From positions 1,216,001 to 1,280,000 of the forward strand of contig CAWDEM010000004.1 in the NCBI GenBank assembly GCA_963801355.1: a stretch of DNA of 64,000 nucleotides. The letters run 5' to 3'. The notes beneath the pieces are model-generated. The model saw only the letters and a program-made list of their open reading frames with translations. It did not search any database and had not been told where the DNA came from. This document shows, one piece after another, positions 1 to 64,000 of the stretch (positions within the stretch are counted from its first letter, which is position 1; every line of letters begins with the position of its first letter). The DNA is from Ignavibacteriota bacterium. GTDB taxonomy: Bacteria > Bacteroidota > Ignavibacteria > UBA10030 > UBA6906. The translations under genes and the position numbers were made by a program.

Positions 1-328
1 GACGCTTGCCGATTTGCAGAACGGCGTGGTCAAGATAAGCTGCAAGCCCAATCCGTACAAAAAGAAGGCGCTCTTTGACAATGCTCTGGACGCGTCGGAC
101 CACAAGGTGGTATTCTACAATCTGCCGACCGAGGCAAAAATCACTATCGTGGACGTGGCAGGACAGATAATACAGGAGCTGAACTTCAAGTCCACCGGCC
201 CCAGCAACGGCACGATTTACTGGAACCTCTTCTCGAAGAACGGCATCGAGGTCGCCAGTGGACTGTACATCTGGGTGGCCGAGTATGAAGGCGGCAAGCA
301 GGTCGGATATCTCACCATCATGCGCTGA
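1..328 (+). CDS. 3' end of a secreted protein with a T9SS/FlgD-Ig-like C-terminal domain (partial, starts before window)
   Basis: Frame open from window edge; KPNPY...VFYNLP..AKITIVDVAGQII...IYWNL.SKNGIEVASGLYIW..YLTIMR resembles a sorting-type CTD; followed by a PorV-family gene. Confidence 0.7.
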   Translation, partial: TLADLQNGVVKISCKPNPYKKKALFDNALDASDHKVVFYNLPTEAKITIVDVAGQIIQELNFKSTGPSNGTIYWNLFSKNGIEVASGLYIWVAEYEGGKQVGYLTIMR

Positions 329-361
329 CGATAACAACGTAAACACGAAAAGGCTTATGCC

Positions 362-1381
362 ATGAAAACATTCAACACGCTCATGCGTTGCGTCATGGTG
401 GTCCTACTTGTGGCTGCCACGGCGGATGCACAGACCAACAAGGCCGGTCTGACGGGTGCTTCGTTTCTGAAGATCGACGTCGGTGCGCGGGAAGCGGCTC
501 TTGCCACCGCCGTGACCGGCCTGACGGGAGACGCTAACCTGATGTTCTACAATCCGGCCGGCATCGCCCTGAAAAGTGATCAAATGGGGCAAGCATCATT
601 CAACTACAACAAATGGATCGCTGACCTCAACCACAACAGCGCGGCGATCACCTACAACTGGCCGGACGTCGGGACCATCGGTGTGGGGGCTATCATGTTC
701 GGAGTCTCGGACATCGTCGCTGACCGCGATGTCTACACTGACCCGGTCCTTGCAGCCATGCAGATTGACCAGAACACCTCGGCGACGTATAACTACCGCG
801 ATATGGCTGTCCAGCTTTCCTACGCGCGGTACGTCATGGACAACTTCTCCCTCGGTCTGACGGTGAAGGGGATCTTCGAGTCTGTCGACGGGGAGAACAT
901 CAGTGCATTCGCGGTCGACTTCGGTTCGGTCTACAACATCGGCGTCATGGACTGGACCATAGCCGCACGGTTCAACAACCTGGGCTCGGATCTGAAGTAC
1001 TATGATATCGGGTTCGGTCTCCCCATGTCGTTCACCATTGGCACGGCGATTACACCGGTGACCATGGAGAAGAGCAAGCTGACGGTGGCGGTAGATGCCG
1101 TGAAGACGCAGGACGGCCCGCAATACTTCTTTGCGGGTGGCGAATTGACGCTGGTCAACGTGATTGCTCTCCGCGGCGGCTACAAGTTCAACTATACGGG
1201 CACCGACGACGGCGGCACCAGCAGCAGGACGGCAATCAACAACACGATCGAAGGCTTCACGGCAGGCGCCGGTCTGATGGGCGACTTCGCGGGCATGAAG
1301 ATCGGCGTGGACTACGCGTACACGAAGATGGACTTGCTGGACAACGTGCACCGCTTCTCGTTGAAGATTGGCTTGAAGTAA
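362..1381 (+). CDS. PorV/PorQ (UPF0164-like) outer-membrane beta-barrel protein
   Basis: Signal peptide (ATADA-Q); GASFLKIDVGAREAAL, MFYNPAGIA, terminal strand HRFSLKIGLK. Confidence 0.8.
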   Translation: MKTFNTLMRCVMVVLLVAATADAQTNKAGLTGASFLKIDVGAREAALATAVTGLTGDANLMFYNPAGIALKSDQMGQASFNYNKWIADLNHNSAAITYNWPDVGTIGVGAIMFGVSDIVADRDVYTDPVLAAMQIDQNTSATYNYRDMAVQLSYARYVMDNFSLGLTVKGIFESVDGENISAFAVDFGSVYNIGVMDWTIAARFNNLGSDLKYYDIGFGLPMSFTIGTAITPVTMEKSKLTVAVDAVKTQDGPQYFFAGGELTLVNVIALRGGYKFNYTGTDDGGTSSRTAINNTIEGFTAGAGLMGDFAGMKIGVDYAYTKMDLLDNVHRFSLKIGLK

Positions 1382-1392
1382 CCCCGGATGAG

Positions 1393-1580
1393 CACCCGAC
1401 CTCCGAACAAAGGCGGGTGATTGTCCCACCGTCCTGAGTGGAGCAAAAAGACGGTGGTCTTTGAGAGGGGGGTAGTCTCCTTGCGGGAGTCACGCGAACT
1501 ATTGAAACGTGTACCCTGAGGTGATTACCCCCCCCTTTCATTATCAATTGTGGAGGTGGATCCACCATCCACAACGGATA
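1393..1580 (+). promoter_or_regulatory. Highly structured intergenic region (four successive stem-loops); possible terminator/processing site or cis-regulatory RNA
   Basis: Inverted repeats 1393-1402/1411-1419, 1426-1433/1450-1457 (CCACCGTC/GACGGTGG), 1462-1477/1523-1540, 1548-1560/1561-1574. Confidence 0.4.
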
Positions 1581-1601
1581 TGACCGAGAGAGGATCCCAT
1601 C

Positions 1602-2652
1602 GTGCTGACCACGTCGAAAGCACCCCTGCCCCTGCTCCCCACAACCGTCATCGGCAGCTATCCGTTTCCCAGATGGCTTGAAACCGTCCGCGATCTCGGC
1701 GCCCAGGGAAAGCTGACGCACGCCGATGTTGTCGAAGCCCACGATGCCGCCGTGCGGTCGGCCATCATGGACCAGGAATTCGCCGGCGTGGATATCATCA
1801 CCGACGGTGAGCTGCGACGGGAAACCATGGTGAACTTCTTCTCCGCCCGGATTCACGGGTTTGACATGTCCGGCAAACTCAAACCGATCGGGAATCTGGA
1901 TCCCTCAATCCAGATGAAAGATCCCGTTGTGCGCGACAAGGTGCGACGACTGAACGGCCTTGGCATGGATGACCATTTTGCATTCCTGCAAGCACACGCA
2001 ACGCACGCGACCAAAGTGTGTGTGACCGGTCCTCAAATGCTCGCCAAGAGGGCAACCAATGAGTACTATCCGTCGGACAAGGAGCTCGTGTTCGACCTCG
2101 CCGATGTGCTGAACGTGGAGCTGAAGAACCTTGTCGGGGCGGGGTGCAGGTTCATTCAGATAGACGAACCGGTGTGGGTCGGGTATCCCGCCGATATGCC
2201 ATGGCTCGTCGAGTCGTTCAACAGGCTGGTCGACGGGGTCAATGCCAAAATCGCCCTGCACGTCTGCTACGGCAACTATCAGCTGAAAAGACTCTTCACA
2301 GGGGAATATGCACAACTCTTTCCGGCGATTCTTGACACCCGGGCTGACCAGATCAGCATGGAGTTCGCCGTATCGGACGGTGCGGGACTGGATCTGTTCA
2401 AGAAATACAAAACCGACAAGGAGGTCGTGGTCGGCGTGATTGACGTGAAATCCCCGGACATCGAATCTGCCGGCGACTGTCGCGCAGCGGATCAGGACTG
2501 CGCTGGAATTCATTCCGGAGGCCCGGATGTACATTTCGCCCGACTGCGGCATGAAGTTCATGCCGCGCGACAGGGCATTCGGAAAACTGAAGGCCATGGT
2601 TGAAGGCGCGAAAGTAGTTCGTCAGGAGTTGATAGGAATCGGAGGAGCCTAG
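1602..2652 (+). CDS. Cobalamin-independent methionine synthase C-terminal (core MetE-like, Zn) family protein; +1 frameshift near 2470
   Basis: TTVIGSYPFP, TDGELRR, IQIDEP, LHVCYGN; the frame shifted after ~2470 reads ATVAQRIRTALEFIPEARMYISPDCGMKFMPR..GKLKAMV to TAG 2650-2652. Confidence 0.85.
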
Positions 2653-2659
2653 GCCCGGC

Positions 2660-4863
2660 ATGCCCCAGCGGAGCGAACTCACGGTACGGCAGGCAGCACG
2701 CTGCGCTTCGCCGGATTGTCATCCGGCAATCGGATCCCGCTGTGTGCCGGACAGTCGCAGAAGCGTGGCGCGAGAGCCTCTCGCCGGAGGCGGAGATTGC
2801 CGTCAGTGCAGAACCTCCTGCGGCTGAGGCAGGCACACTCGTCATTCGGGTGGGTGGCCCACGACAGTCTCCTGCAGAGGGGAAACTGGTCTGGCCGGCG
2901 AATCACGCAGTGGAATTGCAGGCAACACACGCCACCGCTCTCTTCCCGCTTTTCTCCATGATCGCAGAGGACTGGATTGACAGCCCGGTCCCAGGGCTGG
3001 CGGAACCCTTGACGTACCGTCCGGCCTTCCCCTGGTTGCGCAATCTCAATGACTTTTTCGTCGGCAGTCTGCGAACGGCACGGGGATTTGACCGCGAGGC
3101 CTTCGTGCGACAACTCGCACGGGCGGGATTTACGCATGTGACGGTCAACGGTCTGGGGGGACCCCGTCCATACGAAAGCAGCCCTCCCGGCGACGTATAC
3201 CACTGGTTCTATGATTATAGTCCCGACCTCGATCAGTTTGTCGACAGTGAACTCGTGCGGGGGTACTATCCTCGCGGAGTACGTGCGTGCAAATCGGGAC
3301 GCGCTGCGTGCCAATGCAGCGCTTGCCAGAAAGTACGGAGTGATTCCCGGTCTCCACATCAATTCCCCTCGGTCGATGCCGGAGGAATTCTGGCACCGCT
3401 TTGGCTATCTGCGGGGTGCCAGAGTGGATCATCCCCGCGAGACCCTGCGCCCCCGGTATACACTTGCCATGGCGCACCCGGCGGTGCAGAAACATTACCG
3501 TGAATTGATCCGGAATATCATGACTGAGGTTCCGGACCTTGGCTTCATCCATGTCTGGACCAATGACAGCGGTGCGGGATTTGAATTCGTGAGTTCTTTG
3601 TATGCCGGGCGCAATGGAGGTCCGTACTTGCTGCGAGAATGGAAGGGCGACGAGGCGATTGCACGTGCGGCAGCGGGCAACGTTATGACGTATTACCGCC
3701 TCCTGGCGGAGGAAGGGCGGCGGGTGAATCCCGCATTCCACCTTATATGCGATCTCGGTCCGTTCTTCGCCGAGCGCAAGTACATCATTCCGGACTTGGG
3801 TAACGGCATCGATGCGGGCGATTTCGCGTTCTTTGAGGAGCAACCCGGAGGTCCGGGGCGCGAAGCCATCGAAGCCACGGGAGCACAGGTGCATCTCAAG
3901 CTGGATCTGTGCGACAACAACGTGCTCGGAGTGCCGGCGCCCGTTCTTGTGTATGAAAGGTTGCGCGATGCGTTCCGCAGCGGGGCACGCGCAACCTTGA
4001 CGAACATTGCACCTCCGTCGCTGGTCCCGTACGACATCAATGGTGAGGTGGTGCGGGCCTTCCAGGCGAACCATGACAAGCCGCCGGAGCCGCTTCTGGA
4101 GCGCTGTGCGCGCCAGTGGGCGGGTGAGATGCATATGGCCCGGCTGCTGCGCGTCTGGTCGCTGTCCGACGCAGCTGTCCGCGCGTACCCACCGACTATC
4201 CCCATGAGCACGTTCGGGTTTCCATGGTTTCGCCTCTGGGTGCGTCCCTTCGTGCCAAACATCGACGCCATCCCTGAAGGGGAACGGGCCTACTACGAAA
4301 AGTTCCTCCTGGCAACGTTCAACAATCCGGCACGTGTCGATCTCAACAATGACATGATGTGGAACTTTCTGACCGTCGAGCAAGCAGGCGGGCTGCGGCA
4401 GGAGATTGATCAGAAGGTGCTTCCCCCGCTCACCGGGGCGATCCTGCTCTGTCACGAGCTTCTGCAGGGAACGCACGCCACGGACCAGGTGCCCCCTGTG
4501 TTTCCAGATCTGCAGGACCGGCTTCGCGCCGCACGGTGCTACTACACCACGATGCGCAACACGGTTGCATGGACGGAATCGGTGCACGGCTATCTTCAAG
4601 CCACGACAGAGACGGAGAAAACGCAGTTCAGATCTCTCTGTGATGCAATGGTTGCCGGAGAACTCGCGAACACCCGGGACCTTCTCACGCTCTGGCAGCA
4701 TTCGGCAGGATCCTGGATGCCGGTATCCGCGCTCGGCGAATCCCTGCATCTGTACGGTGAGAACTTCGGTGACCTCCTGGGGCACAAGATTGCGTTGATG
4801 GAGCGCCATGTCCATGATGAGCCGTATATCGATCCCCAGTACATGTGGCGGATGAAAAACTGA
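2660..4863 (+). CDS. Uncharacterised large protein, possibly glycoside-hydrolase-like; paralog of 40868-43201; frameshift at ~3273 and possibly ~2700
   Basis: ORFs 2742-3503 and 3211-4863 join by removing one base (GYYP-AEYVRAN) and align colinearly with the intact paralog (LRGARVDHP, NDSGAGFE, GRNGG, DEPYxDP); start uncertain (ATG 2660 or GTG 2742). Confidence 0.7.
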
Positions 4864-4897
4864 CCCGGAGTCTTCCATATACTCAAGAGGAGATATC

Positions 4898-5698
4898 ATG
4901 TTGTACGACGACACCTTTCCATTGCTTGAAGAGCAGATACGCTTCTACGAGGAGAACGGATATATCCAGCTGCACAACGTTTTGACGCGTGAAGAAGTCG
5001 TCGCACTGCGGTCGGCTGTGGAGGTCGCCGCCGAGGACCGGAAACGCCTGCAGGAGAACTGGGGGCCCAGGGGAGATGAAGGATATGCCAAGGTCTTCCT
5101 GCAGATGGTGAATGTCTGGGAGCGGTATCCCGCCATTGAAGAGTACACGCTCAGTCCGCGTATCGGGGACATCGCCCGTCAGCTCACCCGGTCGCCGTAC
5201 GTCCGCCTCTGGCATGACCACGCGTTGATCAAGTACCCGAAAGACAGCAAGGCGACGGCGTGGCACCAGGACAAGGTCTACTGGCCGATGAAGGAAAACG
5301 GGGCGCTCTCGTGCTGGATGGCGCTCGACGATGTCACCGTGCAAAACGGGTGCATGTGGTTCCTCCCCGGTTCGCATGTGCTGGGTCCGCTGGATCCTGT
5401 CGATCTGGGCACGGCAGACGAACAGAGTCTGCTGCGTGTGCTTCCGGAATCCATGAAGCATGTCCGTCCGGTGGTCATGGAGATGAAAGCCGGGAGCTGC
5501 ACATTCCATCACGGACTGACGTTCCACTATGCCGGGCCGAATGTTACGGATGGACCCCGCCGCGCGATGGTAACGATCTTCATGCCCGCGGGCACGCATT
5601 ACAGGAAGCAAGAACACATCGTCGGCGACAGGGGAAACCTTGCGGATGGCGAGGAATTCCACGGACCGCTTTTCCCGTTTATCGGGCGGGGGATGTAA
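4898..5698 (+). CDS. Phytanoyl-CoA dioxygenase (PhyH) family Fe(II)/2-oxoglutarate oxygenase
   Basis: WHQD (HxD), WMALDDVTVQNGCM..LPGSH, TFHYAGPN...RRAM; SD GAGGAG. Confidence 0.9.
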   Translation: MLYDDTFPLLEEQIRFYEENGYIQLHNVLTREEVVALRSAVEVAAEDRKRLQENWGPRGDEGYAKVFLQMVNVWERYPAIEEYTLSPRIGDIARQLTRSPYVRLWHDHALIKYPKDSKATAWHQDKVYWPMKENGALSCWMALDDVTVQNGCMWFLPGSHVLGPLDPVDLGTADEQSLLRVLPESMKHVRPVVMEMKAGSCTFHHGLTFHYAGPNVTDGPRRAMVTIFMPAGTHYRKQEHIVGDRGNLADGEEFHGPLFPFIGRGM

Positions 5699-5705
5699 TA
5701 CCCTC

Positions 5706-7295
5706 ATGACGACGAGAGTCACATCATTGCATACCGGCGATCCCCGGCTGGACGAGCTGCTTCCCCGGATCAAGGGCTTTCTGGATCAGGATGTGTCGGA
5801 AATGAACGCGCTGGGTTCGCGCGTGCGGGGGTACCGGTCACCGGACGGACCGAGTCTCTGGCTCCGGGATCACACAGACATGATGCGCGGGTTCCGGTAC
5901 TGGGAGCGCGACATGACGAGCATGATCGAGCACTTCGCCGAGACACAGACCGCGCGCGGGTGGCTCTTCGACTATTTCACGCTCACTCCCGACAAACTTC
6001 CCTGTGAGCGGGAGAACTGGGCAAAGTATGTCAGGGTGCCGGTGGAAGCGGACGTCGAGTACAGGTTCATCAACGGCATCTACCTGGCCTGGCAGGCGAC
6101 CGGGGACGACGGGTGGCTGCGACGCATGCTGCCGCACGCCGAGCGGGCCCTTGCGTACATTTTCAACGATCCCTGGCGGTGGGATCCGCGGCACAAGCTT
6201 GTCAAACGTGCCTACACGATCGACACATGGGACTTTGACTACACCGCCGGGCGGCATCCATGGCTGAACTTCCAGATTACCGATGAGACATTCTGGGGGA
6301 TCATGCACGGCGACAACTCGGGCTATTACGAAGCCTGCCTGCGGCTTGCCGTGCTCCTCGACAGGGTGCGGATGAACAAGCGAGCGGCATACTGGCGGCG
6401 CTTTGCTGCCGGTCTTCGCCGCCGGACAAATGCTCTCTGTTTCAACGGGCGGTTCTACACCCATCATGTGCCCCTTGTGCCGGTCACGGTTCCCGGGGTT
6501 GACACAGGCGCGCAGCTCAGCCTGAGCAACCCGATGGACATCAACCGCGGTCTGGCGACCCACGCAATGGCCACCGCGATCATCAAGGAATATCGGAACC
6601 GCGGAAAGGCGACCGGCGCGTTTGCGGAATGGTTCAGCATCGACCCGCCGTTTCCGGACGGGATCTACGGTGACGAGAAGATCGTCGCGGGGGCCTACTG
6701 CAACGGCGGGATCATGCCGCTGGTGGGCGGCGAACTCGCCCGGGCGGCATTCGAGCACGGATGTGAATCCTACGGCGTCGAGCAGCTGTACAAATACCAT
6801 GAACTGACAAAAGCCAACGAAACCTACCTCTGGTATTTCCCGGATGGCCGTCATGCCACCCGCGAAACCAGCACCAGTCCGGAGGCCTATCCTACGGACG
6901 GGTGGGGTTCGTCCGCCATGCTGTACGCATTGATCGAAGGGCTCGCTGGTGTTGTCGACGCCGGGGCATGCTTCCGGCGCGTGAAGCTTTCTCCGCGATG
7001 GTTGGCTGCGGGGCGGGATGATGCCGAGGTGGTGGCGGCATACGGTGTCAGCGGAGCTTCATGCAGCTATCAGTATCGTCATGATGCCGCACGGTCCATG
7101 ATGACATTGGAGGTGACCGGCATCGGAGAGGTTCAGCTGCACCTGTTGTTGCCAAAGGGTGCCCGTGTTGCCGGTGTCCGGGTGAACAGGCGGGCCGTCG
7201 CGGCACGTGCTGCCACCGTTGAACAGAGTTCGTATGCCGACGCCGGTTTTGCACTGCGGGGCAATGCACGTGTTGAAGTGTCCTACAAAGGATAA
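5706..7295 (+). CDS. Putative (alpha/alpha)6-barrel glycoside hydrolase-like protein
   Basis: WLRDH, EADVE, YLAWQATGD, YCNGGIMP, GWGSSAMLYALIEGLAG followed by a beta-sandwich-like C-terminus; family not assignable. Confidence 0.6.
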   Translation: MTTRVTSLHTGDPRLDELLPRIKGFLDQDVSEMNALGSRVRGYRSPDGPSLWLRDHTDMMRGFRYWERDMTSMIEHFAETQTARGWLFDYFTLTPDKLPCERENWAKYVRVPVEADVEYRFINGIYLAWQATGDDGWLRRMLPHAERALAYIFNDPWRWDPRHKLVKRAYTIDTWDFDYTAGRHPWLNFQITDETFWGIMHGDNSGYYEACLRLAVLLDRVRMNKRAAYWRRFAAGLRRRTNALCFNGRFYTHHVPLVPVTVPGVDTGAQLSLSNPMDINRGLATHAMATAIIKEYRNRGKATGAFAEWFSIDPPFPDGIYGDEKIVAGAYCNGGIMPLVGGELARAAFEHGCESYGVEQLYKYHELTKANETYLWYFPDGRHATRETSTSPEAYPTDGWGSSAMLYALIEGLAGVVDAGACFRRVKLSPRWLAAGRDDAEVVAAYGVSGASCSYQYRHDAARSMMTLEVTGIGEVQLHLLLPKGARVAGVRVNRRAVAARAATVEQSSYADAGFALRGNARVEVSYKG

Positions 7296-7298
7296 TAC

Positions 7299-9545
7299 AT
7301 GAAACGACGCGATTTTCTCAGGACACCGGCCGTAAGTCTCCTGGTTCCCGCTGCCGGTGCACTTTCCCTTGACGAGATGCTTGACTTTGATCGGCCGCAG
7401 GGCGGAGCCTCCCAGGAAGCCCGAAAGCATCCGCAACGGCTCCACCAGGATTTCTCGACCTACCAGCCGGGCATCGAATACTTCTTCATTGGCAACGGTG
7501 AGCTGCAGGCTGTTGTGCAGTACATGCCCGACCGTTCGGGAGATCTTCCCCAGACGTTTCTCGGCATGACACTCATGGATGCCGAAAGATTCTCGCGGAA
7601 ATGGAGCACGTATCTCTTTCACCCCGAGCGGGGGTTTGAAAATTCCAGGCTTTCTGTCACGATCGAGAACAACAGCTACTGGGTACTTCCGGACACGCTT
7701 GTCGAGGTGAAGTGGAAGATGGTCGAGTCGGTCCCCGTGATTTCCGCGCTCTGGAAGGCGGGCGTCATGATGGTCGAAGAAGAGATCTATGTCCCCTCGG
7801 AAGGGGCGTACCTGATCCGCCAGGTAACGTTGCGCAACACCGGCGCGACAGCCCTGCCCGCAATTGTCCGGCTGCCGCTCGTTCCCAATTTCACGGTGTT
7901 CGATGACATCGGGACCGACCCGAAGAAAAGCATCGCATTCGGGCGCGGGTATACCGAGATCACACTTTCCTGTCTGGACGGCGACGCAAAGGCCACCGGA
8001 CGCTATGAAGTGTCGACGCAGCTCGAAGCCATCGCGCCGGGCAAGGAAGCTGTCGCCCGGTTTGTGTACGCCATCCGGCCGGGCACTCCGCTCCTCCGGG
8101 CGGCTGATATGCCGAAGTTGTGGAAGAAGACGGTCGCCTACTGGAAGTCGAAGCCGGTCCTCTCAGCGGGGAATGAGCGGCTCGACCATCTTTACGCCGT
8201 TTCCCGCAGCGGTCTGAAAGCGCATCTCGGCCGGAGCGGCAAACGCGACAGCGGATACTGGCAGTACAATATGGAATGGGTACGTGACGACGTGATGATG
8301 ATCCAGGGGTTGTCGATGGCCGGCATGCATGAGGAAGCACGGGCCGTGCTCCTCAAAAACCTCTCGCGGAACGTTGGTCCGGACGGATGCCTGGTCGAAT
8401 CAAGCCGCTGGTCCGGCACGGACCTTACCGAGCTGGATCAGAACGGGCAGCTGTTGTATGCGGCATGGCTCTATCTCTGCTGGTCCGGCGACCGTGATCT
8501 CGTCAAGAAGTACTGGCCGCAAATTGTGCGGGCCGGTGACTATCCGCTGCAGGACGTATTCCGCGGACGTCGCACACGGCTCCTGCGCAACAAGAGGGAA
8601 TTCTGGGAACGGAGCGATCGCGAAGGTGTTGAAGACGGCTTCGAGCTGGCGTATCAATTCTGGGTGATGATGGGGTTGGAACGGGGGACCGAACTCGCCC
8701 GGGCAATGGGTGAAAGCGCCACGGCAAATCGTTGGGCGGCTGCCTCCGCCGAATTGAAACAGATCATGTTCCACGACCCCACATTCCGGTTCATCGAAGA
8801 CGGACATTTGATCAAGAGACGAACGCTTGATGGGCGGTGGCAGCGGTACATGATACCCCCGGACCGCACGACCATGCCCCCGGGATCCCCGCTTGCCCTG
8901 AACGAAAAACCTGACTGTGAACCGGACAGTGCCGACATCTATCCGATCATCTATGCGTATGTCGATCCGAAGGGCGAGATTGCACGCGCCACGCTCCGGG
9001 ACATGGACCTATTGTGGAATCAACAATGGGACTTTGGCGGGTATGCGCGCTACAATACGACGAGCGAGCCCGATCCGCCGGCTCCCTGGCCGATTGCCTC
9101 GATCCTGATGGCGCGGGCTGCAGTCGAGATGGGAGATGACGAACGTGCATGGCGTGCCATCGACTGGGTCAGCACAATTCACGGAGGCAAGTCCGGCGGA
9201 TGGTTTGAGCGGTACGGCCCGAGTATCACACCGCCGGCTCCGCCGGTCTCCGTGGTTGGCTGGACGTGGGCGGAGGTGGTTGTGCTGATGGTCCAGCACA
9301 TACTCGGATTCCGTCCCGATCTCGACGGCATCGTCATCCGGCCGCGTCTCATCCGGGGCGTCGATCGTCTGCACACGGCCTTCACCGTTCGCGGCTCGAC
9401 CTACGACGTGACCGTGAGACGCGCAACCGAAGCATCGGCGACGGTGAATGGAGTGAAGGCGGAGGTCAAGGACGGCGCACTGAGGCTTGTGCACCGCAAA
9501 AAAGGAAGTCAAACGGATATTATTCTGGAGGTCCCGGGTCGATGA
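7299..9545 (+). CDS. Tat-motif GH15/glucoamylase-like six-hairpin glycosidase
   Basis: N-terminal MKRRDFL; YNMEWVRDD, ELDQNG, FWER, GGYARY, PWPIAS. Confidence 0.65.
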   Translation: MKRRDFLRTPAVSLLVPAAGALSLDEMLDFDRPQGGASQEARKHPQRLHQDFSTYQPGIEYFFIGNGELQAVVQYMPDRSGDLPQTFLGMTLMDAERFSRKWSTYLFHPERGFENSRLSVTIENNSYWVLPDTLVEVKWKMVESVPVISALWKAGVMMVEEEIYVPSEGAYLIRQVTLRNTGATALPAIVRLPLVPNFTVFDDIGTDPKKSIAFGRGYTEITLSCLDGDAKATGRYEVSTQLEAIAPGKEAVARFVYAIRPGTPLLRAADMPKLWKKTVAYWKSKPVLSAGNERLDHLYAVSRSGLKAHLGRSGKRDSGYWQYNMEWVRDDVMMIQGLSMAGMHEEARAVLLKNLSRNVGPDGCLVESSRWSGTDLTELDQNGQLLYAAWLYLCWSGDRDLVKKYWPQIVRAGDYPLQDVFRGRRTRLLRNKREFWERSDREGVEDGFELAYQFWVMMGLERGTELARAMGESATANRWAAASAELKQIMFHDPTFRFIEDGHLIKRRTLDGRWQRYMIPPDRTTMPPGSPLALNEKPDCEPDSADIYPIIYAYVDPKGEIARATLRDMDLLWNQQWDFGGYARYNTTSEPDPPAPWPIASILMARAAVEMGDDERAWRAIDWVSTIHGGKSGGWFERYGPSITPPAPPVSVVGWTWAEVVVLMVQHILGFRPDLDGIVIRPRLIRGVDRLHTAFTVRGSTYDVTVRRATEASATVNGVKAEVKDGALRLVHRKKGSQTDIILEVPGR

Positions 9546-10810
9546 AGAGGAAAGACTTTCTGACGGCGTGCATGGCGGGTCTTGTCGGCGGTGCGGTTGC
9601 CCCGCATCTGGCGCGGGCAACCCCGGTAACCCGGCCCCCCTGGCCGGCTACGAATACGAACGATGAGCGGTTCTGGGCATTTGTGCGTGACCAGTTCCCG
9701 CTTACCCGCGAGCGCGCGTACTTCAATACCGGCGGACTCGGGGCGTCTCCGTATGCGGTCATAGATGCGGTAAAGACGAAGATGGACGAGCTGGAGCGCA
9801 TGTCGGAAACGGGGCACTCCGAAGAGCTCTGGTGCGCGGTGAAAGGCAGTGCGGCGACGCTCCTGGGGTGCGATGCGGCCGAGCTGGCCTTCATGCGCAA
9901 CACGACGGAAGGCGTCAACGTTGTGGCGAACGGTCTGCCGTTTGCGGCGGGCGATGAGATCATCCTCACGACACACGAGCACGTGGGGAATGCATTGACC
10001 TGGATGCCCCTGGCGCGGCACAAGGGGTTGAGTCTCCGGCGCTTCGAACCGTCGACAACATCTGCAGAAGAGAATCTGGCCCGGATTGGCAAACTCCTGA
10101 CCCGCCGTACGCGGTTGATTTCTATTCCTCACATTGTGACCACCACGGGCCTGGTGCTGCCCGTGAAGGAGATCTGCACGCTGGCGCATACAAAAGGGAT
10201 CTGGTGCTTCCTTGACGGCGCCCAATCGGCCGGCATGATGCCGTTCAGTCTTCACGATATCGGTTGCGATGCGTACGCCACGAGCGGTCACAAATGGCTC
10301 CTGGGGCCAAAGGAGACCGGTCTGCTGTACGTGCGCAAAGATATGCAGGACACCATCGTGCCGATGTTTGTCGGCGCTTATTCAGCCGATTTTGATTTCC
10401 TGAAGGAAACCTACTCTTATGAAAAGAGCGCGCAGCGGTACGAGTACGGTACCGTCAGCGCGCCGTTGCGATACGGTTTGGGCGCAGGCATCGACTTTAT
10501 CCAGCGTATCGGGATTGAAGCCGTCTGGCAACGCGACCGTGCGCTGGCCGACCATCTGTACGAAGGGTTGCGAGCTATTCCCGGTGTCACCGTTCTGTCG
10601 CCTTCGTCGCCCGCCCTGCGCAGCGCAATGATCACATTCGTGCATGACCGGTTAGGGCACCTCGAGATGCAGAAGCACCTGGACACGTTGAATGTGCGTA
10701 CACGGAGTGTCACCGAGGGTGGACTCGCCGCATTGCGTGTCTCGACGCATCTGTACAATACGTTTGAAGAAGTTGACAAAGCGATTGCAGGCGTTCGCTC
10801 CGCCCCGTGA
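9542..10810 (+). CDS. Class V PLP enzyme (cysteine desulfurase/isopenicillin-N epimerase-like) with Tat-like signal
   Basis: MKRKDFL..ARA signal; YFNTGG, NTTEG, THEH, DGAQ, SGHKWLLGP, RVSTHLYN; ATGA overlap with upstream gene. Confidence 0.88.
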   Translation: MKRKDFLTACMAGLVGGAVAPHLARATPVTRPPWPATNTNDERFWAFVRDQFPLTRERAYFNTGGLGASPYAVIDAVKTKMDELERMSETGHSEELWCAVKGSAATLLGCDAAELAFMRNTTEGVNVVANGLPFAAGDEIILTTHEHVGNALTWMPLARHKGLSLRRFEPSTTSAEENLARIGKLLTRRTRLISIPHIVTTTGLVLPVKEICTLAHTKGIWCFLDGAQSAGMMPFSLHDIGCDAYATSGHKWLLGPKETGLLYVRKDMQDTIVPMFVGAYSADFDFLKETYSYEKSAQRYEYGTVSAPLRYGLGAGIDFIQRIGIEAVWQRDRALADHLYEGLRAIPGVTVLSPSSPALRSAMITFVHDRLGHLEMQKHLDTLNVRTRSVTEGGLAALRVSTHLYNTFEEVDKAIAGVRSAP

Positions 10811-10866
10811 CGTTTGAGTTCACGACCCCCAACACCACATTCACAACTTCGTCTGTTGGAGCGCAC

Positions 10867-12774
10867 ATGAAAGCTGTAAACACGTACGATTATCTTGTCA
10901 TCGGTGCCTACTTTCTGTTCATGCTCGGCATCGGTCTGTATTTCATGAAGGTCAACAAAGGTGCGAAAGAGTATTTTGCCGGGGGCAGCATGATCCCGTG
11001 GTGGGTATCCGGCATGACCCTGTATATGGGGAATTTCAGCGCATGGACATTCACCGGCGCGGCGGGTTTTGCCTATGCTACGGGGTGGTTTGCCATCTGT
11101 TACTTCGGGACCTGGTCGGTGTCGTATTTCTTCGGTTCGCTGCTCACTGCGTCAAAGTGGCGCAGGACACGATCGATCTCTCCGGTCGAATATACCAATA
11201 CGCGCTTCAACTTCACGACGCAGCAGTTCCTCAGTCTCGTCATCTCCCTGAACTTCACCCTGTCGGCGGGGGTGCAGCTCGCGGCGACATGCAAGCTTCT
11301 CGCGCCGGTGATGGCGCTCGATATCATCACCGTGACGGTGGTGACGGGCCTCGTCATCCTGGTGTACACGTTCATGGGCGGCCTCTGGGCCGTTTCCATC
11401 ACCGACGTCGTCCAGGGAGTGATCCTGTTGAGCATTACCTTCATTGTCATGCCCCTGGCACTCGGACTTGTCGGCGGGCCCCGGAATTTGATCGACGCGC
11501 TGCCGGCGCTCAGCTTCGACCATATGTACAACGGCGTGCACTACACTGAACACTGGCTCCTGTCAATATTCATCATCATGTGCCTCGGGACTGCATCGGG
11601 TGCCGCGCAACGGTTCTACAGCGTCAAAGATGAACGGGATGCAAAGCGGGTGGGAATGCTTGCGGGTGGGCTGTTCCTGACGGTTCCGTTCGTGTTTGGT
11701 GTGCCCCCGCTGGTGGCAAGCGTCATCTGGCCCGATCTCAGCCAGATCGATTTCTTTAAGCCGTATATCGGGAACAATCCGCAGGACCTGGTTTTCATCG
11801 GGTTGTGCCTGAAGCTTCTCCCCAACGGACTCATCGGCGTGTTTATCGCCGCCATGCTTGCTGCAACAATGAGCTCGCTCAGCTCGGTGTACAATATGGT
11901 TTCCTCGATTCTCACCCGGGATATCTACCAGGGATGGGTGCGGCCCGACAGTGATGACCGCCACCTCCTGAAGGTCGGGCGGTTGTTCTCGGTGGCGCTC
12001 GGACTCCTCGTTGTGGTTCTTGCCGTGATATTCATCACGAGCACGTTTGGCATATTTAATCTCATGCAGGCGTTCTTCACGCTGTTGAACATCCCGGTGA
12101 TCGTGCCGACGGCATTCGGCCTGATTTTCCGGCGCGTGCCGAAATGGTCCGCGGTGGGCGCCATTGCATGGGGATTGATCGTCGGTGTCACGACGCGCTA
12201 TGTGTTGGGGTGGGACATCGGTCCGCAGGTCTATATTGCGTTCGTCAGCAGCTTCGGCATCTTCGTCGGCTCGTATGCTCTCGGCAAGCTGTACGTCCGG
12301 AACAAGGCAGTGCTCGCAGTATTGTCGGCGTCGGTGATCTGCGCATATGCCGCAATCTATCTCTCGAGCTTGCCCGCCGGGACCGCAGGATGGCAGCAGA
12401 TCGTTGCGTTGGCAAGCGCACTGGTTCTCGGCGGCAGCGTCTTCGGTTTTGCCGCCCTCTTTGCCCGTGAAACACCGGCCCAGCGTGAGATCGTTGATGA
12501 GTTCTTCAAGAAGCTGGACACGCCCGTAGACGTGGCGAAGGAAGTCTTCGGCGCCGGGCGGAAGCAGATCTCTACATTTCCACTTGTCGGCGGTACGACA
12601 ATAGTTATGGGACTCCTGATGACGCTGATCTTCCTGACGGACCTCGACGGAAGCGAGCAGGTGATTCTCGGGATTATCGTGTTCATCATGATCCTCTTCG
12701 GAATCCTCATGTGGTACTTCGGGAAGAAATCGGAAATCCGCAGCGCAGCACAATATTCCGGGAATAAAGAATAA
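10867..12774 (+). CDS. Sodium:solute symporter (SSS) family transporter
   Basis: EYFAGG.IPWW, FSAWTF.G.AG, YTFMGGLWAVSITDVVQ, AQRFY, AATMSSLSS; many TM helices. Confidence 0.92.
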   Translation: MKAVNTYDYLVIGAYFLFMLGIGLYFMKVNKGAKEYFAGGSMIPWWVSGMTLYMGNFSAWTFTGAAGFAYATGWFAICYFGTWSVSYFFGSLLTASKWRRTRSISPVEYTNTRFNFTTQQFLSLVISLNFTLSAGVQLAATCKLLAPVMALDIITVTVVTGLVILVYTFMGGLWAVSITDVVQGVILLSITFIVMPLALGLVGGPRNLIDALPALSFDHMYNGVHYTEHWLLSIFIIMCLGTASGAAQRFYSVKDERDAKRVGMLAGGLFLTVPFVFGVPPLVASVIWPDLSQIDFFKPYIGNNPQDLVFIGLCLKLLPNGLIGVFIAAMLAATMSSLSSVYNMVSSILTRDIYQGWVRPDSDDRHLLKVGRLFSVALGLLVVVLAVIFITSTFGIFNLMQAFFTLLNIPVIVPTAFGLIFRRVPKWSAVGAIAWGLIVGVTTRYVLGWDIGPQVYIAFVSSFGIFVGSYALGKLYVRNKAVLAVLSASVICAYAAIYLSSLPAGTAGWQQIVALASALVLGGSVFGFAALFARETPAQREIVDEFFKKLDTPVDVAKEVFGAGRKQISTFPLVGGTTIVMGLLMTLIFLTDLDGSEQVILGIIVFIMILFGILMWYFGKKSEIRSAAQYSGNKE

Positions 12775-12782
12775 ACCGTCTG

Positions 12783-14066
12783 ATGCGCGTACATCTTGCA
12801 TACGGACGGTCGGGATTGGACGTTGACATTCCCGACCGCAATCTTGCGGGCGTGCTGTCCATGCCCGGAGCACCTGTCATCGCGCATCCCGAAAGGGATG
12901 TACGGCAGAGCCTCGAGCGGCCGCGGGGAGGAAAGCCTCTCCGCGAACTTGCCGCCGGAAAGAAGTCGGCATGCATCGTGGTGTGCGACATCACGCGGCC
13001 GGTGCCAAACGCTCTCCTCGTGCCCGCACTGCTGGACGCGTTGGCCGACGGCGGGGTGCCGCGGGAACGGACAACGATTCTCGTGGCAACCGGATTACAC
13101 CGCCCGAGCAGCCCCGAGGAGCTGCGGCAGATGCTGGGAGAAGACATCCTCCGCACCTGCCGTATCGTCAATCATCGCGCCCGCATCCCCGCAGAGCAGA
13201 AGGCGCTTGGCCCGACACCGGGAGGTGTTCCCGTGTACATTGACCGGGAGTACTGTGCAGCCGACTTGAAAATCACGACCGGGTTTATTGAACCCCACCT
13301 GATGGCGGGGTTTTCGGGCGGAAGGAAGCTCATTGCTCCGGGTTGTGCAGGCGAAGAGACCATCAAAGCGTTGCACAGCCCGCGGTTCATTGAACATCCG
13401 CGCTGCCGGGAGGGAATCATCGAAGGAAATCCCCTCCATGAGGAGCTCCTTGCTATCGCGCGGATGGCGGGACATGATTTCATTCTGAATGTCTCGCTTG
13501 ATGCGGATCGGCGAATGACGGGCGTCTTTGCCGGCGACCCGGTGGACGCACATACGGCGGGTGTCGCGCATGTCCGCGAAGCCGTCTCGGCGTTTGTCCG
13601 CGAGCCCGTGGACATCGTGGTGACCACATCGGCGGGCTATCCGCTGGATTTGACCCTGTACCAGGCGGTCAAGGGTTTGACCGCGGCGGCGCCGATCCTG
13701 AAAAAGGGGGGAATGCTTATCCTTGCCGCCGCATGCACCGAGGGTCTCGGCAGCGAGGAATTCGCCGGAATGGCGACAGGCTATGCTTCACCGGAGGAGT
13801 TCCTGTCCAGCCTGCAACATCACCCTGTGCGCGTGGACCAATGGCAGCTGGAGGAATGTGCGCGGATTGCCCGGGATGCGGAGATCGTCCTTGTGTCGGA
13901 GGGAATACCGGCGGAACAGCGGGATCGTTTGTTCGTGCGTTCGGCACCGGCCGTCGGAGCGGAGGTCGCTGCGGGGATCGCGCGTTTTGGACCCCAGACA
14001 CGCGTGGCGGTGATTCCGAAGGGCCCGTACACGCTCGTTGGCATTGAACCCCGTCGTCCGGCGTGA
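12783..14066 (+). CDS. larA: Nickel-pincer-dependent lactate racemase family (2-hydroxyacid racemase/epimerase)
   Basis: DITRPVPN, ATGLHRP, EPHLMAGFSGGRK, GYPLD.TLYQAVKG. Confidence 0.9.
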   Translation: MRVHLAYGRSGLDVDIPDRNLAGVLSMPGAPVIAHPERDVRQSLERPRGGKPLRELAAGKKSACIVVCDITRPVPNALLVPALLDALADGGVPRERTTILVATGLHRPSSPEELRQMLGEDILRTCRIVNHRARIPAEQKALGPTPGGVPVYIDREYCAADLKITTGFIEPHLMAGFSGGRKLIAPGCAGEETIKALHSPRFIEHPRCREGIIEGNPLHEELLAIARMAGHDFILNVSLDADRRMTGVFAGDPVDAHTAGVAHVREAVSAFVREPVDIVVTTSAGYPLDLTLYQAVKGLTAAAPILKKGGMLILAAACTEGLGSEEFAGMATGYASPEEFLSSLQHHPVRVDQWQLEECARIARDAEIVLVSEGIPAEQRDRLFVRSAPAVGAEVAAGIARFGPQTRVAVIPKGPYTLVGIEPRRPA

Positions 14067-14088
14067 GGCGAGCCCGGCCGGCGGGGTA

Positions 14089-14125
14089 TTGTATCTATGC
14101 ACTAATTAAACGATATTTTATGTGC
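14089..14125 (+). promoter_or_regulatory. AT-rich candidate promoter/operator upstream of IclR
   Basis: Conspicuous AT-rich gap inside the + strand cluster: TTGTAT at 14089, TATTTT at 14114 (non-canonical spacing), flanked by GCAC...GTGC. Confidence 0.35.
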
Positions 14126-14139
14126 TAAACAGGGGTACT

Positions 14140-14934
14140 ATGCCGAACGAGTACACTGTCCCCGCCGTTCAGCGCGCAGTGGAAGTGCTCGAACTGCTCG
14201 CCGGGTCCCACACGGGAATCTCCCTGGCCGATTTGTCGCGAAAGACCGGATATCCCAAGAGCTCGCTGTTCAGGATCCTCCTCACTCTGGAGAAGGCATC
14301 CATCGTGCAGCTCGATCGTACCCGCAGCATCTTCACGCTGGGGATGAAGCTGATCGATTGGGGGAACCGTGCGCTGGAGAAGATCGACCTGAAGACTGTG
14401 ACCCATCCCCATCTCGTGCGCATGGCAGATGAGACGCGCGAGAGCTACTACGTTGCCATCCTTGAAGATAACGAAGTGATCATTGTTGACCGTGCCGACA
14501 CCCCCGAGATCTGGCGGATGGTCGCCCGGCTGGGCCAGCGCTCGCCCGTCCACGCCACAGCTTCGGGCCAGGTACTGTTGGCCGAAGCCGATGACGAGAT
14601 GCTCCGGGCCGCCATTCAACGCCGGGGCCTGAAGCGTTATACGCCCCAGACGATCACCAGTCTGTCCCGCCTCAAAAACCGGTTCAAGGAAATCCGGAGG
14701 GACGGTTTCGTCATCAATGATGCCGAGTACAAGCCCGACCTCTGCGTTCTCGCAGTGCCGCTTCGGGATCACTACGGCAAAATCGTTGCGGCGCTGATGA
14801 CCGCACTTCAGTCCGAACGGGCCCGGCGCAACAGATCCCTGCTGCTGTCGATTGTTGAGATTCTCAAACGCGAAGGGGCCGTCATTTCCAGAGAACTCGG
14901 TTATCAGGAGCCGCACCATGAAAGCACTGCATGA
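14140..14934 (+). CDS. IclR family transcriptional regulator
   Basis: VPAVQRAVEVLELL, HTH PKSSLFRILLTL, HATASG effector-domain motif. Confidence 0.93.
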   Translation: MPNEYTVPAVQRAVEVLELLAGSHTGISLADLSRKTGYPKSSLFRILLTLEKASIVQLDRTRSIFTLGMKLIDWGNRALEKIDLKTVTHPHLVRMADETRESYYVAILEDNEVIIVDRADTPEIWRMVARLGQRSPVHATASGQVLLAEADDEMLRAAIQRRGLKRYTPQTITSLSRLKNRFKEIRRDGFVINDAEYKPDLCVLAVPLRDHYGKIVAALMTALQSERARRNRSLLLSIVEILKREGAVISRELGYQEPHHESTA

Positions 14935-15736
14935 ACTTGCCCTTGGCATTGTCAGCGACGAAATCGCCCTGGATTTTCCTACCGCGTTACGCCACGGGCT
15001 GCAGTGGGGCATTACACGTTACGAGCTGCGCTGCCTCATAAGCGGACGTGTGCCGCGGGTGGAACCCCGCGAGATCGACGCGGTCATCTCCCTCGTGAAA
15101 CAGGAAGGGGTGCGTGTGACCGCGTTGTCCCCGGGGATGTTCAAGGCGCACCTTGCGGACACGGCCACCATCGAGGACGAATTCCGCAACGTGCTGCCGG
15201 CAACGCTGGATCTCGCCGCACGCCTGGACTCCCGTATGATCATCGTCTTCGGATTCCAGCGGGAAGCAGGCGAGTCCCCGGAAAACTTCCACCGCGCCGT
15301 GGAGTACATGCACCGTGCCGCCGAGCTGGTGCACAAGAGCGGCATCCGCCTTGCCATTGAAAACGAACCCGGCTTCTGGTGCGACACGGGAAAGAATACA
15401 CACGCGCTGATCACGGCCGTCGGCCATACCGCGCTCGGTGCCAACTGGGATCCCTGTAACGCCTACGGTACGGATGAGACGCCGTTTCCGACAGGCTATG
15501 AAGCCGTGAAGAATGTGATCATCAATGTCCACGCAAAAGATACGACCAAAGGATCCCTGATCCAGTGTGTGCCCATCGGCACCGGAGCGCTTGACTGGAA
15601 AGGCCAGGTCCAGGCGCTGCTCCACGACAACATTGTCAAGCATATCACCATCGAGACGCACTGTCACCCGCTGATAGAGAATTCCAGACACAACGCAGAA
15701 ATCCTTCGCAGCTATATGCAACCGCCACTTGTGTGA
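14918..15736 (+). CDS. Sugar phosphate isomerase/epimerase (xylose-isomerase-like TIM barrel)
   Basis: IVSDEI, IENE, WDPCN, VHAKD, IETH metal ligands. Confidence 0.85.
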   Translation: MKALHELALGIVSDEIALDFPTALRHGLQWGITRYELRCLISGRVPRVEPREIDAVISLVKQEGVRVTALSPGMFKAHLADTATIEDEFRNVLPATLDLAARLDSRMIIVFGFQREAGESPENFHRAVEYMHRAAELVHKSGIRLAIENEPGFWCDTGKNTHALITAVGHTALGANWDPCNAYGTDETPFPTGYEAVKNVIINVHAKDTTKGSLIQCVPIGTGALDWKGQVQALLHDNIVKHITIETHCHPLIENSRHNAEILRSYMQPPLV

Positions 15737-15743
15737 GTCGATC

Positions 15744-15842
15744 GTGAACAACTCAAGACGCACGTTTCTCCAACGGACCGCCACCGTCGCGGCCGGTCTG
15801 TCGATCGCCCGCTCCGGCGATATTCCCGAGGTCACACTATGA
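15744..15842 (+). pseudogene. 32-codon ORF encoding an orphan twin-arginine signal peptide (gene relic or small peptide)
   Basis: GTG..TGA translates MNNSRRTFLQRTATVAAGLSIARSGDIPEVTL*; too short for the ORF track. Confidence 0.55.
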
Positions 15843-15873
15843 CGTCATGTCATGAGCACTCTAAGGTCACACA

Positions 15874-17121
15874 ATGAAACCATCCGACAGGCACTTTGAA
15901 GAGGCGCTGCGTCTCATTCCCTGGGGGACGCAGACGAATGCAAAGCGACCCTACGATGCATTCAATGAGACCATGCCCAAATTCATCGTGCGCGGCAAGG
16001 GATGCCGCCTCTGGGACATGGAGGGGAAGGAGTACATCGATTTCCGCCTGGCCCTCGGGCCCGTCACGCTCGGCTACTGTTACGATGAAGTGGATGATGC
16101 GGTGCGGTCCCAGATGGCCAACGGCGTTCTGTTCAGCATGGCAAGCCCCATCGAGCTGGATCTGGCGCGGCTGATCAACGAGATGGTGCCGAATGCGGAG
16201 ATGGTCCGATTCATGAAGACCGGGGAGGATGCAAACTCCTGCAACATCCGCATCGCCCGCGCCTATACCGGACGCGACATGATCCTTATGAGCGGCTACC
16301 ACGGGTACGCCGACTGGTTTGCCACCGGAGACAGCCCCAACAACGGCGTTCCCGAGGTCTTGAAGGAGTATGTCAAGATCATTCCATGGGGCGACTGCGA
16401 AGAGGCGGAGCGATTGATCCGGCTCTACGGGGAGCGTCTGGCATGCGTGATCTCGATTCCCTACGATTTCAACGAAGACACTAGCGGGAAGTATCTCCGT
16501 CATCTCCGTGCCCTGACGACGGAATACGGAATCCTGTTGGTGATGGACGAGATCCTGACTGGATTCCGGCTGGCACCGGGAGGAGCACAGGAGTTTTTCG
16601 GCGTGAATGCGGATCTCGCCGGATATGCGAAGGCGCTGGCCAACGGGTATCCACTTTCCACGTATGTCGGGCGGCGAAAGTATATGGAGACGTTGTACCG
16701 TTTTAAAATGACCACGACCTATGCCGGGGAGGCACTCTCCATTGCAGCCGCCATCGCCACGCTCAGGATCATGAAGCGGGAGAAAGTGCACGAGCATCTG
16801 CGCGCGATGGGGACGCGATTGATGAAAGGACTGGACCGCATTGCGCGCGAGGCGGGCGTGGAAGCCACCGCGGCGGGCCTGCCTGTGGGATCCTTCCTGA
16901 AGTTCTCCGGCCCCGACAGCGGATATCATGACCGCCTTGAATTTCTCTGGCAGCGTGAACTGTACCGTGAGGGGATTTTTGCGAATCCCCGCTGGTTCAT
17001 TTCCTATTCGCACAAGGCGCAGGATATCGATGAGGCACTGGACAGAGCCGGTCGCGCGCTGCGGCGTGCGCTCGATGCCGAAGTCCGGGAACGGTCAACC
17101 GTCAAACCATTCTGGTGGTAA
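15874..17121 (+). CDS. Class III aminotransferase (glutamate-1-semialdehyde aminomutase-like)
   Basis: GKGCRLWDMEGKEYID, KTGEDA, GYHG, MDEILTGFR, AKALANGYPLS. Confidence 0.9.
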   Translation: MKPSDRHFEEALRLIPWGTQTNAKRPYDAFNETMPKFIVRGKGCRLWDMEGKEYIDFRLALGPVTLGYCYDEVDDAVRSQMANGVLFSMASPIELDLARLINEMVPNAEMVRFMKTGEDANSCNIRIARAYTGRDMILMSGYHGYADWFATGDSPNNGVPEVLKEYVKIIPWGDCEEAERLIRLYGERLACVISIPYDFNEDTSGKYLRHLRALTTEYGILLVMDEILTGFRLAPGGAQEFFGVNADLAGYAKALANGYPLSTYVGRRKYMETLYRFKMTTTYAGEALSIAAAIATLRIMKREKVHEHLRAMGTRLMKGLDRIAREAGVEATAAGLPVGSFLKFSGPDSGYHDRLEFLWQRELYREGIFANPRWFISYSHKAQDIDEALDRAGRALRRALDAEVRERSTVKPFWW

Positions 17122-17123
17122 AC

Positions 17124-18746
17124 ATGAACGGACGCGTATATTTTGATTGCTCGGCCATGATCGGTAGACGGGGCCCGAAGGACCAGGAGACCCGCTACGC
17201 AACAGAAGACCTTCTCGAAGAAATGGAATGGTGCGGCATTCACGGCGCACTGGTGGCACATTGGCTGGGGAAGGAATATGATCCGGCGTACAGCAACCGG
17301 ATACTCCTCAAAGAATTGAAGAAGAGTCCGCGGCTGCACGGCGTCTGGTCTGTGATGCCGCATCAGACGGGAGAGATGCTCCCTCCGCGGGATCTGATGA
17401 AGGAGATGCGCGACCATGGCATCCGGGCGGCAAAGATGTATCCGCGTACACACCACTACCCCTTCAGCGAGGACTTCTGCGGCGAATTGCTTTCCGCGTT
17501 CGAAGAGGAAGACATCCTCCTGATGGTCGAGGGTGGCGCAATGTACCATCCCGACATCTTTGATGCATTCAACCAGGTACTGCTGACGGAGCTGGATGCG
17601 GCCCTGAGTCGCCATCCGCGTCTGCACGTTCTCCTGCAGGGTTCCCGCTGGGAAGCAACACGGTATCTGTATCCTCTCATGGCCAAGCACCCGCATCTGT
17701 GCCTCGAATTCTCAAACCACCAGGCCAACCGCGCGCTTGAGGTGTATGCAGGCTGGTTCGGTGCGGAGCGTTTGCTGCTCGGCACCGGGGCGCTCGACAA
17801 ATCCATGGGAGCGGCAAAAGCATTTGTCGACTACTGCACGCTCACCGGGGAACAGAAAGACCTTGTGGCCGGCAAGAATCTTGCCCGGTTGTTGCACCTC
17901 GAATCCATGCCCGGTTCCTACCGGCCGCAGCCTGTGCGCGATCCGATACTCCGCACGGCGAAAGCCGGCGCACCGCTCCGTGACGTGCTGGTTATCGACG
18001 CGCACGCACACATCTCCCATGACGGCGCCCACGGAACGGGCTTCATGCATCAACCATTCTCCGATGCCGCCTCGATGTTCGAGCGGGCACGGACGATGGG
18101 CATTTCATCCATGTGCATCAGCTCCTGGATCGGTGTCTGGGCCGACTACGAGAAGGGGAACGAGGTCGTGCACGATGCCATGAAGCGGTATCCCAAATTC
18201 TACCACGGGTATGCAACTCTGCAACCCCAGTACGTCAAGGACTGGAAGCGCGAGCTCGCAAAGGTACATGGCCGGTATCGCATGGGCGGATTGAAACCCT
18301 ATTTCCCGCGGACCGGGCTCCCGTACAGTCATGCGGGCTGGGCTCCCTGGTTTGACTACGGCAACCGGCACCGGTGCTATACACTGATTCATCCCTCCGA
18401 TAATTTCGTGGCCGACATGAACGCGCTCATACCGCGCTATCCCGAGATGCACTTCATTCTGGCACACCAGGGCGGTTCGTTCGGCGCGGCCCGCGATGGG
18501 ATCGAGATCGCCACGAAGTTCCCCAACGTATCACTCGAGATTACATTGACCAGCGTGACCTATCGCGTCATCGAATTCATGGTGGAGCATATCGGTGCGG
18601 AACGCGTGCTGTTCGGCACAGATCAACCGATGCGCGATCCCATTCCACAATTCGGCTGGGTTGCATACTCACACTGCACTCCGGCCCAGAAGCGCCGGAT
18701 CTTCGGGGAAAATATGCGCAAGATCCAGCGGCGCGTCCGGTGGTAA
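17124..18746 (+). CDS. Amidohydrolase family protein with two tandem TIM-barrel domains
   Basis: Domain 1 FDCSAMIG...ERLLLGT; domain 2 IDAHAH, LAHQG, ERVLFGTDQP. Confidence 0.82.
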   Translation: MNGRVYFDCSAMIGRRGPKDQETRYATEDLLEEMEWCGIHGALVAHWLGKEYDPAYSNRILLKELKKSPRLHGVWSVMPHQTGEMLPPRDLMKEMRDHGIRAAKMYPRTHHYPFSEDFCGELLSAFEEEDILLMVEGGAMYHPDIFDAFNQVLLTELDAALSRHPRLHVLLQGSRWEATRYLYPLMAKHPHLCLEFSNHQANRALEVYAGWFGAERLLLGTGALDKSMGAAKAFVDYCTLTGEQKDLVAGKNLARLLHLESMPGSYRPQPVRDPILRTAKAGAPLRDVLVIDAHAHISHDGAHGTGFMHQPFSDAASMFERARTMGISSMCISSWIGVWADYEKGNEVVHDAMKRYPKFYHGYATLQPQYVKDWKRELAKVHGRYRMGGLKPYFPRTGLPYSHAGWAPWFDYGNRHRCYTLIHPSDNFVADMNALIPRYPEMHFILAHQGGSFGAARDGIEIATKFPNVSLEITLTSVTYRVIEFMVEHIGAERVLFGTDQPMRDPIPQFGWVAYSHCTPAQKRRIFGENMRKIQRRVRW

Positions 18747-21104
18747 ATGATCGTTGCGGCATTCCTGATATCGGCGGTGCTCTCAACAGCTGCGGCTGGA
18801 CAGGAGTCCATGATTATTCTGAATAATCACCATGTGCGCCTTGAAGTGCGGCATGCTGAAGGTGCCTGGCGGGAGACCTACTCGGCATGGGCTGCGGGCG
18901 AATGGCACACGCTGCTCGTGGCAGGGCATGCGCGTCGACCGGAGCCCTCCCTGATGCTCAACGGCAGACCCTGGGAGCCGGGGTTCTCGCAGGCTGTCCG
19001 GCACACTCTGCCCAACGGCGATCAGTCAGTGCTGCTCACCGCCGGGAACTCCGGAATCCGCCTCACAAAGCGTGTGATACTGCATGGCGGGGAAGACTAT
19101 TTCCGTGTGGAGGTGACCTGTGCCGTTACCGCACCGACCGGCGTCTCCCACATTCTCTCGACATACGCGTTTGTTCCTGACGGCGCAACTGAACCACACC
19201 GGTGTTTCCCCGACTTTGTCTTTACGCCGCAATTGCGGCCGGAAGAAGGGGATGTGATAGGCGACCACACATTCCGCTCGCCTGCCCTCATCCTGCAGAG
19301 GGAGACCCGTTTTGCGGCACTGGTCCCCGACATCACGGCAATCGACGTCCGCGACCGGCGCATCCAGAGCGGAGCAGATGTCCGCGTGGATTCCGGTTCT
19401 GTGCCGATGCTGTCCTATGGCCTCCTCCCATGGGTGAAGCGCGCACATGTCTACTACAGCCATGCCGACAGCATGGCTGTGCAACTCCAGGATACCACCG
19501 TGCGTTTCGGGTATTCCCTCTTTCTCCGGGCCGATGCGCCAGAGCAGTCCGGCTACCGGGAGGTCGTCCGCTTTCTCTGGGAGGAGTTCGGGACAAAATC
19601 ACTCGCCGCCGGTGCGGGCCCCCAGCAGGAGCCCTTCTCCTCCTACATCCACAAGGCGTGGTACAACTATCTTCCGCAGGTCGCTCTCGATACGGTGTAC
19701 AACGGTACACCGGTGACGTTGCTCCGGCAGGGTCGGCTGGCGTGGAGCAACAAGCTCCCTTCCACCGCGGACAATGACACATGGTTCAATGTGTGGTTCA
19801 ATGCGTTACGGACCGCCTACGGGATGTCTCTGTGGGGTACCGCGAGCCGGGATCGGCAGCTGGCCGAACAAGCGGAACGCGTGCTGAATCTTGCCCTCGC
19901 TGCTCCGAACCCGGGCGGGGTCGCCCCCTCCATTTTCTATATGGACAGCGCCGGCGGACACTGGGTTGCGGACCACGCGTGGGGGGGAATTCGTAACGGC
20001 GAGTACTATGCGATGTTCCACAATGCGTGGACAGGCTACTGGCTGCTGCAGTGGTCCGATCTCGTCCCTGCGCGACGGCCGGAGATTTTGACGTATACCC
20101 GTCGATGTGCAGATTTCCTTTGCGCACATCAGAGACCGGGAGGTGTTATTCCGTCCTGGTATCATCCCGAGTCGCTGGAACCGGCCCCGGAGTTTCGCGA
20201 CGAAAATGCCGAAACGGCGGGCGCAGCACTCTTTCTTGCAGAACTTGCGCGCCGCACAGATGAACCCCGATATCGTAACGCCGCGGTGAAAGCGATGGAC
20301 TACATCCTTCACGACATCGTCCCCGGTCACAAGTGGTTCGACTTCGAGACCTTCTTTTCATGTTCCCGAAAACCCCTGGGCTTTTTCGATCAATTCACCC
20401 ATCAGCATCCTCAAAATACATTGTCAATGCATCAAGCGGCTGAAGCCTGCCTTGCTCTGGAAGACCTGACGGGAAAGCGGATGTACAGAGACCGGGGGGA
20501 AGAAATCCTCGACTATCTATGCCTGTACCAGCAGGTCTGGAGCCCGCGATGGCTTTCGTGCCCCCTCTTCGGAGGGTTTGGCGTTCAGAATACCGACGGT
20601 GAGTGGAGTGATTCGCGGCAGGCGTACTTCGCCGTCACGCTGATGCGCTATTATCAACGCACCGGGCGGCGAGAGTATTGCGAGCGGGCGGTTGCAGCAT
20701 TGCGTGCACAGTTCTCCCTGTTTGAATCTCCCGAGTCGCCCAGGACAGCCGAAAACTACGCACATTCTGCAGTGGACAAGCTTGCCGGCGTGACCGGACT
20801 GCACTGGGGCACGGGCAGTGCCGTCGTCTCGATCCATCTGCTCGCGCCGCAATACGGTGACGCCTATGTGAACCTGCAAGGAGAATGGGGGGTGGGCATT
20901 GATGGGTGTACAATAGAAAGTGTTGCTCTGGATGGGACGGCACTCCGGGTGCACATCAGGGATGACGTCCATACTCCGCGCGCAATCCGCATCGTCTGCG
21001 CTGAGCCGCTGCTCGCACAGTATCGACTGACGGTGAACGGCAAGGACCAGGGTGATGTGCCGGCAGAGGTCCTGCGTGAAGGGACCATGGTGAATATTCC
21101 GTGA
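18747..21104 (+). CDS. Uncharacterised secreted protein, probable alpha/alpha-toroid (glycosidase/lyase-like)
   Basis: Signal peptide (AAAG-Q); helical aromatic-rich core (QRPGGVIPSWY, DFETFFSC, QNTDGEWSD). Confidence 0.6.
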   Translation: MIVAAFLISAVLSTAAAGQESMIILNNHHVRLEVRHAEGAWRETYSAWAAGEWHTLLVAGHARRPEPSLMLNGRPWEPGFSQAVRHTLPNGDQSVLLTAGNSGIRLTKRVILHGGEDYFRVEVTCAVTAPTGVSHILSTYAFVPDGATEPHRCFPDFVFTPQLRPEEGDVIGDHTFRSPALILQRETRFAALVPDITAIDVRDRRIQSGADVRVDSGSVPMLSYGLLPWVKRAHVYYSHADSMAVQLQDTTVRFGYSLFLRADAPEQSGYREVVRFLWEEFGTKSLAAGAGPQQEPFSSYIHKAWYNYLPQVALDTVYNGTPVTLLRQGRLAWSNKLPSTADNDTWFNVWFNALRTAYGMSLWGTASRDRQLAEQAERVLNLALAAPNPGGVAPSIFYMDSAGGHWVADHAWGGIRNGEYYAMFHNAWTGYWLLQWSDLVPARRPEILTYTRRCADFLCAHQRPGGVIPSWYHPESLEPAPEFRDENAETAGAALFLAELARRTDEPRYRNAAVKAMDYILHDIVPGHKWFDFETFFSCSRKPLGFFDQFTHQHPQNTLSMHQAAEACLALEDLTGKRMYRDRGEEILDYLCLYQQVWSPRWLSCPLFGGFGVQNTDGEWSDSRQAYFAVTLMRYYQRTGRREYCERAVAALRAQFSLFESPESPRTAENYAHSAVDKLAGVTGLHWGTGSAVVSIHLLAPQYGDAYVNLQGEWGVGIDGCTIESVALDGTALRVHIRDDVHTPRAIRIVCAEPLLAQYRLTVNGKDQGDVPAEVLREGTMVNIP

Positions 21105-22138
21105 ACAGGACGCGGAGGCAATGCATGGTGTGGAGAACAACGTGGCTCGTGGCGGGTCTGGCATGCTGCCTGGCATGCACATCCGCACAAGAGAGCACGA
21201 TATATATGGCGATCTTGAGCTCGCGCGCACACCAGTGGAATCGCGCCGATAACCCGGCCATCGGGCTCTTCGCAAGCACCGACCGGGGAGCGACCTGGCA
21301 ACATATGGGATGGCGCGAATATATCCGCACCTTCTATTCTGTTGAGGGCGCAGACGGCACACTCTGGAGTGCATGCGGCAATGGGGTGCTCCGTTCAACG
21401 GACGGAGGGTCGAGCTGGAAAGTGACCACAGGCTGGGAAGTGACGGAAGTGCTGAAGATTGCGGTGGACCCGCATCGTCCGGCGACTGTGTTTGCGGCGA
21501 CAGCTTACGGTCCCATCGCCACAACCGATGGCGGCGAGACCTGGGCGTTTCGCAGAAACGGCCTCTCACGGTGGTTCGCCGCCGACGTCTGCATTGACCG
21601 GAATCGGAGTGAACGCGTGCTGGTTGCATCGGAGACTGGAGTCCTGATGAGCATCGACGGGGGACACCGCTGGCGGCCGACATCGCTCAAAGGGAAGGAT
21701 ATCCGGACAATCGTTCAGGATCCCTCGGGTGATGGACATTTCTGGGCCGGTACGGAAGAGCATGGCATCTGGACCTCCTCGGACGGCGGGGCGACATGGC
21801 ATTCCGCAAGCCGGGGCCTCGCGCATAAGACAGTCTATTGTCTCGTCTTCGATCCGGACGATCCGACCCGGATGTACGCCGGAACGCATGACGGAGGCGT
21901 CTATCGATCATCCGATCACGGTAAGAGCTGGGCGCAATGCTCTCACGGACTGACAAATCTTGTCGTTCATTCACTGGTCGTGCTGCCCGGCGAGCGGCCG
22001 GCGGTGTTTGCGGGAACATTGAACGATGGGCTGTTTCAAAGCACAAACGGCGGCGGAACATGGACATTCAACAGCCAGCCCGAAGCCCAGGTCTGGGGGT
22101 TGAGCACAGGCAAGGGGATCAGGAGGGGAGCGCGATGA
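21101..22138 (+). CDS. Secreted BNR/Asp-box repeat beta-propeller protein
   Basis: Repeated S-x-D-G-G-x-T/S-W motifs; N-terminal hydrophobic signal; GTGA overlap. Confidence 0.85.
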   Translation: MNRTRRQCMVWRTTWLVAGLACCLACTSAQESTIYMAILSSRAHQWNRADNPAIGLFASTDRGATWQHMGWREYIRTFYSVEGADGTLWSACGNGVLRSTDGGSSWKVTTGWEVTEVLKIAVDPHRPATVFAATAYGPIATTDGGETWAFRRNGLSRWFAADVCIDRNRSERVLVASETGVLMSIDGGHRWRPTSLKGKDIRTIVQDPSGDGHFWAGTEEHGIWTSSDGGATWHSASRGLAHKTVYCLVFDPDDPTRMYAGTHDGGVYRSSDHGKSWAQCSHGLTNLVVHSLVVLPGERPAVFAGTLNDGLFQSTNGGGTWTFNSQPEAQVWGLSTGKGIRRGAR

Positions 22139-23958
22139 GGAATTCCCGGAGACTTCGGTGGGGACGCACGGCCGGCTGGGTACTCACGGCTGGAATGGCC
22201 CTCGGCATGCTCACGACGGCACACGCGGTTGGAGGCCCGGTGGATTCCGCGTTTGATGCGCGGTGCGCGCGGGTCCTCGAGGTTGCCGCAGGCGAATCGG
22301 AGTATAACCTTCTCACTATTGCCGCAAAGCTCAGAACGGGTCATGATGTGCCCCAGGCGTATCACATCCTCGATTCATTGACACACGACCGGGCGATGGG
22401 AGGGATGTTCTACTGCTACACGCTGATCGGCCTGTATCTCCACACGCGCGACGTGCTCCCCGATTCGCTCGTCCGGCAAATCCGCGAGGCATTCAGGGTG
22501 CGCACGATGTACCGGGGGGATACGGAGAACCACTGGGTGATGTACTACACAGGGATGTATCTCGCGTCACAGACGTGGCCGGATGACCCCGGCACCATGT
22601 GGTTCAACGGCAGGAGTTCCGCGGAGAATTTCGCCGAAGCCCGCGCGTGGCTCGAGTACTGGATGAATATCACCAGCACCATCGGACAGGGCGAATTCGA
22701 TTCACCCACATACATGACCGTGTTTGTCGCACCCATGCTTGTCCTTCACGAGTTTGCCCTGGACGGCACAATGAAGAAGCGCGCGGGGATGATGGTGGAT
22801 CTGTTGCTGGCGGACTTCGCTGCGGAGCATCTGGAGGGGAGTTATGGCGGGGGACACAGCAGGGATTATCCTGAAGACATCATCAACCCGCTCGGCGCGC
22901 CGAGTACGATGTGGGCCTGGCTCTATTTCGGTCGTCCGCAATTCGAGCAGTGGAATGAAGTGCGGTATCGCCCGCGGCATCGCGGATCGTGGGAAACGGT
23001 GTTCGCCGCCTTGAGCAGCTACCGGCTCCCCCAGGTCATCGAGCACATGGCTTGTGACCGCACGCAGCCGTACGTACACCGGGAGAAGAAACGCACCCGC
23101 AACATCATCCGGTTCCAGAGTGAGAAGAATATGCCGGTGTACAAGTACACGTTCATGACGAAGGACTTTGTCCTGGGATCCCTCCAGGGCGGAATTCTGC
23201 AGCCGATCCAGCAGCACACATGGGATGTCACGTTTGCTACGCCTGAACCCAACAACACCCTCTTTACACTCCATCCGTACGCCTCCGGACATGAGCTGGC
23301 GATGTTTTTTCCGGAGGAACAGGCATTTCTTGCCGCCGAAGTCGATCGCTACCATAAGGTATACACCAGTCCCGACAAATGGAACTCCAGCTCGCCCTTC
23401 GAACAAACGTTTCAGCATCGCGGATCGCTCATCGTCCTGTACAATATCGAAGCGGGTACGCAGCAACCCCATATCGATGGTTTCTTCCCGGCAAATCTCG
23501 ATGAGCGCACGGAAGACCGGTCCGGCTGGATATTCTGCCGCAAAGGCCGGGTCTATATCGGGGTGTATCCTCTCGCGCCGTATACATGGATCAAAGAGGA
23601 CGTGGACTGGCGCTTTCGCAGTAGTGTTCTCCGCAACGGTGTGATTGTTGAGGTCTCTTCACAGTCCGAGGCCGGATCGTTCGAGAAATTCACCAGGGAG
23701 TTGCGGAGCCGGAAACCTGACACACGCGATTTCAACACGACGCTCACCGCCGCGTTCACAGCGCGGGACGGCAAGCGGATGCAGTTCACGTTCGGCGGGA
23801 AGCGCCTGCTCGACGGCCGCCCGGTGGCATTCCCGGTCGACAGACTGTTTGACGGGCGGTGGATGCAAAGCACCGTGGGGACCGGCGTGATCCGGATGAC
23901 CGACGGCGTCAGGACGCGCACACTGGACTTCCCCCGCGCGCAGGTCACAGACAACTAA
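22135..23958 (+). CDS. Uncharacterised secreted protein (TENH/EFDSP motifs), paralog of 24979-26820
   Basis: Signal peptide (AHA-V); YRGDTENHW, GQGEFDSPTY, LQGGILQPIQQHTW; SD AGGAGG. Confidence 0.7.
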   Translation: MRNSRRLRWGRTAGWVLTAGMALGMLTTAHAVGGPVDSAFDARCARVLEVAAGESEYNLLTIAAKLRTGHDVPQAYHILDSLTHDRAMGGMFYCYTLIGLYLHTRDVLPDSLVRQIREAFRVRTMYRGDTENHWVMYYTGMYLASQTWPDDPGTMWFNGRSSAENFAEARAWLEYWMNITSTIGQGEFDSPTYMTVFVAPMLVLHEFALDGTMKKRAGMMVDLLLADFAAEHLEGSYGGGHSRDYPEDIINPLGAPSTMWAWLYFGRPQFEQWNEVRYRPRHRGSWETVFAALSSYRLPQVIEHMACDRTQPYVHREKKRTRNIIRFQSEKNMPVYKYTFMTKDFVLGSLQGGILQPIQQHTWDVTFATPEPNNTLFTLHPYASGHELAMFFPEEQAFLAAEVDRYHKVYTSPDKWNSSSPFEQTFQHRGSLIVLYNIEAGTQQPHIDGFFPANLDERTEDRSGWIFCRKGRVYIGVYPLAPYTWIKEDVDWRFRSSVLRNGVIVEVSSQSEAGSFEKFTRELRSRKPDTRDFNTTLTAAFTARDGKRMQFTFGGKRLLDGRPVAFPVDRLFDGRWMQSTVGTGVIRMTDGVRTRTLDFPRAQVTDN

Positions 23959-23964
23959 GAGGAA

Positions 23965-24969
23965 ATGATGATCCGACGGAGTTCACTCTTTGCCTTGATT
24001 CTGACGGCGTGGACCACAGTCCAGCTCTCCGCGCAGGAATCAACGGTCTATTGTTCCATTGTCGCCACGAAGCTGTTCGTCGTTGGGGCTGCCAACCCGC
24101 GGACGGGCGTGCATCTGCAGCATCCTTCCGCGGATACCGGTTGGACGCACGTCGGACCGAACAACATTCGTGCGTTCGGTGTGGCGGTGCATCCGGGCAC
24201 GGGGCAGCAGATCATTTATATCGCATCCGGCAACGGCCTGCACAAATCATCTGACGGGGGGAAAACGTGGCGGATCACCACAGGCTGGAACATCACCGAA
24301 GTGCTGAACGTCTGTCCTGATCCGCGGGACGTGCAGACAGTCTATCTGGCCTGCGCATACGGCATATTCCGCAGCACGGACGGGTGCTCCTCCTGGAAGG
24401 AATGCAACACCGGGATTGCGAGCAAGTTCACGACCTGCGTGCTTGTCGATCACGCACGGCCAGAAATCGTCTACTGCGCGTCCGAAGACGGTGCCTACAA
24501 GAGCACCAACAGCGGCGAGTCCTGGTCACGGATGGGATTGAGTGTCGCCGGTGTCCGCACCATTGCCCAGCACCCGACGGACCCGGATGTTCTCATGGTG
24601 GGGACCGAGAACAACGGCTTGTATGTTTCCACCAACGGGGGCAGGTGGTGGAACAAATGCGAATCGGGCATCGATCATCCGACGTTCTACACGATCGCGT
24701 TCGATCCCGGGCGTCCTTCCACGATCTACGCCGCCGGATATGTCACCGGCGTGTACAAGTCCACCGACAGCGGCGGCACGTGGAAGCGCATGAACAACGG
24801 TCTTGATGTGCTGACCTTCCATTCCATCGCCGTGGACCCGCGGAACAGCGCGCGCGTGTATGCAGGAGCCTATTGGGGAGGTATCTACAGATCCGATGAT
24901 GGGGCGGCATCCTGGCGGAGAACCGGCGTTGCGGACTCCCAGGTGTGGACTGTCGTCATTCACCCGTAA
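23965..24969 (+). CDS. Secreted BNR/Asp-box repeat beta-propeller protein, paralog of 21101-22138
   Basis: Signal peptide (LSA-Q); SSDGGKTW, STNSGESW, STDSGGTW repeats. Confidence 0.85.
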   Translation: MMIRRSSLFALILTAWTTVQLSAQESTVYCSIVATKLFVVGAANPRTGVHLQHPSADTGWTHVGPNNIRAFGVAVHPGTGQQIIYIASGNGLHKSSDGGKTWRITTGWNITEVLNVCPDPRDVQTVYLACAYGIFRSTDGCSSWKECNTGIASKFTTCVLVDHARPEIVYCASEDGAYKSTNSGESWSRMGLSVAGVRTIAQHPTDPDVLMVGTENNGLYVSTNGGRWWNKCESGIDHPTFYTIAFDPGRPSTIYAAGYVTGVYKSTDSGGTWKRMNNGLDVLTFHSIAVDPRNSARVYAGAYWGGIYRSDDGAASWRRTGVADSQVWTVVIHP

Positions 24970-24978
24970 TCGAAGAGC

Positions 24979-26820
24979 ATGACTATGAACGTCACTATAC
25001 ACGCAAACGCTATTCTCACTCTCGGTCTTCTCATCTGTTGCTCCGTGGCTCCTGCGCAGGCGCAGAGCAGGCAGGAATCCCTGAAGTCTTTTGAGCAACG
25101 TGCACAGTATATTGTCTCCGCGTATGACACCTCCACGGCCCTGAGCTATACCGTCGTTGCCGCGCGCTATGCAACCGGGAATAACATCCGCCTGGCTGAC
25201 AGTATGTTTCAGACGCAGCTTCGTGATTGCCGCGGGGACATGTTCTGGATGTATCCGGTGATTGGTGCGTATCTGCATGGAAAGGACAAAATGTCCGCCG
25301 CCACGCGAAAGGCGGTGCGGAACGCATGGAAAACCTATGCGCCATACAGGGGTGACACGGAAAACCACTGGGCAATGTACTATGCCTCGCTTTTCCTCGC
25401 GGCCGAGCAGTGGCCCGGGTTGCCCGGGTCGGAGTGGTTCAACGGGAAGAGTTCCGATGAGAACCTGGCGGAGGCCCGCGGATATATCGAACACTGGACG
25501 CGCATCACCACAACGATAGGTCAGGGTGAATTCGACAGTCCGGACTATTTCCCTGAATACGCCGTCTCCATGTCTCTCCTGGCTGACTTTGCCATGGATC
25601 CCGCAATGCGGACCCGCGGGTCCATGATGATGGACTACCTGCTCGCGGATTTTGCCGCCGATCATCTTGACGGGCAATACCTCGGCGGCTACAGCCGCAT
25701 CTACCAGCCCGCGGTCTTCACACCATTGCTTTCCGGTGCGTCGGCTTTTGCGTATCTGTTCTTCGGCACGGGGGAGCCGACCCAGAGTTCCTGGGCGTTC
25801 CTGCCGGCCGCCGGCAAGTATCGCATGCCGGATATCATCTACAGAATTGCCACTGACCGTTCGACACCGTATCTGCACAAAGAGCGGAAACGCGTGCGGA
25901 ACGTCATCCGCTTCGGCAGCGAAATGAATCCACCGGTCTACAAGCAAACGTATGTCACCGCAGACTACGGCCTGGGGGCCCTGCAGGGGGGTATTCTTCA
26001 ACCTATTCAGCAACACACCTGGGGCGTCCGGTTCCTCAGCGGGAAGCCTACCACAACCATCTTCGGCTTGCACCCGTACTGGTCAGCATATGAGCTGGGA
26101 TTGTTCTTTCCGGAGGAGCTTAAGCCGCTCATTGCGGATGTGACACTGTCGAAGGGAACCTACAACAATCCTGACAAGTGGACGGGGGGCTCGCCGTTTG
26201 AACGCACGTTCCAGCACAACAACACGCTCCTGGTGCTCTATGATATTGCGCCCGGCACAACAACAGAACACATTGACGGCTTCTTCCCGGGCAGCCTGGA
26301 ACAACGCCTGGTCGACCCATCCGGTTGGATTTTCTGTAAAGCCGGCCGGACGTTCATCGGATGGTTTCCGCTCCAGGGATATGTCTGGATGGAGGAGCGT
26401 GAGACCCCGGCACAGGCCAAGAACGCCATCGGTCGTCCGGAGAATATTCCGCCCGGTCAGTCCGTCGTGCACTGGCGCCTCCGGAGCCACCATCCCCAGA
26501 ACGGCTACGTCATTGAAGTGCGGTCCGCTTCGGAGGTGGCCACGTTTGAACGGTTTTGTGAGGGGTTGCGGAAACACCTCCCCCGTGCGACGCTTGAGCC
26601 GGGTCACGTCAGCGTTGAGTACGTCACGCTGGAGAATCACCGGATGCAGTTCGCGTTTCCCGAGAGCCGGATCCTGGACGGGAATACGGTCGATCTGTCA
26701 CGCTACCGGTTGTTCGAAGGGCCTTTTCTCAACGCCGATGTGGGCAGCCAGCGGTTGCTGATGACTTACAAGGACAAGAGACGACTGCTCGACTTCACAA
26801 CTCTGCAAGTGACCGAATGA
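24979..26820 (+). CDS. Uncharacterised secreted protein (TENH/EFDSP motifs), paralog of 22135-23958
   Basis: Signal peptide (AQA-Q); YRGDTENHW, GQGEFDSPDY, LQGGILQPIQQHTW. Confidence 0.7.
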   Translation: MTMNVTIHANAILTLGLLICCSVAPAQAQSRQESLKSFEQRAQYIVSAYDTSTALSYTVVAARYATGNNIRLADSMFQTQLRDCRGDMFWMYPVIGAYLHGKDKMSAATRKAVRNAWKTYAPYRGDTENHWAMYYASLFLAAEQWPGLPGSEWFNGKSSDENLAEARGYIEHWTRITTTIGQGEFDSPDYFPEYAVSMSLLADFAMDPAMRTRGSMMMDYLLADFAADHLDGQYLGGYSRIYQPAVFTPLLSGASAFAYLFFGTGEPTQSSWAFLPAAGKYRMPDIIYRIATDRSTPYLHKERKRVRNVIRFGSEMNPPVYKQTYVTADYGLGALQGGILQPIQQHTWGVRFLSGKPTTTIFGLHPYWSAYELGLFFPEELKPLIADVTLSKGTYNNPDKWTGGSPFERTFQHNNTLLVLYDIAPGTTTEHIDGFFPGSLEQRLVDPSGWIFCKAGRTFIGWFPLQGYVWMEERETPAQAKNAIGRPENIPPGQSVVHWRLRSHHPQNGYVIEVRSASEVATFERFCEGLRKHLPRATLEPGHVSVEYVTLENHRMQFAFPESRILDGNTVDLSRYRLFEGPFLNADVGSQRLLMTYKDKRRLLDFTTLQVTE

Positions 26821-27764
26821 AACCGTTGCCCCGCCCGTCGATCGACGTAGTTGTCGCAGGGGTCGCCCTGGCAGATGTCATTGGCCGGCCGATCGACCTC
26901 CGTCGTCCGCCTCCTCAGGGAGGGCTGCAGCTGCTGGAATCGGTGACGCTGACGACCGGGGGAAACGTCTCGAATTCGGGCATCGATCTGGCAAAGCTGG
27001 GATTCCGGGTCGCAGCCATCACCCGCATCGGCGATGATACACTCGGCGAATTCATCCTGAACGAATACAGGCGGCACAAGCTGCGGACTGAGGGTGTGGT
27101 GGTGGACTCTCGCATGCAGACCTCAGCCACATTTGTGGCAGTGGACGCACAGGGTGAACGTACCTTCCTGCACACCCGGGGTTGTCTGGAGAGGTTCGGC
27201 AAGGGTGACATTGTCAAAGGGCTCCCCATTATTCGCCGGGCGAGGGTTTTTGCGTTCGGGTATCTGGGGCTTCTGCACGAAATCGAGGAGGACCTGCCGT
27301 ACATCTGCGCGCACGTAAAGAAACGCACCGGCGCGGGGGTTCTCGTCGATACAGGCGGCAATCCGCGTTATGCACCAGCTCTCATGCGACGGCTCTTGCC
27401 CTTCGTCGATTACTTCATACCGTCTCACGATGAGGCCGCCGTGCTCACCCGCGAACAGAAGCCCGAGAACATCGTCCGCCGTTTGCGCCACTGGGGTGCA
27501 TCCGGCGTGGTGGGGGTGAAGCTCGGCGCCGATGGATGCTACATGACAAGCCCCGGGGGCGCGGCATTTGTCCCCCCGGTGCGGGTGCGACACGTCGTCG
27601 ATGCCACAGGGGCGGGCGATGCCTTCATCGCAGGGTTTCTGGCCGCCACACTCAAGGGGTACACACCCATCGAAGCCGCCCGCGTGGCAAATGCCGTTGC
27701 CGCAAGCTGTGTCACCGCCGTCGGTGCTTCCACTGCCATCCGTCCATTCACAGAGTACATATGA
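26817..27764 (+). CDS. PfkB family carbohydrate kinase
   Basis: GGNVSN, IGDD.LG, DATGAGDAFIAG. Confidence 0.92.
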   Translation: MKPLPRPSIDVVVAGVALADVIGRPIDLRRPPPQGGLQLLESVTLTTGGNVSNSGIDLAKLGFRVAAITRIGDDTLGEFILNEYRRHKLRTEGVVVDSRMQTSATFVAVDAQGERTFLHTRGCLERFGKGDIVKGLPIIRRARVFAFGYLGLLHEIEEDLPYICAHVKKRTGAGVLVDTGGNPRYAPALMRRLLPFVDYFIPSHDEAAVLTREQKPENIVRRLRHWGASGVVGVKLGADGCYMTSPGGAAFVPPVRVRHVVDATGAGDAFIAGFLAATLKGYTPIEAARVANAVAASCVTAVGASTAIRPFTEYI

Positions 27765-30484
27765 CACCGACATATCATATCGTCGCACACACTCACTGGG
27801 ATCGTGAGTGGTACAAATCCTTCGAGCAGTTCCGGTCAATGCTCGTGCACATGGTCGACGACCTCCTGGAGATCTGTGCGAGCGATCCCGTCTTCACCTG
27901 TTTCACGCTTGACGGCCAGGCCATCGTGCTGGAGGACTATCTGGTGGTCAAACCGGAACGCGAACAGGCCCTGCGCGCACTCGTACAGTCCGGACGCCTG
28001 GTGATCGGCCCCTGGTACGTGCTGCCCGACGAATTTCTCGTCAGTGGCGAATCGACCGTGAGAAACCTGCTCTACGGCATCAAGGCATGCCGGCGTTTCG
28101 GTACGCCCATGCAGGTTGGCTACATCCCCGACTCGTTCGGCCACATCGCCATGATGCCGGCGATCCTCCGCGGATTCGGCATGGAATCGGTGCTCGTGTA
28201 CCGTGGATTCGGCGGTGAACCGGGACAGACTTCTTCGGAGTACTGGTGGCACGCCCCGGATGGCACCCGCTGCATGATGATCCACCTCTTCCGGCACGGC
28301 TACAGCACTGCGTATTTCCACCAGGACAAGGACGAAGAGATTGTTGCCCGCTTCAGAGCCATGAAAGAAGAACTGGATGCGCGTGCGACAACCTCGCACC
28401 GACTGGTGATGAGCGGAGGAGACCACCACTGGCCGGATCCCCGTTTGCCGCGCTCGATTGATCTGCTGCGGCGTTCATTTCCCGGTACGTTCATCCAGAG
28501 TACTGTACAGGCGTATGCCGATGCTGTGGCCGGGGAGGCGGGCACATTGCCGGATGTCGAAGGCGAATTGCTGTTCGGGTACCGCTATGCTTTTGCCGTC
28601 ACGGGAGGCGTCTACTCCAGCAGGATGTATATCAAGCAGGCGAATTGGCGTGCCCAACTCTTACTGGAACGCTATGCCGAACCGCTGAATGCCATTGCCG
28701 TCGCCACCGGCGCACGCTCCCAACATCCGCTCGTACTGCATGCATGGAAGACTCTTCTCCAGAATCATCCACACGACAGCATTTGCGGCTGCAGCATCGA
28801 TCCGGTGCACCGGGAAATGATGACCCGGTTCGCGGCGGTGCAGGATGTCGGAAGGATGGTCGCGGAGCAGTCGCTCGAGCATCTTCTCCCCGTGGATGAC
28901 CTCGCGGCCGGTGACGATCGCTCCGTGTTCCTGTTCAATCCCTCGCCCGTGCCGCGGTCGGAGGTCGCCGCGGCGGAAGTCAACTTCCATCTGCAGGATG
29001 TCGTGGTCGGCTTGAACCCCGATGTCAAGGTTGCTCCGAAATTACCCCCCGTGCGTGGATTTGCCTTGTTTGACGAAGAGGGGCAGGAAGTGCCGATCCA
29101 GCGCCTCCGCCGCACCGAGGGGTACGACATTACGTATTCGAACTATAACTATCCGAAGCAGACATACACCCAACGGTTTTCGATTCTGGTGGATGCCCGA
29201 AGAATTCCACCCCTCGGGTTCAAGGGGTGGCGCGTGCAGAAACGGTCGCGTTTTGCGACGTACGAGAGCAGGGTAAAAGCCGGACGTGCCTGGATCGAAA
29301 ATGCCATGCTCCGTGTGGATGTCCACCCGCGCGGAGAAATTACCCTGAAAGACAAGACCACCGGGAGCGTGATGCGGGGTCTGCACGTCTTTGAGGATGG
29401 CGGCGACGTGGGTGATGAGTATAACTATTCGTATCCCGCCCGGGACCGTTGCATACTGTCCAACCGCTCCCGCGCAAAGATATCAGTAGTAGAGCGCGGT
29501 CCGCTTCGTGCGACGCTGCGCATCGCTCTCGTCATGACGGTACCCGCCTCGGCTGCAAAAGGCCGTAAGTCGCGGAGCGCACGCACTGTGCGTCTCCCGG
29601 TCGTGACCACCGTGTCGCTCTCCGCTTCCGGGCGCGAAGTGCTGTTCGAGACAACGGTCGACAACCGGGCGCGTGATCACCGGTTTCGCGTCCTGTTCCC
29701 ATCCGGTATCCGAACCAGTTCCGTGGATGCCGACGGCCAGTTTACGGTTCTCCATCGCGTCCGGAAGCAGTACGATCTCCGGCGTTTCAGCATTGAACAC
29801 CCGGCAAGGGTCGCGCCCATGCAGCGGTTTGTGGCCGTGCGGGATAAACGGCGTGCGTTCGTGGTAATGACAGACGGCCTGCCGGAGTACGAATTGCTCC
29901 CGGGCCCCCATGGCACACTTGCCGTGACGCTGCTGCGGTGTGTCGGACTGCTGGCCGCAGAGGACCTGATTACACGCCCCGGCGGAAAGGCAGGGTGGCA
30001 CAACGAGACACCGGATGCGCAGTGTCCCGGACAACGCACATTCCGTTACGCCGTGCTGCCACTGAGTGCGGCGGAATATGCGGACGGCCGGTCCCTTCAA
30101 CAGGAATGCGAGCGGTTCAATCTGCCGCTGATGCCCCTGCGCCGGAAGAACACGACACCCCTCCCGGCGGAAGGATCCTTCGCCGCGCTGGGTTCGTCGC
30201 GACTGGTGATGAGCGCGCTGAAGGAGGCGGAAGAAGGCGGGGGAATTGTCATGAGGTTCTGGAACCCTTCGCACGCGACGGTGGAGGACCTCCTCCGCTT
30301 TGCGGCGTCTCCATCACGGGTTGTGGCCTCGCGGCTCGATGAGACGGTCGGTGAGCCGCTTCCGGTTCTTGAGGGGCACGACGTGCGCCTGCGGGTCGGG
30401 TCTTCAGAAATCATCACACTCCGCATCTGGTTTACAGACGCATCCGATCCGGGGCGCTCCGCTTCGGGAAAGGGAATGGCATGA
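27761..30484 (+). CDS. GH38 alpha-mannosidase (MngB-like architecture)
   Basis: HTHWDREWY, FTLDGQ, GPWYVLPDEFLVSGES, YIPDSFGH, NHPHDSICGCSID. Confidence 0.93.
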   Translation: MTPTYHIVAHTHWDREWYKSFEQFRSMLVHMVDDLLEICASDPVFTCFTLDGQAIVLEDYLVVKPEREQALRALVQSGRLVIGPWYVLPDEFLVSGESTVRNLLYGIKACRRFGTPMQVGYIPDSFGHIAMMPAILRGFGMESVLVYRGFGGEPGQTSSEYWWHAPDGTRCMMIHLFRHGYSTAYFHQDKDEEIVARFRAMKEELDARATTSHRLVMSGGDHHWPDPRLPRSIDLLRRSFPGTFIQSTVQAYADAVAGEAGTLPDVEGELLFGYRYAFAVTGGVYSSRMYIKQANWRAQLLLERYAEPLNAIAVATGARSQHPLVLHAWKTLLQNHPHDSICGCSIDPVHREMMTRFAAVQDVGRMVAEQSLEHLLPVDDLAAGDDRSVFLFNPSPVPRSEVAAAEVNFHLQDVVVGLNPDVKVAPKLPPVRGFALFDEEGQEVPIQRLRRTEGYDITYSNYNYPKQTYTQRFSILVDARRIPPLGFKGWRVQKRSRFATYESRVKAGRAWIENAMLRVDVHPRGEITLKDKTTGSVMRGLHVFEDGGDVGDEYNYSYPARDRCILSNRSRAKISVVERGPLRATLRIALVMTVPASAAKGRKSRSARTVRLPVVTTVSLSASGREVLFETTVDNRARDHRFRVLFPSGIRTSSVDADGQFTVLHRVRKQYDLRRFSIEHPARVAPMQRFVAVRDKRRAFVVMTDGLPEYELLPGPHGTLAVTLLRCVGLLAAEDLITRPGGKAGWHNETPDAQCPGQRTFRYAVLPLSAAEYADGRSLQQECERFNLPLMPLRRKNTTPLPAEGSFAALGSSRLVMSALKEAEEGGGIVMRFWNPSHATVEDLLRFAASPSRVVASRLDETVGEPLPVLEGHDVRLRVGSSEIITLRIWFTDASDPGRSASGKGMA

Positions 30485-31377
30485 AGATCGCACAGTATGA
30501 ACATGCTCAGGGTCTCGCCGTCGGTCTGGAGCTGGATGGCCGCTGGTTGGACTATACCAGGGCCCATGCCGCGTATATGTTGCTGGCCCAGAGCGTTGCC
30601 GTCTTTCCCCGCACGACCATCGACCAGCTCCTGGAGCGCGGGGAATTCAGCGAAAAACAATTCCGGGCCGTAGCAGCATTCGTGCGGAAGAACTCACTGC
30701 AGCGTGTCCTGCGCCTTCCCTCTGATGCACGCCTTCGGGCGCCGCTGTTCCGGCCGGGGAAAATTGTCGCTCTCGGACTGAATTATGTCCTCCATGCAAA
30801 AGAAGGAAGCTTCGCGGTGCCCGTGGAGCCCATCATATTTCTGAAGGCAGGCTCATCGGTGATCGGACCGGGCGAAACGGTGCGCATCCCGCGCGGGATC
30901 GGCCGCATGGATCATGAGGTGGAACTCGCCGTCATCATCGGCAGGAGGGCCACGGAAGTCAAGAAACGCAACGCGTGGAATGTCATCGCAGGATACACGA
31001 TCTGCAACGACGTGACCGCGCGCAGTCTTCAAACGCATGATATCCGCAACCGCCATCCGTGGTTCAGGTCCAAGAGCTTCGATACGTTCTCTCCGATTGG
31101 TCCCTGGATCGTGACAAAAGACGAGATCCGCCCGCCGGTGCACCTCAGCGTCGAATGCCGGGTGAACGGCAGGGTCAGGCAGAAAGCGAACACGCGCGCG
31201 CTGATCTTTGACATCCCCACGGTTATCGAATTCATCACCAGATACATCACTCTTGAACCGGGAGACATCGTTTCCACGGGCACCCCTGCAGGGATCGGGC
31301 CCATCCGCCATGGCGACACGGTGGTCTGCCGCATCCAGAAAATCGGTGAGCTGAGCAATCCGGTGCGCTACCGATGA
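30481..31377 (+). CDS. Fumarylacetoacetate hydrolase family protein
   Basis: GLNYVLHA, DHEVELAVIIG, CNDVTAR, KSFDTF, GDIVSTGTPAG. Confidence 0.93.
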   Translation: MKIAQYEHAQGLAVGLELDGRWLDYTRAHAAYMLLAQSVAVFPRTTIDQLLERGEFSEKQFRAVAAFVRKNSLQRVLRLPSDARLRAPLFRPGKIVALGLNYVLHAKEGSFAVPVEPIIFLKAGSSVIGPGETVRIPRGIGRMDHEVELAVIIGRRATEVKKRNAWNVIAGYTICNDVTARSLQTHDIRNRHPWFRSKSFDTFSPIGPWIVTKDEIRPPVHLSVECRVNGRVRQKANTRALIFDIPTVIEFITRYITLEPGDIVSTGTPAGIGPIRHGDTVVCRIQKIGELSNPVRYR

Positions 31378-32477
31378 AAATTGACAGGATAACACTGACC
31401 CATATCCGCATCCCCCTGGTGGAGATATTCCGCATCAGCAACGGCGTTGTGGCGGAGAAAGACGGCATTCTCGTTTCCGTGGACGCGGATGGCATGACGG
31501 GTGTTGGCGAGGCATCGCCGATGCCGGGGACGTTCTACTCTCCCGAGACCCCGGAGGGGACATGGGATGATCTGAAGCAGCGGATCATCCCGGCAGTCGT
31601 TTCCATGCGGCCGAAGACTCTCGATGATGTGTGCGGCGTGCTGGAAGCGATCGGCGGTAATCCCTTTGCGCGGGCAGGCGTGGAGACCGCGTTCTGGGAT
31701 CTGGAGGCGCAGCGGCAGGGGGTCCCTCTGGCCAGACTGCTTGGCGGCAGCCGCACAAGGATTGATGCCGGTCTCGCCGTGGGCATCGCGCCGACGATTC
31801 CAGAATTGCTCGCAATGATAGAACCCCGTCTCGCCGACGGATACAAGCGGCTGAAGATCAAGGTGCAGCCCGGATGGGATATTGAGCCCTTGCGTGAGAT
31901 CCGCCGCCAATTTGGTGCATTGCCCCTCATGGTCGATGCGAATTGCGCGTATTCGCGCGGACATTTCGACCACCTGCGCCGCTTCGACGAGTTCGACATG
32001 ATCATGATCGAACAGCCGCTGGCGAGAGAAGATCTCGAAGGGCACGCACGACTGCAAAGCCTGCTCGCGACGCCCGTCTGCCTCGACGAAAGCGCGGAAG
32101 ATCCCGCAGCCGTCCAGCATGCCATCGAGATCGGTGCCTGCCGCATCATCAACATTAAGATCCAGCGCGTGGGCGGGCTGAGAAATGCCATCCGCATTCA
32201 TGATATGTGCGCGGCTGCGGGGATTCCGGTCTGGGGCGGCACGATGCCCGAACTGGGCATCGGCGGAGCGCAGACCGTGCATCTGGCGACACTGCCCAAC
32301 TTCCGCTTTCCCACCGACGTTCAGGCCTCAAGCCGCTGGTTCGTGGAAGATTGCATTTCGCCGCTGCTGGAAGTCCATGACGGCCAGATCCAAATTCCCC
32401 GGGGAACCGGCAACGCCTATCAACTGGTGCCCGGCGTCGTAGAAAAATACCTGGTACGCAAGGAGGTGCTGGTCTGA
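31374..32477 (+). CDS. menC: o-succinylbenzoate synthase / N-acylamino acid racemase subfamily (enolase superfamily)
   Basis: KIK, VDAN, IEQP, LDES, NIKIQRVGG, E.GIG; no other men genes nearby, so a racemase role is likelier. Confidence 0.8.
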   Translation: MKIDRITLTHIRIPLVEIFRISNGVVAEKDGILVSVDADGMTGVGEASPMPGTFYSPETPEGTWDDLKQRIIPAVVSMRPKTLDDVCGVLEAIGGNPFARAGVETAFWDLEAQRQGVPLARLLGGSRTRIDAGLAVGIAPTIPELLAMIEPRLADGYKRLKIKVQPGWDIEPLREIRRQFGALPLMVDANCAYSRGHFDHLRRFDEFDMIMIEQPLAREDLEGHARLQSLLATPVCLDESAEDPAAVQHAIEIGACRIINIKIQRVGGLRNAIRIHDMCAAAGIPVWGGTMPELGIGGAQTVHLATLPNFRFPTDVQASSRWFVEDCISPLLEVHDGQIQIPRGTGNAYQLVPGVVEKYLVRKEVLV

Positions 32478-33494
32478 TGTTGACCACCTCCTTTCTGGGA
32501 ATGCAGCTCCGGAGTCCAGTGATCGTCGGATCGGGTCCCGCAAGCCACGACGTCAATCAGATCGGTCTGGCGGAGCGGCACGGCGCCGGTGCAGTCGTGC
32601 TGAAAACCGCATGCTCCGACAAATTCGAGTACATGCGTTTCTGGCCCCGGCCGCGGTACAAATTGCTGGATTGGGACAAGCAGATTGCCGGCAGGTCAAA
32701 ACAGTTTTCGCTGTATTCGTACGAGCAGGCGATACAGCGGTTCGCTTGAGGACTACTGGGAGTTTATCCGCACCTGCAAACGGAACGCCGGGATTCCCAT
32801 TATCGGCAGCATCTTCGCCGACGATGCGGCCGATTGGGCTGCCATGGCAGCGGAGGTCGAGCGGGCGGGAGCCGATGCTCTGGAGCTGGATTTCTCGTCT
32901 CCCCACCGCCCGGGCACGCTGCAATTTGACACGACGTTCGTCGGGGCAATGCGGGCTGTGCTGGATCGGGTGAAGATTCCCGTTCTCGCCAAACTCTCGC
33001 CGGGGTCGCTGACCGAGGCACAGGCCGAAGCGGCTGAACAGCTCGGCGTGCACGGCGTCACGCTCTGCAACCGGCTTCAAGGCATTGATGTGGATGTTGA
33101 AAGCCAGCAGCCGATCCTCCATGGATACTATGCCGGCGTCGGAGGGCCCTGGGCCAAGTACTACACGATGCGGCATGTGGCCGAAGCCTACCTGAAGCTG
33201 CACATTCCCGTCAGCGGGACCGGGGGGGTGATCAACGGAGAGGATGTGCTGAAGTACATACTGGTCGGTGCATCAACGGTGCAAATCCTCTCGGCCATCA
33301 TGATCAATGGGTGGGAGACAATTTCACGGATCAACGCGGAAGTCACTGCATATCTGCAGCGCAAGGGGATTGAACGCCTCGACGCGATCCGGGGGCGGGC
33401 GGTGGCATCCATGACTTCACCGGAGTCCATCGTGCGATGGTCGGGTGAACCGCTTGAGGGTGCACGAAACGTATGGAAAGAGACAGAGTCTTGA
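32477..33494 (+). CDS. Dihydroorotate/dihydropyrimidine dehydrogenase (PreA-like) FMN enzyme; +1 frameshift at ~32730
   Basis: GAGAVVLKT, IPIIGSI, ELDFSSPH, IPVLAKLSP, GTGGV, GASTVQI; removing C32730 gives YEQGYSGSLEDY. Confidence 0.8.
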
Positions 33495-33793
33495 GCGGTG
33501 CGCAAAAATATCCCGGCTTGCCGCCTCTGCCTCCTCCCTTTGCGGCCCAGCACCCTCCCGTGGCAAGGGTCCTGGAAGAAACGTGCATAGCCTGTGACCG
33601 GTGTCCTCCTGTCTGCTTCTTTGATGCACTCCACATGGAAGAACGCACAGGCCACCCCCATGGCCGCACGGCGGTTGTTGTTGTGGAACACTGTACCGGC
33701 TGCGGACTCTGCTTCGAATCCTGTCCGGTTGATGCATTCGTGTGGGTCCCCGATATGTCACCGCATCCATCACGACCGGGGCATCGTTCATGA
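33491..33793 (+). CDS. 2x[4Fe-4S] ferredoxin
   Basis: CIACDRCPPVC and CTGCGLCFESCP; TTGA overlap with upstream stop. Confidence 0.85.
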   Translation: MSGAQKYPGLPPLPPPFAAQHPPVARVLEETCIACDRCPPVCFFDALHMEERTGHPHGRTAVVVVEHCTGCGLCFESCPVDAFVWVPDMSPHPSRPGHRS

Positions 33794-34410
33794 AGGTCAT
33801 TGATCTCACGCATCCTATCAGTGCAGACATCCCCGTCTACTTTCCCTGGCATCCGCCGACATCGCTGGAGCAGACGGCGAATTACGCCACGCACCGGTGC
33901 GTTGTCCACAAGCTCAGCATCGGCACGCATACGGCCACGCACATCGACGCGCCGGGCCATATCTTCGAAGGCATGGGTACGATTGACCAGTATGATCCGG
34001 GGCTCTGGGTGCAGGACGCGCGTGTGGTCGACCTGACCCCGCGACACGCCCGCCAGGAAATCACCGCGGAAGAGCTCCGGGCACGTTCCCTGAAGCCGGG
34101 GATGGCTGTCGTGCTGAAAACCGGATGGGACGCGCGGTTCGGCGATGCTGACTACTACACAACCTATCCGCCGCTTTCCCCGGCCGGCGCGGAATACCTG
34201 GCTGCACTCCCTATCCCGTTGCTCGCCGCGGATACTCCTTTCACCATGGATGTGCACCGAACTATGCTCCGTCTCGGGATTCCCCTGGTGACCAATATCA
34301 ACAACACCGCACGGTTAAACGACGGTGTGGTGCGTCTGATTGCCGCGCCGTTGCTGATCGCGCACGGTGACGGGGCACCGGCGCGTGTGTTCGCCGTCGT
34401 AGAGGATTGA
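33790..34410 (+). CDS. Cyclase family (kynurenine formamidase-like) metallohydrolase
   Basis: IDLTHPI, HTATHIDAP.H, LKTGW, GDGAPARV. Confidence 0.9.
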   Translation: MKVIDLTHPISADIPVYFPWHPPTSLEQTANYATHRCVVHKLSIGTHTATHIDAPGHIFEGMGTIDQYDPGLWVQDARVVDLTPRHARQEITAEELRARSLKPGMAVVLKTGWDARFGDADYYTTYPPLSPAGAEYLAALPIPLLAADTPFTMDVHRTMLRLGIPLVTNINNTARLNDGVVRLIAAPLLIAHGDGAPARVFAVVED

Positions 34411-34413
34411 ACT

Positions 34414-35538
34414 ATGCAACCCGTAGTTCAGCTTCTTGCCGATCTCGTGCGCATCCCCAGCATGAATCCCATGGGGCGCACCTGCACGGGCAGGGAATAC
34501 ACCGAAGAACCGATTGCTCACTTTGTGGCCGGGTACCTGCGTAACCGGGGGATTGCTGCAGAGCTCCAGGACGTAGGACCCCACCGGTTGAATGTCCTGG
34601 CGCATATTGATGCAGGCGCGGAGCGCACCCTTCTTCTGGAAGCCCATCTGGACACCGTTCAAGCGGACGCAATGTCGGTGCCTCCCTTTGATGCACGGGT
34701 TGTGGGTGGGCGGATGCAGGGACGGGGAGCATGTGACACCAAGGGATCTCTCGCTGCCTTTATGGACGCCGTCTGCTCACTGGTCGCGGAACATAAGACG
34801 CTCCGGTACAACGTTGTTCTTGCAGCTGTGGCTGATGAGGAGTATCAGTTTACCGGTGCCCGGCTGGCGGTCGCCGCCGGGATGCGGGCGGATTTCGGCA
34901 TTTGCGGCGAGCCGACACGCCTGCATATCATCACGGCCCACAAAGGTGTCACCCGATGGAGGATCCACACGTCCGGGCGAGCCGCGCATTCCGCCTATCC
35001 CGACCGCGGGAAGAATGCCATCTATGCCATGGGGCGCGTGCTCGCGGCAGTGGAACAGCACGCGGGCGAACTCACCCGGCGCGTGCCCCATCCATCGCTC
35101 GGTACGCCCACGATGAGCGTCGGGGTCATCGAAGGCGGGACAGCTGTCAATATTGTGCCCGACCGCTGCTCGATCGAAATTGACCGGCGGACACTCCCGG
35201 GTGAAGGAAGGGAAGCCATCATTGGTGACCTGGAGCGTGCTCTCAGCGGGATCGACGGCTGGTCCATGGATGCCCCGCACCTTGAGGCGGCCGGCATGGA
35301 AGTGCCCGGGGGCTGCCCGGAGGTTGATCTCCTCCGGAGGGAAATTGAAGCGGTGGTGGGATCGGCGGTTGTCGGGAGTGCCCACTATGCGACCGACGCG
35401 GGTATCTACTTCGCCGCGGGCATACCCTGCATCGTCTTCGGCCCCGGCGACATTGCCGATGCGCATACTGCCACAGAATCCCTTGACATCGACGAGCTCC
35501 TGCTGGCGCGGGAAATCGTCCGGAGGTTTCTGATATGA
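34414..35538 (+). CDS. M20 family metallopeptidase (ArgE/DapE-like deacylase)
   Basis: AHLDTV, GRGACDTKG, ADEE, GEPT, GRAAHSA, AHT.TE. Confidence 0.92.
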   Translation: MQPVVQLLADLVRIPSMNPMGRTCTGREYTEEPIAHFVAGYLRNRGIAAELQDVGPHRLNVLAHIDAGAERTLLLEAHLDTVQADAMSVPPFDARVVGGRMQGRGACDTKGSLAAFMDAVCSLVAEHKTLRYNVVLAAVADEEYQFTGARLAVAAGMRADFGICGEPTRLHIITAHKGVTRWRIHTSGRAAHSAYPDRGKNAIYAMGRVLAAVEQHAGELTRRVPHPSLGTPTMSVGVIEGGTAVNIVPDRCSIEIDRRTLPGEGREAIIGDLERALSGIDGWSMDAPHLEAAGMEVPGGCPEVDLLRREIEAVVGSAVVGSAHYATDAGIYFAAGIPCIVFGPGDIADAHTATESLDIDELLLAREIVRRFLI

Positions 35539-36473
35539 AGTACCGGTGCATCATCGGCCTGGATATCGGCGGGACCAAGACGGCGGTCGTCGAAGGAAGC
35601 GACGAGGGCCGGATACTCCGGCGGCTCCAGTTCGCGACGGCGCCGCAACGGGGTTTTGATGCAGTCTTCAACGACATTGTCAATGGCGTCGAGACGATTC
35701 AGAAATCGGCGGCAAACACACCGGCCGCCATCAGCGTTGCGATTGGTGGTCCACTGGATGTTCTTCAGGGAGTGGTGCACTCGCCCCCGAATCTGCCGGG
35801 GTGGGATGCCATTCCCCTGAAGAAGCTCCTGGCAGACCGTTTTGCACTCCCGGTGTATGTCGAGCACGACGGTAATGCGGGGGCGCTGGCCGAATGGTAT
35901 TTCGGCGCAGGGAAGGGTGCACGCAGCCTCGTATTCCTGACCATGGGAACCGGTTTCGGGGCGGGTTTGATACTTGACGGCCGGCTGTACCGGGGCGCGT
36001 CGGATGTGGCGGGGGAGGTCGGGCACGTGCGCATAGCCGAGGATGGACCTGACTGCTATGGCAAAGCCGGGTCACTTGAGGGATATGCAAGCGGGACCGG
36101 CATCACACGGCTGGCACACTCACAGTTCCCGCGCCGGTGGCCGCTGCCTCCCGATATGATTCAACTGGCCGTTGCGGCACGATCCGGTGATCCTGATGCG
36201 CTGCATGTCTTTGCGACTGCCTCCCGGTATTTCGGACGTGGACTTGCGATGATTGCCGACACGTTGAATCCGGAACGCATCGTACTGGGTGGCCTCGGTA
36301 TGCGGTTGATGGACATTCTGGTGGAGCCTGCGCTCCGCATCTATAAAGAGGAAGTCCTGCCGCAGGCCGCCTCCGTGTGCAGCATCGTGCCGGCCGCTCT
36401 GGGTGAATCCATCGGCGATATCGCCTGTCTGTGCGCAGCATTTGATCAAGGACAACTCCTGCGTGAATCATGA
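35535..36473 (+). CDS. ROK family sugar kinase
   Basis: GLDIGGTK, HDGNAGALAE, GTGFGAG, GEVGH, SLEGYASG; no HTH. Confidence 0.92.
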   Translation: MKYRCIIGLDIGGTKTAVVEGSDEGRILRRLQFATAPQRGFDAVFNDIVNGVETIQKSAANTPAAISVAIGGPLDVLQGVVHSPPNLPGWDAIPLKKLLADRFALPVYVEHDGNAGALAEWYFGAGKGARSLVFLTMGTGFGAGLILDGRLYRGASDVAGEVGHVRIAEDGPDCYGKAGSLEGYASGTGITRLAHSQFPRRWPLPPDMIQLAVAARSGDPDALHVFATASRYFGRGLAMIADTLNPERIVLGGLGMRLMDILVEPALRIYKEEVLPQAASVCSIVPAALGESIGDIACLCAAFDQGQLLRES

Positions 36474-37579
36474 TATCAGAATCCTACAGCCACATACCGC
36501 TCAAGCGTGCTGCGCCCGATGGCGGAGAGTTCATTCGACTCCTCATGCACGGACACCCGGGGCACCGCGTTCCGCTCGTCGAGTACATCGTGGATGACGT
36601 GGTGATGCAACCCGTTATCGAACAATTGTTGCAGCGGCCCTGGGTTCCGCCGGGACCGGGCGGGGCCCCATGCAAGGGGTACCTTGACAATATGATTGCG
36701 TTCTGGTCGGGAATGGGTTATGATTTCGTCCGGTTCGAGCTTTCGCTCCCGTTTCCCGAACGGAAAACCCTCATTCCCGATGCGGCACCGGGAAGCATGA
36801 AAGACCGCGCATGGCAGGATGAACATCAAGGAATGATCACCACCTGGGAACAATTTGAGCGCTATCCCTGGCCGAAGGTCGAGGAGTTTGATTTCTCGCC
36901 CTTCGAATATCTGAACTCTCACCTGCCGGATGGCATGGGCCTGATCAGCAGCCATGGCGGCGGCGTTTTTGAACATCTCTCCTGGATTATGTCGTTCGAG
37001 GGGTTGTGTGCGGCCCTGTACGAAGACCCATCGCTCGTCCGTGCCGTGGCGGACAGATTGGGCGAATTGATGCTGGGATTCCATCGGCACCTGGTTGATC
37101 TGGACAGGCTTATTGCGCTCTTCCCGGGCGATGATATGGGGTACCGTACGGCCACGATGATCGCCCCCCGCGACCTGCACGCGTACGCCCTCCCCTGGCA
37201 CAAACGTTTTGCCGCCATTGCGCATGATCACGGCATACCGTACTTTCTGCATTCCTGCGGCAACCTCTCAGCCATCATGGATGATCTGATCACGGTGGTC
37301 GGTATCGACGGAAAGCACTCCTATGAAGATGCCATCGTACCCGTCGAGGATTTCCAGCGGATGTACGGCGGCCGGATTGCCGTGCTCGGGGGAATTGATA
37401 TTAATATCCTCTCCGGAGGGACTCCATTACAGGTGCGGCAGCGTGTACAACAGCTCGTGCAGCAGTGCGGGCAGGTCGGCCGGTATGCCATCGGCTCCGG
37501 AAATTCCGTTCCCAGTTATGTCCCCGTAGACAACTACATTGCCATGATTGATGAGGCACATGTCACACATGACCATTGA
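36470..37579 (+). CDS. Uroporphyrinogen decarboxylase (URO-D)/MtaA-like superfamily protein
   Basis: YPWP, GDDMG, LHSCGN, LGGID, GSGNSVP.YVP.DNY. Confidence 0.85.
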   Translation: MISESYSHIPLKRAAPDGGEFIRLLMHGHPGHRVPLVEYIVDDVVMQPVIEQLLQRPWVPPGPGGAPCKGYLDNMIAFWSGMGYDFVRFELSLPFPERKTLIPDAAPGSMKDRAWQDEHQGMITTWEQFERYPWPKVEEFDFSPFEYLNSHLPDGMGLISSHGGGVFEHLSWIMSFEGLCAALYEDPSLVRAVADRLGELMLGFHRHLVDLDRLIALFPGDDMGYRTATMIAPRDLHAYALPWHKRFAAIAHDHGIPYFLHSCGNLSAIMDDLITVVGIDGKHSYEDAIVPVEDFQRMYGGRIAVLGGIDINILSGGTPLQVRQRVQQLVQQCGQVGRYAIGSGNSVPSYVPVDNYIAMIDEAHVTHDH

Positions 37580-39869
37580 CAGACGTTGTCACTCTCAGCT
37601 CCGGCGTTTCGCGGGACCGGTGCAATCTTGCCGGCTCACCGTCATGGCGATCGGCCTCGTCGCCTGGGTACTTGTCCTGAGCAATGCCGCACAGGCGCAG
37701 AAGAGCGTGTATCTCGCCGAAATCGAGAAGTCGGCGGCCCAGTGCTGGCGCACGCTGCCTTCAGACCTGGACGCCTGGAAGAAAAACCCCAATCACAGTG
37801 TTCTCTGGGGGTACAATCCTCCGGCATCACCTCTCTATCTTGCCGCCACGTACGGATATTTGTATTCGCTGAACCATGATGAACGGTATGCCCGGCGTGC
37901 CCTGCAGCTGCTCGCCGATTACGGGTCATTGCGGAAAACGCTCCCGGCCGGATTTGCCGCGAGCCGCGCCGAGTATGCGCGCGGCGTGCCGGCATTCACC
38001 AACTTCTTCTTTATTGCTCCCTTCGCCCAGGCATATCTCGCCGTGCGTGAGAGCCCCTCGGCTACACCCGCACAACGCAAGACGATTGAGACGGACCTCG
38101 GGGAAAGCATCGACTTTGTCTATACGTTTCCCGAATGGGGGAGCCACAACCGTGCGATGCTGCGTGCGCTGGGGTTTCTCCTGGGAGCGCAGGCCCTGCC
38201 GCAGCATCCTCACGTGCGGCAATGGATACGCACGGCCGAGGCCATCAGCGCAGACAATCTGCAGGCGTGGGAAGTCGAAGACGCGACGGTCTATCACCCG
38301 GTGTGGCTCCACACTGTGCTCCGCTATGCGGAGGCGGCCGGAACGCCCCGGGTGCACTCTTCTGTGTTCCTGCATTACTACCTTGAATATTTTACGCAAC
38401 TGATATCTCCGGCCGGGCTGGTGCCGGATTTTGGCGACGCATACTGGGAGTCGTCGCTCGAAGCGCTCCGTTTCGTCGCGGTGTTCGAGCGGGGTGCCGC
38501 CGTGTTCCGCGACCCCAGGATGCGATGGGCTGCCGCCACGCTGCTGGCGACGGCGCGCACGCGGGGTGACACGGTGGGAATTGGCGCGGCGTACCATTTG
38601 TGCGACGCACATCGCTGGGTCGACGAATCGATCATTCCGGCGGTGCCCGATGCCGGCAGCGGGGAGGTCCTGGATGACGTCATCGGCAAGAAGGTGGTCT
38701 TCCGCAACGGCTGGGATGCACGGTCCACGTACCTGCTGCTGAACTACAGGGATGAAGGGGACGGCGGATGGATGAGCCGCCACTATCTCCGGAATACCAT
38801 TACCGTGGAAGAAGAGAAAATGCATCATGGTCACGCCGATGAGAACAGCATCAGCTTGCTCATGCACAACGGATCTGTGCTGCTCCATGATGCAGGCTAT
38901 CGCGACTCCCTTCCCAGCGGTCCCTTCGGTTCGTGGCGCCAGGACTATTTTCACAACCGTCTCGTGGTGCGTGCAAACAAGCGTGATCTCCATCAGGGGG
39001 TACTCGAGTTTGTCCGGAACTCTGGCGCCTACCGGGCCGTGCAGACGCGCAAGATAGACTTTGTCCGTCTCCGCGATGTGGACATGAGCCGGACCAGGGT
39101 GAGCGAATCGCTTCCTGGTTATGACTGGGACAGGATCATCGCTTACGTAAAATCCCTCGGAGTCTTCGTGGTCATTGATGCGGTGAAGGCCACGAGGCCG
39201 GACTACATGACACTTACCGCCTTCTGGCATGGCCAGCACATCGAACGCCTGCGCGACGGTGTGTTCAGGATCGCAACGGATTCGCTGCAATCCCTGCACT
39301 TTCCGCAGGAATCGGGATTGCGCGTGGAATTCCTTGAACGCACCGGTAAGTCGGAAGGGAGCGCTCCAATCTCGCGGCACCGCCAGACTGAAACCGCGCT
39401 GTACCAGACCATTGCGAGCCAGTACAAAACCGGCGACAGGGAACTCTTCGTCACGATCCTCACGCCGTTTGACCGGGTGAAGGGGAGTGACGATGTGCCG
39501 CGTGCTTCTCTTGTCCCGACCTCGTCTCCCGCCGGGGCGGTTGCCGTCCGCCTCGAAACCGGCGGGCGGTCGCTGCTGATCGGGGTGAAGCTCGACCTCG
39601 ACTCGGAGATTGCACGCGAAAACATCCGTCCGCGCTACCCGTATGCGCTGGGCAAAACCACCTATGGGGAGTTTGAAACGGACGCACATTTCTTTGTCGC
39701 CGACGAAAAGACAACCGTGCCGCGTTTCAGCGCGGTGAATGTTCTCAAGGTATACCACCGCGGCAAGGAAGTCATGAGCGCACTACCCTGTACGCATGCC
39801 CTTCAACCCGATGGCAGTCCGGATCGCATCGGCATCTCGAAGTGGCGGGTATACGAATCAGAACCATAA
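37569..39869 (+). CDS. Secreted heparinase II/III-like polysaccharide lyase
   Basis: Signal peptide (AQA-Q); WGSHN, PDFGD, FRNGW, HGHADENS, DAGY, HNRLVV; start uncertain (37569 or 37644). Confidence 0.7.
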   Translation: MTIDRRCHSQLRRFAGPVQSCRLTVMAIGLVAWVLVLSNAAQAQKSVYLAEIEKSAAQCWRTLPSDLDAWKKNPNHSVLWGYNPPASPLYLAATYGYLYSLNHDERYARRALQLLADYGSLRKTLPAGFAASRAEYARGVPAFTNFFFIAPFAQAYLAVRESPSATPAQRKTIETDLGESIDFVYTFPEWGSHNRAMLRALGFLLGAQALPQHPHVRQWIRTAEAISADNLQAWEVEDATVYHPVWLHTVLRYAEAAGTPRVHSSVFLHYYLEYFTQLISPAGLVPDFGDAYWESSLEALRFVAVFERGAAVFRDPRMRWAAATLLATARTRGDTVGIGAAYHLCDAHRWVDESIIPAVPDAGSGEVLDDVIGKKVVFRNGWDARSTYLLLNYRDEGDGGWMSRHYLRNTITVEEEKMHHGHADENSISLLMHNGSVLLHDAGYRDSLPSGPFGSWRQDYFHNRLVVRANKRDLHQGVLEFVRNSGAYRAVQTRKIDFVRLRDVDMSRTRVSESLPGYDWDRIIAYVKSLGVFVVIDAVKATRPDYMTLTAFWHGQHIERLRDGVFRIATDSLQSLHFPQESGLRVEFLERTGKSEGSAPISRHRQTETALYQTIASQYKTGDRELFVTILTPFDRVKGSDDVPRASLVPTSSPAGAVAVRLETGGRSLLIGVKLDLDSEIARENIRPRYPYALGKTTYGEFETDAHFFVADEKTTVPRFSAVNVLKVYHRGKEVMSALPCTHALQPDGSPDRIGISKWRVYESEP

Positions 39870-39905
39870 CTGCACAGCAACAGCGCAGGCGCGCACGTTG
39901 GTCCG

Positions 39906-40841
39906 ATGATCACGACGGTCACCCTTAACCCGATGCTGGACAAGACCGTGCGACTGTCACACCTCGCGGTGGGGCAAATCACACGCGCCCGGGAAGTGTC
40001 GTGCATTGTCGGCGGCAAAGGAGTGAACGTTACCCGCCAGCTCCACCGGCTGGGCTGCTCCGCGCAGGCCACCGGCCTCTGGGGTGGAGAAGTCGGTCTC
40101 CAGTGCGACCGGTTGTTGGCCGCCGAAGGAATCGCACACCGGTTCGTGCGGATCGACGGCATGACACGGGAAGGGGTGACATATCTGGACGCGGAGGGCA
40201 CGATGACGTGCATCTTCGAACCGCCCCATCATGTCACGCCAGCGGAAGCGGATATGCTCGTGGCCCGGTGCTCTACGCTTCTGGCCGGCAGTCAGTGGCT
40301 GGCATGCTGTGGCAGCTCACCCGCTCCGGCAACCGATCATGTGTATGCCGACATTCTGCAGGAAGCGCGCGCACGAGGCGTCCGTACTGCACTGGATACG
40401 TACGGCGCACCGTTGAACCTTGCGCTTGCTGCCATGCCGGATGTGGTGAAGGTCAACCGCGAGGAATACCGGAGCAGCGCCGGTGCATCACTGGAACGTG
40501 AACGCGACGTGGTCGACGCACTGATTGCGCTTGTCGGACAAGGAATCGAATTGGCCGTTCTCACCGATGGACCCCGGCCGTGCTATGCAGCGAGCCGGTC
40601 GGGGTGCTGGAAAATCACCCCGCCGTCTGTCCCAACCGTGAATCCGACAGGATCCGGGGACAGCATGCTGGCCGGGATTCTGTATGGATTATCGCGGGGA
40701 TGGGACCATCCAAGCAGCGTCTGTTTTGGCGCTGCTGCCGGCGCGGCAAATGCCGCGGTCTGGAGTGTCTCGTCCGTGTCGATGCATGACATCATGTCGC
40801 TTCTCCCATCTGTGGCTGTCACTGAATTCATCGTCACCTAA
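39906..40841 (+). CDS. 1-phosphofructokinase/tagatose-6-phosphate kinase family hexose kinase
   Basis: TVTLNPMLD, GGKGVNV, KVNREE, NPTGSGDSMLAG. Confidence 0.92.
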   Translation: MITTVTLNPMLDKTVRLSHLAVGQITRAREVSCIVGGKGVNVTRQLHRLGCSAQATGLWGGEVGLQCDRLLAAEGIAHRFVRIDGMTREGVTYLDAEGTMTCIFEPPHHVTPAEADMLVARCSTLLAGSQWLACCGSSPAPATDHVYADILQEARARGVRTALDTYGAPLNLALAAMPDVVKVNREEYRSSAGASLERERDVVDALIALVGQGIELAVLTDGPRPCYAASRSGCWKITPPSVPTVNPTGSGDSMLAGILYGLSRGWDHPSSVCFGAAAGAANAAVWSVSSVSMHDIMSLLPSVAVTEFIVT

Positions 40842-40867
40842 CCCCCGTTTTCAGAAAGGTGCTGGAT

Positions 40868-43201
40868 ATGCCGATACTCAAACAATTCCTGACCACAATC
40901 ACTGTCATTGACATCCAGCCATCCGGCCCGCTTGTCGAATCCACCGTCGCGAACGAGATGCGGAGTACATCATGTCCGTCGGCCAACGTCCGCCGGTCGC
41001 CTGGCCTCTCTGTTGCTCCCCGGAGCGTGCGCGTCGCCGTTGCCGGTGACTCCGCGGCGTGGAAGACAATTCACCCGGCTCTGGCCACCCATGAACGGTG
41101 GCTGATGGTTCGTGTGAAGGGAGATGGGATGGAGCTCCTGGCCTCACACACCCATCTCCTGTATCAGGTCTGGACCTTCGTGCAGGACGAGTGGGCCTCT
41201 CTGAATGTTGCCGCATTTCACGATGGGAAAATCCTCATACCGACGTTCCCTGCAGTGCGACCGGTGTACGACATTCTCCTGACGCAAATCGCGCGCACAG
41301 CACGGGATTTTAACAAGGAAGAGCACTTCAAGACGCTGGCACGGATGGGTTCGACCTATGCGGAAGTGAACGGCCTTGCCTTTCCGGTGCCTATAGAAAC
41401 CGGCCCGCGGGGTGAAGTCCTCCACCGCTTCTACACGTACTGCCCGGCGCTTGACCAATTCGTCACAAGCCGCTTGAACAAGGGAATCTATGACAACGAC
41501 TACCTGCAGGCGAACCTCAACAACCTGAAACACAACGCGGCACTGGCCGAAAAATATGGTCTCATCCCCGGGCTGGTCTGCTTCGAACCACGCTCCGTAC
41601 CCGATGAACTGCTGAACCGTTATCCCGTTTTGCGCGGCGCGCGGGTGGATCATCCGATGCGCAGCTTCAGGCCGCGCTTCAATCTTTCTGTGGCACATCC
41701 CGTGGTCCTGGATCATTATTCCGAATTGATGGAAAATCTGATGCATGAGGTGCCGCGACTGGACTACCTTTCGGTCTGGTCGAATGACAGCGGTGCCGGC
41801 TTCGAGTACACGAGCTCACTCTATGTGGGCCGCAACGGCGGTGGTTACCTCGTGCGCGAATGGCTGGCCGCAAAGGATATCGCCTCCGCCGCGGCATTCA
41901 ACCTCGTCCGCTTCATCAAGACCCTGAGGGATGCGGGACGGCGTGTGAATCCGCGGTTCAGGACGCTCATCCGCCTCGAACCATTCTGGGAGGAGCACGA
42001 TTACATCTGGAGCATGCTCGAAGAAGGGCTGGACGTCGAAGTGTCGTCTCTTCTGACCAAGGGATGGGAACTCGCCTACAAACATCCACGCTACGAGGAA
42101 GTGCCGCAGATTCACGGCACGGCTCTCTATAGCACGTTCGTGAAGCAGGAACGGGCAGTCCTCGACGACCTCGAGAAGAAGGGATCGCACGCTGATGTCT
42201 ATTGCGTCCCCGGCGCTCTCCAGAATCACGATCCGATCATCGGTACAGCATTCCCGGCAATGATCTACAAAAAACTGCATGATATGGCGTCTGCGCGCGT
42301 GACAACGGCCGCCTACCTGGGCGGGGCCACGCAACAGTCCTTTGCTCCCTACAATATCAACCAGGAAATCGTGCGGGCATTCCAGTTTGATCGAAACCTT
42401 GATTTGCCCTCGTTCCTCCTGAAGAAAGCCGCGGAATGGATCGGACCTGAACTGGCCGCCGACCTGGTGCGTCTCTGGGAGATCTCCGAAGACGCGTACA
42501 CCTGTTTCCCCATCCCCATCTGGATCTTTTCCGGATGGAGCGTCTGGTACCGGCTGTTCATCCGGCCGATCGTTCCCGATATTGATGCCATTCCGGAGTC
42601 CGATCGTGCATACTATGAAGACTTCTTGCTGGCGACGTCGCACAACCGGGCCAGGGTCGACTTCCGCTACGATGTGGGCTTTGATCTCTGTGAACCCGAA
42701 CGGGCTTGGCTCGCAGTGAAGCACATGGATGAAGACCTGTTCCCGAGGATGGAGCGCGCGGTTGCGCTGGCCAAATCCCTCCTGGACCGCGCAACCAATG
42801 ACCAGGCGCGTTCCTGCGCCCGGGATCAATATGACCGGACACGGGGATTGCTCTACTGGTACCGCACGCAACGTGCCGTGACCGCCTGGGTGGCAGGCGT
42901 GCACACGTACCTGACGACACACGACGCGGCGAAAAGGAAAGAATGCCGTGAGCTGCTGCGGAAGATGGTGCTTGACGACATTCAGAACACGCGCGACCTG
43001 CTGGAGCTCTGGGAAACCTCCACCACGAACTGGATCCTGATCTCGGGAGTGGCGGAAACCACGTTCATCTACTACAGTAACTTCGGGGACTTGCTGAAAC
43101 GCAAGATCGCACTTGCCACAGGTCATGAGAACGACGAACCGTACGTCGATCCAGACTACCAGTGGCGTGTTCCGGGGTTCACAAAGGAGGTGCAGCGATA
43201 A
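40868..43201 (+). CDS. Uncharacterised large protein, possibly glycoside-hydrolase-like; paralog of 2660-4863
   Basis: Long intact ORF; LRGARVDHP, WSNDSGAGFE, GRNGG, RPIVPDIDAIP shared with the paralog. Confidence 0.75.
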   Translation: MPILKQFLTTITVIDIQPSGPLVESTVANEMRSTSCPSANVRRSPGLSVAPRSVRVAVAGDSAAWKTIHPALATHERWLMVRVKGDGMELLASHTHLLYQVWTFVQDEWASLNVAAFHDGKILIPTFPAVRPVYDILLTQIARTARDFNKEEHFKTLARMGSTYAEVNGLAFPVPIETGPRGEVLHRFYTYCPALDQFVTSRLNKGIYDNDYLQANLNNLKHNAALAEKYGLIPGLVCFEPRSVPDELLNRYPVLRGARVDHPMRSFRPRFNLSVAHPVVLDHYSELMENLMHEVPRLDYLSVWSNDSGAGFEYTSSLYVGRNGGGYLVREWLAAKDIASAAAFNLVRFIKTLRDAGRRVNPRFRTLIRLEPFWEEHDYIWSMLEEGLDVEVSSLLTKGWELAYKHPRYEEVPQIHGTALYSTFVKQERAVLDDLEKKGSHADVYCVPGALQNHDPIIGTAFPAMIYKKLHDMASARVTTAAYLGGATQQSFAPYNINQEIVRAFQFDRNLDLPSFLLKKAAEWIGPELAADLVRLWEISEDAYTCFPIPIWIFSGWSVWYRLFIRPIVPDIDAIPESDRAYYEDFLLATSHNRARVDFRYDVGFDLCEPERAWLAVKHMDEDLFPRMERAVALAKSLLDRATNDQARSCARDQYDRTRGLLYWYRTQRAVTAWVAGVHTYLTTHDAAKRKECRELLRKMVLDDIQNTRDLLELWETSTTNWILISGVAETTFIYYSNFGDLLKRKIALATGHENDEPYVDPDYQWRVPGFTKEVQR

Positions 43202-44385
43202 AGCGCGGGCGGGACATTGCGGTACTGGTTGCACCTGATTCCTTCAAAGGAACGCTCAGCGCGCAGCAGGCGGCTGAGGCTATGGGGGAGGGCGTTCACG
43301 ACGTCATCCCCGGGAGTCCGGTCACGCTGATGCCGCTGTCCGACGGCGGTGAAGGACTGCTGGATGTGCTGCTGCCTGTGCTGGGCGGGGAAATCCAGCG
43401 GGCGAGAGTGGCCGGGCCTCTCCTGGGCCAGACGGTCGAAGCCCGCTGGGGATTCGTGGAATCCTCACGGACCGCCGTTCTGGAGATGGCAGAGGCCGCC
43501 GGGCTCGGCCTGGTCCCCCCGCAACAACGTGATCCCCGCATTACCACCACTCTTGGTGTGGGTCAAATTGTTCACTGTGCCCTCGATCGCGGAGCGCGCA
43601 CCCTGATCATCGGGATCGGGGGGAGCGGGACGAATGACGGGGGTGCAGGGATGGCGCAGGCTCTTGGCGTGCGGCTCCGCGACAACGCGGGGGATGAACT
43701 GCCGCCCGGCGGTGCCGCACTTGAGCGCCTTGCGTCGATTGATGTTGCCGGAGTCGATCCGCGCATCGCGGGGACGACCGTTCTCGTCGCATGCGATGTC
43801 CGTAACCCTCTCACGGGACCCGAAGGTGCCTCGGCGATATTCGGACCGCAGAAAGGTGCTTCACCCGGCGACGTTGCTCTTCTCGATGCAGCACTCACGA
43901 AGTACCGGGAGTTGCTTCTTGAAACGATCCACATCGATGTCCAGCATGTGCCCGGCAGCGGTGCTGCCGGCGGTCTCGGTGCCGGACTCGTGGCATTCTG
44001 CGGCGCGACTCTGCGTTCCGGGATTGACCTCGTTCTCGATCAGACAGGTTTTGACGCGGCGCTGGCCGGTGTCGATCTTGTGCTGACAGGAGAGGGGAGG
44101 ATTGACGCACAGACGCGCTATGGCAAAGTACTTTCGGGTGTACTCTCCCGTGCCCGCCGCAGGGGAATCCCCGTTGCCGCAATCGTCGGAGACATCACCG
44201 GCACACAGGGTGATTTCGTGGGCCCGGAGGGCTTTCTGGGCCTTGCCGCCCTGGTGGGACCGGAAACCGGACTGCAGGAAGCAATGGCACAGGCGCGACA
44301 CCTGGTCCGCAGGAGAACCGCACAACTTATCGCACAACTCATTCCCCACTTGAACCAACAGAGATCTGATTCCCATGCTCCTTAG
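43198..44385 (+). CDS. glxK: Glycerate kinase (class I, GlxK/GarK family); apparent ATA start
   Basis: APDSFKG, SDGGEG, GIGGSGTNDGG, GAAGGLG, TGEG; SD AAGGAGG 7 nt before ATA 43198. Confidence 0.9.
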   Translation: MKRGRDIAVLVAPDSFKGTLSAQQAAEAMGEGVHDVIPGSPVTLMPLSDGGEGLLDVLLPVLGGEIQRARVAGPLLGQTVEARWGFVESSRTAVLEMAEAAGLGLVPPQQRDPRITTTLGVGQIVHCALDRGARTLIIGIGGSGTNDGGAGMAQALGVRLRDNAGDELPPGGAALERLASIDVAGVDPRIAGTTVLVACDVRNPLTGPEGASAIFGPQKGASPGDVALLDAALTKYRELLLETIHIDVQHVPGSGAAGGLGAGLVAFCGATLRSGIDLVLDQTGFDAALAGVDLVLTGEGRIDAQTRYGKVLSGVLSRARRRGIPVAAIVGDITGTQGDFVGPEGFLGLAALVGPETGLQEAMAQARHLVRRRTAQLIAQLIPHLNQQRSDSHAP

Positions 44386-46174
44386 CGAAATCAAACAAGT
44401 CAACATCCTGGATCTCCTGGTGATTGCCGGCTATCTGCTGCTGCTCACCGGAGTCGGCATCTATCTGACACGGTTCAACAAGACCGTGGATGATTTCTTC
44501 AAAGGAGGTGGAAAGATCCCCTGGTGGATTTCCGGGCTCTCCACCTTCGTGGCCGGTTTTTCGGCTTTCATGTTCGTCGGCGCAGCAGGATTTTCGTACA
44601 AGTATGGCGGCGGCGCGGTCATCATGTTCACCAGCGCATTCTGGGGTTACGGATTGGGGTACTTCGTGTATGCGACCCTCTGGCGCCGATCACGTCTCTC
44701 CTCGCCGATGGAGTTCCTGACCAGGCGTTTTTCCCAGGGGACGACGTACTACTATACTCTCCTGTCGATCGTACCCTCCATCATGGGGCTCGGCCTGGGC
44801 ATTTACATACTCTGCATTTTTGTCGCCTCGGCATTGGGGATTATGGGCTGGTCGGTGGACCTGGGGCTCTTCCGTCTGACGGGACTTGAAGCATCGATGA
44901 TCATCACCGGCGTCGTCATGCTCATCTACACGAGTGCCGGCGGACTATGGGCGGTGGTGATCACGGATTCTCTCCAGTTCTTCATCATCCTTATTGTCAG
45001 CCTGCTCATCTTCCCGCTGGCGTTCATGGCTCTCGGATCGGGGAACATGCTGTCGGGTGTGCAGCGTCTCTTTGCGGAGGCTCCGGCGGAGTACATGAGC
45101 CTGCGTGATCTGTTCACGCGGCCGGAATTCTACACTGCCTACTTCCTGAGCTCCCTTATCGGCTACAATGCCGCATGGCATATCGGCCAACGCTACTACA
45201 GCGTCCCGACGGAGCACGATTCAAGGAAGATGGCTATCCTGTGCGCCGTCCTGAGTCTCTTCCTGCCGTTCTTCTGGATAGCACCGACCATGGCCGCCCG
45301 CGTTATGTTTCCGGACATGGCGCACCTCTGGCCGCAACTCACCGAGCCGGCAGAGGCGTCCTATGTGACGCTCGCCCTGACACTTCTTCCCAACGGCCTG
45401 ATCGGGTTGACAATCTCCGCTATTCTGGCGGCCACCATGACATCCATCGATACCCAGCTCAACTACCTCGGCTCCATACTCGTACGGGATGTCTACGTCC
45501 GCCTGCGCACGGTCGTCCGTCATGCGGTGCCGCCTGCGGGCGAACAGCTGTTGATGAGCCGGGTGACGGCGTTTACGCTCGGCATCCTTGCGATCATCAC
45601 GGCGGTCATCGTCCAGCGCTCAAAAGGAGTGTTTGATTTTGCGCTCATGTACTACTCCTGGTTTGGCCCCTCGATGTTCACGCCGGTCATGCTCGGCCTG
45701 ATCTTCCGGAAAACACCATCATGGTCGGCAAGCGCCTCGGCAACAGCGGGGCTCCTGTTTGTCCTTATCGCAAATGTGGTGATTGACGTGACACCGCACC
45801 AGTACGAAGTGAACATTTTCGGCGGCGTCGGCATCTCGGCGCTGGTGTTCTTCCTGTCGAAATTCTGGAAGGAACGGGATGCGGAGAGAGCGCGCAACCG
45901 GGAGGCCTTCGACGCGGATCTGCGGACCCCCGTTACAGACGAGTCATTGCGATGGTCCGGCAATGCGCTCGAGTCGTACCGGCTTGTCGGCATAATGACA
46001 GGTGCTATCGGCCTCACCGTCCTCGGCCTCGCGATTGTCCCTGCCGCACCTCAGGTACACATCCTGAGCGCGGCTCTTGGACTCGGGACCACGCTTATCG
46101 GGGGGATGATGGTCTGGTATTTCCGCAAGCAGGTCAAAGTGACGGAGGCGGAGAACAAGGAGAAGCACCGATGA
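44375..46174 (+). CDS. Sodium:solute symporter (SSS) family transporter
   Basis: DFFKGGGKIPWW, FSAFMFVGAAG, GGLWAVVITD.LQ, GQRYY, AATMTSID. Confidence 0.92.
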   Translation: MLLSEIKQVNILDLLVIAGYLLLLTGVGIYLTRFNKTVDDFFKGGGKIPWWISGLSTFVAGFSAFMFVGAAGFSYKYGGGAVIMFTSAFWGYGLGYFVYATLWRRSRLSSPMEFLTRRFSQGTTYYYTLLSIVPSIMGLGLGIYILCIFVASALGIMGWSVDLGLFRLTGLEASMIITGVVMLIYTSAGGLWAVVITDSLQFFIILIVSLLIFPLAFMALGSGNMLSGVQRLFAEAPAEYMSLRDLFTRPEFYTAYFLSSLIGYNAAWHIGQRYYSVPTEHDSRKMAILCAVLSLFLPFFWIAPTMAARVMFPDMAHLWPQLTEPAEASYVTLALTLLPNGLIGLTISAILAATMTSIDTQLNYLGSILVRDVYVRLRTVVRHAVPPAGEQLLMSRVTAFTLGILAIITAVIVQRSKGVFDFALMYYSWFGPSMFTPVMLGLIFRKTPSWSASASATAGLLFVLIANVVIDVTPHQYEVNIFGGVGISALVFFLSKFWKERDAERARNREAFDADLRTPVTDESLRWSGNALESYRLVGIMTGAIGLTVLGLAIVPAAPQVHILSAALGLGTTLIGGMMVWYFRKQVKVTEAENKEKHR

Positions 46175-47091
46175 GCCGCATCATCAGGGTGAGTGCCGCA
46201 CAGCTCCCTGCCGTTGTGGAGGGAGGCTCCGCGGCCGCACGCCGTGCCCGGAATCGCAAAGACATTCTGTCGTTCCTGCGGATTGCCGGAGAGCGATCCT
46301 CCGACCTTGTCCTGTTCGGCGAGTATGCGAACCTCGATCACCGGTCCACCTCATCGCGGAAGAAGGACTACCTTCCCGACAGTATACCGGGACAGTTCAC
46401 AGGGCTGGTCGGACGGGCCGCGCGCAAGTACAGGATGAATGTGATCATGCCGATGTACGGCACCTGGCGGGGGGCAGTGTCAAGCCAGGCTGTGGTCTTT
46501 GACCGGAACGGCGACATTCTGGGATGCTACCAGAAATCCCATGACACGCAGCCGGAACAGGATCTGGGCATGCAGCGGGGCAACGAACTCCCCGTCTTCA
46601 CGCTCGATTGTGTGCGCATAGGCATCATGACCTGTATGGACATCGAGTACCCCGAAGTCGCACAGGTACTCATGGTGCGTGGAGCTGAACTCCTCCTCTT
46701 TCCTCACGTGCAGTCCGGCTGGGGGGAGGTGGACTGGGAGATACGGTACCGGGCCCGGGCCGTCGATACCGGGCTTCCGTTGCTGTCCGCCTGCTATGGT
46801 TATCCCGAAGGACAGTGGATGCCCGGCAAGATGATCGGACGCACCAGTCTCATTGGCCGGGACGGATTGGTCCTTGCCGATATCGGCCGGCGCATCGGCG
46901 TTCTGACGGTAGACCTGGACATCGCCCAGGGCCGGGTGACACAGTTCTATTTCAACAAGGCCTACCCGCGCACGACGGCGATTGTGGCATCCCGCCGCCC
47001 TGAATTGTATCATGATCTCACAGATGCCGGCGCGAGGGATCGAGCGCTCAAACATCTTCCTCTGTCGCAGAAAGGAACACCACGTGGCTGA
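46171..47091 (+). CDS. Carbon-nitrogen hydrolase (nitrilase superfamily)
   Basis: E-K-C triad: LFGEY, YQKSH, TCMDIEYPE; RRPELY. Confidence 0.9.
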   Translation: MSRIIRVSAAQLPAVVEGGSAAARRARNRKDILSFLRIAGERSSDLVLFGEYANLDHRSTSSRKKDYLPDSIPGQFTGLVGRAARKYRMNVIMPMYGTWRGAVSSQAVVFDRNGDILGCYQKSHDTQPEQDLGMQRGNELPVFTLDCVRIGIMTCMDIEYPEVAQVLMVRGAELLLFPHVQSGWGEVDWEIRYRARAVDTGLPLLSACYGYPEGQWMPGKMIGRTSLIGRDGLVLADIGRRIGVLTVDLDIAQGRVTQFYFNKAYPRTTAIVASRRPELYHDLTDAGARDRALKHLPLSQKGTPRG

Positions 47092-47878
47092 CACGACACC
47101 GGTAGCCATCGTCACAGGCGCAAGCCGTGGACTGGGGCGGGGTATCGCCGTGCAATTGGCGGAGCTGGGATTCTCCGTCGTTGTCAATTTCTCCGGAAAC
47201 GCCGCCGCAGCGAGTGAGACAGTCGAACTCTGCCGTTCCCGGCAGAGTCAGATTGACCAGAAGTTCGTCCCGTTCCAGGCCGATATGGCCGAACAGGCTG
47301 ACCGGGTGCGGCTGGTCGAACAAACGCTTGGCGCACTGGGACGAATCGATGCGCTGGTCAACAATGCAGGGGTCGGTCCGCTGGTGCGTGCAGATGTGAC
47401 CGAAACTTCCCCAGAATCCTTCGATCGCGTCATGCGGGTGAACCTGGAAGGCCCGTTCTTTCTCACACAGGCGGTCGTCAACTACTGGCTCTCGCAGCGC
47501 CCCGATCCGTTGCTTCCTCACGGTTTCTCCATCGTGAATATCTCCTCCATATCCGCGAATACCGCGTCACTCAACAGGGGTGAGTACTGTATCTCCAAGG
47601 CGGGCCTTGCCATGGTGACACAGCTCTGGGCCGTGCGGCTCGCCTCCTCGCGCATTCATGTCTTCGAACTGCGGCCGGGTATCATGGCGACGGACATGAC
47701 GAGTGTCGTGAAGGAGAAGTACGAGAGGATGATGGGCGAAGGGCTCGTGCCCCAGAACCGCTGGGGCCGCCCCGATGACGTCGGAAAAGCTGTCGGCGCA
47801 CTAGTGACCGGGGCCTTCCCATATTCCACCGGGAGTGTCATCTATCTGGACGGTGGGATGCATCTCAGAAGATTCTAA
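47084..47878 (+). CDS. Short-chain dehydrogenase/reductase
   Basis: TGASRGLG, NNAG, YCISK, RPG..TDM; GTG start with SD AAGGA. Confidence 0.92.
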   Translation: MADTTPVAIVTGASRGLGRGIAVQLAELGFSVVVNFSGNAAAASETVELCRSRQSQIDQKFVPFQADMAEQADRVRLVEQTLGALGRIDALVNNAGVGPLVRADVTETSPESFDRVMRVNLEGPFFLTQAVVNYWLSQRPDPLLPHGFSIVNISSISANTASLNRGEYCISKAGLAMVTQLWAVRLASSRIHVFELRPGIMATDMTSVVKEKYERMMGEGLVPQNRWGRPDDVGKAVGALVTGAFPYSTGSVIYLDGGMHLRRF

Positions 47879-47904
47879 CATCAACACTAACCTGAACGAC
47901 TATC

Positions 47905-49278
47905 ATGCTCACCATCGATACATCTCTCACCCCGGAGAAGCTCCTTCCCGGAATCGACAGGGTCTTCTCTGTGTCGGCAAAGAAGATCGACGCACTCCAG
48001 AAACGCTGGGATCCCGCGCGTGGTACGCCGGTATTCACCGTGCGGGGTGAATACACGTCGCGGGGGTGGACTGAGTGGACGCAGGGCTTCCAGTTCGGGT
48101 CTGCCATACTGCAGTTTGACGCGACAGGTGATGAACATTTCCTCGCCATCGGGCGCGATGCGACGGTCCGGTACATGGCCACTCATGTCAGTCATATTGG
48201 AGTGCACGACCACGGTTTCAACAATATCAGCACCTACGGCAATCTGCTGCGGCTCATGAACGAGGGCAGAATGCCCGAAAATCCGTGGGAGCGGGCATTC
48301 TATGCTCTGGCCCTGAAGGTGAGCGGCGCAGTTCAGGCTGCGCGGTGGACCGATCTGGGAAGCGGCAGGGGGTACATTTATTCCTTTAACGGGCCGCACT
48401 CTCTCTTTGCCGATACGGTGCGCTCGCTCCGTGTGCTCGCCGTGGCTCACCGGTTCGGCCATGTGCTGATGGGAGAAAAGGACCGGAAGATATCGCTTCT
48501 GGACCGGCTCATCCGCCACGCCGACGCGACGGCCGAGTTCAACGTGTATTTCGGCGTAGGACGCGATGCGTATGACGTCCGGGGCAGGGTCGCCCATGAG
48601 GCAATATTCAACCTGAACGACGGCTCCTACCGTTGTCCCAGCTCACAACAGGGATACTCTCCCTTCAGCACGTGGACACGGGGCCATGCGTGGATACTCT
48701 GCGGCTTCGCAGAACAGCTTGAATTTCTGGACACTCTTGCCGGAACTGACTTCGTGTTCGGGGAGTCGAAGGAAGAGATCATGAAGAGATACCTCAACAC
48801 CGCGATCGCCGTTGCAGAGTTCTATCTGTCGCAAACACCTGTTGATGGCATTCCCTACTGGGACACCGGGGCGCCCGGGCTGGCGCGGATGGGGGACTAC
48901 CTGAACCGCCCCGCCGACCCGTTCAATGATCACGAGCCGGTGGACAGTTCTGCTGCGGCGATTGCAGCGCAGGGACTCATTCGACTGGGGAATTTTCTCT
49001 CAAAAAATGCGGAAGACCTCAAGGGAACCCGCTACAGGAAGGCGGGGCTCACCGTGGCAAAGACCCTTTTCGGGGAGCCCTATCTGTCAACCGATGCCGC
49101 ACATGAAGGGTTGATTCTGCACTCGGTGTACCACCGTCCCAACGGGTGGGATTATGTGCCGGAGGGGCACAAGGTCCCCTGTGGAGAAGCAACAATGTGG
49201 GGAGACTACCACTCGCGCGAGCTCGCGCTTCTCGTACAACGCATGGCGAAAGGCCAGCCGTACTATACATTCTTCTAG
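47905..49278 (+). CDS. GH88-like unsaturated glucuronyl hydrolase family protein
   Basis: WTQGF, HDHGF, TWTRGHAW, PYWD, DSSAAAIAA, WGDY. Confidence 0.8.
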   Translation: MLTIDTSLTPEKLLPGIDRVFSVSAKKIDALQKRWDPARGTPVFTVRGEYTSRGWTEWTQGFQFGSAILQFDATGDEHFLAIGRDATVRYMATHVSHIGVHDHGFNNISTYGNLLRLMNEGRMPENPWERAFYALALKVSGAVQAARWTDLGSGRGYIYSFNGPHSLFADTVRSLRVLAVAHRFGHVLMGEKDRKISLLDRLIRHADATAEFNVYFGVGRDAYDVRGRVAHEAIFNLNDGSYRCPSSQQGYSPFSTWTRGHAWILCGFAEQLEFLDTLAGTDFVFGESKEEIMKRYLNTAIAVAEFYLSQTPVDGIPYWDTGAPGLARMGDYLNRPADPFNDHEPVDSSAAAIAAQGLIRLGNFLSKNAEDLKGTRYRKAGLTVAKTLFGEPYLSTDAAHEGLILHSVYHRPNGWDYVPEGHKVPCGEATMWGDYHSRELALLVQRMAKGQPYYTFF

Positions 49279-50268
49279 CTGGTCTCCGCAGCAAAGAATG
49301 TCCAGAGGTTCTGCATCGGCGCCTGAGCAGGAACATCACACCCCGACGAGATCACGAAATTCTTGTACAGTGCCGTTGCCTCGAGCAACTTCTCTGTTTT
49401 CATGCGTGACTTCCGCGACTGTTCCGTTGACGAAAACCTCCGACGGATCGAGGTTTCCGCAGAGTACCACGTCGTTCGGAACCTGCTCCAGCGCTGCAAC
49501 GATGTCCATCGGCTTTCCGAAGTGAAAAATGCGCGCACCGGTCTCAAGGCTCGGTGCAAGGTGGGTGATCCTGGCCCCGCAATTGTGCAGGATCACCTGG
49601 AAGTCGTTGTCGTTTACCGCTGTAACGATCTGACGGACGTACGGTGTGCAGAACTGCCGGAATGACGCCGGTGACATCAATCCCGCCGTAGGTTCCGCCA
49701 TGAGCACGCCGTGAGCACCCGCCTCTTTGAACGCGCGGGCATAGGCGATGAGAAATGCGGTGGTCTTTTCCAGGAGCGTGTGCATGAGTTCCGGCTCGCC
49801 CATGGTTTCCGCCAGCGCCTCACTCACGCCATAGAGTCGACCTGCCAGCGAAAAGGGGCCGATCATCCCGCCGAGAACCAGCGCGCCGGCGACCCGTGCA
49901 CGCAGCCGTCGTACCGTCGCGAGATAGACTCCGGTGCGTTTCGTCCCGATCTTCGGGATCGCCAATGACGCGATGCCGTTGCCCTCCGTGAGGTAACGGC
50001 CCACGACGGAGGGAATTTCCCAGTCGTCCATCGTGATTGTCGCCCCGAAGGCTTCTGCCTCAACGCTCAAATCCATTGCCGACAGAACGAAGGGCGTCTG
50101 GAACTGTGCCTGCAGTGCCTCCGATGCCGCACATTGCTTCACCGGGTCGGTCACCATTTCGCGAACATTGGTATGCGTGAGTCGCGCACCGGGGAACGTT
50201 ATGATCGGCATGAAAAGACGGCTGGGAGAAGAGAGAATCGTTGCGACCAGTTGCGGTGTTGCGGTCAT
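49275..50268 (-). CDS. URO-D/MtaA-CmuA family corrinoid methyltransferase; +1 frameshift at ~49404
   Basis: DLSVEAEAFG, GPFSLA, AEPTA, LHNCG, GNLDP; shifted frame continues KTEKLL..FVISSGCDVP to TAG at 49275. Confidence 0.85.
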
Positions 50269-50279
50269 ACAGAGTCCTT

Positions 50280-51806
50280 TCACGCTGATGTGCTCTCAAT
50301 GTTCGCGGGGAACAGCATCTCTTCGACATACGCATCCTGAAATCCCTGCAGTCCGCTCAACGAGACGTGAGCGATGCGGTGGGCGAGGGCGTCAAATACG
50401 GCCGGATCGACAAACAGGGCCATCTTGGCGCCAAGGAGTGCGGTGTTGCCCGCCGGATGAATCTGGTCCAGAGCAAATGGCAGCAACCCGATGCGCCGGG
50501 CACTCGCGGTGTCGACATAGTTGCCGAAAGCGCCTGCAAGATCCACCCTCTCGATTTCCGGGCCCCGGAGTGTGAGCTCGTGCAGTAACAGCCGGATCCC
50601 TGCCGCAATGGCACCCTTAGCCAGCTGAAGTTCGCGGATGTCCGTCTGGGAAATTTTGACCGGGTCACACAGCATGAGTGATGGTTCTCCGCCCGCCAGA
50701 CGGCCACCTGGCAGGACCCGCTGCAGATCAAGTGCGCAGGCGACCGCATCCACCAATCCACTCCCGCATATCCCGCGGGGGGCGACGTTCCCGAGCACGT
50801 GACAGAGGAGCTGTCCGTTGTTCGTCCGCACGGCCGACACAGCGCCTGTCGATGCACGCATACCCATGTAAATGCGGGCACCTTCGAATGCCGGACCAGC
50901 GGCAGTCGAGGCACAGAGCATCTGCCTGCCGTTGCCGATCACTATTTCGCCGTTGGTGCCGAGATCAATCAGCACATGCGGCCGATCGGCGTTCTGCAGC
51001 CCTGTGGCAAAAACTCCCGCCAGAATATCGCTGCCGACGAATCCCCCGATGTCCGGAAGAAACCGGATCTGAGGTGTTCCCTGCAAAGCCCACCCGAGCT
51101 GCGGGGCATCACATATCGTCCCTCCGAGGTGCTCCGGTTCAAACGGATAGTGCGAGAGGGGTTCTACGGAACGATCGGAAAACAGATGATGCATTACGGT
51201 GTTGCCGACAAGGACGATATCCCGGACAGGATCGGCCGCCCGCCCGGCCCCCTGAAGCAACTCCACGATCATCTTCCCGATCTGCCGGCGCACGGCCTCC
51301 ACGAGTCTGGCCTGCCCGCCCTCATGGACGGCGTATCCCACGCGGGACATGATGTCAGCACCGAATCGGGCCTGAGGGTTGAGGGCTGTCCTGACGGCCA
51401 GGACCTCAGCGCGTTCCAGATCCAGGAGTTGAGCGACGAGAGTGGTCGTCCCCACGTCAATTGCGATGCCCAGACCGGATTTCGGGACGAAGGAGAAGCT
51501 GGTCGTATCGGCGAGGATCTGGGCTTCCCATTGCGCCAGTTCCAGGACCAGGTCACTGTCAGCGTTGCACTGGCAGGAGAGACGCCAGCCGGCCGCGAGT
51601 TCCTCCGGTGTGAGCATCCGCTCCTGCTCGTCATTGACCGGGAGATCTCCTTCGATAACACGAACACGGCATCCTTTACATTTTCCCTTCCCTCCGCAGG
51701 GAAATTCCACGCCGAAGGGAAATAGCACGTCTTGAAGGGGCGTGCCGCGAGGGGCGTCGAAAGCCGCGCCCATCGGGCGGAGACGAATGTGGACCGTTTC
51801 GTTCAT
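50280..51806 (-). CDS. ASKHA-domain ATP-dependent corrinoid reductive activator (RACo/RamA-like, DUF4445) with N-terminal 2Fe-2S
   Basis: CGGKGKCKGC..RLSCQ, IDVGTTT, GADIMSR, DLGTNGEIV, AGPAFEG, GICGSG, AGAFG. Confidence 0.92.
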   Translation of the reverse strand: MNETVHIRLRPMGAAFDAPRGTPLQDVLFPFGVEFPCGGKGKCKGCRVRVIEGDLPVNDEQERMLTPEELAAGWRLSCQCNADSDLVLELAQWEAQILADTTSFSFVPKSGLGIAIDVGTTTLVAQLLDLERAEVLAVRTALNPQARFGADIMSRVGYAVHEGGQARLVEAVRRQIGKMIVELLQGAGRAADPVRDIVLVGNTVMHHLFSDRSVEPLSHYPFEPEHLGGTICDAPQLGWALQGTPQIRFLPDIGGFVGSDILAGVFATGLQNADRPHVLIDLGTNGEIVIGNGRQMLCASTAAGPAFEGARIYMGMRASTGAVSAVRTNNGQLLCHVLGNVAPRGICGSGLVDAVACALDLQRVLPGGRLAGGEPSLMLCDPVKISQTDIRELQLAKGAIAAGIRLLLHELTLRGPEIERVDLAGAFGNYVDTASARRIGLLPFALDQIHPAGNTALLGAKMALFVDPAVFDALAHRIAHVSLSGLQGFQDAYVEEMLFPANIESTSA

Positions 51807-52552
51807 TCCGAGGCGGGTTGGGCGTCGATGATGCGTTCGTCGTATGTGGCGACGACGCGATGTCCGGGCGGCACGACGAGAAACTCCTCAGTATTCCATA
51901 CGGCATGCACAAGGTGCTCGAGGAGTGCGAGGTCGCCCTTCACGGCGTCGAACTTCCATCCATGTTCGCGAGCGCGGGCTTCCGCTTCTTTGTGAAAGCG
52001 GTCATCGGGTTCGACGCCCATGGCAATGTAGGAGATCTGCCGGTAGTTCCTCGTCGTGTCGCACAGCTGTTCGAAAAGGTACTGTGCGTTTTCTGCACCG
52101 TACTTCTCCGTGAGCTGTGCGAGCGTCATGTCCATTCCGTTCTTGGCTGCAATGGAGAGTTGTCTGAGTTCGCCGGAGGCTTCGCCGCGTTCAATCCATC
52201 CCGACGTGAGGAAGTAGGTGCCGGGGTTGTCGGTGAAGTACTGCTGGTAGCGGGCGCGGCTGCCCAGGAAGAGGGTCATGCAATCATGACCGCGGGGAAT
52301 AACCAGAGGGAGTGTCCGTGCGCGGAGTCCGCTGACACCGTTGTTGCAGAGGGCGTAGCCCATGAGCACGGCATCATACCCGGGTGTGTCGGCGGCGTCC
52401 ACTGCGGCTTGCAGACGGGCGAGCATCCCATCGGCGCCGATATCGTGGAGTCCTTTTGGCAGGACAGCCAGATCCACCTGATGCGGTGAGCGGGCAATCA
52501 GCGCGCAGAGCTCACGATAGAGAACCTCGCACGCAACAAGTTTCAGTTTCAC
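51803..52552 (-). CDS. DUF1638 domain protein
   Basis: LVACEV, GLH, GYALCNNG, HDCMTLFLGS, GTYFLTSGW. Confidence 0.85.
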   Translation of the reverse strand: MKLKLVACEVLYRELCALIARSPHQVDLAVLPKGLHDIGADGMLARLQAAVDAADTPGYDAVLMGYALCNNGVSGLRARTLPLVIPRGHDCMTLFLGSRARYQQYFTDNPGTYFLTSGWIERGEASGELRQLSIAAKNGMDMTLAQLTEKYGAENAQYLFEQLCDTTRNYRQISYIAMGVEPDDRFHKEAEARAREHGWKFDAVKGDLALLEHLVHAVWNTEEFLVVPPGHRVVATYDERIIDAQPASE

Positions 52553-52579
52553 GGGATTCGGGCTACGGGCGCCGGGGGA

Positions 52580-53446
52580 TCAGGGCCGCAGCGCTTTCTG
52601 CAGTGCATGAATGAATTCGGGGGAGGTCCCGCAGCACCCGCCGACAAATGCCACGCCGGCCTTACGCAAGGATTCCGCCTGGCGCGCAAACTCGGCAGGA
52701 GTGGTACGGTACACGATGTGCCCGTCAACAAGTTCCGGGAGACCCGCGTTGGGCTTGATCCAGATAGGCAGCGGTGTCGCCATGCGGAGGCGTTGCGCAA
52801 TGGGTATGTAGCCCTCCATGCCCAGCCCGCAATTCGCACCGATCACGTCCGCTCCCGCCTCGGTAAGCGCCTCGGCCACCTCCTCCGGTGTCGATCCCAT
52901 CATCGTGCGGTCTTTCTGTTTACCCGAGTCGAAGACCATCGATGCGACGACCGGCAGACCGACGGTCTTTGCCGCGCGGACAGCAATGCATGCCTCCTCG
53001 AGGTCGGACATTGTTTCGATGACAAGGGCATCCGCCGCACCGAGTGCCGATGTCTGCTCTGCAAATGCGTTGAAGACCTCTTCCTCGCTCACCTCTCCCA
53101 TCATCAGCATCTTCCCTGTCGGCCCGATGGACGCGAACACCCTGGCGCGTGCACCTGCAGCTCCGCGCGAGATTTCCACACCCGCGCGATTGATCTCGAG
53201 AACGCGGTCCCCAAGCCCGTGAGCCGTCAGGGTAATCCTGTTGCTTCTGAAGGTATTGGTGAGGATCACCTTGCTCCCTGCATCCACGTAGCTCTGGGCC
53301 ACCCGGCGCACAAGGTCCGGGTGAGTGAGATTCCAACCATCGGGACACTCGCCGGCGGGCAGACCCAATGCCTGTAGCTGTGTACCCCATGCGCCGTCGG
53401 TAATGACCGGATCCGGTCCGAGCAGTTGTGCGAGCAGGGAGGACAT
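52580..53446 (-). CDS. Homocysteine S-methyltransferase family protein (stand-alone MetH N-terminal-like domain)
   Basis: DGAWGT, ILTNTF, SIGPTG, IETM, GANCG, PNAGLP, GGCCGT; SD AGGAG before ATG 53446. Confidence 0.92.
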   Translation of the reverse strand: MSSLLAQLLGPDPVITDGAWGTQLQALGLPAGECPDGWNLTHPDLVRRVAQSYVDAGSKVILTNTFRSNRITLTAHGLGDRVLEINRAGVEISRGAAGARARVFASIGPTGKMLMMGEVSEEEVFNAFAEQTSALGAADALVIETMSDLEEACIAVRAAKTVGLPVVASMVFDSGKQKDRTMMGSTPEEVAEALTEAGADVIGANCGLGMEGYIPIAQRLRMATPLPIWIKPNAGLPELVDGHIVYRTTPAEFARQAESLRKAGVAFVGGCCGTSPEFIHALQKALRP

Positions 53447-53456
53447 TGCGGGACTC

Positions 53457-54092
53457 CTACGCGGCGGAGAGCCTGCGCGCGAGCGCGACTGCCGCGTTGG
53501 CATTGTTGCTGTAGCCGTCTGCGCCGATTTCGTCGGCATATTTCTGCGTCACCGGTGCCCCACCGATCATGATCTTGACCTTGTTCCGCACTCCGGCGGC
53601 GTTGATGGCATCCACCGTCGTCTTCATGGAATTCATCGTGGTGGTGAGGAGGGCGGACATCGCCACGAGGCCTGCGCGTCGTTCGTTCAGCGCTGCTATG
53701 AATTTTTCCGGGGCAACGTCCACACCCAGATCAATGACTTCAAAACCCGCGCCCTCGAGCATGGCTGCCACCAGATTCTTGCCGATGTCGTGCAAATCAC
53801 CCTTGACCGTCCCGATGACCACGCGGCCCGCCGGTTCGGCGCCTCTGGCCGCCAGGAGGGGACGGATCAGCTCGAGGCAAGCCTTCATCGCCCGGGCCGA
53901 TATCAGCAATTCCGGCACGAAGTACTCATTGGCCTCATAGCGGCGTCCGACTTCGTCCATGGCAGGGATCATTTGCTCCTGCACGAGCGCCTGCGGATCG
54001 ATGCCCGCGGCCAGCGCCTGTTGTGTGATCTCACGTGCGGACTTGAAATTCCCGGTGAGAATGGCATCGTACATCTTCTTCAGATCTTCCAT
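53457..54092 (-). CDS. Corrinoid (B12-binding) methyl-carrier protein, MtbC/MttC-like
   Basis: Cap domain (FVPELL.SARAM) plus GTVKGDLHDIGKNLV, DLGVDV, SALLTTT, GGAPV. Confidence 0.95.
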   Translation of the reverse strand: MEDLKKMYDAILTGNFKSAREITQQALAAGIDPQALVQEQMIPAMDEVGRRYEANEYFVPELLISARAMKACLELIRPLLAARGAEPAGRVVIGTVKGDLHDIGKNLVAAMLEGAGFEVIDLGVDVAPEKFIAALNERRAGLVAMSALLTTTMNSMKTTVDAINAAGVRNKVKIMIGGAPVTQKYADEIGADGYSNNANAAVALARRLSAA

Positions 54093-54132
54093 CGAAAGAG
54101 ATCTCCTTCCCGTTGAGTTTCCTCGGAGTGGA

Positions 54133-55182
54133 TCACACTCCGTGTTCGTAAATCGTTTTGTATAGTGTCGTAATATTCTCTGTCGGCGTCACCGGCTGGA
54201 TATTGTGACAGGGGGCGCAGATCCAGCGGCTGCCACTGAAGATGCGGATGTTGTCCAGGACCTCGTTGCGCACGTCCGTCACCGACCCGAACGGGAGAGT
54301 GAACTGATTGTCGACTGCGCCGTGGAAAATCACGCGTCGCCCGAAATCCCTGACCAGGCCTTCCCGTTCCATTCCCGGGCAGCGCCACTGAATGGGATTC
54401 AAAACCTCAATGCCCGTGACGTCGAGCAGATCGGGAATGATCTCACGCGCTGCCCCGTCTGTATGATAGAAGACGTGGATGCCGAAGCTGCGTGCCAGAT
54501 CCGCCATCTTCTTCTGACGCGGAAGGATGTACTTGCGGATTTCAGGTACGCCGAACAACAGAGACGTCTGTCCGCCGAGATCCTCCGCAACGTAGGTGAT
54601 ATCAATCCGGCCTTTGCCGAGTTCGAACAACCGGCTGTTCAGCTCGAGATGGTATTGAAAAATGTGTTCAAGGGCGGCATCGACGATTTCGGGTTCGACC
54701 TTAAGATCCATCATAGCCAATTCCATGCCGCGCAGTGCGCAGTAGAGCAGGAACGGCTCATAGTTGCCGGCGCAGAGTATGCGGTGAGGCGGCGACCCGG
54801 CGACCTCGCGTGCGAAGCGGTCGAAGTCAACGTCTCCGGCACACGGCCAACCATACGCGTGGATTTCCTCAACCGAGCTGACATTCTCCAGCGGATGATT
54901 GGCAAACTCGTCATAGCTCCCGGCTCCGTAGCTGACAGCCTTGCGCCGTATCCCCCAGATGTCCGCACGAGCATCTATGGGGAAGTGGTCCACGGTGTGC
55001 ACGGGTTTGAGCTCCACGACGCCGTCGATGTGCAACGTAGTGTAGAGCTCCTCCTTGTTCGCGCACCGCAACTCGCGCAGGAGTCGCTCGGTCACTTCGT
55101 CGGTCGCCCAATAATCAGTGGGAATACGATCCGGTTTCTCGCCGTTGAAAAGGGCCAACCAGCGTTCACGTGGAGTCAGCAT
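54133..55182 (-). CDS. URO-D superfamily protein, candidate substrate:corrinoid methyltransferase
   Basis: TPRER..KPDRIP, EDLGGQ, YHTDG, LNPIQ, FHGAVDNQ, APCHNIQ..TP.EN. Confidence 0.85.
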   Translation of the reverse strand: MLTPRERWLALFNGEKPDRIPTDYWATDEVTERLLRELRCANKEELYTTLHIDGVVELKPVHTVDHFPIDARADIWGIRRKAVSYGAGSYDEFANHPLENVSSVEEIHAYGWPCAGDVDFDRFAREVAGSPPHRILCAGNYEPFLLYCALRGMELAMMDLKVEPEIVDAALEHIFQYHLELNSRLFELGKGRIDITYVAEDLGGQTSLLFGVPEIRKYILPRQKKMADLARSFGIHVFYHTDGAAREIIPDLLDVTGIEVLNPIQWRCPGMEREGLVRDFGRRVIFHGAVDNQFTLPFGSVTDVRNEVLDNIRIFSGSRWICAPCHNIQPVTPTENITTLYKTIYEHGV

Positions 55183-55187
55183 TGCAA

Positions 55188-55216
55188 AAGATGCACGAAA
55201 ATTCCCCGAAAATCAA
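55188..55216 (-). promoter_or_regulatory. Candidate sigma70 promoter for the corrinoid operon (leaderless)
   Basis: TTGATT-N17-CATCTT ending 5 nt before the ATG at 55182; no SD. Confidence 0.4.
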
Positions 55217-55280
55217 CCCCCGGTGTCCACCGTTTTACTGGCTATCCAGTGTTTTGCGTATTGCACAACCGCAGCACTGC

Positions 55281-55309
55281 TTGACTGAAACGGGAAATAC
55301 CCCTATTCT
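55281..55309 (+). promoter_or_regulatory. Candidate sigma70 promoter
   Basis: TTGACT (55281)-N17-TATTCT (55304). Confidence 0.6.
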
Positions 55310-55335
55310 TGTCTGACAAACTCCGGCGCGCGCGC

Positions 55336-56226
55336 ATGAGGAATCGGTCTGTCCTGATCGCTGTATCTTTGGGTTGCGCACTGGGGTCTGACCCCTCATG
55401 CACCCCATGCGCACAGGAGTCTGACCCCAACCGATTGATGATCGTCAATAGTCTATTGACTATTGACAATTGGTTCGGGTATGACCCCTCATGCCAGCAG
55501 GGGTGCTCAACCCGGCCCGGCACAACGCGCGCCGTGTATAGTCATGGCGGGATTGTGAGGATGGATACGACCCGGCGGGCGATCTATCTGGTGTTCACGG
55601 GCCATGAGTTCGCGGACGGGGGGGAATCCATCCGGATGACGCTGAAGCGGCAGGGGATCAAGGGATCATTCTTTTTCACCGGCGATTTCTTTCGCAACCC
55701 CTCCTTCCGTCAGACTATTCTTGCTCTTCACGCAGATGGGCACTACCTCGGACCACATTCCGACAGGCACCTCCTGTATGTTCCATGGGAAAACCGTGAT
55801 TCGCTGCTGGTGAGCCATAGAGAGTTTCTTGAGGATCTTTTCGGCAACTATTCCGCCATGGAATCCCTGGGAATATCCGCGGAGGGATCGAAGTATTTCC
55901 TTCCGGCATATGAATGGTACAACGATTCTATTGCTGGGTGGTGCAATCAGAACGGCGTCACGCTTGTGAATTTCACGGCCGGCACGTCGTCAAACGCTGA
56001 TTACACCTATCCCGCTCTGGGTGAGCGCTATGTCCCGTCCGATACGATTTTCTCAAGGATTCTGAGCTTTGAACAACGATCATCCTCCGGATTGAACGGT
56101 TTCCTCCTTCTCACACACATCGGCGCTGACCCATCCCGCCCCGACAAGTTCTATGCTCGACTGGATTCGCTTGTAACCCTGCTCCGGGCAAGGGGATATT
56201 CCTTCCATCGCCTCGGCAACGAGTGA
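55336..56226 (+). CDS. Polysaccharide deacetylase (NodB/CE4-like) family protein
   Basis: IYLVFTG, SFFFTG, YLGPHSDRH, FLPAYEWYN, LLTHIG; N-terminus uncertain because of repeats. Confidence 0.8.
   Translation: MRNRSVLIAVSLGCALGSDPSCTPCAQESDPNRLMIVNSLLTIDNWFGYDPSCQQGCSTRPGTTRAVYSHGGIVRMDTTRRAIYLVFTGHEFADGGESIRMTLKRQGIKGSFFFTGDFFRNPSFRQTILALHADGHYLGPHSDRHLLYVPWENRDSLLVSHREFLEDLFGNYSAMESLGISAEGSKYFLPAYEWYNDSIAGWCNQNGVTLVNFTAGTSSNADYTYPALGERYVPSDTIFSRILSFEQRSSSGLNGFLLLTHIGADPSRPDKFYARLDSLVTLLRARGYSFHRLGNE
55375..55494 (+). repeat. Cluster of REP-like GGGGTCTGACCCC palindromes plus TATTGAC heptamer repeats
   Basis: Copies at 55383-55395, 55416-55428 and 55477-55488; 21-bp direct repeat with 33-bp period; palindrome GTCAATAGTCTATTGAC at 55444-55460. 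Confidence 0.7.
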
Positions 56227-56280
56227 AACCTCCGCCCGTGCATTCCGTACCACTAGCTGGACAGGAAAAGGAGAGAAGCG

Positions 56281-57060
56281 ATGGATCCCCGCGGAGTGCT
56301 GAGCGTTGTCGTCGCCGTGACTGCTGCCGCTCCGAACGACCTGTTATTCCGGTGTCTCCAGCAGAACCGATTTGTCCGCGTCATAGGTACAACATCATCC
56401 GTCCAGGAAACCCGTGTTCTCCTGGGGAAAGTCGTTCCTGACCTGCTCATTGCCGACGTAGATCTTGCCGGAGGCGGAGCTTTTGCGCTGGTCGGTGATT
56501 TGGAGTCCGACCCGAAACCGGCCGTCATCTTCACCGCCAACGATGATTCCCAGGCCATCGAAGCCTTCCGCTATCAACCCCTGGATTTCATCCTTCACCC
56601 CGTGGTTGCCGATCGTGTCGAGAGTGCCCTGGCACGCGCATGTGACCGTGCGCTCGCCAGGAGATTGGAGCAGGGGGACCGGACCGTTCAGGAGGTGCTT
56701 CACCGTGCGAAACGGGGAATGCAATCCGTACTCCGGCTGATGGTGAAAACAGCCGGACGGATCAGCTTTGTCAAGGCTGAAGACATCGATTGGGTTGAGG
56801 CCGAGAGAGACTATGTCAGGATACACAATGCAGGGAAAAAGCATCTCCTGCGCCAGAAGATATCACGCCTTGAACAACAGCTCCCGGAGGACCATTTTCT
56901 GCGAATTCATCGTTCCACAATAGTCAATATTGACAGAATCAAGGAATTGCAGCCTCTTTCATTTGGAGAATACTCGGTGATTCTCTACGACGGCACGCGC
57001 CTCACTATGAGCAGATCTTTCCGTGAGCGTGTATTCGAGCGACTGCAATCGGCAGCTTGA
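56281..57060 (+). CDS. LytTR family response regulator with degenerate receiver domain
   Basis: IDWVEAERDYV, FLRIHRSTIVN, LTMSRS; receiver lacks the DD pocket and has HP instead of KP. Confidence 0.88.
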   Translation: MDPRGVLSVVVAVTAAAPNDLLFRCLQQNRFVRVIGTTSSVQETRVLLGKVVPDLLIADVDLAGGGAFALVGDLESDPKPAVIFTANDDSQAIEAFRYQPLDFILHPVVADRVESALARACDRALARRLEQGDRTVQEVLHRAKRGMQSVLRLMVKTAGRISFVKAEDIDWVEAERDYVRIHNAGKKHLLRQKISRLEQQLPEDHFLRIHRSTIVNIDRIKELQPLSFGEYSVILYDGTRLTMSRSFRERVFERLQSAA

Positions 57061-57075
57061 CGTGCTTTTTCCCCA

Positions 57076-57140
57076 CTTCATCGTCCATAAACGCGCTTCG
57101 TCGCTGCGGGCATTGCTCCTCAGGAAAAAAGAAGTATTAT
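57076..57140 (+). promoter_or_regulatory. Candidate LytTR-activated promoter of the sensor kinase
   Basis: CTTCATCG 57076 and CTTCGTCG 57096, then 31 nt, then TATTAT 57135. Confidence 0.6.
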
Positions 57141-57186
57141 GCCCTCAGCGTGGGTAAGTCTCGCGTCATTGACCGGGGTTGTGTCT

Positions 57187-60100
57187 ATGTGGCGAAACGT
57201 CTGCCGGACCATACTGCTCTTCTCCTTCCTGCCCGTTCCGCTCAACGGGCAATCGGCAGGACTCGATCCTTCGCGTGACATTACCCAGTATGCCCATCGT
57301 TTTTGGACGAAGCGGGACGGTCTGCCTCAGAACTCCGTCACCTCCATTGCGCAGACTGATGATGGATACCTGTGGTTCGGCACAATGGAAGGTCTCGCCC
57401 GCTTCAATGGTACATCGTTTTCCACGTTCAACACGCGAAATACTCCCCAGCTTGGCACCAACTATGTCATCGCTCTCCTGACTGATCATGACGGCACTCT
57501 GTGGATTGGCACAAACGGCGGAGGGCTGTCACGCATGTGCAAAGGGGAATTCCGGCGGCTCACTCTTCCCTCTGAACCGGAACGCGTCGCAGTACGCGCT
57601 ATGAAGCAGGACCGGGAAGGCGACGTGTGGGTTTCGACCACGATCGGCCTCGCACAGTTCCACGGTGATTCCCTCAAACATCTTTATACTGTCGCGGATG
57701 GCCTCCCATCCAACACCGTGTATCGTGCAGAGGAGGACACGGAGGGGCGCATTCTTGCGCTCACGCCTCGCGGCGTCTGGATTCGAGAGCGGGATTGTTT
57801 TGAACCTTTCATAGTCTCCTCTGCATGGGGTTCCTCCGAAGGAAAAAGCAAGCCGGCACAGCAGACCGAATATTCGGGAAAACGTGCGTTGGCCGCAGTG
57901 CCGACGACTCTTCTCTGCGATCGGCATGGAGCCCTCTGGATCGGAACGGGACGGGATGGCCTGTTCATTCTGCGAGGGGATTCGCTGCACAACATCAGCA
58001 TAAAGGACGGTCTGGGCGCTGGTGAGATCTCCACTCTCGTGGAGGATCAGCGCGGGACGGTCTGGGTCGGGACAATGGCAGGGGGTCTGTCGCGGGTGGT
58101 GAATGACCGCGTCTCGCACTTCACTTCGAATGAAGGCCTCTCGGGGGATGAAGTGCATTCGATCTTTGAGGACCGCGAGGGTGTGCTCTGGGTAGGGATC
58201 TCGGCGGGCGGCGTGAACAGATTCGTCAACAGCAAGTTCACCACATATCGCACCGGCCTGAACGCGGCGGAAAATATGGTCTGGGGCGTCTTTGCCGATT
58301 CCCCCGGCCGGTTATATGCATCGACGGCTACCGGGAATCTCGTGGAATACCGCAACGGTGTCTTTGAGCCGTCGTCCTTCTCCCCCGGGAAAAAACATCA
58401 TGAGGGTCCCGTCTTTTCATTTGTGCATGACCATGCCGGCGTGCGGTGGGTAGGCGGCGCGATGGGTGTCACGCGATATGCTGCACAGAGCGTGCGGGAA
58501 TATCACGTGGGGGCAACGATGTCGCTCACAGAGGATCAGTACGGGAGAATCTGGTCGGCATCGCCGGAGGGGCTCTGGTGTTTTGTCGGCGAGAAAGCCC
58601 ACCGCGTTCTTACGTCAGAGAGCGGTCAACTCCTCAAGCTGCGTGATGTGGGCATTGACAGGACCGGCAATCTGTGGTTGTCATCCCGGTTCGAGGGGGT
58701 CATGCGGTACAGGCTTCCAGGCCGGTCGGAGACCGTGCCGGTGCTCGACGAGAAAACCTGTGTGAAATTCACCAGGCATGAAGGGCTTTCCTCCGACCTG
58801 GTGACGACGATGGTTGTTGACTCCGCGGGGACAGTCTGGGTGGCGAGCGGGGGGAGCGGATTGAGCGTTATCCGGGGAACAAGGGTTTCGGTGTTGACCC
58901 CGGCTCAAGGGCTCCCGGAAGAAGGTGTGATGGGTGTGGTGCCGGACGGACACGGATGGATCTGGTTAACCTCGAACAACGGCGTGTATCGCATCAGTGC
59001 GGCCGAATTGACCGAGTACTTCGATGGTCGCCGGACATCGATTGCCGTACAGTCGTTCGGCACAAGCGATGGCATGTACAGCGATGAATTCAACGGGGGA
59101 TTTCAAGCAAGCATTGCGCGCACCCCGGATGGCAAGCTCTGGTTTCCCTCCACGTTCGGAGTCGTCATGGTGGATCCCGCGCATCTGCCCACGAACATGG
59201 TTCCTCCCGCTCTCGTGTTGGAGCGCGTGCGGATTGACAACACAGAGGGGATGCCCACTCCGAATGGCGAGTATCCGCCGGGCAATGGAGATTTTGAATT
59301 TCATTTTGTCGGACTGAGCTCGAACGCGCCGGAGCGCATTCAATACCGTTACCTCCTCGAAGGTTTCAATAAGGAATGGATTGATGCAGGGACCCGGCAC
59401 GAAGCATTCTACACGAACATCCCTCCCGGGAAGTACCGTTTCCGGGTCATTGCGCGCAACGCCGATGGGGTCTGGAACGAGGCGGGTATTTCCTTCCCCT
59501 TTGTCCTGCGGCCACACTTTTCGCAGACCGTGTGGTTTGGAATACTGATCGGCATGGTGGTGCTCGTCCTGGTCACCGGTATATGGTATCTGTACAAGCG
59601 GGACCGGGATCGTGAGCTGCAGGCATCGCAGCTTGAATCGCAGTTGACGCAGGCGCAGCTGCAAATACTCAAAATGCAGCTGCAGCCGCATTTTCTCTTC
59701 AACACGCTCAACGGCATCATGGTCCTCATCAAGGAAGACCCCGACATGGCGAGCCGGATGATCGCCCGGCTGAGCGAATTTCTACGGCTGACGCTGGAGA
59801 GCGCGGGAGAGCAGGAAGTGACATTGCGGCGCGAGCTGGAGTATCTCAGTCGTTACATCCAGATCGAGCAATTGCGTTTCGGCGACCGCCTGACCGTTGA
59901 CCAACAGGTCGATCCTGAGGTTCTGGAGGCGCTGGTGCCGAATCTCATCCTCCAACCTCTTGTGGAGAATGCGATCAAGCATGGAGTCTCCCGGCGCCGC
60001 GGGCCTGCGCGCATTTTTGTCGAAGCCGTCCGTGAAAACGGCAGCCTCACCATCCACGTTCGTGACAACGGCGAGGGGATACAGGCTGCGGACGGCGGAC

Positions 60101-60249
60101 AGTTCAAAGAAGGCATCGGCATCCGGAACACGCGGGCACGCATGCAGCACCTCTACGGGACCGCGCAGGGATTTGAGCTCTCGACTCCGGCCGGTGGAGG
60201 CGTCGATGTCAGATTGACCATCCCGTACCACAAGTCGCGAGTTGCCTGA
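57187..60249 (+). CDS. LytS-type sensor histidine kinase with beta-propeller and Y_Y_Y extracytoplasmic domains
   Basis: DGLPQNSV, G.LWxGT repeats, YTNIPPGKYRFRV, one TM, QLQPHFLFNTLN, LQPLVENAIKHG, DNGEG, GIG. Confidence 0.93.
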   Translation: MWRNVCRTILLFSFLPVPLNGQSAGLDPSRDITQYAHRFWTKRDGLPQNSVTSIAQTDDGYLWFGTMEGLARFNGTSFSTFNTRNTPQLGTNYVIALLTDHDGTLWIGTNGGGLSRMCKGEFRRLTLPSEPERVAVRAMKQDREGDVWVSTTIGLAQFHGDSLKHLYTVADGLPSNTVYRAEEDTEGRILALTPRGVWIRERDCFEPFIVSSAWGSSEGKSKPAQQTEYSGKRALAAVPTTLLCDRHGALWIGTGRDGLFILRGDSLHNISIKDGLGAGEISTLVEDQRGTVWVGTMAGGLSRVVNDRVSHFTSNEGLSGDEVHSIFEDREGVLWVGISAGGVNRFVNSKFTTYRTGLNAAENMVWGVFADSPGRLYASTATGNLVEYRNGVFEPSSFSPGKKHHEGPVFSFVHDHAGVRWVGGAMGVTRYAAQSVREYHVGATMSLTEDQYGRIWSASPEGLWCFVGEKAHRVLTSESGQLLKLRDVGIDRTGNLWLSSRFEGVMRYRLPGRSETVPVLDEKTCVKFTRHEGLSSDLVTTMVVDSAGTVWVASGGSGLSVIRGTRVSVLTPAQGLPEEGVMGVVPDGHGWIWLTSNNGVYRISAAELTEYFDGRRTSIAVQSFGTSDGMYSDEFNGGFQASIARTPDGKLWFPSTFGVVMVDPAHLPTNMVPPALVLERVRIDNTEGMPTPNGEYPPGNGDFEFHFVGLSSNAPERIQYRYLLEGFNKEWIDAGTRHEAFYTNIPPGKYRFRVIARNADGVWNEAGISFPFVLRPHFSQTVWFGILIGMVVLVLVTGIWYLYKRDRDRELQASQLESQLTQAQLQILKMQLQPHFLFNTLNGIMVLIKEDPDMASRMIARLSEFLRLTLESAGEQEVTLRRELEYLSRYIQIEQLRFGDRLTVDQQVDPEVLEALVPNLILQPLVENAIKHGVSRRRGPARIFVEAVRENGSLTIHVRDNGEGIQAADGGQFKEGIGIRNTRARMQHLYGTAQGFELSTPAGGGVDVRLTIPYHKSRVA

Positions 60250-61019
60250 TGGAACGGATTCGCACGCTGATCGTCGATGACGAACCTCTCGCCCGGAAGG
60301 GCGTGCGGCAGCTTCTGGAAGCCGATCCCGAAATCAACATCATCGGGGAATGCAGCGATGGTGTCGAAGCAGCCGAGCAGATCAAGGCCCTGCACCCCGA
60401 CCTGGTGTTTCTGGACATCCAGATGCCCGAAATGGACGGGTTTGAGACTCTCGAATCGCTCTCGGCCGATGAACTCCCCCTCGTCGTATTTGTCACGGCC
60501 TATGACCAGCATGCGCTCCGGGCATTCCAGGTGCACGCGCTGGATTATCTCCTCAAACCCTTCGACGAAGAAAGATTCCAGGAAGCGCTGGCGCGCGCCA
60601 AGTCACAACTGAGGGAGAAAGGCGGGAACCAGCTCAGCCGGCGCATACTTGAAATGCTGGATGGCACCCGTGACGAACGCCAGGGGCCGGGGCGCATCAT
60701 GGTACGCAGCGCGGGCCGCATTACGTTTGTCCGGGTGGAGGAAGTCGACTGGATCGAAGCACAGGGGGACTACGTCTGTCTGCATTGCCAGGGGAAGAAG
60801 CATCTTGTGCGGGAAAAGATCAGTGATATGGAATCGCAACTCGCTGCCGATCGGTTTCTCCGGATCCACCGGTCCACCATTGTCAGCATCCCGAGGATAA
60901 AGGAGATGCAGCCCCTTTTCCACGGCGAGTATGCCGTGGTGTTGCACGATGGGACCCGGCTCACGCTGAGCCGGTCATTCCGCGATCGTGTGTTCGAGCG
61001 CCTCTCCGGCATGCATTGA
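60249..61019 (+). CDS. LytTR family response regulator (canonical)
   Basis: VDDEPLAR, FLDIQMP, VTAYD, YLLKPF, FLRIHRS. Confidence 0.95.
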   Translation: MERIRTLIVDDEPLARKGVRQLLEADPEINIIGECSDGVEAAEQIKALHPDLVFLDIQMPEMDGFETLESLSADELPLVVFVTAYDQHALRAFQVHALDYLLKPFDEERFQEALARAKSQLREKGGNQLSRRILEMLDGTRDERQGPGRIMVRSAGRITFVRVEEVDWIEAQGDYVCLHCQGKKHLVREKISDMESQLAADRFLRIHRSTIVSIPRIKEMQPLFHGEYAVVLHDGTRLTLSRSFRDRVFERLSGMH

Positions 61020-61490
61020 CTTCCGGCTGTTCTCCCGGTCTGCGTTGCCGTCCGCGCCGGCGACATCGGATCGGGTGTCATTGAACTCGAACGAACCGGG
61101 TTTCACGTACTGGTTGTAGAACCACGCGCACAGGGTCCGCACCCGTTCACTTCTGTCGAACCTGGCGGCCAGGCGTACGGCATATACCCCCCGCGGCTCA
61201 CCCATCCTGCAGAGCGAAAGCGCCGCGACGATACGCGACGATTCCTCCTCACTGTCCCGCAGCATCTTCATTAAGGGCACAACAGCCCGGATTACTTTTT
61301 CCTCTCCCAGCATGAAGGCCGCACTCTCCCGCACGCCGGTATTTCTGGAAGCGAGCCCGCTCATCAAGTTGCGCGCGATCATCTCCCTGGTGGCGGGGGG
61401 GGAATCCTGCACCATTTTTGTCGCGCACGCCTGGGCCGCGAGACCGGTGGCCAGCATAACGAACACGACCACACCCACACCGTGTTTCAT
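60975..61490 (-). CDS. Small secreted HEAT-repeat protein
   Basis: SD AAGGAGG; signal peptide; VRESAAFMLGE..AVVPLMKML, RIVAALSL; overlaps the regulator 3' end by 45 nt. Confidence 0.75.
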   Translation of the reverse strand: MKHGVGVVVFVMLATGLAAQACATKMVQDSPPATREMIARNLMSGLASRNTGVRESAAFMLGEEKVIRAVVPLMKMLRDSEEESSRIVAALSLCRMGEPRGVYAVRLAARFDRSERVRTLCAWFYNQYVKPGSFEFNDTRSDVAGADGNADRENSRKSMHAGEALEHTIAE

Positions 61491-61532
61491 GTGACCCTCC
61501 TTTGCGGTTCGACTCCCGATGTCCATCATGCG

Positions 61533-61598
61533 AATATACGGAAGGACCATCCGCCGGGGTGCACATTTGCGATGAAGGCGTCCGGCGCATCGACGAAG
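61533..61598 (-). promoter_or_regulatory. Candidate LytTR-activated promoter of the HEAT gene
   Basis: Minus-strand CTTCGTCG (61598-61591) and CTTCATCG (61577-61570), then 31 nt, then TATATT (61538-61533). Confidence 0.6.
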
Positions 61599-61657
61599 CA
61601 CCCCGCCGGGACGATGGGAGGGCTCGCGCGCCGGTGACAACGGGCTCCCGTGTTCTC

Positions 61658-61725
61658 CATTTTGTCCTGCAGGACCCGCACTTCGTCGCAAACGGATTTG
61701 TGATTATCAGTGTGAGTCGTACAAT
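61658..61725 (+). promoter_or_regulatory. Candidate LytTR-activated promoter of the TonB receptor
   Basis: CATTTTGTCC 61658 and CACTTCGTCG 61679 (21-bp period), then 31 nt, then TACAAT 61720. Confidence 0.6.
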
Positions 61726-61857
61726 GATCCAGCGTTTGTTTGCTGAAATGTAATGACTATTCGGCCCAGTCCGCGAAGGAGGTGATGCGATCGCAAATCT
61801 TGATACGCCTTTCTCTACCAACTCATCATTCCGTTTCATCATTTCCAGGAGAGTCCC

Positions 61858-64000
61858 ATGCGCAAGAGAACTCTGTTCCTTGCCGTGTTTTTGCTTCTGT
61901 TGCCCGCTCTGACGTTCGCCTCCGGAAAGCTGCGGGGACGCGTCACGGACAAAGAGAGTCTTGAACCACTGGTCGGCGCGAACATTGCCGTCCAAGGCAC
62001 TCTGTACGGCGCGTCGTCCGACGTGAACGGCGAATATATCGTCTTGAATCTGCCGGCCGGCGCGTACACCGTCAAGGCAACGTTCATCGGATATGCGTCA
62101 ACAAGCGTCGCGAACATCCGTGTGAATAATGATCTTACCACCTCTCTTGATTTTGCCCTCTCTTCTGAGGCGGTTGCGCTGCAGGCGGTGGAAATTGTGG
62201 CCGACAGGCCTCTGGTGAACAGGAGCGCAACAAATGCCGTCCGTATCACTACCTCGGACGACATTGCCTCCCTGCCCGTGAGAGGCATCAATAACATCCT
62301 TGCCCTGGCTCCCGGCGTGGTCTTCCAGGATGGCGCAGTCTTCATCCGCGGTGGCCGTCAGGACGAAACGGGATACTATCTCGAGGGCGTGAATATCCGC
62401 AATCCGATGACAGGGGCGCGTGCGGTCTCCCTCGTCCAGGATGCCATCGAGGAGATCCAGGTGCAGGCAGGAGGGTACAATGCCGAGTTTGGCGGAGCAA
62501 ACGCGGGGATCATCCAGCAGCAATTGCGGAGCGGTACGTCGGACTGGAAGGCATCCATGCAGTACATCACCGACAACATCACGTTTAAGGGACGCTCCCA
62601 GGCGCTCGACGGAAAAAAACACCTGGGGTCATTCGGCTTCGGCTATAATGATTTCACGGCAAGCCTGAGCGGTCCATTGATGGGAGACAGGTTCAAGCTC
62701 TTCGGTCTCGTAAACTACCAGTACCAGCGTGACCAGAACCCGCAGCCCTATCCAGGGATCGATGTCGGGCCGGTGGTCGGGCAGACGGGCGATTCGATCA
62801 ATCTCGTGTATCCCGCCGGCTCGATTGCCAAGAACCCGCGCCAGGATTTGTCCGGGACGGCCACCCTGATGATGGACTTCGCCCCGCTGACGTTCCGGCT
62901 GGCGGGCACATTCACGGGCACAACGCAGTACAATATGTACAACAGCCACAGGAATGCGGGTGCCATCGCCAACCTGTTGAACGCGGACAGGACAGAGGAA
63001 ATCCGGCAACTGAACGGCGCCGGGAGTCTGAAGATGACGCACCTGTTGAACCCCACAACATATTACGAGCTTACGTTCGGTTACTTCCATCAATCACAGA
63101 AACAACTGGACCCGTACCTGGAAGACGACTTTCTGCATTATGGCGACAGTGTCGCAAACGCGAATGCAGGGTGGGTATGGCAGCGGTCGGCAGTCGATGT
63201 GTCAAGCGGACAGGTGGGGCGATACCTCCGGCCGACCAGAAGAGTGCTCTACGACTTTGGCTTCAATGCGCCGGGTGATGTTCTCGCGGGGTACGTGAAG
63301 TACAGGCGGACGAACATCAGCGTGAATGGAGCACTTGCAACGCAGATCGGCTCCGAGCACTCCCTCAAGATCGGGGGCGAATTCCAGCGCTATTCCATCA
63401 GGAACTACTCGTTCTCCAATGAAAGCGTTTTCCCTATTGCCGGTCTCCTGGCGGCAAATGCTGCGCTGGCCGACAACGATCCCAACAAGGTCACACCGGA
63501 GCAAATCCTGATCAACCGAGGTGTGAACAACTTCGGCTATGATGTCTGGGGGAACGAAATTGACGAGAGCGGTATCACCGGCCCGAAACATCCGGTGTTT
63601 GCGTCGGCGTATGTACAGGACAAAATCGAGTACAAAGACCTGATCGTGAATATCGGGCTTCGCTACGACTACATCAATATCGACAACTACGTGTTCATTG
63701 ACCCGACACGTCCGGACCTTGCCATCGATCCCTACAGCGGTGCGATTGATCCGGCAGGTATGGCAAAGGCCGGGGCATTTCATGCAGTGAGCCCGCGCAT
63801 CGGGCTTTCTTTCCCCGTCACTGATCAGACCGTGTTCCATACGCAGTTCGGTCAGTTCGTGCAACAGTCGCGTCTGGCTGACGTGTACCAGGGGCTGTAT
63901 GCAACCTCGTCCAATGTCCGGGGGGGATTCTACATTCATTCACCCGTGGGCTTTGACGTGCGCCCCACGAGGACGACCCAGTATGAAATCGGGTTCACGC
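61858..64000 (+). CDS. TonB-dependent receptor (5' part; runs off window, absent from ORF track)
   Basis: SD AGGAG; MRKRTLFLAVFLLLLPALTFASGKLRGRVTDKESLEPLVGANI..YTVKATFIGY; plug IRGGR, GGYNAEFG; barrel AYVQDKIE..GLRYDY, SPRIG. Confidence 0.92.
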   Translation, partial: MRKRTLFLAVFLLLLPALTFASGKLRGRVTDKESLEPLVGANIAVQGTLYGASSDVNGEYIVLNLPAGAYTVKATFIGYASTSVANIRVNNDLTTSLDFALSSEAVALQAVEIVADRPLVNRSATNAVRITTSDDIASLPVRGINNILALAPGVVFQDGAVFIRGGRQDETGYYLEGVNIRNPMTGARAVSLVQDAIEEIQVQAGGYNAEFGGANAGIIQQQLRSGTSDWKASMQYITDNITFKGRSQALDGKKHLGSFGFGYNDFTASLSGPLMGDRFKLFGLVNYQYQRDQNPQPYPGIDVGPVVGQTGDSINLVYPAGSIAKNPRQDLSGTATLMMDFAPLTFRLAGTFTGTTQYNMYNSHRNAGAIANLLNADRTEEIRQLNGAGSLKMTHLLNPTTYYELTFGYFHQSQKQLDPYLEDDFLHYGDSVANANAGWVWQRSAVDVSSGQVGRYLRPTRRVLYDFGFNAPGDVLAGYVKYRRTNISVNGALATQIGSEHSLKIGGEFQRYSIRNYSFSNESVFPIAGLLAANAALADNDPNKVTPEQILINRGVNNFGYDVWGNEIDESGITGPKHPVFASAYVQDKIEYKDLIVNIGLRYDYINIDNYVFIDPTRPDLAIDPYSGAIDPAGMAKAGAFHAVSPRIGLSFPVTDQTVFHTQFGQFVQQSRLADVYQGLYATSSNVRGGFYIHSPVGFDVRPTRTTQYEIGFT

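Follow-up and report, generated by a model that had tools for sequence, protein, structure and literature searches.

A candidate B12-dependent methyl-sugar demethylation module convergent with a carbohydrate gene run in an Ignavibacteria-like genome

A long run of carbohydrate genes lying against corrinoid methyl-transfer genes raises the question of whether methyl groups are removed from sugars by a B12-dependent route, and whether the whole 54-kb locus (1602-55182) serves one pathway for a heavily substituted glycan, as the initial annotation had claimed. The window, a 64,000-nucleotide stretch of contig CAWDEM010000004.1 from an Ignavibacteria-like (FCB group) genome, holds two separate convergent transcription units side by side (Table 1). 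The + strand run consists of 35 co-oriented genes (1602-49278), and the six-gene corrinoid module (55182-49275, − strand) lies tail-to-tail with it, the stops of the GH88-like and MtaA-like genes overlapping by 4 bp at 49275-49278; since the module is convergent, the locus is not one 54-kb operon. The run is tightly packed on one strand, as had been described: with start codons chosen by closeness to the previous stop, i.e. predicted starts, a candidate start overlapped or lay within 10 nt of the previous stop at 28 of 34 junctions (overlapping at 20), and the widest intergenic gap was 137 nt. Frameshifts were found in the MetE core (near 2470), the 2660-4863 gene (near 3270), the DHO-dehydrogenase-like gene (near 32730) and the MtaA-like gene (near 49407), and those of the 2660-4863 and MtaA-like genes were confirmed against intact relatives. 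By Pfam, no TonB or SusD match, and so no SusC/SusD pair, was obtained among the 35 run genes; a TonB-receptor-like ORF begins at 61858, beyond the locus.

Table 1. Coordinates of genes and gene groups in the window, with the basis of each assignment
Feature	Coordinates	Strand	Basis
MetE-core (folate-domain-less) protein, frameshifted	1602..2652	+	PF01717
Frameshifted paralogue of the 40859-43201 putative glycosidase	2660..4863	+	40% identity
PhyH dioxygenase, two unnamed proteins, class V PLP enzyme, SSS transporter 1	4898..12774	+	
SSS transporter 1	10807..12774	+	
LarA-like racemase, IclR regulator, TIM-barrel isomerase, class III aminotransferase, amidohydrolase	12783..18746	+	
Five proteins with likely signal peptides	18747..26820	+	
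PfkB kinase and GH38 alpha-mannosidase (MngB-like)	26817..30484	+	
FAA hydrolase, OSBS/N-acyl-amino-acid racemase-like enolase, DHO-dehydrogenase-like gene, Fer4 ORF, cyclase, M20 deacylase	30481..35538	+	
ROK sugar kinase	35535..36473	+	PF00480
Second UroD-family MT1 candidate, within sugar run	36470..37579	+	PF01208
Unnamed protein, likely signal peptide, possibly lyase-like	37548..39869	+	
PfkB 1-PFK-like hexose kinase	39906..40841	+	TIGR03168 above cut-off
Unnamed ~750-aa protein, GH20/GH138/GH67/GH89-like three-domain fold	40859..43201	+	AF2, Foldseek
Glycerate kinase (start uncertain)	43162..44385	+	PF02595, TIGR00045 above cut-off
SSS transporter 2	44375..46174	+	PF00474
Nitrilase-family C-N hydrolase	46171..47091	+	PF00795
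SDR, PRK12745 family	47084..47878	+	NF009386 311 bits vs cut-off 250
GH88-like (unsaturated glucuronyl hydrolase-like) protein	47905..49278	+	PDB 1vd5 E 2e-11
MtaA-like UroD protein, His-Cys-Cys (S-type) ligands, frameshifted	49275..50283	−	
RACo/ASKHA corrinoid reductive activator with 2Fe-2S domain	50280..51806	−	PF14574, PF17651, PF00111
DUF1638 protein	51803..52552	−	PF07796
Homocysteine S-methyltransferase, stand-alone MetH/Bmt homocysteine domain	52580..53446	−	PF02574 E 8e-68
Corrinoid (B12-binding) carrier protein	53457..54092	−	PF02310 + PF02607 above cut-off
MT1 candidate, UroD-fold zinc methyltransferase	54133..55182	−	PF01208

At the right end of the run (about 35.5-49.3 kb), the GH88-like protein scored 22.4 bits in Pfam, below the cut-off of 26.6, and its PDB match to UGL aligned a His-Asp motif, which we take to be catalytic in UGL; its subfamily is very large (at least 8000 candidates, all 8000 scored at E ≤ 1e-100). 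The 40859-43201 protein gave no Pfam or NCBIfam match and has 435 representatives at E ≤ 0.001; its AF2 model (pLDDT 95.3), matching GH138 (6hzg, Foldseek E 5e-14) and GH20 (2epo, VIA Z 18.6, rmsd 6.2, 492 aligned), suggests a putative new glycosidase family. No family match was obtained for 37548-39869 (PL17 non-significant, E 0.6), and the UroD protein at 36470, with 2595 relatives at E ≤ 1e-60, has a His-x-Cys motif without the terminal Cys. Farther left, GH38 is the only glycosidase/lyase-like gene of the run that passes a Pfam cut-off; on the MngB model it scored 535 bits, below that model's cut-off of 1138. The proteins of 18747-26820 comprise one unnamed protein, two BNR beta-propellers and a pair of unnamed paralogues that share 42% identity and have weak lyase leads, and one unnamed protein of 4898-12774 gave weak GH15/GH65-like matches. 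The LarA-like racemase scored 436 bits against a cut-off of 460, the OSBS/N-acyl-amino-acid racemase-like protein passed the TIGR01928 cut-off, and the best NCBIfam match of the MetE core was PRK04326 (255 bits, cut-off 406), its terminal Cys motif lying in another reading frame. Much of the annotated gene content was thus recovered: two SSS transporters, sugar kinases (two PfkB, ROK and glycerate kinases), C-N hydrolases (nitrilase family, amidohydrolase, M20, cyclase), racemases, the MetE core that opens the run and the URO-D protein inside it. The annotated glycosidases and lyases stood for GH38 (Pfam), the GH88-like protein (PDB) and 40859-43201 (fold), the rest being weak leads.

The full corrinoid module said to abut the run is present, in convergent orientation on the − strand. 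Judged from sequence, its recognisable methyl acceptor is the homocysteine S-methyltransferase (38-42% to Bmt-type proteins), not a folate or CoM MT2; no pterin-binding Pfam match was found among the 57 window ORFs scanned, and no folate methylase in the window, which runs 8.8 kb past MT1. MT1 is the first gene of the operon that also holds carrier, acceptor and activator, and lies 40 nt upstream of the carrier gene, whose product scored 203 bits against the TIGR02370 cut-off of 215.3. The predicted zinc ligands of MT1 (H240-x-D242 ... C325-H326, i.e. His-Asp-Cys, the O-demethylase type) are invariant in 47 of 47 aligned relatives. According to the accessible text of PMC10418091, a carboxylate replacing Cys marks O-methyltransferases in this superfamily, and in sequence and model MT1 has the O-type zinc site of acetogen-type O-demethylases. 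The AF2 model (pLDDT 94.6) best matched MtaA (4ay7, Foldseek E 4e-14, 18% identity), with true UroD close behind, and the sequence matched no solved PDB structure at E ≤ 0.01; 49275-50283 is the only module gene that matches MtaA by sequence (E 3e-14).

Gene neighbourhoods in relatives bear on the substrate. In 6 of 80 loci an MT1 orthologue (61-65% identical to the window MT1) directly follows rhaA, in the order rhaB-rhaA-MT1-GH78, with GH78 next in five of the six and RACo downstream of MT1 in five (in one case only part of the gene, where the contig stops). The window MT1 and 16 module-type MT1s share 132 invariant positions, of which these six loci keep 119 unchanged. They form one clade (SH-aLRT 96, quick tree) and therefore count as one event, and the corrinoid protein is absent from the available sequence of all six. 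Among the 14 informative module loci, defined as those whose sequence continues downstream for 5.7 kb or more, the convergent GH88-like/SDR/SSS block is present in nine (8 MAGs), three of which lack the upstream neighbours, and missing from five. In Chondrinema litorale, a 41-kb stretch with 35 annotated features contains the block (57% and 46% identity) and an SSS gene but lacks any corrinoid gene. The expected co-conservation of the module with SDR, GH88 and SSS genes accordingly appeared in the nine loci and not in the five; independence of the module from these sugar genes, named beforehand as counter-evidence, was seen in part, in those five. Synteny also extends to the module's other side, with a TonB receptor (76%) and, in loci L001 and L003-L009, a deacetylase and/or HK-LytR, so that the adjacency may be inherited gene order.

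Neither carrier nor activator lies near the MT1 orthologue in 56 of 80 loci. For stand-alone orthologues the next called neighbour was a carbohydrate or sulfatase gene in 23/55 (a raw count with no baseline), and 32/55 had no labelled carbohydrate neighbour. The module adjoins sugar genes (GxGYxYP, GH89, CBM9) in L014 and L026 and stands among non-sugar genes in L011 and L017, and MT1 is paired with methanol MtaB in L035 and L069. A Chloroflexota plasmid carries a 26% homologue surrounded by ROK, sugar isomerase and sugar ABC genes. In the gut Firmicute Subdoligranulum variabile (Bacillota, OY725838.1), homologues of the 37548 protein (34%), the 40859 protein (HMM E 6.5e-86) and ROK (44%) occur with GH38, GH78, GH2, a PF07470 hydrolase, M20 and seven UroD genes recognised by Pfam, which share only 19-28% identity with the window MT1. 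These sugar genes are convergent with MtaA-like (41%), DUF2284 and RACo (39%) genes, preceded by an apparent corrinoid protein end at the record's edge.

Gene content, folds, metal ligands and neighbourhoods, which are observed, make B12-dependent removal of O-methyl groups from sugars under anaerobic conditions, with methionine or thiol methylation as the outlet, a somewhat favoured candidate activity of the module. Glycosidases would free an O-methylated monosaccharide, an SSS carrier would bring it in, the zinc UroD-fold MT1 would activate the methyl ether, and the corrinoid Co(I) would accept the methyl group. The demethylated sugar would enter ordinary kinase/isomerase catabolism and the methyl group would pass to homocysteine, giving methionine; the His-Cys-Cys MtaA-like enzyme may be a second outlet, to thiol or sulfide, and RACo would re-reduce oxidised cobalt. 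The right end of the run, which has a UroD gene too, probably provides such methyl sugars or consumes them. For the MT1 clade the leading substrate candidate is an O-methyl-rhamnose, for instance 3-O-methylrhamnose, and in the Ignavibacteriota genome the substrate may be another methyl sugar. Methionine synthesis alone would be a small sink for catabolic flux, which counts against the mechanism. The frameshifts of the MtaA-like and MetE-core genes in this genome also count against it.

Compatible with sugar demethylation, though rather unlikely, is the reading of the + run as a scavenging superoperon for small glyco-conjugates or compatible solutes, not a polymer (e.g., mannosylglycerate-type heterosides, glycosylated or N-acyl amino acids). 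The position of the MngB-like GH38 immediately after a PfkB kinase, the presence alongside them of glycerate kinase, a 2-hydroxyacid racemase and an N-acyl racemase/deacylase, and SSS carriers without a TonB receptor within it argue for scavenging, whereas the GH38 score far under the MngB cut-off and several likely signal peptides, which suggest periplasmic oligosaccharide processing, argue against. Unlikely, too, is a reading of the module as an independent methionine synthase that scavenges methyl groups from a non-sugar donor, a split MetH in which MT1 takes the folate domain's place and whose adjacency to the sugar run is inherited. The separate strand, the Bmt/MetH-type acceptor, the gene order kept by close relatives on both sides, and the non-sugar and MtaB-paired loci would suit it, but not the MT1 orthologues embedded between rhaA and GH78, the sugar neighbours in L014 and L026, or the independent Subdoligranulum locus.

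That all 54 kb form a single co-regulated pathway for one heavily decorated glycan (EPS or O-antigen), in which amidases and racemases would remove N-acyl, hydroxyacid and amino-acid decorations, is very unlikely. The tight packing of the run, the methyl-transfer genes that lie at either end of the locus and also within it (MetE core, UroD at 36470) and the paralogous copies of one putative glycosidase (2.7 and 40.9 kb) are set against the convergent orientation, the missing SusC/D pair and the 86 loci, reaching only ~10 kb from MT1, where the MetE-core, LarA, OSBS/racemase, cyclase and amidohydrolase proteins and the unnamed 5.7-26.8 kb proteins all lacked homologues. Co-conservation was found only for ~40.9-55.2 kb, with homology-level support back to ~35.5 kb, and the left part of the run would be a broader catabolic superoperon. 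The one-pathway claim was not supported; B12-dependent methyl removal from sugars gained contextual support from the rhamnose operons, Subdoligranulum and the O-type ligands. Most improbable is a reading of the UroD-fold proteins in sugar operons not as methyltransferases but as some different zinc enzyme of sugar breakdown, wrongly linked to corrinoid genes, for which the lack of a solved-structure match, the Foldseek rank of true UroD and the carrier-less orthologues could speak, but against which stand the place of MT1 beside the carrier in the six-gene operon, RACo after MT1 in rhamnose operons and a zinc triad of the kind usual in the methyltransferase branch.

Extended to the whole MT1 clade, a cobalamin-dependent O-methyl-sugar demethylase passing methyl to homocysteine or thiol instead of folate is a tentative candidate, slightly short of an even chance. 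If so, FCB-group bacteria, Planctomycetota and gut bacteria could use methylated sugars such as 3-O-methylrhamnose, and thousands of 'uroporphyrinogen decarboxylase' genes beside glycosidases would be sugar demethylases. A literature search turned up no description of B12-dependent anaerobic O-demethylation of methyl sugars.

Four-component O-demethylases of acetogens combine a UroD-superfamily MT1 with O-type zinc ligands, a corrinoid carrier and a RACE/RACo activator, all of which have counterparts in the window. Compared with OdmABCD and the vanillate system of Moorella, named in PMC10418091, the window differs in its homocysteine methyltransferase and MtaA-like enzyme without a folate MT2, in neighbours suggestive of aliphatic methyl ethers of sugars instead of aryl ethers, and in its FCB host. 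Type 1 mlp clusters, as far as the same text describes them, likewise lack a folate methylase and have, all in one orientation, two UroD-family genes (one His-Cys-Cys), a corrinoid protein and Ram/RACE; unlike them, the module has a His-Asp-Cys MT1 with no sequence match to MtaA, a homocysteine methyltransferase, no selenium or sulfur genes, and a carbohydrate context. Identity with that type, which calls for two or more MtaA-like proteins that share >25% identity with a characterised CoM methyltransferase, was rejected: only 49275-50283 matches MtaA, and His-Cys-Cys sites occur in it but not in MT1. The module shares with split MetH/Bmt-type synthases a stand-alone homocysteine-binding domain and a B12 protein with cap and binding domains, its donor arm being a UroD-type MT1, not a pterin-binding protein. 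The 1602-2652 protein resembles core MetE synthases (families MesA-D) in having no folate domain and keeping the homocysteine- and zinc-binding residues (aligned to 3rpd; residues as listed in the accessible part of PMC7857596). In Bacteroides thetaiotaomicron, to judge from the passages available, BT_0338 is called GH141 (PMC8264420), BT0339 an alpha-xylosidase (PMC10434189), and BT_0340, 0342 and 0343 corrinoid/methyltransferase genes with methylamine-type annotation and no sugar function given (PMC8941943), so that glycosidases are numbered beside corrinoid genes, an adjacency read from locus tags alone. In marine Bacteroidota, 6-O-methyl-D-galactose is demethylated by a P450, which likewise removes an O-methyl from a monosaccharide released in polysaccharide breakdown (PMC6292453); that route needs O2 and yields formaldehyde, whereas the window would encode anaerobic methyl transfer and, if so, its anaerobic counterpart.

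By ORF calling and family scans, 35 genes were found on the forward strand (the + run) and a corrinoid module of six genes on the reverse strand, and the kinds of gene listed in the initial annotation were thereby confirmed. The + run is tightly packed, with a candidate start overlapping the previous stop or lying no more than 10 nt away at 28 of its 34 junctions. The GH88-like gene at its right end and the MtaA-like gene of the module are convergent and share 4 bp at their stop codons, so that no terminator fits between them; this junction was comparably tight in the related loci L003 and L006. Because of this convergence and the overlapping stops, module and run were assigned to separate transcription units. 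One 54-kb operon is ruled out by strand, and the proposal that all 54 kb form a single decorated-glycan pathway is unsupported. One MAG carries the complete locus twice, as L003 and L006 on separate contigs (MT1 identity 77% and 74%), through either duplication or a mixed bin.

Table. Positions of the features discussed (window coordinates)
Feature	Position	Strand	Remark
PorV-family gene	362		Family scan
+ run	1602-49278	+	35 genes
Frameshifted paralogue of 40859 protein	2660-4863
PhyH-family dioxygenase	4898-5698
5706 protein	5706-7295
7299 protein	7299-9545
32-codon ORF	15744-15842	+	Largest gap of + run
18747 protein	18747-21104
24979 protein	24979
Fer4 ORF	33473-33793
Second UroD	36470-37579	+	Inside + run
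37548 protein	37548-39869
40859 protein	40859-43201
GH88-like gene	47905-49278	+	Right end of + run
Stop-codon overlap	49275-49278		GH88-like and MtaA-like genes
Corrinoid module	55182-49275	−	Six genes
MT1	54133-55182	−	First gene of module
Right flank	55309-64000	+	Polysaccharide deacetylase-like, LytR, hybrid beta-propeller histidine kinase, LytR, TonB-receptor-like ORF; syntenic in close relatives
TonB-receptor-like ORF	61858	+	Runs off window end

Four window genes are frameshifted, and since split genes also occur in several long-contig relatives (L007, L008, L015 and L027), assembly error is the likely, though unproven, cause. A fifth frameshift may have split off the C-terminal domain of the DHO-dehydrogenase-like gene as the Fer4 ORF. 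The 32-codon ORF resembles a twin-arginine signal peptide and may be what remains of a deleted exported-protein gene. No riboswitch or other RNA in the window reached the Rfam gathering score, RNA scans of 1300-1700 and 55100-55450 returned chance matches only, no tRNA gene was present in the window, and promoter and terminator scans gave signals no higher than in shuffles. Three long reverse-strand ORFs within the + run were scanned and had no Pfam match. The flat composition across the window gave no sign of a recent island.

The module contains, in order, genes for the UroD-fold MT1, a corrinoid protein, homocysteine S-methyltransferase, DUF1638, RACo and the MtaA-like UroD protein. MT1 was modelled with a pLDDT of 94.6 and gave MtaA as its top structural match, and its zinc ligands (His240, Asp242 and Cys325) were the same in all 47 relatives aligned. 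In the UroD superfamily, according to PMC10418091, His-Cys-Cys ligands denote S-methyltransferases and a carboxylate substitution denotes O-methyltransferases; by this rule MT1, with His-Asp-Cys, is O-type, and the MtaA-like gene, with His-Cys-Cys and unbroken in the L003 and L006 copies, is S-type. The scan of 57 window ORFs gave no pterin-binding MT2, so homocysteine is the visible methyl acceptor. In the MetE core, which lies at the extreme left of the + run, alignment showed the residues that PMC7857596 gives for homocysteine and zinc binding to be retained; it could be a second acceptor of this kind, although nothing links it to the module's carrier. A homocysteine methyltransferase adjoining a cobalamin protein, with sugar genes absent, was found in Vescimonas. 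Relatives numbered 4093 for MT1 (E ≤ 1e-30) and 2595 for the second UroD (E ≤ 1e-60). A methanol methyltransferase, MtaB, was observed in a carrier operon with an MT1 orthologue at two loci (L035:8574-9956 and L069:3901-5280). A further His-Cys-Cys UroD family was located upstream of rhaB in L016, L032, L033 and L041, and divergent from MT1 at L006:8780-9910.

Species-representative genomes were scanned with the MT1 alignment, giving at least 583 relatives among at least 598 matches listed, of which the closest were Bacteroidota/Ignavibacteriota MAGs; the best 80 of the at least 583 relatives (53-91% identity) were analysed. These closest relatives of MT1, together with the PorV-family gene, assign the host to the FCB group. 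A carrier or RACo gene was nearby in 24 of these 80 loci. The co-conservation of module and sugar genes expected from the initial annotation held in part: at the 14 informative loci (carrier and RACo present, at least 5.7 kb of downstream sequence), the convergent GH88-like gene was present in nine (8 MAGs) and the block was missing from five. Within the limit set by the 10-kb flank, these nine had the SDR gene next in eight, SSS transporter 2 in seven, the C-N hydrolase in four, glycerate kinase in three and the 40859 protein in one. On the other side of the module, taken as a control, the closest relatives likewise keep the deacetylase, HK/LytR and TonB receptor genes in synteny, and plain descent thus accounts for part of the signal. 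The GH88 side alone was kept in L015, L022 and L027, and the GH88-like gene belongs to a very large subfamily. In Chondrinema litorale the GH88-like/SDR/SSS block is accompanied by Gfo and TIM-barrel genes, corrinoid genes being absent, and the block is therefore a separable cassette. None of the distinctive genes at 1.6-35 kb was found in the 86 loci compared, whose flanks stop short of that region. PhyH-family dioxygenases, 30-35% identical to that of the window, were observed just upstream of MT1 in L004, L005, L006, L008 and L009, and are a possible oxygen-dependent counterpart.

Evidence for a sugar substrate came from other loci. The MT1 orthologue was directly 3′ of L-rhamnose isomerase in 6 of the 80 loci (L016, L030, L032, L033, L036 and L041). 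An FGGY kinase lay upstream wherever the contig reached far enough, GH78 followed MT1 in five, and RACo was downstream in five. In a quick tree of 79 rows (L057 and L062 left out as short), these six MT1s formed one clade (support 96) nested with the window's MT1 in an FCB-dominated clade (95), and the evidence is thus strong but represents a single event. 3-O-Methylrhamnose is a reasonable substrate candidate, as bioRxiv 10.1101/2025.03.14.643249 describes it as plentiful in the arabinogalactan proteins of bryophytes and ferns. At L043, MT1 and carrier were followed by a Gfo protein, another UroD, GH38 and DUF2961. Among 55 stand-alone MT1 copies, mostly from Planctomycetota, a carbohydrate/sulfatase gene was the next called neighbour in 23 and lay within 4.5 kb in 27 (raw counts, no baseline); a crude gene caller was used, whose 723 genes fell into 431 clusters, and labels were given only to 99 singletons plus 106 cluster representatives and neighbours. 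The only plasmid-collection matches to the 37548 and 40859 proteins lay side by side in Subdoligranulum variabile OY725838.1, in a run also holding ROK, M20, GH38, GH78, GH2, a PF07470 hydrolase and seven UroD genes and convergent with MtaA-like, DUF2284 and RACo genes, an independent case of sugar-B12 pairing. RG-II carries 2-O-methyl-xylose. The corrinoid genes BT_0340/0342/0343 of B. thetaiotaomicron (PMC8941943) adjoin by locus number BT_0338, called GH141 (PMC8264420), and BT0339, called alpha-xylosidase (PMC10434189). From the rhamnose operons and the Subdoligranulum locus, the B12-sugar link is plausible and widespread, but a single 54-kb pathway is unsupported.

The 40859 protein had no family match, and its confident model resembled GH138, GH20, GH89 and GH67. 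Its family has 435 representatives, atlas neighbours carrying GH67N/GH20b domains, and nearly invariant D279, S280, Y291, N295 and G296 (numbering from 40952); on the model, this protein and its frameshifted paralogue are candidates for a new family of glycoside hydrolases, although likeness of fold is no proof of function. Midway along the + run, an MngB-like GH38 is intermingled with kinases, racemases and amidases, a mixture that fits small conjugates as well as a polymer. In PDB sequence searches, nothing was obtained for the 5706 and 18747 proteins, nothing significant except designed repeat proteins for the 37548 protein, and weak C-terminal GH94 matches for the 7299 protein. The 5706 and 18747 proteins had no match in plasmid searches, and matches to the 24979 protein, amidohydrolase and GH38 were uninformative; lyase leads for the 24979 protein in the atlas were all below 0.9. 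The aminotransferase was rejected as a guanitoxin-pathway enzyme (NCBIfam score 296 against a cut-off of 525).

From the observed gene content, ligands and contexts, we infer substrate, flux and co-regulation as follows. An O-methyl sugar would be imported, its methyl group would be transferred by MT1 to Co(I) on the carrier and then to homocysteine, or to another thiol through the MtaA-like enzyme, and RACo would hold the cobalt reduced. We rate this demethylation scheme slightly above an even chance. Methylated sugars resist microbial breakdown in gut and ocean. If true, such an anaerobic B12 route would account for the turnover, in peat, sediment and gut, of the O-methyl sugars that mosses, ferns and algae supply. 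It could also connect the decay of glycans with the formation of methionine or methyl-thiols, and it would reassign a large misannotated family (the MT1 and second UroD relatives). MT1 is one small soluble enzyme, so this reading is directly testable, and the locus additionally holds the candidate glycosidase family.

In the open-access literature searched (most subscription papers being outside its scope), no description of corrinoid demethylation of sugars was found, and the only sugar demethylation route was that in PMC6292453, in which 6-O-methyl-D-galactose is demethylated by an oxygen-dependent P450. PMC12296737 contributed nothing of relevance. The module lies outside the definition of a type 1 mlp cluster. 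It is set apart from the acetogen O-demethylases by its lack of a folate MT2 among the window ORFs scanned, but the proposed system would resemble them in working mode.

Follow-up and report, generated by a model that had tools for sequence, protein, structure and literature searches.

A six-gene corrinoid operon with two dissimilar URO-D proteins as a candidate demethylase hub in an Ignavibacteria-type bacterium

Introduction

Six adjacent minus-strand genes at positions 49275-55182 of a 64,000-nucleotide stretch of DNA (the window) resemble the parts of a corrinoid-dependent methyltransferase, raising the question of where such a system would obtain its methyl groups and where it would deliver them. 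The original prediction had described these genes as a folate-free, disassembled methionine synthase, in which URO-D proteins load methyl groups, plausibly from O-methyl sugars, for transfer to homocysteine. With about even confidence, and from sequence evidence, we propose that the operon may form the hub at the center of a corrinoid-dependent demethylase acting in parallel to the normal MetH. It belongs to an uncultured bacterium of the Bacteroidota/Ignavibacteria type, an inhabitant of soil or wetland; contigs agreeing to more than 99% across a few hundred bases originated from soil and freshwater-sediment metagenomes.

Architecture and conservation of the operon

Pfam searches recovered every gene and domain of the original inventory within one operon:

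54133..55182, minus strand: UROD1, 349 aa, URO-D fold; URO-D E 1.5e-15, covering the C-terminal half of the profile only
53457..54092, minus strand: corrinoid (B12) carrier protein (CP), 211 aa; B12-binding_2 3.7e-23 and B12-binding 1.4e-32
52580..53446, minus strand: HcyMT, stand-alone homocysteine S-methyltransferase module; S-methyl_trans PF02574, E 7.6e-68; reading frame open to 53539
51803..52552, minus strand: DUF1638 protein, 249 aa; PF07796, E 3.2e-37
50280..51806, minus strand: RACo/RamA-type ATP-dependent corrinoid reductive activase; Fer2 1.3e-09, Raco_middle 2.3e-44, RACo_C_ter 6.4e-62
49275..50283, minus strand: UROD2, MtaA-like methyltransferase, frameshifted; URO-D E 6.8e-47 (49336-50283)

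The genes are tightly spaced, with RACo overlapping each of its neighbors by 4 bases and the other gaps measuring 10 to 40 bases. Pterin_bind (PF00809) and Met_synt_B12 (PF02965) gave zero matches across all six genes, as anticipated by the claim that the operon lacks pterin-binding and AdoMet domains; the absence of PF00809 would be compatible with a folate-binding enzyme of the URO-D/MetE fold.

A search of genome contigs yielded 378 relatives of UROD1, and 48 loci were evaluable, that is, carried a UROD1 orthologue with at least 5.6 kb downstream. Because CP, HcyMT, DUF1638, RACo and UROD2 followed in this same order in 14 of these 48 loci, the arrangement is not due to chance. Partial forms comprised CP-HcyMT-DUF1638-RACo (two loci), CP-DUF1638-RACo (one) and CP-RACo-UROD2 (one, L040), the last having UROD2 as its sole candidate unloading enzyme. 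In a further 23 evaluable loci, the UROD1 orthologue had no partner gene nearby, and the neighbors there (DnaA, an aminotransferase, an M48 peptidase) were uninformative.

Two URO-D proteins with different metal sites

UROD1 is a candidate substrate:corrinoid methyltransferase (MT I). Amongst solved structures, its family profile matched MtaA (4ay7) best, with E 2.6e-12, and its AF2 model (pLDDT 95.7) also had 4ay7 as the top Foldseek match (E 1.2e-13, TM 0.69-0.71). In the profile alignment, the H-x-D of UROD1 stands opposite the H-x-C of MtaA and residues H240, D242, C325 and H326 fall on the H-x-C...C zinc ligands, from which a metal site of His240/Asp242 and Cys325/His326 is predicted. These four residues and C322 are conserved in at least 97% of 73 sequences. 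UROD1 is the first and most conserved gene of the operon; the 57-67% identity amongst its orthologues across phyla fits a single ubiquitous small substrate, not necessarily a sugar.

The solved relatives of UROD2 were led by uroporphyrinogen decarboxylase (6w2o, 1.1e-15), with MtaA (4ay7, E 1e-14) second, and MtaA/CmuA-type NCBIfam models scored 132-133 bits, under cut-off. Its H-N-C motif was found in 15/15 sequences and its C-terminal S-S-G-C-D motif in 14/14 homologues. According to a preprint by Kountz and Balskus (PMC10418091), His-Cys-Cys sites mark the S-methyltransferases of this superfamily and carboxylate substitutions the O-methyltransferases. Under this rule, which comes from that one preprint and was applied here via alignment and not structure, the two proteins that the original prediction had treated alike differ, with a His/Asp/Cys-type site in UROD1 and a His/Cys/Cys site in UROD2. 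Due to these different sites, UROD1 and UROD2 probably work on opposite sides of the carrier.

All six genes lie within the extent first proposed, but a 1-base frameshift near 49400-49408 has to be assumed for UROD2 to reach 49275. Read from 50283, its frame ends at 49336; the S-S-G-C-D motif and the third metal-ligand Cys, both in the conserved C-terminus, sit in another frame. UROD2 was intact in 14/14 homologues and in the two related contigs covering the site, both of which are without one letter at 49408. Given the frameshift, UROD2 may have lost its function in this strain.

Carrier, activase and DUF1638

The carrier scored 218 and 203 bits against MtgC/MtbC-type models, compared with 130 bits against MetH; the nearest NCBIfam models were MtgC and pyl_corrinoid, all under their cut-offs. 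Its D-x-H-x-x-G (His-on), S-x-L and G-G motifs were invariant in 23/23 sequences. RACo, which is single-copy in the genome, combines an N-terminal 2Fe-2S domain with an ASKHA ATPase domain, and Cys37, 43, 46 and 78 were invariant in 24/24 sequences. The ASKHA activator of the original prediction is hence a RACo-type activase, found in place of AdoMet-dependent repair.

DUF1638 is also single-copy, with C8, H36, C69, H89 and C91 invariant in 43 sequences; neither sequence search nor fold search found a solved relative. It had been described as uncharacterised, which holds for its biochemical role but not for its genetics, as Price et al. (10.1101/192971) report DUF1638 mutants of Phaeobacter inhibens to be methionine auxotrophs in a split-MetH context.

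Homocysteine module and methionine synthesis in the genome

HcyMT probably starts at 53446 and not at 53539, because most of its 17 extracted relatives (approximately 290 aa) begin at the equivalent Met. The zinc motifs G-x-N-C and G-G-C-C-G (Cys triad) were present in 17/17 relatives. Its best solved relative was the homocysteine domain of T. maritima MetH (1q7m, E 4e-50), ahead of BHMT (about 1e-19) and 5dml (4e-11), which supported the predicted homocysteine S-methyltransferase as one of MetH type, and not of betaine or S-methylmethionine type. HcyMT also scored 232 bits against the "betaine-homocysteine" model PRK07534, which we assume covers the S. meliloti Bhmt that bears this name, an enzyme since reinterpreted as an MtgE homologue (Mausz et al. 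2025, PMC12478193).

The genome holds a MetH with all four domains, the AdoMet domain included; its frame is split in the assembly. Because the host has this complete MetH, the operon is not essential for methionine: it is not the housekeeping methionine synthase, nor is it needed as one. As an account of its history, "disassembled MetH" also fitted poorly, since the carrier is closer to MtgC/MtbC than to MetH and HcyMT is 34% identical to the MetH of this genome. Nor was "folate-free" supported: in addition to MetH, another contig carries a second corrinoid system (L096) with a stand-alone Pterin_bind methyltransferase, its own corrinoid protein, a URO-D gene and MTHFR genes.

Sugar-related neighborhood

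Two plus-strand features adjoin the operon:

34414..47878, plus strand: tightly packed catabolic gene row (Pfam, NCBIfam) with an ArgE/DapE-type deacylase, a ROK kinase, a third URO-D paralogue (36470-37579) and a 773-aa unknown, then a hexose kinase, a 780-aa unknown, a glycerate kinase, a Na+/solute symporter, a CN-hydrolase and an SDR, ending at the next gene
47905..49278, plus strand: GH88-like (unsaturated uronyl hydrolase-like) gene, convergent with the operon; weak PF07470 match, E 6.9e-5

The Atlas clusters matched by the GH88-like gene carry the name GH88 / unsaturated glucuronyl hydrolase, with a score of 0.99. Such a gene adjoins UROD2 in nine related loci and lies downstream of the operon in three more, a second one adjoins the other corrinoid system of this genome, and the SDR, symporter and glycerate kinase were found again next to the operon in related loci. 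In nine Ignavibacteria-type loci, which come from related MAGs and perhaps reflect one or two independent events, a GH78 rhamnosidase and an amino-acid-type permease lie downstream of the UROD1 orthologue, with RACo also present in seven. L-rhamnose isomerase is found upstream of the orthologue in eight loci (seven amongst those nine), preceded by an FGGY kinase in six of the eight. In the present genome, a GH78-like gene is located four genes away from the URO-D paralogue C8:119397, and the 81 neighbors of 14 scattered URO-D paralogues fell diffusely into 166 Pfam families, with carbohydrate families appearing once or twice each. The earlier suggestion of O-methyl sugars thus gained a rhamnose, GH78 and GH88-like context, and from these neighboring genes a sugar substrate is plausible.

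Co-occurrence across genomes

The genome contains 21 URO-D-family matches and one MttB-family match, compared with one RACo, one DUF1638 and two stand-alone corrinoid proteins. Amongst 251 evenly sampled genomes of the phylum, orthologues of HcyMT (at least 60% identity) were confined to the same four genomes as those of UROD1 (at least 64%), namely G000, G053, G037 and G153, the last carrying them on separate contigs. RACo (7/251) and DUF1638 (4/251) were rare in this sample and did not track each other, as five of the seven RACo genomes were without DUF1638 and two of the four DUF1638 genomes without RACo. Five Planctomycetota-type genomes, chosen for a lone UROD1 orthologue and with no matched UROD1-less control set, contained RACo and a stand-alone-sized corrinoid protein in 5/5 cases, a stand-alone homocysteine module in 5/5 (44-63% identity) and DUF1638 in 4/5.

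Comparison with known systems

The closest parallels come from Phaeobacter inhibens, where a split methionine synthase is accompanied by a RamA-like protein and DUF1638 (Price et al., 10.1101/192971), and from Ruegeria pomeroyi, where the single carrier of MtgBCDE takes part in the demethylation of betaine as well as in making methionine (Mausz et al. 2025, PMC12478193). These systems share with the operon a homocysteine methyltransferase and a corrinoid protein that each stand alone, together with a RamA/RACo-type activase, DUF1638 and the proposed use of a single carrier for substrate demethylation and methionine formation. Here, however, all parts are in one operon that has no pterin-binding MtgD, the loaders have the URO-D fold instead of being MttB-family MtgB (one MttB gene is elsewhere in the genome), and there is an extra MtaA-like thiol-type methyltransferase.

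The type 1 mlp clusters of Kountz and Balskus (PMC10418091) likewise combine MtaA-like protein(s) and a carrier with a Ram/RACE activase and lack a folate methylase; these authors propose methionine as the methyl endpoint. As described there, the definition requires Mlp2 and Mlp3 and the clusters occur mostly in Firmicutes, unlike the present host; the operon has one His/Cys/Cys MtaA-like protein, His/Asp in its leading URO-D protein, and an explicit homocysteine methyltransferase and DUF1638.

Three-component O-demethylases of acetogens, Desulfitobacterium and archaea consist of a URO-D-superfamily MT I, a corrinoid protein, a folate- or pterin-type MT II and an activating enzyme, and the second corrinoid system of this genome is a fair example of the type. 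The operon shares the clustering of a URO-D-fold MT I candidate, carrier and RACo-type activase, but unloading would involve the homocysteine module and the MtaA-like protein and not an MT II forming methyl-tetrahydrofolate, the context is carbohydrate catabolism, and UROD1 is remote from the aromatic clade, as judged by one solved member. Acetyl-CoA synthase was not found in the genome. With MetH, the operon has in common a MetH-type homocysteine module and a His-on motif in its B12 domain, and the same unloading chemistry is expected; it differs in its separate polypeptides, its lack of folate and AdoMet repair domains and its MtgC/MtbC-like carrier.

Among chemical precedents, the one nearest to sugar-ether demethylation is the zinc-assisted activation of methanol, which donates its methyl group from an aliphatic C-O bond. 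MtaA, of the MtaABC system of Methanosarcina, is the closest methyltransferase structure (4ay7) for both UROD1 and UROD2. An MtaB-type loader and a ComA-type coenzyme M synthesis gene were looked for in the genome and not found, and the acceptor proposed here is homocysteine or another thiol.

Proposed mechanism and alternative explanations

In the proposed demethylase, RACo would use ATP and a low-potential electron to bring the carrier from its inactive Co(II) state to Co(I). An O-methyl substrate would then have its ether oxygen polarized at the His/Asp/Cys(His) site of UROD1, and UROD1 would pass the methyl group to Co(I); this substrate would most likely be a methylated sugar from glycan breakdown, perhaps a methyl-deoxyhexose. 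The homocysteine module would unload methyl-Co(III) to give methionine, possibly as a minor outlet only, because stoichiometric homocysteine methylation would yield methionine far beyond growth need. UROD2 would also unload methyl-Co(III), probably onto a second thiol acceptor serving as the bulk methyl sink. DUF1638 may be an accessory of the carrier, activase and homocysteine part, and the other URO-D paralogues, together with the sole MttB-family protein, would probably feed the same carrier.

There is a small but real chance that this mechanism acts on a non-sugar substrate, either a lignin- or peat-derived methoxylated aromatic or free methanol released from pectin. The O-demethylating URO-D-superfamily MT I enzymes characterized in the literature surveyed (MtvB, OdmB, VdmB, MtoB) all use methoxylated aromatics, the soil and freshwater-sediment origin of the near-identical contigs would agree with this, and a small, common substrate would suit a protein as strongly conserved across phyla as UROD1. 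However, CdmB, the only solved aromatic O-demethylase, matched the UROD1 profile with E 0.003 over 70 residues, far from the value for MtaA; aromatic-ring catabolic genes were not seen in the neighborhood, where the rhamnose and GH88-like context indicates glycans. It is unlikely that the operon is a second, split methionine synthase still fed by methyl-tetrahydrofolate, whether through a Pterin_bind enzyme elsewhere or an unrecognized folate methyltransferase of URO-D fold. The gene set shared with the split MetH of Phaeobacter and Ruegeria would suit this explanation, as would the Pterin_bind and MTHFR genes beside the other corrinoid protein and the presence of MetE, a methyl-folate binder of the same fold, amongst the UROD1 fold matches (E about 1e-5), and an MtaA-like protein as folate methylase is left open by Kountz and Balskus (PMC10418091). 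Against it, a second folate-fed synthase would have no obvious use next to a complete MetH, the Pterin_bind gene is on another contig, accompanied there by a separate carrier and URO-D gene, UROD1 orthologues lie within rhamnose-utilization clusters, and a URO-D-family folate methyltransferase was not reported in the literature surveyed.

Quite unlikely, in our view, is mlp-like handling of methyl-sulfur or methyl-selenium, in which UROD2 would remove the methyl group from a compound bearing a methylthio or methylseleno group, for the homocysteine module to recycle into methionine. The His/Cys/Cys site of the MtaA-like UROD2 and the likeness to mlp clusters, for which methionine recycling has been proposed, point in this direction, but Asp replaces Cys in UROD1, the operon neighbors are carbohydrate genes and not sulfur or selenium genes, and type 1 mlp, in the accessible part of its description, needs two or three His/Cys/Cys Mlps, with no homocysteine module or DUF1638 mentioned there. 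Decay of the operon in this strain, with the UROD2 frameshift relative to 14/14 homologues as the mark of lost function, appears highly improbable, as the remaining five genes are intact and conserved and the extra base is absent from both related contigs covering the site. Split frames were also observed in MetH and in a MetE-like gene at 1602-2613, which suggested indel errors of the assembly.

Gene content and conservation of the operon

The original prediction had listed two URO-D-fold methyltransferases, a corrinoid carrier, a homocysteine module, DUF1638 and an ATP-dependent activase in one operon, and this domain inventory was correct: ORF analysis, Pfam and NCBIfam returned six packed genes on the minus strand at 49275-55182. 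In transcription order these are:

54133-55182, minus: UROD1, URO-D-fold methyltransferase, 349 aa; URO-D profile E 1.5e-15, C-terminal half of the profile only
53457-54092, minus: CP, corrinoid carrier; B12 cap and Rossmann domains (PF02310 and PF02607)
52580-53539, minus: HcyMT, homocysteine (Hcy) module; PF02574, E 7.6e-68; start probably at 53446
51803-52552, minus: DUF1638; Pfam E 3.2e-37
50280-51806, minus: RACo-type activase; 2Fe-2S (Fer2), Raco_middle and ASKHA (RACo_C_ter) domains
from 50283, minus: UROD2, MtaA-like URO-D protein, E 6.8e-47

As had also been predicted, Pfam detected no pterin-binding or AdoMet-activation domain in any of the six proteins. The later HcyMT start is preferred because the resulting length of about 290 aa is that of most of the 17 extracted relatives. 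The DUF1638/RACo and RACo/UROD2 gene pairs overlap by four bases each, DUF1638 being translationally coupled to RACo. The CP motifs D-x-H-x-x-G, S-x-L and G-G were invariant (23/23 sequences), as were the four cluster cysteines of RACo (24/24). No Rfam family, and thus no cobalamin riboswitch, was found at threshold in the whole window, and promoter and terminator scans stayed near shuffle level (2 vs 2.0 and 7 vs 4.7, respectively). On the divergent side of the operon, plus-strand genes at 55309-61019 encode, in order, a polysaccharide-deacetylase-like protein, a LytTR regulator, a 1036-aa sensor kinase bearing Reg_prop/Y_Y_Y domains and another LytTR response regulator. In several related loci, deacetylase-like and LytTR genes are again found upstream of the operon.

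Searching one genome per species with UROD1 gave 378 relatives, and the best 80 loci were kept. Gene order was counted by tblastn in the 48 loci, among these best 80 of 378, with 5.6 kb or more of sequence downstream of UROD1. One locus, L056, was scored as carrying none of the partners, as the RACo gene, 7.7 kb away on the downstream side, falls outside the 7 kb limit.

Table. Partner genes following UROD1 orthologues in the 48 evaluable loci among the best 80 of 378.
CP, HcyMT, DUF1638, RACo, UROD2: 14/48
CP, HcyMT, DUF1638, RACo: 2/48
CP, RACo, UROD2: 1/48
CP, DUF1638, RACo: 1/48
CP only: 1/48
RACo only: 6/48
None of the partner genes: 23/48

The operon is a conserved unit. The source MAGs of the full operons are labelled Bacteroidota or Ignavibacteriota, and 12 full operons are followed by a GH88-like gene, which adjoins UROD2 in nine; several also retain an SDR gene, a symporter and a glycerate kinase. 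In the variant loci L029, L040 and L093, two more UROD1-like genes (27-29% identical) lie just past UROD2 on the opposite strand.

Predicted roles of the two URO-D proteins

The top solved match of the UROD1 family profile was Methanosarcina MtaA (4ay7, E 2.6e-12), which was also the nearest fold to the AF2 model (pLDDT 95.7; E 1.2e-13, TM 0.69-0.71), followed by uroporphyrinogen decarboxylases and MetE. In the alignment with MtaA, H-x-D of UROD1 fell opposite MtaA's H-x-C, and C-H of UROD1 opposite MtaA's last ligand Cys. Residues H240, D242, C322, C325 and H326 were each conserved in 97% or more of the 73 UROD1 sequences compared, comprising that of the window and those of 72 loci (8/80 loci were omitted for an incomplete match or unclear start). 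UROD2 carries H-N-C in 15/15 sequences and a C-terminal Cys in 14/14 homologues; its closest solved relatives were the uroporphyrinogen decarboxylase 6w2o (1.1e-15) and then MtaA (4ay7, E 1e-14). Neither protein reached the 235.4-bit cut-off of the MtaA/CmuA family TIGR01463, UROD2 scoring 132.5 and UROD1 31.1.

According to Kountz and Balskus, His/Cys/Cys ligands denote the S-methyltransferases of the superfamily and carboxylate replacement the O-methyltransferases (PMC10418091). By this ligand rule, UROD1 would take an oxygen-bound methyl group and UROD2 would act on a thiol. The related locus L040 encodes CP, RACo and UROD2 and has no Hcy module, so UROD2 is the only possible enzyme there for unloading the carrier. 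A folate-methylase look-alike was also considered for UROD2 and dropped, since its match 4AY7 is Methanosarcina MtaA and the folate-forming MT II of Desulfitobacterium is 4O1E/4O1F. A third URO-D-fold gene (36470-37579, plus strand) encodes 369 aa with an H-S-C motif and a weak MtaA/CmuA match, in a row with a ROK kinase, an ArgE/DapE-type deacylase, a hexose kinase, a glycerate kinase and two large family-less proteins.

The UROD2 frame opened at 50283 ends at 49336, and the conserved C-terminus, including the S-S-G-C-D motif with the third metal ligand, lies in a second frame ending at 49275. The 14 homologues from related loci each have an unbroken frame (326-352 aa). Contigs from four public sequencing runs were compared with the stretch; runs X3 and X5 do not reach the frameshift site, and the contigs of X1 and X2, the only two covering it, both lack one letter at 49408. 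Additionally, MetH and a MetE-like gene of the same assembly fall into two frames. Owing to these two observations, the break in UROD2 probably reflects an assembly indel rather than a dead gene. The MetH locus (contig C4, 1103191-1106738) consists of two overlapping frames of 615 and 583 aa, from either a natural split or an assembly indel. The MetE-like gene (1602-2613, plus strand; Meth_synt_2, E 6.6e-36, about 333 aa) has the final 46 profile positions in a second frame (2476-2613) and looks frameshifted too; its length is that of the 'core-MetE' forms described by Mausz et al. (PMC12478193).

The homocysteine module and DUF1638

The top solved relative of HcyMT was the Hcy domain of Thermotoga MetH (1q7m, E 4e-50), with betaine-homocysteine methyltransferase (about 1e-19) and the S-methylmethionine-type 5dml (4e-11) much further away. 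In MetH, an Hcy domain of this type accepts the methyl group from methylcobalamin. The zinc-binding Cys triad was present in 17/17 relatives. Within an even phylum sample of 251 genomes, Hcy-module orthologues of at least 60% identity occurred only in this bacterium's genome (G000) and in G053, G037 and G153, exactly the four genomes in which UROD1 orthologues reach 64% identity or more; G153 has the two genes on separate contigs. As three of the four genomes share one family, this co-occurrence counts for no more than two or three independent cases. More distant stand-alone Hcy modules (42-48% identity) occurred without UROD1 in 13 further sampled genomes.

Methionine synthesis in Phaeobacter inhibens needs a DUF1638 gene together with a RamA-like protein and three split-MetH pieces, and Price et al. 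(10.1101/192971) put forward no specific role for DUF1638; Mausz et al. place it amongst the proteins predicted to recharge cobalamin (PMC12478193). All 17 loci with DUF1638 after UROD1 also carried CP and RACo, and 16 carried the Hcy module. Single exceptions in both directions were L041, with the Hcy module and no DUF1638, and L060, with DUF1638 and no Hcy module. Across the 251-genome sample, the distribution of DUF1638 does not mirror that of RACo. Three Cys and two His of DUF1638 (C8, H36, C69, H89 and C91) were invariant in 43 sequences and may form a metal or cluster site. Sequence searches returned no solved relative, the model (pLDDT 85) gave 0 fold matches at E <= 0.001 (TM about 0.2), and an Atlas search returned DUF1638 clusters and nothing else. 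In two other genomes DUF1638 lies inside much longer open frames of 585 and 978 aa (G041:C2:554681-555055 and G255:C157:28945-29499), and in one Atlas cluster 56% of members combine it with Hydant_A_N, a domain of the ASKHA type, hinting at fused forms with an ATPase.

A possible shared hub

The 4.8 Mb genome (8 contigs, rated 100% complete) contains a MetH locus with Hcy, pterin, B12 and AdoMet domains, including the single genomic copy of the AdoMet reactivation domain PF02965 (C4:1106064). Due to this complete MetH, the operon is presumably not the cell's methionine synthase, and methionine prototrophy is unlikely to need it. There are two further PF02574 genes, and the Hcy module of the operon shares only 31-38% identity with the other three copies in the genome; the three matches to PF00809 all lie outside the operon. 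A second corrinoid system, linked to folate (L096, C8:1397645-1406587), comprises a GH88-like gene, a URO-D protein with H-N-D, a Pterin_bind methyltransferase, an MTHFR C-terminal part, MTHFR and a corrinoid protein. Neither acetyl-CoA synthase nor ComA was found in the genome, and the lack of the former indicates a non-acetogenic organism.

URO-D-family matches number 21 in the genome, including one haem enzyme and UROD2, and most of the remainder cover only the C-terminal half of the profile, like UROD1. Amongst the 19 that could be aligned, the ligand position read H-x-D in 6 and H-x-C in 10. There is one MttB-family gene (C8:1250939-1252339), one DUF1638 and one RACo. As this only activase sits in the operon, the operon can be read as a hub that many loaders, the enzymes placing methyl groups on the carrier, may share. 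The arrangement resembles that described for Eubacterium and Ruegeria (PMC12478193), where one carrier serves many MttB paralogues; the candidate loaders here are of the URO-D fold instead.

Planctomycetota orthologues of UROD1 stand alone beside unrelated genes. Should UROD1 proteins depend on a corrinoid carrier, Planctomycetota with a lone UROD1 should encode one elsewhere, a prediction that could have failed. In five genomes picked for this purpose (hosts of L048, L072, L073, L091 and L094), RACo, a corrinoid protein of stand-alone size and a stand-alone Hcy module (44-63% identical) were found in 5/5, and DUF1638 in 4/5. In the Bacteroidota sample, RACo occurred in 7/251 genomes and DUF1638 in 4/251. 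As the comparison covers picked genomes that all bear UROD1, their partner genes support, and do not prove, carrier dependence of UROD1.

Comparison with known corrinoid systems

With MetH, the operon shares the Hcy zinc domain (PF02574, Cys triad) and the B12 domain with D-x-H-x-x-G, but it lacks the methyl-tetrahydrofolate domain (PF00809) and the AdoMet reactivation domain (PF02965), i.e., two of the four domains. Compared by description with the published split MetH/MtgCDE set, it has the stand-alone Hcy module, carrier, RamA-like activase and DUF1638 but no MtgD-like pterin module within it; the Pterin_bind protein of the genome, which may or may not also serve the operon's carrier, adjoins a different one on contig C8. 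The likeness to MtgBCDE and split MetH is that a single carrier would link substrate demethylation to methionine formation, accompanied by a RamA-type protein and DUF1638; the loader family differs from MtgB, and an MtaA-like thiol-type enzyme is added. A candidate URO-D MT I (from fold and profile), a carrier and a RACo-type activase are shared with three-component corrinoid O-demethylases, whereas an MT II forming methyl-tetrahydrofolate is absent, as the operon encodes no pterin-type protein. The type 1 mlp cluster needs both Mlp2 and Mlp3, MtaA-like proteins with His/Cys/Cys, alongside a carrier and a Ram/RACE protein; the operon has one such protein, UROD2, and a His/Asp UROD1, and so would depart from the definition on that count.

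Altogether, the operon would work most like MtgBCDE/split MetH and the three-component O-demethylases. It appears to be a member of neither, since it has no pterin-binding partner within its own genes, a loader family other than MtgB and an added MtaA-like enzyme. The central idea of the original prediction, that methyl groups pass from an organic substrate via the corrinoid carrier to homocysteine, is the best reading of these gene and motif comparisons and has about an even chance of being correct; 'folate-free' is plausible. Should it hold, methyl groups of organic substrates would enter methionine directly, bypassing folate, and DUF1638 with a stand-alone homocysteine module would gain a second setting beyond the marine Alphaproteobacteria. 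If the operon is instead a folate-fed split MetH, it would be an ordinary extension of published work.

A broader scheme is tentative, and we consider it rather unlikely to be right as a whole: uncultured glycan-degrading Ignavibacteria-type Bacteroidota and Planctomycetota would carry out O2-free, B12-dependent O-demethylation of sugars. URO-D-fold loaders scattered through polysaccharide-utilisation loci would feed one carrier/activase/DUF1638 hub, from which methyl groups would exit as methionine and, via the MtaA-like enzyme, as methylated thiol, possibly volatile methylated sulfur. Sulfide methylation by methoxy-aromatic degraders is the topic in the title of Bak et al. 1992 (cited in PMC9391049). 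If the scheme were true, plant and algal methyl-sugar turnover would be linked to methanethiol or dimethylsulfide formation in wetlands. Demethylation of methylated sugars by this operon would by itself fill a gap in anaerobic glycan degradation and extend the roles known for B12 among heterotrophs of soils and wetlands.

The methyl donor

The substrate is the weakest link of this reading, and 'sugar', as in the O-methyl sugars originally proposed, is plausible. Plant, moss, algal and bacterial glycans commonly contain methylated sugars, among them methyl-rhamnose, methyl-fucose, methyl-xylose, methyl-galactose and 4-O-methyl-glucuronate. Several features of gene context speak for the sugar reading. 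In nine Ignavibacteria-type loci, the UROD1 orthologue (61-65% identical) is followed by a GH78 alpha-L-rhamnosidase, a permease and, in seven, RACo; L-rhamnose isomerase precedes the orthologue in eight loci, seven of them within those nine, and is itself preceded by an FGGY kinase in six. A GH78-like gene also lies four genes from the URO-D paralogue C8:119397, GH88-like genes adjoin both corrinoid systems of the genome, and the third URO-D gene of the window sits inside a long plus-strand gene row ending at the GH88-like gene beside the operon.

However, the rhamnose-type loci are kin to one another, half of the 48 evaluable loci carry no substrate hint, and the Pfam families counted over 81 neighbours of 14 scattered URO-D paralogues were too varied to establish a carbohydrate bias (the count lists families rather than loci, and 2 of the 21 URO-D places, having no called gene, were omitted). 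Methanol or another common small molecule would fit as donor as well, in keeping with the high conservation of UROD1 across phyla. The characterised O-demethylating members of the URO-D superfamily reported in PMC13222342 all act on methoxylated aromatics, and UROD1 is remote from CdmB, the one solved O-demethylating member (E 0.003). A full-text search of the accessible literature found no paper linking anaerobic methyl-sugar demethylation to corrinoid methyltransferases.

Eight large plus-strand ORFs (550-785 aa) of the window (3211-9545, 18747-26820, 37548-39869 and 40859-43201) have no Pfam family, and two of them also have no NCBIfam match; their neighbours are BNR/sortilin-like, GH38 and kinase genes, and they may encode glycan-active enzymes that have escaped recognition. 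Also on the plus strand, a LarA-type gene of the lactate racemase family (12783-14066) is preceded by a sodium:solute symporter (10807-12774) and an aminotransferase class-V gene (9266-10810).
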